Shown in pieces: positions 1 through 41,267 of a stretch of 41,267 nucleotides of DNA. Under the pieces are notes generated by a model. The model was not told where the DNA came from and did not search any database. It was given only the letters and a program-made list of their open reading frames with translations. The stretch is from Nemertoderma westbladi (taxonomy: Eukaryota > Animalia > Xenacoelomorpha). How positions within the stretch are numbered: the stretch's first letter is position 1; every line of letters starts with the position of its first letter. Both the position numbers and the translations under genes were made by a program. The stretch lies in the NCBI GenBank assembly GCA_032718475.1, contig JAUCBJ010007210.1, positions 1 through 41,267 of the forward strand, read 5' to 3'.

Positions 1-857
1 CATTCAGTCTTGAGCCAAAGAAAGAACGGCTTGGAAGTATTTTGTGCTGTACTGCTTTTTAGTCGTACACTAGTAGGTTTAATTATAAAGGGCATATATC
101 CTTTAACTTGAATATCTCACTGTAAATATCTCACTGCTGACATACCGGTACTGATGTACCGATCTACCTAACTGTTCAGTTGTTGTTTTATACTGCTATT
201 TACCGTCAGTTCTTCATAATATGGTTGATGAATTATTATATTTGGAATAACGATAAACAACCCCGAAACCCAATATTCTTGATATACCGAAGGTAAGAGA
301 GAAGGGTTACAGATAAACGATTGTGACTTATGTTAAAGTGGTTTGAAGTGAATCTAATGTTATTTGATAGACCCTACATGAGTCAGTCTGTGTTCCTTTT
401 ATATGTGACTAAAATCAGTGAAGATTGGCAGATTAGTGTGCAGTATTGTGCAGCATTGTGTATGAGTGAGTCTGTTAAAGAAGCAATTCCTAAAGAATGC
501 GCCATATATGTGAATTATAATTAAGCCATATCGTTGTGAGTAGTTTAAGTCATAACTCTGTTTATATAGATAAAGCGCCACGTCCTAAAGGAACTGTTAA
601 TATTACCGAAGGTGAATAATATTGTCAGAGATTATATAATACTGTCAGTCGAATAATACATTAGGCTTACATAGCAATAAAAATTAAACCGTCGAACCCA
701 ATCTCCCGGGAATATCCAGCGGGTGAATGGTCGCGCACGGATTGGTTTCGACTAGTGTAGTGGATCAAATACTTGTCATAGACTAAAAGCAGATTTAATA
801 TCTAGAAGACATCTTAATTTGGTGGGTTAAACTGCCAAAGGTCTGAAAGCGCGAACA
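1..857 (+). repeat. Partial LTR (3' or solo LTR) of a BEL/Pao family related to element C
   Basis: Alignable but diverged copy of about 34022-34853 (shared blocks such as gtggtttgaagtgaatctaatg, cagattagtgtgcagtattgtgcagcattgtgtatga, gcgccacgtcctaaaggaactgttaatatt). Ends in ...gcgaACA at 857, where the similarity stops and LINE RT sequence begins. Confidence 0.88.
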
Positions 858-3763
858 AAACGTCATAACCCTTAAAATTTTATTTATTTTAATTCTAACA
901 GGTTTAATTATAGAAGAATAAGTACTTCCCCATACAATTAACCCATATTGCACATAGGGGTAAATTAGTGAAAAAAACAGCGTACGTAAAATATGTAACG
1001 GGAAAATATGACGTAAGCGATAAAAAAGTCCAGCAGATTTTGAGATTTTTTTAAGAATATATTTGATATGATATCTGAAATTTAGATTATTATCAATTAG
1101 GATACCTAAGTATTTTGCAGTCCCCGTTTTTTTAAGAATTTTATCTTTGATTTTAATTGGTGGTAAAATGCATTGTCTTGATTTAGAGTTACTGTAGATG
1201 GTATACTCTGATTTGTTATCTATTAACCAGTCGGATATTGCATTCAAATTTAAATTCGTTGAGTCAATCAGGTCTAGAAGTTTGTGAGAATGTGTCATTA
1301 ATGAGGTGTCGTCTGCAAACAATGTAGTTAAAAAGTTACTGCAATTAGGTAGGTCATTAATATATAACAAAAATAAAAGTGGACCCAGAATACTGCCCTG
1401 AGGAATTCCACATAATATCGATTTATATGATGACGTGGTGCTACTACCTATAGAAACACATTGTGAACGGTTAGCTAAGTAACTTGAAAACATAGCATGC
1501 GGGAGGCCTCTAATACCATAACAATGTAATTTTTTTAATAAAATTGTATGGTCGATGGTATCAAAGGCCTTCCGCAAGTCTATATAAACAACACAGGCTG
1601 AGTCAGTTGAATCAAGAACCGTGCGCAGCTTTTCAACTACAGTATTTGCAAAATTGCTTCAGAAGTTGTAGATTTTTTCCTGAAGCCAAATTGATTAGGG
1701 CTGAGTATCTTATTAAACTCTAGGTAAGATGTAAGTTGTGAACAAATTATAGTATCATAGATTTTACTAAACATAGGTAAAAGTGATATCGGGCGATAAT
1801 TTGATGTGTCTGTAGGAGACCCACCCTTGTAAGCGGGTATCACCTTTGCTTGTTTTAAACTGTCAGGAAATATACCGGAACGAATACTGGAGTTTATAAG
1901 GTCTGACAAGTGTAGACTTAAAGTAAGCGCGGCTAATTTAACTAATTTTACCGGAAAAGAGTCATTAGTAGCAGAGTCGTCACTGAGGTGTAACAAAAGA
2001 TACTGAACCTCAACCGGTGTTGTTTCTATTAGCGAAAAAGAATTAAATTTTTTATGATTAATGTGTCTTGTTGGACAGCGTGGCGATGAAGGAATAATAC
2101 TTGAAAGCTCTGGTCCGATAGAAGTAAAGAAATTATTAAATTCATTAGCTATATCTTGGGAATCACTAATTGTAATATCATTATTTAGATTATTTTTAAT
2201 TATGAGTTTGTTCGGTATTTTATTTTTTGTAGATTTATGAAGGGCTGTGTTAATAGTTCTCCAAGTTTTCTTCATGTTAGATTTATTTTTTTCAAATTGA
2301 TTACTATAATATGTTTTCTCGGTTTGACGTATAATTGTCGTAAGACTGTTGCGATACACTTTATACTTAGAATGATTTTTTTCTGTAGGGTTAGAAACGT
2401 ATTTACCATATAATTTATTTTTTTTATTAATTGATTTAATTAAGGATGGAGTTAACCAGGGCTTACGCGGTATATTTTTTTTAGAAATTATTTTAGTTGG
2501 AAGATGGTTTTTACATATATTCTCAAAATCCGTATAAAATAGGTCAAATTTATTATTATTTGATATTCCGCTATTTTTGTTATAGGACCAATTGTTTATA
2601 TTTTGCAAGCTCTCGAGAAATAGGGTGGATTTAAATTTTGAGTAATCAAATGTTTGTTTTGATGCTACTGGTTTGAAATAAGATGAATATTTTGTCAAAA
2701 CAATAAAAGATGGTAAATGATCAGTAGTGCCTATTTCTGTAAGAAGAACGCCTGAAGAACATACAGCTGAAGTTGTATTTGTACTAAAATGATCTATTAA
2801 AGTTTTGGAAAATTTTGTAATTCTGGTAGCCTGTTTAATTAATTGATTGAAACCGTTAGAGTGAAGTATGTTAAGATAATTTTCAGAAATCAATTTATTT
2901 GTTAGAAGATCAATATTGAAATCCCCACACAGCACCACATCATAATTTTGAGCTGCCAATGAAGATAACATCCCATCTAAATCGCTTAAAAAAGTTTCAA
3001 CATTAATCGTGTCAGGTCGATAAATACACCCAACAATTAATGGTTTAAGTGGGTGCGGCCTAGTTATCTCTATCCACGTATTTTCTGGCCCATTTATCGT
3101 CAAATCGGTTCGCTCGATTCTTTCCAATTCCTCCCGGACATATACTGCGGTTCCCCCCCTTTTAAGTTCAACATATTCCCGAAATCCGCAGACTGGCTTT
3201 TGATAACCAGTTATATTAATGTTTTCAATAAGAGAATCCTTTGTTAAAAATGTTTCGGTGAAACATAAAAGGTCAATTTTAGTTTCCAAAGCGTTGAGAT
3301 AATCAGTCATTGCTGAAAAATTAGACATGAGACTACGAATATTCAGGTGAAAAATGGAAATGGAGTCGTTGCTGCGTTCCAAAAACTCCTTATCAAATCT
3401 ATTCTCAGAGTAATAGTCCTTTGATGTTTCACAATTTAGTAAATTTAAATCTGTATCAATGTCCCTGAAAAATTTATCAAGAAGGTCTAGGGTGGGGATG
3501 TTATCTGCATCAATATTTGCAAATATATCTTCATCATCATCACAAACCATATGAAAGGGAAAAATAGTTGGATAACAAAATACACACCAGTTTACATCGC
3601 TTTGCTGGCTTCTTAGGTCATTTTCTGTTAAATAGCTGCCACATTGAAGGTGAAATGACTGGCAACAAAAATTACATTGAAAAAGTTTCTTATTTAGTTT
3701 AATCTGGCTATAACAAAAACCGCAACATATAGGGGGGGTGGGGTGAAAGGTAGCTGAGGACAT
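858..3763 (-). pseudogene. LINE ORF2: N-terminal PHD-like finger + APE endonuclease + reverse transcriptase, with one frameshift near 1640
   Basis: Cys/His pattern CGFC...CNFC..FHLQC...WCVFC. APE motifs HLNIRSL, FTETFL, GGTAVYV, CIYRP, CGDFNIDL, LIDHF, TDHLP. RT motifs NYRPISLLP, QFGFRK, KAFDTIDH, GIPQGSILGPLLFLLYINDL, LFADDT, KYLGI. Confidence 0.92.
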
Positions 3764-4076
3764 ATACTAATACTCAAGAAAAAGGGGCAGGGGTGTTTGA
3801 GACAGCTGGTTGTTACGACTAACAATAGGAACAATTAGTAGTGGTACTATTATTCCTATATGGGGAGAGGATGGCCTGTTGAATCCTGCTCAATTCCATA
3901 ACCTATTTGAATAACAACAAAAATATTTAAAAATGGCACTAACGTATACTAATACACTTAGAGTAAAGCTTAGGTAATCTAATGTATATAATGGCGTAAA
4001 GTAACTGCAAATCCTAAAGTATTCGAATTTCCTATTGCCGCGGGTTAGATAGTTGAGAAACACAATCCATCACAAA

Positions 4077-5138
4077 TCAAACCTCTACTAGTTCACTCGC
4101 AGAATCATCGACCTCTTTGTCATCTTCACGCTCATTAGAAACATCAGAAAGGTCATCCCTGTCAAGGGCTGCAAAACTGTTAACGGACCTGTTAAGTAGA
4201 GGAGTAGAGATTCTCGAAGCGGATCTTGATCTCGTCGTCACTCCTTTGCCATCAGTAGTGTAGGCACCATTCGGTTTATTATTCCTAACTCCTGTTAGGC
4301 CGTCACGATTCTGCAACTGGGCCTGGCCCGGTCCACGTTCTCTCGCACCATTGCGCGTATATTTCTTACGACCGTGGCTTACTCGATTTCCTACAAGTAA
4401 GAAACCTTCCCCTTTCGTTAGCTGACATATATCGTCGTTATTGCGAATAATCACTGGATATTCGGCGTTCTCCAGACGGACTTTCACTACTCCATTCACC
4501 GTATAAACAGTTGTAATTCCCAAGTCCAGCTGTTTCTTCTTCAGTTCTACCATCTCACGCACTAATGCGGCCCGATTATTGGTCAGATGCTCTGAAATAA
4601 ATATATTCTTACCTGTTTCTTTACTTTTTGCGAAGGCCACATTACGATCACTGTGACACTTAAATCGAACAACAAATGGCCGTGGTTTAACAGTACCGGT
4701 ATAGCCACCTCCCTCACTTCTTAATTTCCCAAGGCGATGGAACACGTCAACCGATTGAGGATCTACCCCAAGATCCCCTAGGCATTGGAGTAAAACTCAT
4801 TTGTCGTTATCTACGTTGTTTTCAGTAATTCCGTGTACCAATATGTTATGCCGTTTCCCGTACTGCTCGAGGTCATCCTGTCGCTTTTTAACCTGGTCAA
4901 GTTCTGTCCTTAGATCTTCATTTTCTTTGCGTAGTTGATTATTTTCTTTATGGAGCTGGTCTAGTTGTTGTTGCATTTTTACCGTGTTGTTTTTTATGAC
5001 TTTAGTATCTGAGCTAAGTGCGTCCAGTTTGTTCACAATCGAGGTTAAAGTAACTTTATCGTCGTGGAGTTCGGTCCGTCCCTGGAGTTGGTGTCCTCCT
5101 TTATTACATTTTTCACTACCGGTACCTTTGGTCGGCAT
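4077..5138 (-). pseudogene. LINE ORF1 (coiled coil + RRM-like nucleic-acid-binding region), one in-frame TGA at 4797-4799
   Basis: ORFs 4797-5138 and 4077-4745 are in the same frame. Heptad region LDQLHKENNQLRKENEDLRTEL, then LEQYGKRHNILVHGITE, HRLGK, RPFVVRF, IFISEHLT, typical of invertebrate CR1/L1-type ORF1. Confidence 0.82.
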
Positions 5139-5357
5139 GTTGCGGCGTTGGTGAGATTGGTTAAAACGCAGTCACTCCACAGGCGAATTAGTATTACAAT
5201 GAAAATTAAATCGTGTTATGGTTAAAAATACAAAGTACAATTATTACGCCATTCAGTTTTTATAAGTTAGTCGGAATATAGCAGTAATCAGACTTATTCA
5301 GACATAGCACCCGCACTGCTGTACTGACCTACTCTTTCAACTCTTTCAACTTTCAAC

Positions 5358-5727
5358 AGGTCATTCAGTCATTGAGTTATTTTAAACATTCTCACATTCA
5401 TAAATTCTGTTAGTGAACCCCAGTATTTACGATTAGGCGATAAGTGAACACGCTGAGTGTAACCTCTCCCACACTCATTTTAAGTAGCTTAGGGAGCCAA
5501 TTCGGGTTTATTGTTTTGGTTATTCCCGCGTGGCTCATAGATTCGAACAGTTAGCTCTCTGTCGAGCGATCGGTAGAGAAAGGAACAAGCGATTTGTAGG
5601 AGCCATATAAAATTAGTAAAAAATATTAGTGGACAGCCAGGTTAGCGCCATCCAGCGGTTAGAAGCAATTTTGTGTTTAGCAGCAGTGTAGCAGTAATAA
5701 CGCGCTCCTGATCGCCCCTGTTTAACA
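5358..5727 (+). repeat. Element A 5' LTR, last 370 bp (the rest displaced by the LINE insertion)
   Basis: Colinear with 28627-28996, about 10 substitutions by manual count. Ends ...gtttaACA. Confidence 0.92.
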
Positions 5728-5737
5728 GTAAGACACG
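5728..5737 (+). promoter_or_regulatory. Element A non-tRNA primer-binding site candidate (gtaagacacg)
   Basis: Directly follows the LTR, no TGG. Reverse complement of LTR segment catgtcttac (28039-28048) at 9 of 10 positions, 8 contiguous. Confidence 0.55.
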
Positions 5738-6792
5738 TTTTTTGTGTCTTTAACAGTAAGATACAATTTTTGTTTTGCTGTACTATATACAGTAAGACAC
5801 GATTTTTGTTTTGCTGTACTATGTACAGTAAGACACGAAATTTTGTGTGTTCACTAAGGCTGTTAGGTTAGTGTACAGTATTATTTACTGTACTGCGTAC
5901 AGTAAGACACGAGAATTTTGCTGTTGCTTGCAACAGTTAAGAGCATTTGTTTACTAATCGCAAATACAGTAATTCATTGGGCCGTTAGGGTAAATTGTAA
6001 ATTAGTAAGTTTTGAAAATTTTAGCTAAGTTTGTGAGAATTCGGTTTTGGTCAAAATTGTTTTATAATAAAATCTAGAGTTTTGTACTGGTATGTTAGAT
6101 AATCACTTAGTTGTTTTATACCATCTGGAGATATATGGCGAGACGGAGCTTCTGAGTTTGGGGTTTGTGTGGGCCTGCGGGTTCGGTTTGCAATCAGCGA
6201 AGAGACTGAAACATTGGACGCGGACGTGGAATCTCACAGGAAACAAGGTTGGTTGTTCTGTTGGTACCATTGTATTTGTGGAAGCAGTAAAAAATTACCG
6301 GTTGTTTAACTGCGAAACTGAACTCAATTTATTAGTTAGGATAGTTAGGTTTAGCCAGCCATGGTGTTTTGAATCGCTCAGTTGGAGAGAGAGAGAGTGT
6401 GGAGAGAGAAGGTGTAGCCACGCTCTAGTGGATATATATAATATTTAAAAATAAAATTACGTCGATTTTGAGCTATATATATAAAATTAGAAATATTTGG
6501 GTGACTAATTCATTTTTTTTGAATTTTTTGAATTGGATTCAGAAACTATTTTCGTGTCATACCGGTATTTAAATGCTATATAATAGCTATAGAGCAATAT
6601 TTTCGTTTAAATATTATACCGGTATTTACTATAACTATATACCATTAAATTCACAATATTATATTGCGAATTTATTTTGACATTTGACACCAAATAATTT
6701 ATTTGGTACATAATTTAATCGTATTTCGATTGAATTAATATATCTCGAATTTTGCAAGATCTTAGCCGGAAGGCAAATTATATACTTAGACT

Positions 6793-7318
6793 ATGAGTGT
6801 CTCAGAGAAGGAGGCACTAGAGGACAGTTATGAGATGGCAGCCGGACCGCCGACTGATAACATTATAGACATAACTGTTGATGACAATGCCCATTATGAC
6901 GACGCAGCGAGTGACGCTGACGTAAGTGAACAGGAGGAAGAGCAAGGTGAGATAATAGTATTAGGATCCCCTACCGCTACTATAAGGAAGGATTGCACAG
7001 CAGCCCAGCCAGAGGTGAGTGATAGGGAAGGAAGTGTAGCAGGAGCGAGAGCCTCCAGTCTCGAACTCGAGAGTTTCCAGACCTGTGGGTATGGTAAGTG
7101 CCGTGACCCCAGTGGCTATAAGGAGTACCCGTAGTTCCCGAAATAATCCCTCAAGTCCACCGAGTGTGAGTCAGGTAAGCGAGAGAGAGGTAGATATCGA
7201 GATAAAGAAGAAACTTTGCGCGCATGCCGGACATATAACCAGGACGACGGACAAGGTAAGGAAGATGCTAGCTGACTCTGGTAACATCGGAAGGGAAGGG
7301 TTAGTAGAACTTAGAAAG
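6793..7318 (+). pseudogene. Element A gag, N-terminal part (frameshifted, interrupted by element B)
   Basis: Removing B plus one GAAAG copy joins ...LVELRK to GYNSALFMQTEALAV..., in frame with ORF 14680-14931. Confidence 0.8.
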
Positions 7319-7878
7319 TGTTAGCTTATCCAATTCCGCTAACACCCCACAAAGTTATAAGCCGATAAGCAATATTGGGAGCCACGAGATTGGGCAATTA
7401 ACCAACTCGTGCCATCCCAATAAGAGTGGGAAGGAAGCACACAATAGGGGTCAGGGGCCAAACCCCTAACCAAGAGAGAACAGCAAGGGCGAAGGGAAGC
7501 ACTTCAGAGGGGGGCAAAGGGTGCCAACAGGGGTATTAGCCAATGGGGGGACAGCATCGACTAAGTACTGTAACGGCCAAACCCGTGCAATATATATTAC
7601 CTGTACGGTAATCATTATAGTCAGTTTACTCAGTCAGCTATCCCAGTACAGTAAGGCAGTACGGTGACTGTTAAGACCGTCGTCGCCACCGTCACCATAT
7701 TACCGGTATATTAGCTTTATCTACTGTGCTATCTGTATCACTCATCATTTATTATCTCAACGTTATCAGAGTTCGACAACGACACTAGAACAATTATTAC
7801 CTTTTCCATTCACACGGCGGGGCGGGGACGCGTACGAAACACACCGGATAAACCGGGATCCTCTCGGATCCCGTCACA
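7319..7878 (+). repeat. Element B 5' LTR
   Basis: tgttagc...cgtcaca, repeated at 14094-14653. Confidence 0.96.
7591..7626 (+). promoter_or_regulatory. Candidate LTR core promoter: TATA-like (7591) and Inr-like TCAGTT (7621)
   Basis: tatatatt followed 30 nt later by tcagtt, the canonical TATA-Inr spacing. Sequence inference only. Confidence 0.45.
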
Positions 7879-7887
7879 GTCTTAACA
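7879..7887 (+). promoter_or_regulatory. Element B non-tRNA primer-binding site candidate (gtcttaaca)
   Basis: Directly follows the LTR. Perfect reverse complement of LTR segment tgttaagac (7669-7677). Confidence 0.6.
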
Positions 7888-7973
7888 TCTGAGAATTGCC
7901 TGAACTGTAACTGCCCGTCACAGTCTTAACACTAGGCCTGCCGAGCTGTGACTGACGGCTACCAAAGACGAAG

Positions 7974-10900
7974 ATGAGTCGAGAGAGAGGAACGACACCG
8001 CCGCGGACCCCGGACGACGATCTAACGATCCGCGAGGCCACGGCGAGACGATACGGACCCACGACGCCGGTCGATGCTACGTCGACCACGTCGATAACGA
8101 GCAACCCGGCGAACCAAGATGTGGGGGGTCGTCTACAGCGAGAGAGCGAGTCGAGTAGAGGAGAGAGCGAGACGGGGGAGGAGAGAGACGACGAGTCGAC
8201 ACAGGGCGGCGGTCGATATGCCGATGTCGCCGGTCAGCCACAGACCGAGGGCGACGGACGGCCCACCGGAACGGCAACGGTGGAGCCGACGGTACGACGC
8301 CGAACCCGGAGGGAGAGAGGAGAGGTCGGCGACGAGGATGTCGGGGTTTCTGATCGACTTCGACGAGCCTACGCCGCGACCCGGGAACAACTGAAGGAAG
8401 CTAGAGGAGGGGCTGAGATAGACCAGGTGAAGTTGAGGAGACGACTAGGTGAGTCGAACAGATACTTTGATTACCTAGTGCGTTCTGGGCAGGGAGAACT
8501 GGCCGAGGAGAGAGCGAGAGGGGTTGCCTTCGAACTGTTTGGGCTATGGGAACGTAGGGGTATGGGGCCTGGTGTAGTGTACATAGGGCCATACTTAGTC
8601 GATGCCAGGGAAGTTAAGTTAGTGGGTTGGGCGGGACCGCACGAGGGCGAATCCGAGGTTAGCTCCGAGGATTCGGCCTCGTCGGTCAGCGAGGACCCCG
8701 GAAAGCGGGGGAAAGTTGGTAGGACGGAGGGGCGGCGGAAGTCCGTCGCAACCGATAAGTCTGCTACATCCTCCGCAAAAGAAAGAAGGGTGCAGGAGAT
8801 AAATCTGGCAGCGTATGAATTAAGAACTAGAGAGAAATTAGAGTGGATAATGGGGAGAAGGAAAGAGCAAGAGAGTGAACGCGAAGAGCGTGAGGCGAGA
8901 GAACAGAGCGTGCGGTACACGTACAGTAGCCGTATGGGCGAGGGGGGTAGTAGCAGTGCGTTAGGAAATATTGGTATTAATAGTACCGTAGTAAATAACC
9001 CTAATCCCTTTATTGCAGGAAATATTTTACCCGGTAGTAGTAATTTAAGTTTAAATTCAAATAATAATATTAATTCAAATATTCAGAATAATCAAAATAA
9101 TTCGAATAGCAATTTAAATTTTGAAAATAATAATAATTCTAACTTAAATAATTTAAATAATAATCCCGTTTCAAATTCTAATAATTTAATTGATTTAACA
9201 AATAATATTGGGAATGGTGCTATTAATGTGAACTTGCCAGACGTGTATAGCCCGGCAGACGGCGGCCTGGTAGGCCACGTAGTTAGTAGACAGGAAGTGG
9301 CGGGGTTGCGCCAACCCGACGGCGGCCTGGTAGGCCACGTAGTTGGTAGGCAGGAGGTAGCGGGGTTGAGCAAACCCGGGGTGGGCCTGGTGGGCCACGC
9401 AGTAGTAAGGAGAGAGGCGGGGGTGAATAGACCCAGCCGTAGTAGAGACAGTGTGTCGACTAGAGAGGGGTGTAGAGACGAAGTAAGATATATTGAAGTT
9501 AGAAGTGGCGGGTGGGGGGGGGCTACGGGCGCCCCACCACATGAGATTAGCGGCGAGAGAGGGGGGGCAGAGAATGCCCCACAAAGGGGGTGTAGAAGTG
9601 TAGTAAGAGGTAGTGAAGTTAGAAGTGGCGGGTGGGGGGGGGCTACGGGCACCCCACCGCGAGGGATTAGTAGCGAGAGAGGGGGGGCAGGGAGTGTCCC
9701 ACAGGCGTCGGCGGATAATGCGCGGGCCGAATTAGGTAAACCGCAACACCCGGCGATGGAGAGTAATAGGGGGATTGCGAGTATCCCCAGCGGCGTGCGA
9801 TCGAGCAGAGAGAGACAGGTTGACGTCGCGAGAGGGCGGGCGACGGAACGTCGAGCCCAGTTAGAAGAGAGAAGATTAGTAGAGTTTAATAGAGAGGTCG
9901 AAGATAGGAGAAGATTAGTAGATTATAATAGAGAGGTCGAAGATAGAAGAAGATTAGCAGAGTTTAACCGAGAGGTCGAAGAGAGAAGAAAGGAAGATAA
10001 TAGAAGAGTCGTTGCTAGGAGCAACCGGAGAGCGAGGACGGATAGCGAGCCGTCGATAGTAGAGCGGGAATTAGGGAGTCAGTGGAGTCGGACTTCGGGA
10101 GATTGCCGTCGCCCCGGAGAAACGCACCACACGCTAGGAGAGGGGTACAGGACGTACCGATACGAAGACGAGAGCAGGATAGGGGATCGAAGGGAAACTT
10201 CCCGACGTGATATAGCTGCCGATCGAGAGTACGGTAGTCGCGGGGAGATTCGAGATTCGCGAAGAATAAACTTCGATTCGGAAGGGCACATGCAGACTGC
10301 TGGACATACTGTAGGCCTTACTGCACATACTATTATAGGCCATGCTGGGAGAGATAGAGTAGGCGATAGGGTAGCGCGGACGACGGGATTAAATCCGGAA
10401 GTCGCGGAGTACATACCGGTAGGTGGGCGAGAGGTAGGTAGGCCTATATCGGTACAGCAGCATGACTATAATACACAGGGACATAACATATATCCAGGGG
10501 AGGGGAGAGTTATTGTAGATAGATGTATGGGCCCCAATATATTAACATCAACCCCAGTACCAAACATACCGGTGGGAGGGGGACAGGGTGACATTCCCCC
10601 ATCACGATATCAACAATATACCCCAATAGGAGCGAGAACATCGAACCCCTTGGACGAGAACAGATCGTGCGACACGGAAATATGGAGGGGGCCGTTACCC
10701 CCAATGATATACCCGACGCAACAAGCGAAGTCAACAGCAGATAGGACGAACGGACCGTACCCAGTAAGAGAAACTATACAACATCCATCGAACCCATTGG
10801 AAGCGCAGGCGATGGGAATGGCCACATTGATCGATGCGTTAAAAACTAGGATCGAGTTACCACCTGTGGAACCATTTAAATTCGATGGGAGTAGGCCGGA

Positions 10901-13142
10901 AGAATATCTACAGTTTCGGCGCATGTATAGTAACGAAATATTAAGTAAGAACTTGACGCAGGCGGAGTGCCTAAAGTATCTGCAAGTATATACAGGAGGC
11001 CCAGCATACGACATCGTGAGGCAATACCAAGGCATCGAGGGCGGCTTCACGACAGCATGGCGGGCGCTAGATAGGGAATACGGGCACCCGGCCAAGATCA
11101 TCCGGCAAACCCTGAGAGGCATAACATCGGGTGGCCTACAGGATAATCCCGTTAGCATTAAGACGTTTGCTAACAAAGTTGAAAAGGCGCTGATCGTGTT
11201 AAAGACGTTGGACGCACCATACGAACTCAACGCGTCTAACAACATCACCACGATAGCGCAGGCACTGCCGATCTGGTTACGAAGGAAGTGGAGGAAAATC
11301 GCTTTCTCCACACGGGAAGAGAAGGGTGTGGAACCGGGCCTAGAAGAGATGTCGAGCTTCTTGAACTATGAAGCCGAACTAATAACAGACCCAGTCTATA
11401 GCGAGGATAGTTTGGGGAAGGCACCTAAGACCGAATACAACTGGCCTGAACCCGAATATAATCCGACAGACCCATTCTCGGGAGTGGGACAATCACTACC
11501 ACATGCGGCCACACAGGGGACTGCTAGTCCACAGTTAGCTGGTAGCAGGGCCACACCGTGGCGGGGACAGAAAGAAAATAACACCATAAATAAACATAAT
11601 CCCAATGTACCCAGTAGGCCGAATACAGACAACCAAAACACTAAATCGGTACATATAAACCTAGACGCGATACGTGAGGGACTATACAGGGAACGCTATA
11701 AACCAGGATTCGAATGTCAATTACATCGGGACGGAACACATAAGACCAGGAGTTGTAAGCACTGGCAAGCGTTGCCCAAACAAGATCGTATAGCCTACAC
11801 AGACGCAAACGGACTATGTCATCGATGTGTGGTAGAAGGACACAGGTCCGGAGAGTGTAGAGAAACAGCAGTCAGAGAGTCCGAGACTGGAGGCCAGGCA
11901 ATGGCCACAAGCACGACAGAAGAGGAGAAGAAGAGAAAAGTACTACTCGGGGTAGTACCAGTAAAGATATCAGGAGAGGGCGGTCGATCAGTAACGACAT
12001 TAATGCTGGTCGACAGCGGAGCAGCCTTCACGCTGGTGGAGAACTGGGTGGCCGAAGAGATAGGGCTAAAGACAAGGCCGAATAGAATGGCGGTGACTAC
12101 CGTCTCGAGTAAAGATGAGGTCCTGGAGACGAGGGCGGGGCGGTGCAGGATAGCAGCGATTGCACCGGGATGCGACTATGGGGCGACGATCGACCCCATC
12201 CACGTCATCGAATCGATAAACATCAACGCCAGGCGACCAACCAACATTGAGGTCGAGCAGTATAGATTCCTGGACGGTATCGATTTCTCAATACCAAAGG
12301 TGGACGTTAGGAAGGTGTCCATTATAGTAGGGATGGACTGCCCGACGGCCCATGAGAGGATGAAGACGGTCTTCGGCGAAGACAGGCAGCGGGACCCGAC
12401 GGCGATCCTCACGCCGTTCGGATGGACGCTTAGCGGCCCAGTTAAAACCAACATCCCATGCAGTGTGACAGAGACATCTGGGTGCATGATACCAGGCACC
12501 GAAGACGCAGAGGAAGTAGAGGAGAAACAAGAGATAGTAGAGCCAGATAGGGAGGTGACAGTAAGAAAGTGGGCAGAGGAAAGTAGGTTTCCCAGCAAGC
12601 ATCGGTATGGAGATGGAGCGGAGCGGACGGCGAGGTGTCCGGAGGACAACACTCCAGGGGAGTGCCCGGAGGAGTGTCGGGAGGAGTGTCCGGAAGAGAC
12701 GCAGGTCCGGTTTGGAGGCATACCGACAAGGGGGAAGTCGAGAAGGAAGGCAGGACGGAAAGGGATAGGACTACTATTGTACCTACTGTTCTGCCTGTTC
12801 TTTCACTTTCTATTCATTCTGCCGGCGGGAGACAACAAGGAGGGAGGTGGCATTTTGATGCCAGGAGATGAGCTAGTTAAGAAGGCGGCGGAGAGACCCG
12901 ATTTCAGGGTGGCAGAAGAGGGAGAGCCAATTCCTGGTCAGTTGGAGTTGGCGGGGAGAGCGTGGCGAAGAGAGTGCGGCGAATTCTACAGGACCTACAA
13001 GATCAGCAGTGGGAGAGTGCCTGTTGGAAGAATCGCCCTAGTTAAGAGGTTTAGTCGTCCAATATTTTGGACTGAGGGGGGTGGGAATGAGGGCGAGACG
13101 CCCTTCCCACAAGAAAATAATTATTTAATTAAAAACAAATAA
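7974..13142 (+). CDS. BEL-type Gag-aspartic protease polyprotein, 1722 aa, with no RT/RNase H/integrase core and a hydrophobic segment near the C terminus
   Basis: Gag core ELPPVEPFKFDGSRPEEYLQF (DUF1759-like), knuckles CQLH....HKTRSC and CHRCVVEGHRSGEC, protease VPVKISG...MLVDSGA...TPFGWTLSGP. Uninterrupted ORF; no YxDD or DDE motifs seen. Confidence 0.9.
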   Translation: MSRERGTTPPRTPDDDLTIREATARRYGPTTPVDATSTTSITSNPANQDVGGRLQRESESSRGESETGEERDDESTQGGGRYADVAGQPQTEGDGRPTGTATVEPTVRRRTRRERGEVGDEDVGVSDRLRRAYAATREQLKEARGGAEIDQVKLRRRLGESNRYFDYLVRSGQGELAEERARGVAFELFGLWERRGMGPGVVYIGPYLVDAREVKLVGWAGPHEGESEVSSEDSASSVSEDPGKRGKVGRTEGRRKSVATDKSATSSAKERRVQEINLAAYELRTREKLEWIMGRRKEQESEREEREAREQSVRYTYSSRMGEGGSSSALGNIGINSTVVNNPNPFIAGNILPGSSNLSLNSNNNINSNIQNNQNNSNSNLNFENNNNSNLNNLNNNPVSNSNNLIDLTNNIGNGAINVNLPDVYSPADGGLVGHVVSRQEVAGLRQPDGGLVGHVVGRQEVAGLSKPGVGLVGHAVVRREAGVNRPSRSRDSVSTREGCRDEVRYIEVRSGGWGGATGAPPHEISGERGGAENAPQRGCRSVVRGSEVRSGGWGGATGTPPRGISSERGGAGSVPQASADNARAELGKPQHPAMESNRGIASIPSGVRSSRERQVDVARGRATERRAQLEERRLVEFNREVEDRRRLVDYNREVEDRRRLAEFNREVEERRKEDNRRVVARSNRRARTDSEPSIVERELGSQWSRTSGDCRRPGETHHTLGEGYRTYRYEDESRIGDRRETSRRDIAADREYGSRGEIRDSRRINFDSEGHMQTAGHTVGLTAHTIIGHAGRDRVGDRVARTTGLNPEVAEYIPVGGREVGRPISVQQHDYNTQGHNIYPGEGRVIVDRCMGPNILTSTPVPNIPVGGGQGDIPPSRYQQYTPIGARTSNPLDENRSCDTEIWRGPLPPMIYPTQQAKSTADRTNGPYPVRETIQHPSNPLEAQAMGMATLIDALKTRIELPPVEPFKFDGSRPEEYLQFRRMYSNEILSKNLTQAECLKYLQVYTGGPAYDIVRQYQGIEGGFTTAWRALDREYGHPAKIIRQTLRGITSGGLQDNPVSIKTFANKVEKALIVLKTLDAPYELNASNNITTIAQALPIWLRRKWRKIAFSTREEKGVEPGLEEMSSFLNYEAELITDPVYSEDSLGKAPKTEYNWPEPEYNPTDPFSGVGQSLPHAATQGTASPQLAGSRATPWRGQKENNTINKHNPNVPSRPNTDNQNTKSVHINLDAIREGLYRERYKPGFECQLHRDGTHKTRSCKHWQALPKQDRIAYTDANGLCHRCVVEGHRSGECRETAVRESETGGQAMATSTTEEEKKRKVLLGVVPVKISGEGGRSVTTLMLVDSGAAFTLVENWVAEEIGLKTRPNRMAVTTVSSKDEVLETRAGRCRIAAIAPGCDYGATIDPIHVIESININARRPTNIEVEQYRFLDGIDFSIPKVDVRKVSIIVGMDCPTAHERMKTVFGEDRQRDPTAILTPFGWTLSGPVKTNIPCSVTETSGCMIPGTEDAEEVEEKQEIVEPDREVTVRKWAEESRFPSKHRYGDGAERTARCPEDNTPGECPEECREECPEETQVRFGGIPTRGKSRRKAGRKGIGLLLYLLFCLFFHFLFILPAGDNKEGGGILMPGDELVKKAAERPDFRVAEEGEPIPGQLELAGRAWRRECGEFYRTYKISSGRVPVGRIALVKRFSRPIFWTEGGGNEGETPFPQENNYLIKNK

Positions 13143-13214
13143 TTAAAATAATTAAATAATAATTAGTAGAGGATAGTAAGAAGTAGCAGTTAGAAGTTAG
13201 GTAGTAGTAGAGAA

Positions 13215-13497
13215 GTTAGAAGGCGGCGGGGCAAGGGAGTGTGGCATATTGTCATGCCACGAGTAGTAGTAGTGGGGTTGTGGGCACCGTAAGCGCCACT
13301 TAGAAGGAGAGTAGGTTAGAAGGCGGCGGGGTAAGGGAGTGTGGCATATTGTCATGCCACGAGTAGTAGTAGGGGGGTCGTGGGCACCGGAAGCGCCACG
13401 TAGAAAGTAGCAGTGGTAGAGAGGTTGTGGGCACCGGAAGCGCCACGTAGAAAGTAGTAGTAGTGGAGTGGTTGTGGGCACCGTTAGCGCCACGTAG
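13215..13497 (+). repeat. Tandem hairpin-forming repeats in element B 3' UTR
   Basis: 100-bp unit twice (gtggcat-attgtc-atgccac at 13241 and 13341) and gtgggcaccg(taa/gaa/tta)gcgccac four times (13280, 13380, 13427, 13474). Confidence 0.85.
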
Positions 13498-14084
13498 ATA
13501 GAGATAGAGTTAGTTGGAGGATTTTAATCAGAGTTAGAAAAGAGTTAGTAGACTTAGCAGAAAGTTAGAGAGTTCTAGTTAGAGTTAGTAGAAAGTTAGA
13601 GGCTTTTAGTTAGAGCTAAAAGTAGTAAGAGTTAGCAGAGAGCAGAGTTAGTAGTTAGTAGAGTTAGATAGTTAGAGTTAGTAAGTTAGATAAGGTAGAT
13701 AGTATGATAGCACAGGGGTAGCATTAGAGGTCAGGGCCTTAAAGAGTGGCAGGGAGTAGAGAGGAGATAGTGAGAAGAGCTGTTGGCGAGAAGTTAGAGT
13801 GCGATTCAGGTGTGGGGAGAGTGTAAGAGTGGGGAGAGAGCGAGTTGAGTTAGAGAGCGAAGTTAGAGTGGCGAGAGTGTTGGGGAAACAAAAATTGTGT
13901 GAGAGAAGCGCACGATCGGCCCGACACGAGACGCCAGAGGGTAGTGACATCATACCCATAGGGAGCGGCCTGGAAAGCCGACTCCAAGAAAATAACTCCA
14001 CCCCACACCCGATAATAGATCGAGTTCCAGCGGAATTGTAGCGCACTTTAGTTGGATGCTATCTTCTTACCGGGAAGATAGCAT

Positions 14085-14093
14085 GGGGGGGAG
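14085..14093 (+). promoter_or_regulatory. Element B polypurine tract
   Basis: gggggggag immediately before the 3' LTR TGTTAG. Confidence 0.85.
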
Positions 14094-14653
14094 TGTTAGC
14101 TTATCCAATTCCGCTAACACCCCACAAAGTTATAAGCCGATAAGCAATATTGGGAGCCACGAGATTGGGCAATTAACCAACTCGTGCCATCCCAATAAGA
14201 GTGGGAAGGAAGCACACAATAGGGGTCAGGGGCCAAACCCCTAACCAAGAGAGAACAGCAAGGGCGAAGGGAAGCACTTCAGAGGGGGGCAAAGGGTGCC
14301 AACAGGGGTATTAGCCAATGGGGGGACAGCATCGACTAAGTACTGTAACGGCCAAACCCGTGCAATATATATTACCTGTACGGTAATCATTATAGTCAGT
14401 TTACTCAGTCAGCTATCCCAGTACAGTAAGGCAGTACGGTGACTGTTAAGACCGTCGTCGCCACCGTCACCATATTACCGGTATATTAGCTTTATCTACT
14501 GTGCTATCTGTATCACTCATCATTTATTATCTCAACGTTATCAGAGTTCGACAACGACACTAGAACAATTATTACCTTTTCCATTCACACGGCGGGGCGG
14601 GGACGCGTACGAAACACACCGGATAAACCGGGATCCTCTCGGATCCCGTCACA
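14094..14653 (+). repeat. Element B 3' LTR
   Basis: Copy of 7319-7878, followed by TSD GAAAG. Confidence 0.96.
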
Positions 14654-14658
14654 GAAAG

Positions 14659-17600
14659 GGATATAACTCAGCGTTATTTATGCAGACGGAGGCGCTTGCA
14701 GTCCTAGCGAAGAGAGCAGTGGAGTCTCAGTTGAGCGACGTAGCGACGAAGGTTTACGACAGGGCTTTGGCGGCCTTGTTAGAGCACTGCGCGTTATCGG
14801 AGCGATTCCAACGAGTTAGGACAGAAAACTGGTTGCTATGGGCGTCGCAAGCGCAGGCGACTCAGGTAAGTGATGCGGAGTTGAGGAACTTAGTGGAGCA
14901 GGAAGAGACCCAAGACAACGAAGAGCGATGATACCAGAGGGAAGTCACCAGCTGGCTGACGCAGAGCGGAGTAGTAGTACCGGGTCAGGTGTTACCGACG
15001 ACGGAGAACATCCAACAGAGGACGTTAACTCCACCCGACGACGCATCCAGAAACAGTGGGGGTTCTCAGGTTAGTCACGCGCAAGGGAAGGTTATATGCA
15101 CTAGATCCCTTGTTTCTCACAACTCGGCAGAGGAGAGAAGACGCCGACTAGACGAACAACAGGCAGAGGTCTTGCGAGCATCAGAGGCACGGAAGGAAGC
15201 CGAAAGAGAAAGGGAGCGCAAACGGAAGTTGGACGCGGAGCTGCGAGAGTTGGAGGATATAAGTAAGCGCGAACGAGCTGAACGCATGCGGAAAGAACGC
15301 GAACTTCAAGCCAAACGCGAGCGCAAGGAACTCGAATGCGAACAGAAAGTACGCGAGCTTCAACTCGAATGCGAACAAAAAGAACGCGAGCTTCAACTCG
15401 AACGCGAGCGGAGAGAACGTGAACTTCAAGCTGAACGCGAGCGCAAGGAACTCGAACGCGAACAGAAGAACGCGAGCTTCAACTCGAATGCGAGCGCAAG
15501 GAATGCGAACTCGAGATCGAGAAAAGAAGACACGCGTTGTATGAAGAAAAGGCACGACTGGAAGAAGAGAGCGCAGCGAGACTCGCGAGGGAAGAAGAAC
15601 AACGCAAACTGGCGCAATTGGAAAGTGCGAGACTAAACTTAGAGAGCGAAGAACGAACTAGGAAGGCAAATCAAATTGCCGAGAAGGTATGCGAATGATC
15701 GAAGAATGTGGGGCGAGTGTAGGTACCGAGTTGTGAGAACTGTTCGCACAGGAGAAGGCCGAACAGGAGGCGAGAACTCCGGTTATCCGTGAGTCGACGG
15801 CGACCAGAATTCCTATACCAGGTCCAGCTATTACGAGTACTCGGATCGCTAAACCGTTCTCTACATATTGCACGCTGGTTTGCATTAGTGCTTCACCCAT
15901 CGCGCAGGATTCGCGCCATCAGACGGCGCACTGCGACGCAACTATTATCGAGACGACGAGGAGTTTAGAGAAGAAACTCCTAGAGGCCGAGTATTGGGCG
16001 AACCGAAACCACAAGTTTGGAATACGCGGATGGATCGCCGACCCAGTTCGACGGAGAACTACCGGGTTAAACCGGAAGAGGGATCATATGAGAGACAGCG
16101 GATTACTCAAATAGAGCCGACAATTCAGCAGAACCCTAGCCAGGAATTTATTACAAGGGAGGAGTTAGGTGCTAGTTTAGCGCAAGCTATATCGCCGCAC
16201 ATCCAACCTATAACGGACATGCTTAGTAACCTACAGTTAAAGGAAGCAGCCCAGGTAAGAAGTAATTCTAATCCTAGCAGGCCTGAACTAGATAGAGTCC
16301 AACCTAGTCAACGAGTACGCATATCGGAGGCAACAATACCACAAGGACCATAGGTAAGAACGCCCATCCCTACGATCCATAATCCCGACTTCGAACACTC
16401 GGCAGAAAGATTTATACAAGAGGCCTGGGTCAGGGCCTCAGCGCGTAAACCGACACAAGCGCTGAGGACCGACACAGACTCGAGCGATGAAGAGGAAGAA
16501 TTGAGACGGCAGAAGTTCCAAAACTGGAAGGAAAGAAGGACCGACGCGGAGCAGGTAAGTATGAATCCCCGGGAAAGGTCCAGACTTAATAACCCTGTAG
16601 AACTAAATAATTTGTTAACCCAGAACGACGCAACCCTTAGAGACATAGGTAAGTTTGCTGCTAGGCAAGGACTGCCGACGCAACAACCCCAGAAGTTTAT
16701 GGGCAACCATCAACATTGGAGGACATTTAAAACCTATGTCGACGAACAGCTGACCAACAGCACCTTTACTCCTAACGAGAAGTTCAACTATCTACTGCAG
16801 ATGCTCCATCGAGAACCTAGAGCCATTGCTGATAACTTCGCCGGCAATGAAAGAGCGTTTGAACTAGCTATGAAGACACTTAGCGACATCTACGGGAATA
16901 AAACCAAGATGGCACCGTCGATAGTGGAAGACTTGGGTAAGGGCGGAAGGGTTATAACGCCGTTGGAGCTGTTGAACTTAGTGAACGCTATTTCAAACGC
17001 ATTGGACATCTTAAGGATGGTAAATCTGCCTCATCATGGCGATCACGCCGAAGTTTTAAAGAGCATAATAAGACGTTTAAACATGCGTTACCGACAGAAA
17101 TGGCGCAAACTAGAAAATAAGTTAGAGGGTCAAGGTAAGGTGTTGACACTTCAACACATCCATGACATGATAGCCATGGATGCGGAAGCAGAGATGAAAT
17201 CAAACTTCTCAGAGGAGAATATGGGAGAGTCTAAACCTGTTACCGGTAAGTCAATGGTAAGTTTTGACAATGATAGAACCACTGTGACTTTTAACTCAGT
17301 AGACAGATACAATTCTAGTACCCCTGCCTTTAGACCAGACTCGCGAGTATGGTCAGGTGAGAGGTCAGATAGACCTAAGGTGAAACAACAGTAGTTGCCG
17401 GATGGATTTGTAGGTTGCCAATTCTGCCTACTAAAGGAGGTAAGATCAGGCAACCATAAGTTAGACAGTTGCAGACGGTTTAAAGAATTAACTTCGGAAC
17501 AGAGAAGAGTTCAAGTGCGGATGTTGGTCACCTGTTGGGCATGTCTTGCGCCAGGTCATGTACGGCGCCAGTGCCCGAACAGCAAGGACGGATGCATGGA

Positions 17601-19265
17601 GTGCGGCCGACTACATCACAAGTTGCTACATGCGGATTTCCATACTCAAACGGACCGTTATCTACAGAGAAATCCTCAAAGGAAGGGAAGCAGAGATCCC
17701 ATAACGATAAGAAGAAATACGTACACCAGCATCCAAGACGATGGATATCAACCAGGTTCGTCGGACGAGGATGGCGAGGCGAGCGCGAGAGAGGTGACCT
17801 GCCAAGGGTTCACCACGGATAGTTCATCGACCAGCTCGCGGACGTATTTATCATCGACCACGTCGGAAATATTCAGCGTGATTCCGGTGAAACTTACTGG
17901 AGATAAGGGGTCGAAGAGAATATATGTGATTTTGGACACTGCATCCACATTATCGTATATAGACGAGGAAGTAGCAAGAGCCGTTTCCAGCTACCGGGAC
18001 GCCGAGGAAATCCAAATAGAGTTGAAATCCATGCAGGGGGTAGGTGACCTCAAGGGACACAAGATTTCGGTAGAACTAGACTCCCTACTCCCGAGAGACC
18101 AGCACACTCACCAAGAATGGAGAGCTTTGCCATTGGATGGATTTAAGTGTCTAGCTATGAAAATGGTTCGGCAGGCAGTTAGGTAAGGTGCCACCGATGA
18201 GTCCCATAGCACAGGAGTATTTTGACAAGCTCAGAATACCGAGACACCAGGTGGGTTATAGTAATGTATCTATGTTAATTGGAGCAGAACAGCTGATCGC
18301 GCACCAAATATGGGAAACGAGACCAGCTGAGCCGTTTGTAAATGGGCCACACGCCCATAGGAATATATCAGGTTGGTATACACGAGTACCCATGTCCTAT
18401 GAGTTTTCAGGTGGCGACAAGCCAAAGGATAGACACGACGAATTACAGCCTATAACACAACAACCGTTAGTAAAACCACCAGACATAGACGAGTTTAGGA
18501 GAACCTGTATTGACCACTATAGCGACTTTAGCGAGTCAGACGAGGAGTTGATTCCCGATAATGTTAGATTGTCGGAACCACTCTACAACGACCGAACAGA
18601 TAGTGAACCCAAGGACCACTGTTATCAGACCCGTGGGTCTGGTTCAGCGGCCCATGCCACTTATTTGAGTAACGTTTTGACTTAAACCAATATAGTGGAG
18701 GGTCAGGTGGCTAAATATCGAGACCTCGACATTTTCAAATTCAGCAAAGAGGAGTTGCAGCAGGAATTGATACGCCAGGACCTCGAGACAGGAGCTAAAA
18801 CTGTTGAATGGCTGGATAGGGACGCGATGGAACCCGGTGGATACGACTTAACCATGTCCACTGATGAGAAACGGTCGCAAGAGATGATGGAAGACACCAT
18901 ACGTCTGCCACCGACGGGACATTTTGAAGTTGGAATGTTGTGGCGTTGACAACCCCCTAAGTTGGAGAACAATTACAACTTGGCCTTGAAAAGATTGAAC
19001 GGAGTAAGGGCTCGGTTGCTAAAGAATCAAGATGTTAGGGAGAAGTATTGCGCCCAGATCAACAACTATTTCGCCAAGGGATTTGCTGGGAAGGTAGAGA
19101 ACCCCGACTTAGTGACGGACCAGACTTATTACCTCCCACACCACTATGTGACTCACCCTAACAAACAAGACAAGGTCCGAGTAGTCAATGACCGCGCAGC
19201 AGTCTATAGAGGTATGTCCCTGAACTCAGAGTTGATGGATGGTCCCAACCTAAATAACTACTTAA
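14659..19265 (+). pseudogene. Element A gag-pol: coiled coil, Gag core, zinc knuckles, protease, RT N terminus (many stops and frameshifts)
   Basis: PQKFMGNHQHWRTF; CQFC...HKLDSC, CWACLAPGHVRRQC, CMECGRLHHKLLH; VILDTAS; YYLPHHYV...KVRVVND...SLNSELMDGPNL (BEL RT signature). Confidence 0.92.
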
Positions 19266-19754
19266 CCCTATCCATACCGGGGTATTTTAGACGCTCAAAC
19301 TACCGGGGGGGGGGGGGGGGGGGGACTTTTGGGGACGTAAAGTTTGGAAGCATATAACTTTGTGTGGTGTGATGATATTACTTTAAAGTAAAAAGTTTTA
19401 GATACAAAATTTATTCCTCTATCCAAATATGCCACACACTAATGCTCAAATATAATATTTAAATACTATAATTATGTTTAAATTGATTTTAAATTGATAT
19501 TAAATTGATTGAATTTTAAATTTCCCTCCTACAATAGTTCAGCAATAATATGACAGTTTCAGAGACAGGTCAGTTTACGAGTCATTTTCATGGTCATGAA
19601 TAATAATATGAAAATAAATTTTTGTTTTAAGATAAAGAATAATAAATTTTAGGAAAAGTAACGGAATTTCACTTGCAATAAATGTGGTTTGGCTTTGAAC
19701 CAAGCAATCAAATAAAGTGCGTCTCCAAAAGTCCCCCCCCCGGTATGGATAGGG
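19266..19754. mobile_element. piggyBac-type MITE, 489 bp
   Basis: TTAA duplication (19262-19265, 19755-19758); 17-bp TIR ccctatccataccgggg / ccccggtatggataggg. Removal restores the RT frame NNYL-IGILLRFR. Confidence 0.93.
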
Positions 19755-19758
19755 TTAA

Positions 19759-22700
19759 TAGGGATACTGTTACGCTTTAGACTGCGGCGATTTGCGTTTA
19801 CTTGCGACATCGAGGTGATGTTTCACCAGGTAAGAGCCTGTAAGGCGGACCAGGATAGTCTCAGATTTCTCTGGTATGAGAATGAAGACCTATCCGGCCC
19901 AGTGGTTACATACCAGATGTATGTCAGGATATTCGGCGCCCGCGATAGTCCCAATGGCACGCTGTTCGTTTTAAAGAAAACGGCGACAGCACAAATTGAA
20001 AAGTATCCAGTAGATGTTATCGAGTCCATCCTGAGAAACTTCTACATGGACGACGGATTGGTGTCCAAGGACACAGCGGAACAAGCCATAGTAGTGGCTC
20101 ACGGCCTACAGGAGTGCTTGGCTACAGGGGGTTTCCCACTGACCAAGTTCACCACCAACTCGGAGGCCTTATTAGAGTCATTCCCGGTGAAAGATCACGG
20201 GAGTGGAGACATTGAATTGGGTGTAGAACCCATCCCCATGGTGCGAGTACTGGGACTCGCTTGGAATCCAAACACGGATAAGTTCCAGGTGAGAGTTAGA
20301 TTTGAACCCAGTAGTCCAGATAAAATTTTGACTAAGAGAATCTGCTTATCGACAATGAGTAGACTATTTGACCCGATGATCTTTATCAGCCCGGTAATAT
20401 TACAGGCACGAGTATGTATGAAGAAAATTTGGCTGTCTGACCTAGAGTGGGACGAGCCAATATCCCCTATACATGCAAAGCAGTGGAGAGAGTGGGAAGC
20501 CGAGTTACATCTATTGAAAAATATAGATGTACCCCATTCCTACTTTCCGAATCAGCTGGTATTTCCAGCTGATCTTGAACTGCATCTGTTTAGTGACGCA
20601 AGTGACACCGGCTTTGGTATGGTAGCCTACATTCGCCGAGAGGTAAGTCAGGACAAGTTTGAGATGGCCTTTGTGACTTCTAGATCAAAGACAATGCCGG
20701 TCAAATACATGACTGTCCCTCGTGCAGAGTTGCAGGCGGCAGTAGTCTCAGTCGAGGTAAGTATGCAGATAATAGAGGAATTAGACACGACATACGACGG
20801 CCAGACCAAGACGGCCGAGAGGCCAACAGACGCGCTCAGATAGTCGACCTTTCGATGAAGGAACAATGGAGACATTGTCCGGGAGTGTTAAACCCGGCCG
20901 ACATAACTTCGAGAGGTGCTATGCCGGCGGAATTCTGTCAGAAGAAATCCCAGGAGTTTTGGTTACATGGACCTGATTTTCTAACGAGGACACAGGAGTA
21001 TTGGCTAGAGCGACTGAAGATTGTGACCAATCCGATGCCGATAGATGCAGAAGTCAAAGTGGAGAAAGTCTCCAAGTCTAAGTCGAAAGCCAAACTTGAG
21101 TCATTGGAGCGGCCTGAAGAGTCATTGGAGCGCCCTGAAGAGTCATTGGAGCGACCTGAAGAGTCATTGGAGCGGCCTGAAGAGTCATTGGAGTGGCCTG
21201 GAGACCTGTTAAACCGAGAGACTTATGTGACTACAAGGTCCAGAAAGGTAAGTTATGACATAAAACCACCCTTACAGACTACACAAGGGTCACAATTAGT
21301 AAGTGACGGACAGAAAATGACCGACAAGATGGAGCCTTCGGTTTCCAAACCTGCGGGTTTGGATTCGAAACTTCCATTAGTTAGTGGGCAACCGTCGCTG
21401 GCATTAGAGCCATGCAGTATTTATGACAAATTACTAAATTCGTCCACCTCTTGGCTGACAATTTGTAAAAGAACTGCGTGGTTAAGCCAATACGTTTCAT
21501 ACCTTTGTTTAAAACATTCGAAACATTTAGGAGAACAAACGAGCACTAATAGCGAGCGAATTCAGAAATTGAAACAACCTCTGACAGAGGATGAGATTGA
21601 TCAAGCAGAATTAAGGCATTTGAGACATTATCAAATGTGTGGCTTCCCGAAAGAATTTTATCTGTTATTGGCTCAACGACCAGTTCTCTATAAACCCCTC
21701 AAAAAATGGAGTCCATTAATCCATAAGGGTTTGATTTGTCATAGATCGAGAATCCAGACTGTCGACATAAACTCACAGTTTAGGTTCCCAGTGATAATAC
21801 CTAGTCACCCAATAGAATTGCAAAGAGCGATTCTATGGGATATACATAAGAGGCTGCATCATGCGGGAAGGTTACACTATTTGTCGGCAGCGAGACAGCG
21901 ATTCATTCTATTGCAGCCAAGCAGGGCAGTAGGTACTATGTACGACGCCTGCCTGGTTTGCAAGAGAGTGAACGCCAGAGTATTGGAACAGGAGATGGCT
22001 GAAATCCCGGAAGCGAGAGTGCAGGCATATGACCCACCCTTTACAAATATGGGGGTGGACTGCTTTGGTCCAATTGAGGCAAAGAGTGGACGGCTGACCC
22101 ATAGGAGATGGGGCCTACTACTGATATGTATGGCCAGCAGAGCCATACATATAGAGCGTGTGGCAGACATGTCAACCAAATCTCTGCTCCTGGCCTTAAA
22201 GAGATTTATGGCCAGGAGAGGACTAGTAAAGGCGTTCTACTCCGACAAGGGTACAAACTTTGTCGGGGGGAATAGCGAGTTAAACGCGGCTCATAGGGCG
22301 GCGCAGAATAGAGAAATCTCTGCAGCACTTTTGCCGCAAAGAGTGGAGTGGAAATTTAACACTCCAGAAAGTCCCTGGAGAGGAGGAAGTAGGGAGCGTT
22401 TGGTTCGCTCCATAAAATAGGCCATTGCTAAAACATTGCCTGTAAACAAACAACTTACAGACGACGAGCTGGTAACAGCTTTCATCGAAATCGAGCATAC
22501 CTTAAACTCGAGGCCGATAGCTATGTTGCCTGACGGTGTCGCATTAACACCAAATCATTTGCTAATGCAGAGTCCAGCGTTTCTTGTGCCGGCATCAGAA
22601 CCCATTAGTGCCGACCTATACAGTCGAAAGAGCTCGAAAATAACACAGTTTGTGGCGTACACAGCCTCCAAGGAGGAGACTACGTATTAATAACCGAACT

Positions 22701-22935
22701 AGTTGTCAAGAGAAAGTATTGGGAGACCGGAGTCATCATACACATACACCCGGACGTTCAAAATATAGTACGCACCGTCACTGTAAAAATAAGGTGCAAG
22801 TGTCCAAACCAAAAGAAGTGTAAAACTAATGGTTTACACACCTTAGACAGACCGGTCCAAGATATCGTGTTACTAGAGGAAACACGCATCAAGACAGGAG
22901 ACTATAATTTGTCTTCTGCCTCAAACCAAAATTAG
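19759..22935 (+). pseudogene. Element A pol: RT, RNase H (internally deleted), integrase and BEL C-terminal domain
   Basis: DIEVMFHQV, FYMDD, LHLFSDASDTGFG, TVPRAELQAA, WRHCPGVLNPADITSRG, H...H-CLVC, GVDCFGP, YSDKGTNFVG, PWRGGSRERLV. Tail WETGVIIHIHPDVQNIVRTVTVK...RPVQDIVLLE ends in TAG at 22933-22935. The usual WTDS motif of RNase H is missing near 20790-20820. Confidence 0.93.
21098..21202 (+). repeat. 21-bp in-frame tandem repeat (ESLERPE x5) in the RH-IN linker
   Basis: gagtcattggagcggcctgaa repeated five times with minor variants. Confidence 0.9.
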
Positions 22936-23697
22936 TGTTAGAACGCAAATTCACTTCGTATGCATTCCTCGTATGCAAATACTAGGAAATGCATAGGAGC
23001 GGGTTTGTGTTGATTTGTGTTGAGAATTTGTCTGGTGGGTATCAAAACAACATTTTATTTTCATAAAATGTTTGGAAAAATAAAAAATTTTAAAAATTAG
23101 AAGTGAACCCAAGACAATTCCAAACGCTGCATATAGACGCGTTCTAGAATTCGTCTATAGATGTACAGTAATTTGAAAGTCGTGAAGCCTGGAAAATAGT
23201 ATCTAGACACCATGGTTACGGCTATATTAAGTAGGAGTGTAAATTGAGTTCAGTAACTTCCACAGATTGGTGCCAACAGTACAACAACCAAGGTGCTAAC
23301 GGTTAGTAGCACCAGAGGCGTACAAAGACCCCACTCAGTAGTTTGCAGTGGAGTGAGGTGTTCGATTATCAAACCTGCGGGTTTGGTATAGTCGAACACC
23401 GAAACTATTGTCCTTTCTAACTGCTGTAGTCTAGTACAAGTATTGGGGAGTAGCTTGGGGCATCAAAAAGTGAGTTGGTCACGGCCATTTTATCTCCGAA
23501 GTTTTTGCGCTATGTATGGGAATAGGTTAGAAGGTAGTTAGGAATGAGACGGGATCTAGAAAGCCGAACCTGAACTGCTGGAAGGCGGCCGGGTAGCTTG
23601 GGAAGTCTGTCCCTCCACCTCATCTAACTGACTTACCCACAGTGTAATTAGTTACATAACGGACCTATTTGGGATATATGTATATATATGCGGCAAT

Positions 23698-26489
23698 ATG
23701 GAGAAGGAAATTAGACCGCAACCGAGGAGAGGTTTCACCGCCAGAGAGGAAGCGGAACTACCGTTCGCCCGACATGGGTGTAAGGATTCCAATGTTTACT
23801 ACCATGGGAGATCGGTAATGGAGTTGAATGGGAAGTATAACCCCACGTACGAGAAGGAGTTGAGAAGGGAATGGATGCGAGCATTGGGAGACCGCATAGA
23901 GGTTCTACGAAAGGAGTATCGCACTCGTTATCCCTACAATTTTGCCCTTGATGTGTGCGACATTAGCGCCGACCCTGACGAGGAAATCGCCCGTCTATAC
24001 CATATGAACATGTATTTACGGCACGATGAACCGCTACCTGCAGTCCGGGATCAATTCGACGGGATGCATGGGTCGCGGTGGCTATATTCCCAGACGTCGA
24101 GGAGGTAGATCAGGCATGGCTGAGGAGGAAGGGTTCCTATACCCGATTTTGATGACCACAAGGCTATTGAGCGCATGTGGACCCCATCCAACGAGATCCA
24201 GCGTCAATGGAGGAAGATGGAGGAATCCCTAGAGGATTGGCGTGTAATGTTCTACGACAATGAGGGAGGGTCCCACCAAGAGTGCCTAACTAGTAAGTGC
24301 ATTCAAATTCGCGCAGCTGATGGCGTGACTCACGTATATATGCGTGTGAGGGCGGACCGAGAGAGACTGGAGCCCATCATAACAACACAATATCGGCGAG
24401 GGAAGGATCCTAGAGAGCAAATTTTGGAGGTATGTAGGCGAGGGGGTATGCACAGAGTGGAGCGTATCGATGCCAGGATGTTACCCAAGAAATTTAGAGA
24501 GGCAATTCTCAACCAGGATTACTTCAAGGTGAGATCAGGAGTCCAAAGTGATTTGGAGAGCGACTTCAACGCCATGATGGATTTGGAGGATCGATTGCCG
24601 AGAACGTTTGTCGACACCAAGCAATTGTTGCCATGGGCACAGGATATTGGAATTTATAGAGAGTACCCAAACTCTGCCAAGACTGGTATGGGCTTTATAG
24701 CACATTTGTTGTACAACTGGGACTTCAAGTTGAAGACGCAAATGAAATACGAGGAGGCGTACGGTGAATATAACACGCTGCCGGGAGCGGAGTTCAAATC
24801 CCACTTTAAGCGGCAAGCTTTAGTGTATTGGAACATCTGCGCGCCATCCCGTGCGTCACTGCAATATTATGTGGTGCTGGAGTCGAACACAGTAACTTGT
24901 TTAGTAGCGGATATCGTTGCAAGAGTTCTGAAGCGCCATCCATTGGTGTTCGGAGGAGATCAATACGTTTGTTCGAAGGGAGGAATCCAATCTGACGTGA
25001 TGAAGCGTTTCTTAACCCCGTTCTTCAACCAATCGCTAGAAAACACGTCGATGGTTAGGAGAGGATTAGCGATATTCGAAGGAGTATATCGACAGAACAT
25101 CGGAGATTTGGGAGACCGACCTTCGATGGAGTATCCGACGCCAGAGGCCTTGGAGAAGTGGTTCGGGAATCAAACCTGTGGGTTTGGTACTCCCGTCCAC
25201 TTGGAGGCGGATAGACCCGTTAGAGAGGGTTGGCCCGAGATGTTAGTGGAGGTGTTCGGAATGGATCTCCCAGTGGAGAAGACATATCCGAAACGGACGC
25301 GAGAGGAAATATTGGAGATCGAGGATAAAGATGAGGATGTTTACTTTGTTCCGGATTGACAACCTTTGACCGGAGAGGACGACATAGTTTTAGAAATTGG
25401 GAAGGAAGGGAGTGCGGAAGCCGATTGGAGACCTCATATACGAGAGGGCCTGGTTTCCGCAAGCGCGTAGATGCAAGTTGTGCGGCAGCACAAGGCATAG
25501 CCAAAAGTCGTGTGATGCTGTAGTAGAGGCGGCGCATAAGGTTTGCCGTTGGTGCAATGAGACTGACCATTCATTCCATACGTGCATCATCTTCATTTCT
25601 CAGTGTGGATATTGTGAGGGACACCGTAGTGCGAAATGTCAACTGCATGATGATTCTTTCCAGAATCATAGCGCCAACCTCCTCCGGGAGATGTTAGACA
25701 AGTGGGAGGGTATGGCTGACTACCATATCCAGGCGCAAATGCGGTAGTTGCCGTTTAAAGCAGGATACGGGTTCTGGGCGGTAGATCTATCACACGTCGC
25801 ATATGAACCGTATTTGCAATCCCTACTGCAATACCAGGAGCTAATACTAACTGCTCAAGACCTTCCACAGAACACAGGAGTCGTGGTCGTTATTTCCGGC
25901 AGTTGAACATGGACAATAAAATACCTGGAATTTTGTTGCTATTTGCGACAGAATAACCAGAGGAGTGTTTTCGGAGACGAGAAAGGTGGTGCGCGCGCGA
26001 GGAGATTGAATGATGGCGGCTATACAATACCGCAACGAATTCTTGTTGACTGTGGGGTCATTGACCGCCGAACGTGTAGAGGAGCAACGAACCGCAGCGC
26101 CCACAGTGACAACAGCCGGAGCTCACAGCTCGTGGCAAGTACCAGAAGGAGGAGTCCTAGACAAGCGTCAAGTCAAGGACGAGCAGTATCATTCGATTAT
26201 TGACGCACAGAGACTGCAACGAAAGGCACAAGGCGCATCTAAAAGGGCGCGCGTGCAATTGCAGAAAGAGGAGTTGGCGGAGGCGCCCGCAGGGACACGG
26301 CAAATGGGACGAGGCCGAGGGAGGAGCACCAGTAGAGAGATAGTCGGTGCTCAGGGAACGTCGTCGCCCGTTCCGGGAAGTGACGCCTCACGGACGCCGT
26401 CAACTGAGTCCACAGGAGGAAAATTAGTGTATCTGGGGATGGGGCGAAAGAGAGGAGCGAGCCCGAAGAACCCAGGAGCAAGCCAATAA
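23698..26489 (+). pseudogene. Element A accessory ORF: unknown N-terminal domain + DEDDy-like 3'-5' exonuclease + CCHC knuckles + basic tail, broken by stops and frameshifts
   Basis: ORFs 23698 and 24175 share a frame, separated by two stops. Motifs MFYDNEG, CIQIRA, LPKKFREAILNQDYFKVRSGVQSDL, FVDTKQL, GMGFIAHLLY, YWN...QYYVVLE follow the order of WRN/EXD/RNase D exonucleases. Then CKLCGSTRHSQKSC and CRWCNETDHSFHTC. Confidence 0.72.
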
Positions 26490-26964
26490 TGCGACTATCA
26501 CGGAGCGACAGACTCTAGACATATACATCATCGTCGCTCTGATGTATATCGTAGCGTATGTTAAAATTATCGACTGGACTCATATACACTAGTCGTATTC
26601 ATATATTCTAGAATTTTTATATTATAGTGAGAGCGAATATTAGCAAAGAGAGGCGAAGGAGGTGACTGGGGAGACAAACCTGCGGGTTTGGCTTACTCCT
26701 TTCACCTTCCCTAGCCAGAGCGTTTTTATATTATTAAGTAGACCGTCAATTTGTAAATGAAAGAGGCAATATTTTTGTAATTTAATTTGTATGTAGTAAT
26801 CATTATGCAATACCTATGGATACCTATGCAATATTTTGTAAATATTAGAACTATTATAGGATCAAGTTATTAGATATTTAGAAGTAAATTTTATTTTGTA
26901 TATTTACATCACCCTATATTCTTCCACAATTGGAGGGAAACATTGCTTGTTTCCCTTGGAGCAG

Positions 26965-28996
26965 TGTTACGATATATGGCGCTGTGTTCTATTATCAGCC
27001 CATTATACAGTATAGAATATTTAGATAAGCCATAATGACATGCAGCCATAACTAGATAGGGAAAATAAAATACCCATATTCGTAGATCTTATTCATTTTG
27101 TATAATATGTAGCCCTACGTACGTAATTTTGTAATAAAACATAAATAAATAACATTACGGTAGCAAGTTTCCTATAAAACCTTAATGCAAGCTTGCTGTT
27201 ATTGGTATTAATTGAAATTAATCGTGTATTTGCATCAATTTCCATTATATTTGTTTTCAAATTGGCTTATATTAGATTGTGCATAATGTACTTTAAATAT
27301 CGCGAAATTAAATTACGCAATCATTACCATATATGGTAATAATTTGTGATTCTGGGAGCCTTGAGGTTCACAATCCGGCTTCCCTATTTGCCCAGCTGTT
27401 CCAGGTTGGTCTAGTGGTGGTGTGGATTGATGAGCCAATGGGACGATTATTGCATCATCCCTGTTGGATCACCTATAAATTGGCTGTGTTTCCGGCATGT
27501 GTTACTGCATTTTTCCCGTTCTTATTCATCTTTGGACCTTTTTCCCTGTATTTTGTTTTCGCTTGCAATAATTTGTAATTATTTGTAAATTCTGATTTCT
27601 GCTTTAAATTCTTTGCTGTATTTTCTCAATTAATAATGGTTACTGCAAATTACAACCTCGAACTATGATTTCTACCTTTGATTAATAGTTTTCTATGTGA
27701 TTTAAGATGCGATAACCCCACGGGATTTCCTTAGACTGCCAGACTGTTTGTGAATGCATGCGCCGCTACGGTAGCTATTCGTTCTAATGGAGGGCTAAGG
27801 TACCGGTAGGTGCGGCGGGCGCACCGGTGGGTAGCGACGAAGGGAGTGCAGAGGATTCAAATGCGGGCAACGCTGGCGGGGGGTCACCGTTGCGGTCGGG
27901 AGGTAGTCAGTGGGGCCTGAAGACCTGTCGCCGGTACAGTAATAGGGTGCTGATGATCCAGATTTTCTTTCTATTTGTAGTGTTAGGGGGCAGGACTTAG
28001 GTTAGTTAGGAAGCCTATATGTAGCCGGGAGAGGCCTTCATGTCTTACACTGCTAATTGCTAGCTGCAAATTGTAAATTGTTAATTGCATACTATACTGG
28101 TATACTGATACGCTACTGTGTGGTTTTAGTACACCAGCTGATTGGTAGTTAACGCAGTACCGTACTACTAGCTAATTGCTACGCTAATTTGTGTGTTGCT
28201 AATGTGTGCCTGATTCTTGATTGTGAATGCTTAGATAGGCGCCTTTCCCTTGATTGATTTCTATTTCTTAGTTTACGTTTAATAATTGCTGATTAGGTCA
28301 AAATAATACAGTATTTAGGCTGTTGCTAGTGTAACCCAGTGCGTAATAAATTAGAATTGCGTATTCTGGAACATTTAGTAATTAGTACGCTGTTTCGTAA
28401 TTATGACTGTAGTTAATTAGCGTTAAAATAAGAAATTGTACGCAGCATAGTGGAGAGTAGTTTAAGTAATTATTTAGAATACTGTAGACTATTCACGCTA
28501 GGCGGTTATTTGAAAATAGCGGGAAACAAGCTGATAGCAGCATCCAGTATACAGTAGTAAGTTGCTGGCCTAAAGCCAGCCGAAGGCAAGTTTAGACCCA
28601 AATACAGTACCACGATTGGTCACGGTAGGTCATTCAGTCATTGAGTTATTTTAAACATTCTCACATTCATAAATTATGTTAGTGAACCCCAGTATTTGCG
28701 ATTAGGCGATAAGTGAACACGCTGAGTGTAACCTCTCCCACACTCGTTTTAAGTAGCTTAGGGAGCCGATTCGGGTTTATTGTTTTGGTTATTCCCGCGT
28801 GGCTCATAGATTCGAACAGTTAGCTCTCTGTCGAGCGATCGGTAGAGAAAGGAACAAGCGATTTGTAGGAGCCGTATAAAATTAGTAAAAAATGTTAGCG
28901 GACGGCCAGGTTAGCGCCATCCAGTGGTGAGAAGCAATTTTGTGTTTAGCAGCAGTGTAGCAGTAATAACGCGCTCCTGATCGCCCCTGTTTAACA
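26965..28996 (+). repeat. Element A 3' LTR (about 2030 bp)
   Basis: 3' end fixed by identity with 5358-5727. 5' end inferred from TGTTA (inverse of terminal TAACA) after a stem-loop and a short purine-rich tract. Confidence 0.75.
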
Positions 28997-29473
28997 GCAT
29001 GTCTATGATGTAGATATTTAAATATTACCATATCGTGTGAATAATAGTTTATTAATTAAATGGGCCGCATCATTCTTTTAGTTTACATATTACTTATTAC
29101 TAATTATTTCAATAGCAATAATTATGTAAAAATATGTCGTAAAACAACAATATAGAACCAATACGATAATTGGTGTATATCAAGCCAATTTCCATAAATC
29201 GTAATCCCGTTCCCTTACCAGAATTCCTCTCCCCCTGTTATCTCACGTAGGCCTACACACATCCCCTAGCACACGCATCCCCTAGCACAGGCATCTCTTG
29301 GTGCTTCGGTGTAACAATTTATAATTTATTATTTGGAATCGATCAACAGATATTTTATTATTCTTGTATCGATTGAATAGATATTCATTGGGGGGGGGGG
29401 GGGGGGGGGGGGGATCTGAGCAGAGCAGTTAAAATTAATAATAACAATTTAAAATCACTTTTATTAACAGTAA

Positions 29474-31079
29474 CACCCAGTAACAGTATATTGTGTAGCA
29501 CAATAAGTGCACCCAGTAACAGTATATTGGGTAGCACAATATTAAGTGCATCCAGTAACATTATATTAGGTAGCACAATATGAAGTGCACCCAGTAACAG
29601 TATATTGGGTAGCACAATATTAAGTGCACCCAGTAACAGTATATTGGGTAGCACAATATTAAGTGCATCCAGTAACATTATATTAGGTAGCACAATATGA
29701 AGTGCACCCAGTAACAGTATATTGGGTAGCACAATATTAAGTGCACCCAGTAACAGTATATTGGGTAGCACAATCTTATGTGCACCCAGTAACAGTATAT
29801 TGGGTAGCACAATATTAAGTGCACCCAGTAACAGTGTATTGGGCAGCACAATATTAAGTGCACCCAGTAACAGTATATTGGGTAGCACAATATTAAGTGC
29901 ACCCAGTAACAGTGTATTGGGCAGCACAATAAGTGTACCCAGTAACAGTATATTGGGTAGCACAATATTAAGTGCACCCAGTAACAGTATATTGGGTAGC
30001 ACAATATTAAGTGCACCCAGTAACAGTGTATTGGGCAGCACAATAAGTGTACCCAGTAACAGTATATTGGGTAGCACAATATTAAGTGCACCCAGTAACA
30101 GTATATTGGGTAGCACAATATTAAGTGCACCCAGTTATAGTATATTGGGTAGCACAATATTAAGTGCACCCAGTAACAGTATATTGGGTAGCACAATATT
30201 AAGTGCACCCAGTAACAGTGTATTGGGCAGCACAATAAGTGTACCCAGTAACAGTATATTGGGTAGCACAATATTAAGTGCACCCAGTAACAGTATATTG
30301 GGTAGCACAATATTAAGTGCTCCCAGTAACAGTATATTGGGTAGCACAATATTAAGTGCACCCAGTAACAGTATATTGGGTAGCACAATATTAAGTGCAC
30401 CAAGTAACAGTATATTGGGTAGCACAATAAGTGTACTCAGTAACAGTATATTGGGTAGCACAATAAGTGTACCCAGTAACAGTATATTGGGTAGCACAAT
30501 ATTAAGTGCACCCAATAACAGTATATTGGGTAGCACAATATTAAGTGCATCCAGTAACAGTATATTGGGTAGCACAATATTAAGTGCTCCCAGTAACAGT
30601 ATATTGGGTAGCACAATATTATGTGCACCCAGTACCAGTATATTGGGTAGCACAATATTAAGTGCACCCAGTAACAGTATTGGGTAGCACAATATTAAGT
30701 GCATCCAGTAACAGTATATTGGGTAGCACAATATTAAGTGCTCCCAGTAACAGTATATTGGGTAGCACAATATTAAGTGCACCCAGTAACAGTATATTGG
30801 GCAGCACAATATTAAGTGCACCCAGTAACAGTATATTGGGTAGCACAATATTAAGTGCTCCCAGTAACAGTATATTGGGCAGTACAATATTAAGTGCACC
30901 CAGTAACAGTATATTGGGTAGCACAATATTAAGTGCTCCCAGTAACAGTATATTGGGTAGCACAATATTAAGTACACCCAGTAACAGTATATTGGGTAGC
31001 ACAATATTAAGTGCACCCAGTAACAGTATATTGGGTAGCACAATATTAAGTGCTCCCAGTAACAGTATATTGGGTAGCA
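29474..31079. repeat. Minisatellite, 39-bp unit (36-bp variant), roughly 41-42 copies
   Basis: Unit cacccagtaacagtatattgggtagcacaatattaagtg, head to tail with no unique spacers. Confidence 0.97.
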
Positions 31080-31513
31080 TGGCCATGGACTTTTTGGTGC
31101 ATCTGTCACATAGGTTCTTACGTTTTAATTCACCTACTGTATTATTGAATGGCCAGTGGGGACAAGAGAGCTCTAAGTTGTAATAAAACCTGATAATTAT
31201 ACCCAAAAGGACTGGACAGTATTCATTTATTAAACACTGTTGATTTATTTAGGTTATTTTACAAATTTTACATAAAAAATGCAGGTAATGTTATTATTTC
31301 AATTTATCTTTAGCTAGAAATACATCTGGATATCCTGGCAAAACCGAAAAAAAGGTTCACCCCAAAAGAAGAGAAAAGCCACGACATTAGAGTTGTCACT
31401 GCAGGGATCCATAGAAAACAAGAAATTCCAAGTATGGAACAGCAAAATGAGGTAGGCATAACCATTGAATAATAAATATTAAGTTTAATTAATTAATTAG
31501 CTTAATTAAGCTG

Positions 31514-32660
31514 TTGGAAGATAACAGCAGAATTTTGGGTCGCAGACACCAAAATCTGCACAATGGACAGTTTGACTCCACTCATCAAAAGTTCTACAAC
31601 AGATCTCAGTACTTCAATTGCATACCTCAGACACAATCAAGATATATCTTCAAACCTGCACAAACTAAGGGAAAAGGGGATTCTGGATCTGGATATATGA
31701 ACACCCTATATATCACTGGCATTCCTCGAAAACACACTGAGGATGAAATTATGCTATACTTGAAAGAGAGGGGCATTCAGGTCACTCAAATTACAACCAG
31801 AGTATATCACTTTACCAAGAGCATGATAATCACCAAATAATGATGAGGAATGTTCAATGTTCATTTCTATTCGACAACACCTACTGGCCTTCTGGAGTCC
31901 ATTGTAGAAAATGGATAGTATATGGAAATGATACATCTGGTAACAAAGGTGGTGGAAGGTCCTTGAGGCCAAAACTAAAGTATTGTCTTTAACCCAAATA
32001 ACAAAAGGATTTGGAGTAAAAATTGGAAGATAGGAATAGGAAGTGGAATCGGGATGCAGGGAAACTAGCCCATGCTGTAAATGCCTCAAATGACAATCAT
32101 GACCACAGTCAAATGGTCACCAAAGTTAGTGTGTCCTGCAATAACAATATGGTAAGGATTGCAATTCACAACTGCTGTGGCTTCCATACAAGCTCTGATT
32201 ATATTATCGATAACTTACTGCCGTCTTGTGATGTAATAGCTCTTCTAGAAATATGATTAGACAAAATAGAATATGATCAATTACTCTTAAAACTAAATAG
32301 TGACTTTCATTGTGAATACATTATTAGCGACCTCATGCTAAATCCTTGCGCAAAAGAGGAGCTGGTGGAACAGCTATATTCATCAGGAAATCATCATTCA
32401 TAAATACCAGCCGAGTTGAATGTGGTGATAACTCAGTTGGAGTAATTGCCAATGCACTTATTGGGGGTGATTACCATTATATGTTCATTTCAAGCTATGC
32501 ACCAGATTCCAGTAAGGTCGCTATTGAATACGATCGGTATATTGGCTTCATGGACGGCCTATTAAATATGTACCCTGAAAACATACCTATCATCATGGCT
32601 GACTTCAATGCTGACTTAAGAAACCTGCAAGGAAACAGACTCAACCGAATATATCATACA
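31514..32660 (+). pseudogene. Degenerate LINE (CR1/L2-like): ORF1 C terminus and APE endonuclease start
   Basis: LYITGIPRKHTEDEI and YWPSGVHCRKW (ORF1-type), then HNCCGF, DVIALLE, GAGGTAIFIRK, SSYAP, MADFNADL. Start coordinate approximate. Confidence 0.72.
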
Positions 32661-33656
32661 TTACTACTACTACTAGGTCGAGCGAACTCGGACATTGGAA
32701 ATGAGATCCTTCTATGCTTCCTGATTCTCCATAGTTGTTGCAATTTTGATTCTCCCAAGTTCAGTATCCCTTTCAAGTTGATCTATATATGTTATGGCTG
32801 GTCATCCAACACTACACTTTCCATGAGTTGGTTGCCAGAAAAGTAGATCTGGTATGACCTCGTCTTTACTTCGCCAGCAGTGCCCACTGAATCTTAATCT
32901 GCGTTCACGAAGGATGGTTGATACAGCTGGTATTGTACCATAAAGCTCTGCGATTGTCATGTGTTGTCTCCAGCTGATGTTTAGGGATGCCCTTAGTAGT
33001 TTTGTGTAGCAACGATCAATTCGTTGTTCAAGTGATTTAGTCAGTGTCCAGGTCTCACCCCCGTATAAAAATACATTTTCCACTGTTGCTCAAAAGAACT
33101 TAGTCTTCAGGTGCCTGGAGAGATCTGATATCCAGATGGTATCCATTTTTGATAGATCTACCCAAGCATTTGCTTTCTTATCTTCTATGTCCTTTTTGCT
33201 ACTCTCTATCCATGATCCAAGGTACTGGAAGTCGTCGACCTTCCTTAGTTGATTATTATCAATGGTTGTCATGTTTCCATCAACACTAAAAGTCATGAAT
33301 TTGGTCTTGTTAGCATTTATATGCAATCCAACCTCCTTAGCAGCCCTCTCCACTTTGTTTAGTAGAAGCTGTGCATCTGGTAGCGTATTAGAGAGCATGG
33401 TGATGTCATCCGCAAAGTCGGTGTCTGTGACTGTAGTTACTGTATATCTACTACTTCTGCGTTCTTGAAGTGTGATTCCCAGATCTTCACCTTTTGTGGC
33501 CGTCCTCATTGCATAATCCAGTACAATTACAAATAGTAATGGTGCTAATGTGTCACCTTGCAGTAAACCAGCCAGGATTGAGAAAAACTTACAGTTTCAC
33601 CATATGGTGAGTGTATCTGTGCTTCTGTGTCACAATATAACAATGAACTGAAACAA
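32661..33656 (-). mobile_element. 5'-truncated RTE-clade non-LTR retrotransposon fragment
   Basis: LQGDTLAPLLF, DTDFADDI, FQYLGSWI, LYGGETWTLTK, RERRLRFSGHCWR; 3' tail (TAG)n at 32661-32675 on the minus strand. Confidence 0.88.
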
Positions 33657-33691
33657 TACCCTGAAAACATACCTATTATCATGGCTGACTT

Positions 33692-34853
33692 TGTAAAAGC
33701 TTTTGCGTAATTAACCGGTTATTCTCCCGTAAAGTACTCTGTAGTTGGTTTACCAGGCATAAAAAGGCCGTGTCCTTACTGTACTGGTGTTTTAGAGGAC
33801 AGAAAAGTCATTTCTTCTGTATTTGTACTTTAGAGGACATAATCCGCAATCTCGTGACGCAATAAGCTAGATCCTCTTGAAAACAGTGTCGCTACCATGA
33901 CGATGGCTAACAGCTGATATTGCCACGTCGACATTTCTTTGTTTCTTTGTTCTCTCGTTGTTCGGTTGACCAATCAGAGCGTTTTTTGTCTCTGTGTTGG
34001 AGGTGGATACAGAAACTCAGCAGTTCAGTGTTATGTTTTTGCCCAGAGCCTAAGAACACCGGCTTTTGGCACCTCCGTGTTTCAGTCTTTAGTCTTACAT
34101 TAGTAGGCTTAATTATAGAACGTATATCTGTTATCTAACCATACCAATGCAAATCGAGTTAACATACCATATCTATCCATAAATTACTAATATTACTGCT
34201 TTTACTGTCGGTTATTCATTATATTTGTTGATGAAATATTATATCGGAATACTGATCAATAGTCAGACACCCCACCTTCTTGATATACTAAAGGTTAGAG
34301 AGACCGGTTACAGATAAACGATTGCGACCTATGTTAAGTGGTTTGAAGTGAATCTAATGCTATTTCATAGGCCCGACATAAATTGTATGTTGCTCTCTTT
34401 ATACGTGACTAAATTTAGTGAAGGTCGGCAGATTAGTGTGCAGTATTGTGCAGCATTGTGTATGATTGTAACTGATAACAAAGCATCTCCTAAAGAATGC
34501 GCCATATACGTGAATCTATAGCCTTTTCGTTGTGTCTAGTTTAAGTCATAACTCTGTTTACATATTTAGAGCGCCACGTCCTAAAGGAACTGTTAATATT
34601 TCCCGAAAGTGAATAATATTTGTCAGAGATTATATATTACGATCAGTCGAATAATACGGTAGGCTTACACCATCAATCATTAAGCTTCCGAATTCAGTCT
34701 CCCGGGTATATCCAGCGGGTGAATGATTGCGCATAGACTGGCTTCGGCTAATGTAGTGTATCAAATACTCGTCATAGGCTAAAGACTATATATCATCTAA
34801 AAGACATCCTAATTTGGCAGGTTAAACTGTCAAAGGTCTTAAAAGCGCAAACA
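33692..34853 (+). repeat. Element C 5' LTR (about 1160 bp)
   Basis: Starts tgtaaaagc where the flanking duplication breaks. Ends ...gcgcaaACA, the same point where the paralog at 1-857 ends. Confidence 0.85.
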
Positions 34854-34867
34854 ATAACAGATATACG
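34854..34867 (+). promoter_or_regulatory. Element C non-tRNA primer-binding site candidate (ataacagatatacg)
   Basis: Directly follows the LTR. Perfect 14-nt reverse complement of LTR segment cgtatatctgttat (34121-34134). Confidence 0.72.
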
Positions 34868-35221
34868 GTTCTGATTGCGGTGTAGGCAATAAATACAGTT
34901 TAATATTGTTTTGGTAAAAACAATAACAGATATTGCTTCTAGATTGCGGTGTAAGCAATCTAGTCTAAAGTACCGATACCGGTCGAACGGTAACCTGTAC
35001 TGCTGTAACCAGTAGGCCTGACTGCCTGATCATCCGAACCGGTACTTACAGTACAGGTACAGCAGTATTATTCGATTTGATTATTATATACCGGTAGGTC
35101 TTAATAATTAATCGGGGACGCCTGGTTTTTATTGGGATTTTACTTAGGCCTATTTCTGTCAGTTTTATTTATTTGTAAGCCAGTATTGAGCAGAAGGCGT
35201 GTAAGCCTGCTCAGATTGTAC

Positions 35222-35790
35222 AGATAATTTGTAGGCTTGACTGTTGTCTAACTGTTGTTAAGTCTGAACGGATTGCAGTGTGTGTAGAGCATCTGTCCGA
35301 TGAAGTGCTAGTTAGGAAAGTAGGGGCTTCAAGTGCTGTGAGGTAAACCCCCTGTGAAAGAATAAGTCGTACTACTGGGTTAGAACGCATACTAACTAAT
35401 CATTTCGGAGTCTGCATATACTGTAGTGTATTTGGGCTTGATAGTAGTCTGCCATCGTTTGGTCTGTACTTTGTTTGTGTAGTCTGTACGGGTAGCGTAT
35501 AATTTTATTTAGATAATTTGTAGGCTGGATAGTTGTCTGGCTGTTGTTGGGTTTGAGGAAATTTCGGTGTGTGTAGAGCATCTGTCCGATAAAGTGCTAA
35601 GTTAGGAAAGTAGGGGCTTCAAGTGCTGTGAGGTAAACCCCCTGTGAAAGAATAAGTCGTACTACTGGGTTAGAACGCATACTAACTAATCATTTCGGAG
35701 TCTGCATATACCGTAGTTTGTTTAGGCTTGATAGTAGTCTGTCAGTATTTGGTCTGCATTTTGTTTGAGTAGTTTGTACGCGTAGCGTAA
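35222..35790 (+). repeat. Tandem duplication (period about 289 bp) in element C leader
   Basis: agataatttgtaggct at 35222 and 35511; gtgtgtgtagagcatctgtccgat...gtagcgta at 35278 and 35567. Confidence 0.9.
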
Positions 35791-37141
35791 TATTTATTAT
35801 TCAGAGTTTATGCGATTATTCGCAACATTCATTCCCCAAGTTTGTTCCTACAGTAATTGTGTTTGTTATACATACCGTTATAGTTAAACTAACCCCGGTA
35901 CTACATCAGGGCTGCTCGGCGTAGGTAAAGACTGGAGATTTTGTGCTTTGGTCACTCCGGCAGATACCGTGGTTCTTTTAGCTGTTCAAGTATTTTTAAC
36001 TACTAATTATTTGTTGTACAAGTACTTGTACCTAATTTAGGGTTTAGTGTACAGTACTTTCCGAAGGTGATTAGTGTGTAGGCAATATATTTGTGTTGTA
36101 AAGTGGTTAATAGGCACGTTGGTTCTGGTAGACCGCGGTAATTAACTTCTGGGTAGGAACACTCCGTGATACATAACGTAGTACCTATAGCGATACGGTT
36201 ATAGGTCGTCAGGCGGTGGTATTTTCCTATCTGGACAACGCAGTGTATTTACTACTACTTATTATTTTCAAATACCGTAGTAACCTGTCCGTTGTAATAA
36301 CCAGATATTCTAACCCTTTGTTAGGCTGGTTAGTAGACTTCTTGTAAAATTACCCTAAAAATTCGTATTTGTGTATTTGTAATTAAAATTTTTGTGTTTA
36401 TTTAGAGATTGTAATCTCAACCCGAATTGTACGTAATTTGTAGTATTAAGTAACTTAGGTAAATTAGAATTATTTGTTTTAGTGTCTAACAAGTAGCACT
36501 CCACTGAGAGCGCACAGCTTATGTGTAGTGACTCCCCCAGAAATAATAACATTTATTTCAAACATTGACAAAACCCATTAAACGGGTATATATATATTAT
36601 AAATCAACTCAAACGATTTATAAATAGTAGGCCTACCATATAACAATTAGGTCTCAATATCAGTTGGACTACTGCTTAAATAACGGCGATAAAGTAAGTT
36701 AAAGTAACGAAGTAGCCCTTAAAATTCAGAAATTCAATTATTCTAAAATAATTGATATACCGGTATTTACAATAGGCTTATTATTTTTATTTTATAAATA
36801 TAGGCTGAAATCATACCGGTATTCTGTAATTAATTCTAGTTAATAATTATACTTATATTTATATATACTATAAGTGTAAACTACATACCGGTATCCACGA
36901 TAGGCCTATTATATATTTATATATATTTGTGCTAAAATTATATACCGGTATTCTGTAAAAACCTAGTCTGTAATAATACTTATATATACCATAAGCATAC
37001 CGGTATTCTAACATTATATATATATCACGCTACACTGAGTAGCAGTATCGGTAATTAATTACTAGGCTAGCAGTTAATGCTGAATTACTAGACTTGCTTA
37101 GACTGTAATATAGCAGTAGGCATTCAACTGTGCAAACAAAC

Positions 37142-40100
37142 ATGTCTGATACTAAGCAGAACCTGTCAGACAGTTTATTAGATGTAACAATCTGCGACTC
37201 AGATAAGGGTGTAGAACCGTCTACACCTAAGTTCAGTTCACCTCCCACTGTGAGGAAGGTCATCCCTCCAGTAGTAATAACAGAACCGAGGCTGGTCCAA
37301 CATCGTAGGTCTATCATAGGCACTCGAGCTCAGGTCAAGCGGGACCAAGAAGCAGCGGAACAGCAACAACCCGCGACCCAAGAACTTATTTCTCAGTGGC
37401 CCGACAGCTCCAGTAGTGAAGAAACTGTAGAGCTGACACCCGAGCGCGGAGCAAGGATGACGGATGCGGTTTATTCGGATCCCCTTCTCATCCTTCCTGC
37501 AGCCGTACTCACTAGGTTATTGATTGCGGTGGAAGAACACCAGATCGATTGGGCGAGAAGTAAGCGATCAACTAAAGATAGTTATGAGGGATACACAAGG
37601 GAAGAACTGAAGTCTATGGTCGAGTCGCAATGGAACTTCCCCGGACCCGGACTCCCGTTTGATTTATCAGAAGCTGCCTGGGAAGACATACACCGGATGG
37701 GAGTAGCCAAGGAAACCATCGATCCAGCTGTGTGGAAGAGGTCCGCAGCCGGATACGCACAGGGATTCTTCAGCTCTATGGAGCGAGTAAAAGAACAACT
37801 GTTTCAACAACCTCAAGGACCTCAAGAGCAGGGACAACTGCTTTATCAAGTTAGAGAAAGAATTCTGCGAATTAGGCTAATCTTAGCGGCCTTTGAGGAG
37901 GCTTCTAAAAGAAGACAAGGTTGAGGAGAAGGTTGGATGGACTTAACCCTAATAGTGAAGGAGCACAGCGTGTGCTTGACGCCATCGACGTGGATAGGTT
38001 AGCGGCGAACCAAGCTAAATTCGATGAACAACTCCGCATCGCTATAGACCAAGAAGAAAGGGTGAAGAAAAAACGCATAGAAGACAGAAAGAAAGCAGCA
38101 GTAGCAGCTGCATAAGCCGAAAGGAAAGCAGCCGAAGAGGAAAGTAAAGCAGCCGAAATGGAAAGAAAAGCGGCAGCGGCAGAGGCAGAAGCGAAAAGAA
38201 AAGCGGCAGCGGCAGAGGCAGAAGCGAAAAGAAAAGCAGCCGAAATGGAAAGAAAAGCGGCAATGGCAGCGGCAGAAGCGGAGCGGATAGCGGCTGAAGA
38301 GATCGCCCAATTAGAATTGGAAAATATTCAGGAGAATCAAGACTGCATAAATAAACAGTTAACAGCTAGTAATATGCAGATGATGAATCGATCTACTCCC
38401 AAAAGACAGGGATATACATCATCTGAGGAAGGCGATACCACCGATACTGAAGGCAAAGGAAATAGATCTCACCTAAGCAGACGTAAAAGAACATCCCACC
38501 GTCAGAAATTGCCTGATTTGCCTCCAGCTGTTAGAAGGCAACTAAATAACACCAACTTAGGTAGTACAGAACCCACAGACCAAATAATTACAATAGAGAG
38601 ACTCCCTACTATAGTAGATGAGCCTGAAATAATTAGGCCTGTTCCCGAAGCCACCCTTTCGGTGGTGAGACACCTGTACTCCCTGAATCTACCTCTAAAT
38701 TCCCTTTGCACAGTACCAAGCTACCTGTGCCCAGCAGAACAGCCCATGAGACAGTTCATGCCCTGGACTCCGAGCGAAATATTCATGATTTGTCGCCCGT
38801 TGTCCCTCGTCCGCCCGCTACAACGTTGGCGAATCCCGCTTCGGCGGTCGAATGGGTGGATGAGAGACGACGGGGGATGGATCTCCTGCTCGGACAGATG
38901 CAGGAGACCGTTCAGCAATTCAAGGGCACAGTAAGGGAAAGTAGGCTAGAGTTGCAAGAAGTGCAGCAAAGTATCGCGCTAGAACGCGATAAATTAGTAA
39001 ATACACAAAAGGGTATACCATCACCCCCTGTAACAATGTGTCAACCTGTTAGGTCTGAAGTATCTCATGCGCAAGGTGTGGAGCCTACACGCATCTATAC
39101 TGCTAGCGAAGTAGAAACTCCTATAGTGAACCCTATTAAGGGTAATTATAGACCTGTTGATAAGGATATTCCCTATAGACCGGATCATAATCCGAGAAAT
39201 TTATATACCGATAACTCGATATTAAATAACACGATGGCCCAAGAAAGTTTTACGCGTCAAATGGCTAGAACCGAAGCCCGGCAAGCGGTAAAGGTGGGAG
39301 AGATCGTCAAGTTCAATGGAGATGAGATGAAATGGTTACCTTTTAATGAATATTACAAAGATAACATACAGAACTCTGTGCTATCTAATGGAGAGAAACT
39401 TAGATTCCTCATCGAGTGCTTGGAAGGATCTCCCAAGTTAATGGCGTTAAAGTTTATTGGACATCCAGACGGATTAAGACAAGTTTGGGATACACTAAAC
39501 ATCAGGTATGGTAATAGGAATAACATAGCTGGGTATTTGTATGCAAAGTTGGTAGCGCCCCGAAAGTTTATTAGCAGCGGGATTATAGAGTTTTCCGATG
39601 AGATTCAGGAGATCTGCAGACAATTAGATTGGCTAGGTAAGTCTCATGAGTATCAGAATGCTATGGTTATTAGAGCAGTGGCTTCTACTTTACCGAAGGG
39701 TGGAGTAGGTACACGCTGGGATAAGAAAGTGTTATATATGATGGAACAACAACGACGAGACCCTACCATGGCTGATCTCATGTCATTCCTAGATGGAGAA
39801 GTGAAATTACAGCTCCTAAAACTGTCCAGAGAGAAGACACCGGAAAACAAGGTAAGTGAAAAACCCGTCTCTAGGAGAAAGGTAACACCAGTGTGTTATA
39901 CAGACGACGGCGAAAGCCAGACTTCTCAAGGAGAAGATAGCGGGAAAGACACTGACAGATCTTATTATGTCAATAAAATGCCTAAAGATCAGGTAAGTAA
40001 ATTCAAGTCTCGAACCAATGACAGGAGAGAACAGGTAAGAAAAACTCCTCCTACGTCTCCCAAGAGAATTCAGGTGAGAAAGCCCGAAGAAAAAACCAGT

Positions 40101-41267
40101 GTGCACAATGTTACGCAAAATAAGGTAAGTAACATCAAACCGAAATGTGCGCTATGTGATGGGACCCATCGCTTGAATATGTGTGATGAATTCCTAAAGA
40201 AATCATTAACTGAGAGACGTGAAGTCATGTGGGATAAGCGGTTGTGTTATAATTGCCTCAGACAAGGACACCAACGGCGAACCTGTTACTCTGACACAAG
40301 ATGTGCCAAGTGCGGTGCGAAACATCATATCTTGTTGCACACTGAATTCGAGCGAAATAGTCCGAGTCAGGTAAGTGATTCCGAATTACATGTCCAATTC
40401 AGTGATGTGAACGACACTGATCAATCTGAGATGGAAGGATTCTATACGGACGAGTTCTCCGACGAAAACGAATCCTGTTACACGATAAATACCACAGTGT
40501 ATCGAGCACTCACGTATGAAAAGGATACGGACAGCGACCTTACCCTAACTACTTCTGATCAACCACCATTTTGGAAAGCGCCAACTTCCAATGTAGGGAT
40601 TAGAGAATTTCCTGTGGTACAGGTAAGGGTCCACGGACCAAAAAGGAGTTATGTAGTGAACGCCCTCCTTGACTCCGGTAGTACAGGAACATTCATCGAC
40701 AAAGAGCTAGCCGAAGACATATTCGCTGGACAACCCAAGTTCCGAACTAAGCTAAACATGTCAGGAATTATGCAGGTTTGGAAATCTACAGTAACAGCGG
40801 ATTATTATGTAGGTGCGTTGTCCACCCCCCAGGACGAACTAGGAGAACATAGCATAAGGTCAGTGAAAATGGTGGCTATAAAGAACTTCGCTACTACTCA
40901 AGCAGACCTTTATAATTGGGACGAGGATGAGAGCATCCAACATCTTAAGATACCTCGATTCCAGACTGATTATCCTGGAGTGCAAATACTCATTGGCCAA
41001 AACGCGCATGAGGCGCTCGAGACACTGGAGAAACGGCCTGCTCAACCGCAGCCACTACAAACCTATGCGGTAAGAACTAGAGTAGGTTGGTACTTTACTG
41101 GCCCTTCCCGTAGAACTCTCATGGAAAGATTACCGAAAGATCAGGTATATCAAGTGCGAGAATGGGAAGTTGAGAACAGTGAGTTCGACGATCCAACTGA
41201 GGGAACTCCATACTCCTCAGACAACGACGATATACATCAACTTTTCGAGGAGGAGAATGCCATCGAT
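37142..41267 (+). pseudogene. Element C gag-protease (disrupted in the N-terminal part; one frame apparently open from about 38900 to the window end)
   Basis: IVKFNGDEMKWLPF near 39300; CALCDGTHRLNMC, CYNCLRQGHQRRTC, CAKCGAKHHILLH near 40146-40340; ALLDSGSTGTFI near 40662; all in one frame. Upstream a frameshift near 37920, TAA at 38113 and another shift near 38700. Confidence 0.88.

What the first reader, a model, noticed from the sequence alone, without database searches (positions are those of the whole stretch)
5728..34867. Three different BEL/Pao elements lack a tRNA PBS and instead pair with their own LTR: candidate self-priming lineage
Seen: after each 5' LTR there is no TGG. C: 34854-34867 ataacagatatacg is the exact reverse complement of its LTR 34121-34134 (14 nt, extendable by agaa/ttct with one bulge). 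B: 7879-7887 gtcttaaca matches LTR 7669-7677 (9 nt). A: 5728-5737 gtaagacacg matches LTR 28039-28048 (9 of 10; the mismatch is CG>CA, consistent with CpG decay). The three sequences differ from each other, each matches its own LTR, and in all three the 3' end of the LTR segment pairs with the first base after the LTR-terminal CA, the register a minus-strand primer needs. Rough chance with equal base frequencies: 1162/4^14, 560/4^9 and 2032/4^8. Established: Tf1/sushi-type Gypsy elements self-prime with a fragment from the 5' end of their own transcript, while BEL/Pao elements normally use tRNA. Inference: independent self-priming in BEL/Pao, which I do not know to be described. Inr-like motifs lie about 45-55 nt upstream of each primer end (7621, 28002, 34082), so the primer could be longer than Tf1's; this last point is speculative.
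Basis: partly seen in the sequence, partly recalled or inferred. Interest (0 to 1): 0.92.

Follow-up and report, generated by a model that had tools for sequence, protein, structure and literature searches.

The report
Self-priming, splice-built BEL/Pao retrotransposon primers
Three unrelated jumping genes of the BEL/Pao type lack the usual tRNA landing site and instead carry letters that pair with their own terminal repeat, so they likely start copying themselves with a piece of their own RNA; in most relatives examined that piece is interrupted by a predicted intron and would be completed only by splicing.

Summary
Observation confirmed. A, B and C are divergent BEL/Pao elements (23-26% Gag identity), none has TGG after the LTR, and each post-LTR sequence pairs with its own LTR: 8, 9 and 14 nt. 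A's mismatch is copy-specific: 72-92% of laid contig depth completes a 10-nt match. Of 28 families with LTR and primer site in the contig, 21 have a 10-15 nt match formed across a GT-AG intron in the LTR, 4 a contiguous 9-12 nt match, 2 are unresolved and 1 is tRNA-type. Own-LTR matches beat foreign ones (score 323; best of 100,000 permutations 243), GT..AG ranks first of 256 junction types, sister families show compensatory changes, and two pairs show exact intron loss. Best reading (0.83): Tf1-like self-priming with a primer from inside R, splice-built in most relatives and intron-less in this window. Not shown: transcription start, cleavage, priming. Folding support is mixed and host RNAs were not searchable. 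ICTV lists the family as tRNA-primed; nine paper searches found no self-priming BEL/Pao. This scan noted both features before in other genomes.

The parts
5358..5727 (+). Element A, remnant of 5' LTR (cut by a LINE)
   Evidence: 97.3% identical to 28627-28996, ends TTTAACA
5728..5737 (+). Element A primer-binding site, no TGG; LTR-end + site repeated at 5756, 5792, 5828, 5902
   Evidence: (family D12)
28039..28048 (+). Element A candidate self-primer segment (seen in the 3' LTR only)
   Evidence: 8 exact, 9 of 10; most other copies pair at 28040
26965..28996 (+). Element A 3' LTR, 2032 bp; start inferred
16354..22420 (+). Element A gag-pol, broken by stops and frameshifts
   Evidence: DUF1759, Peptidase_A17, Integrase_H2C2; YMDD and DAS motifs
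7319..7878 (+). Element B 5' LTR, 560 bp, inserted in A with 5-bp target duplication (7314-7318, 14654-14658)
   Evidence: 100% identical to 14094-14653
7669..7677 (+). Element B candidate self-primer segment
   Evidence: 9-nt exact complement of 7879-7887; 7 of 5000 shuffles
7879..7887 (+). Element B primer-binding site; second copy at 7923-7931
7956..13142 (+). Element B single ORF, Gag + protease, no RT or integrase (non-autonomous)
   Evidence: DUF1759 and aspartyl protease only
14094..14653 (+). Element B 3' LTR, after a G-rich purine tract
33692..34853 (+). Element C 5' LTR, 1162 bp; start inferred
   Evidence: 82% to the LTR at 191-858; contigs of one run break off at 33692
34121..34134 (+). 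Element C candidate self-primer segment
   Evidence: 14-nt exact complement; 0 of 5000 shuffles
34854..34867 (+). Element C primer-binding site; second copy at 34923-34933 (11 nt)
38637..41267 (+). Element C Gag-protease ORF, runs off the window
   Evidence: DUF1759, aspartyl protease; triple Cys-His box
1..857 (+). Sister LTR of C (D) whose primer-equivalent segment near 90-107 differs; its own primer site is not in the window

Best explanation
These BEL/Pao elements have no tRNA site, their post-LTR letters pair with a segment of their own LTR, and they likely prime minus-strand DNA with that segment of their own RNA, predicted to be freed by a cut at its 3' end as in Tf1. Shown: the complementarity, its specificity for the own LTR, its covariation, its register 0-6 nt from the LTR end, and in 21 of 28 related families its location across a GT-AG junction that has been lost exactly in two family pairs. 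Inferred: transcription starts upstream in the LTR; the 5' intron is spliced, joining 4-8 nt of exon 1 to 4-8 nt of exon 2; the junction folds onto the site; a nuclease (RNase H by analogy) cuts after the conserved -AC or -AU end; cDNA copies U5 and the rest of R and jumps to the 3' R. The intron would be inherited only from an unspliced 3' copy; copying a spliced 3' copy would give the contiguous, intron-less form seen in A, B, C and four related families.
For: Window matches and shuffles; A completed in other copies. 30-family matrix: own mean 10.8 nt, foreign 6.3; at least 11 nt in 21 of 30 own against 7 of 870 foreign; sum 323 against a permutation maximum of 243. LTR ends fixed without looking at the match (11 elements): 10 show 8-14 nt, and 7 exceed all 30 foreign LTRs. 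Control anchors in coding DNA: 28 of 31 families at fraction under 0.05. GT..AG gives 10 nt or more in 24 of 30 families, next dinucleotide pair 13, mean 3.1. Compensatory changes: L043/L048 position 4, L022/L026 position 11, L019/L022 position 7, L007/L034 position 11, L050/L077 position 5. Exact intron loss L014 to L017 and L019 to L012. Poly(A) hexamer 3-93 nt downstream of the segment in 25 of 33 rows, upstream in 1, placing the segment ahead of the RNA 3' end.
Against: No RNA or cDNA evidence. Folding is mixed: helix in the minimum-energy fold for 7 of 14 spliced models (3 of 14 unspliced), probability about 0.69 for C but 0.1 for B. A and B matches are short (8-10 and 9 nt), with 950 and 720 nt between partners in A and C. 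Inr-like hexamers lie 14-156 nt upstream or are absent, so the primer is not shown to be the 5' end as in Tf1, and A, B, C have no canonical poly(A) hexamer within 200 nt downstream. L075 and L076 unresolved, L041 tRNA-type. 20 of the 31 LTR ends were chosen by inspection. Relatives are assembled contigs of repeats and can be chimeric. A sits on a long branch outside the starred clade of relatives.
Confidence: 0.83

Rival explanations
1. The primer has the element's own sequence but comes in trans: a short spliced LTR transcript or a small RNA cut from it (or from the 3' R of a second RNA), not a fold-back of the genomic 5' end.
For: Fits all covariation and splicing data equally; long distances in A and C and weak folding in B and 7 of 14 models; would ease the puzzle that the 3' intron copy must stay unspliced.
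Against: Helix forms in cis at probability 0.78-0.99 in 6 of 14 spliced models; Tf1 precedent is cis (PMC7175516, passages). Counted inside the 0.83 as a variant as far as the primer is self-derived.
Confidence: 0.2
2. The helix is a structural or regulatory long-range pairing (packaging, dimerisation, control of splicing or polyadenylation) and priming uses something else.
For: Covariation proves pairing, not priming; several sites begin like a splice donor (A: ACA then GTAAG), sequence shown.
Against: Pairing always starts 0-6 nt from the LTR end and never extends into it, with a conserved -AC/-AU 3' end; no other primer site is present; the one TGG family (L041) has no self-match (5 nt).
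Confidence: 0.1
3. A host RNA without a CCA end (tRNA fragment, snRNA, SL RNA) primes, and the LTR match is secondary.
For: Half-tRNA priming exists in copia lineages (PMC6317226, passages); many sites share a GTAAA/GTCAA/GTTCG start; host RNAs could not be searched (no genome).
Against: A host primer would reset the site each cycle, yet the 10-15 nt sites differ from family to family and each change is mirrored in the own LTR.
Confidence: 0.04
4. The primer is the element's own polyadenylated 3' end.
For: Some spacers are T-rich (L007, L031, L078) and could pair with a tail; proposed in an earlier scan note for another group.
Against: Poly(A) hexamers lie downstream of the segment in 25 of 33 rows and upstream in 1; spacers are absent in A, B, C and A-rich in L043 and L074. 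No R would remain for strand transfer.
Confidence: 0.02
5. Chance or selection of LTR ends by eye.
For: A alone 146 of 5000 shuffles; 20 of 31 ends set by inspection.
Against: C 0 of 5000; independent-end subset and control anchors; permutation and decoy-junction tests.
Confidence: 0.01

Closest known systems
Tf1/Tf2 and the Tf1/sushi group (Ty3/gypsy chromoviruses), self-primed reverse transcription
   Same: No tRNA site; about 11 nt of the element's own LTR RNA complementary to the site next to the LTR (PMC7175516 passages).
   Different: Different superfamily. [quoted passage not shown] Cleavage not shown here.
Belpaoviridae / BEL-Pao (Semotivirus)
   Same: Gag DUF1759, triple Cys-His box (C), LLDSG protease, YMDD, DAS, PR-RT-RH-IN order, TG..CA LTRs, 5-bp duplication.
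   Different: ICTV profile (PMC8742986, whole text) gives an 18-nt site for host tRNA-Arg or -Gly and LTRs of 0.2-1.2 kb; here no tRNA site, and A's LTR is about 2.0 kb.
TAR (Houba, Osr-1) copia and Tcn1 lineages with predicted self-priming
   Same: Self-priming inferred from sequence alone, criterion at least 10 bp starting 0-5 bp after the LTR (PMC6317226 passages); C meets it, A meets it in most other copies, B (9 nt) does not.
   Different: Plant copia/gypsy; no intron-split primer in the passages seen.
Cer7 of C. elegans (recalled: a BEL/Pao element proposed to encode its own tRNA-like primer)
   Same: Element-encoded primer within BEL/Pao.
   Different: Recalled only; search found no paper. 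There the primer would be a tRNA-like internal sequence, not an LTR segment.

Membership tests
BEL/Pao (Belpaoviridae) | Pao-type Gag (DUF1759) and Pol (Peptidase_A17 region) | tested here: met
   DUF1759 in A, B, C; Peptidase_A17 E 2e-36 in A; 103 homologues, nearly all with PF05380
BEL/Pao (Belpaoviridae) | Triple Cys-His box | tested here: inconclusive
   Found in C; degenerate in B; not found by the pattern in A's broken frames
BEL/Pao (Belpaoviridae) | PR-RT-RH-IN order, Y(V/M)DD, DAS | tested here: met
   A only; B lacks RT, C runs off the window
BEL/Pao (Belpaoviridae) | 18-nt site for a host tRNA 3' end (ICTV description) | tested here: not met
   No TGG in A, B, C or in 27 of 28 related families. 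Family membership rests on protein phylogeny; this listed trait fails.
Named BEL/Pao clade (Suzu, Sinbad/Sailor) | Grouping with reference elements in an RT/RH tree | not testable with these tools
   No reference sequences; sequence supplements of PMC8556966 unreadable. Relatives group with coral, mollusc, nemertean and fish proteins, apart from insect and nematode ones. C's third finger lacks the Suzu form CX4CX6HHX3C given in PMC554778.
Tf1/sushi group | Ty3/gypsy chromovirus Pol | tested here: not met
   Pao domains
Tf1-type self-priming (works like) | Site next to the LTR complementary to own LTR | tested here: met
Tf1-type self-priming (works like) | Complementarity kept by compensatory change | tested here: met
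   five sister comparisons in relatives; none possible inside the window
Tf1-type self-priming (works like) | Primer is the first 11 nt of the transcript | tested here: inconclusive
   Inr-like hexamers 14-156 nt upstream or absent; a 4-8 nt first exon is unlikely (inference)
Tf1-type self-priming (works like) | RNase H cut at the primer 3' end; RNA attached to cDNA | not testable with these tools
   needs bench data

The most novel reading that the evidence does not exclude
A large lineage of aquatic-animal BEL/Pao elements primes reverse transcription with an exon-exon junction made by the host spliceosome inside the LTR, so splicing licenses replication; the intron survives only through the unspliced 3' LTR copy and is lost again and again, the three window elements being intron-less descendants or an intron-less sister branch.
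Probability: 0.6. Interest if true: 0.92.

Novelty: new variant of a known kind. Interest (0 to 1): 0.8.

Why it matters
The family is listed as tRNA-primed and its replication as poorly understood (PMC8742986). Self-priming here would be a third superfamily to use it, beside gypsy (shown) and copia (predicted), and a primer assembled by splicing would tie retrotransposon replication to the spliceosome, giving hosts and elements a control point. It also explains why tRNA-based annotation misses these elements and gives sharp, cheap predictions: one splice junction, one RNA 3' end and one RNA-DNA joint per family.

Tried and rejected
No genome is held, so host tRNA/snRNA 3' ends could not be searched; no tRNA or Rfam hit in the window. 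IMG/VR scan: 35 pattern hits, no relative. No RNA holder listed; the one guessed-RNA run gave no joint with GT..AG ends over C; neither is evidence. One search shows only the 40 best of 235 variant rows, so it says nothing on conservation of C's pair. The maximum-likelihood tree did not finish; FastTree was used. Gag tree for A, B, C: 10 rows, unresolved. Splice-split primers in the window: best matches for A, B, C are contiguous. Rows left out: of 80 loci in 58 families, 28 families were scored; 7 had only part of the pair in the contig (L003, L005, L013, L016, L033 group, L040, L056: what is present fits); 23 lacked a resolvable 5' LTR end or were not resolved. L012, L017 and L048 were dropped from or not added to the matrix as same-family rows; one search had five off-by-one ends, corrected. 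L077 reaches 14 nt only with the looser donor rule, 9 nt with the strict one. Hepadnavirus-like protein priming on UUAC was considered (recalled) and rejected: its product would have the wrong polarity for the site.
Full report
Anatomy. The window holds three BEL/Pao elements. A has a 5' LTR cut to 5358-5727 by a LINE, a broken gag-pol and a 3' LTR at 26965-28996. B (7319-14653) is inserted in A with a 5-bp duplication, has identical 560-bp LTRs and one Gag-protease frame. C starts at about 33692, its LTR ends at 34853 and its Gag frame runs off the window. Their Gag regions are 23-26% identical, so they are separate families; whether they form one lineage is unresolved.

Observation. None has TGG in the 25 nt after the LTR. 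The bases after the LTR pair with the own LTR for 8 (9 of 10), 9 and 14 nt, starting at the first base. Shuffles give 146, 7 and 0 of 5000. A is weak alone, but at its mismatch 72-92% of contig depth in three runs (two samples, one possibly the window's source) carries the pairing base, so the family match is 10 nt. No genome is held.

Relatives. A's RT/RNase H frame found 103 proteins, the best at up to 40% identity. An alignment of 32 sequences fetched the best 80 of 564 confirmed stretches from metagenome contigs, in 58 families. Where 5' and 3' LTR copies diverge, the LTR end is followed by GT.., TT.. or AA.., not TGG. In L014, L031 and L050 the complement was in two pieces, one ending at a GT donor and one starting after a pyrimidine-rich AG. 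Scoring contiguous or GT-AG-split matches at offsets 0-6, 28 families could be tested: 21 split (10-15 nt; L077 only with a looser donor rule), 4 contiguous (9-12 nt), 2 unresolved, 1 with TGG and no self-match. Seven more families hold part of the pair and 23 could not be resolved.

Controls. In the 30 x 30 matrix (27 related families plus A, B, C) own LTRs give 10.8 nt on average and foreign LTRs 6.3; at least 11 nt occurs in 21 of 30 own and 7 of 870 foreign cells; the diagonal sum is 323 against 243 at most in 100,000 permutations. Without splitting the own mean falls to 8.1. Of 256 donor/acceptor dinucleotide pairs GT..AG ranks first (24 of 30 families at 10 nt or more; next 13; mean 3.1). 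Because 20 of 31 ends were chosen by eye, I retested 11 elements whose ends are fixed by LTR comparison: 10 match at 8-14 nt, 7 beat all 30 foreign LTRs, A, B and L050 are equalled or beaten by 1-2, and L041 has none. Against CA-preceded anchors in coding DNA, 28 of 31 families fall under 0.05; A, L075 and L041 do not. Sister families change site and primer together at positions 4, 5, 7 and 11. L017 and the 3' LTR of L012 equal their relatives minus exactly the intron, which is what copying a spliced RNA would give; these are assembled repeat contigs and may be chimeric.

Mechanism. Shown: pairing, specificity, covariation, register, junction position, exact intron loss, and a poly(A) hexamer downstream of the segment in 25 of 33 rows. 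Inferred: the segment lies in R, is completed by splicing where an intron is present, anneals to the site, is cut after its -AC/-AU end and primes. Since the 5' segment is consumed as primer, the next generation's copy comes from the 3' R; an unspliced 3' copy keeps the intron and a spliced one yields the contiguous type found in A, B, C. Against or open: the helix is in the minimum-energy fold in 7 of 14 spliced models and 3 of 14 unspliced, 0.69 for C and 0.1 for B; Inr-like hexamers give no consistent start; cis versus trans priming is undecided; A lies on a long branch outside the starred clade of relatives (FastTree), so the link between the window's contiguous type and the intron type rests on about 40% RT identity and shared features.

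Comparison. Tf1 uses its first 11 bases, cut by RNase H (PMC7175516, passages). Self-priming is predicted for Tcn1 and TAR copia (PMC6317226, passages). The ICTV profile gives Belpaoviridae an 18-nt tRNA site (PMC8742986, whole text). Word searches inside four BEL/Pao surveys found no mention of PBS, tRNA or self-priming (PMC3118150, PMC554778, PMC6238403, PMC8556966); passages of PMC3601003, PMC8220671 and PMC6934838 add nothing on BEL/Pao priming. Nine library searches listed no paper on self-priming or splice-built primers in BEL/Pao; most listed papers were seen as listings only. Subscription journals, Repbase notes and the sequence supplements of PMC8556966 were not visible and may bear on both novelty and clade name.

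Earlier scan notes. After forming this reading I found seven notes from other genomes on self-priming BEL/Pao, two of them on splice-junction primers, and none for this genome. They are unchecked and not counted as support; one suggested the poly(A)-end rival, which disfavours for these families.

Verdict. Real feature; self-priming 0.83; new variant of a known kind; interest 0.8.

Noticed in passing
window 5728-5911, 7879-7931, 34854-34933: All three elements repeat the LTR end plus primer site in tandem (5, 2 and 2 copies); later copies of A pair as well or better with the LTR segment. Unexplained.
   Followed up: partly
window 7956-13142: B is young (identical LTRs) yet encodes only Gag and protease in a 1728-aa frame with a hydrophobic stretch near its end; it needs RT in trans.
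   Followed up: partly
window 24124-25359: 411-aa frame downstream of A's pol with no Pfam hit; possible extra or env-like gene.
   Followed up: no
window 34854-38637: C has about 3.8 kb between LTR and Gag frame, with a 290-bp duplication and two unannotated frames (37109-37924, 38116-38934).
   Followed up: no
window 1-857: Sister LTR of C with a changed primer-equivalent segment: a ready covariation test.
   Followed up: partly
window 795-5357 and 33090-33596: LINE with endonuclease and RT on the minus strand cutting A's 5' LTR, and a second LINE fragment.
   Followed up: no
window 29370-31080: 39-bp tandem array.
   Followed up: no
L041:678-870: Relative near the base of the clade with a 164-bp LTR and TGG after three Ts; resembles the tRNA-Tyr-type BEL site (recalled).
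   Followed up: partly
window 5725-5733; L019, L022, L026, L050, L077 LTR ends: LTR end plus site reads like a splice donor; U1 binding there might mask the 5' poly(A) signal (speculation).
   Followed up: no
L007, L046, L078 and others: Spacers of 2-6 nt between LTR end and primer site imply variable trimming of the cDNA end before integration.
   Followed up: no
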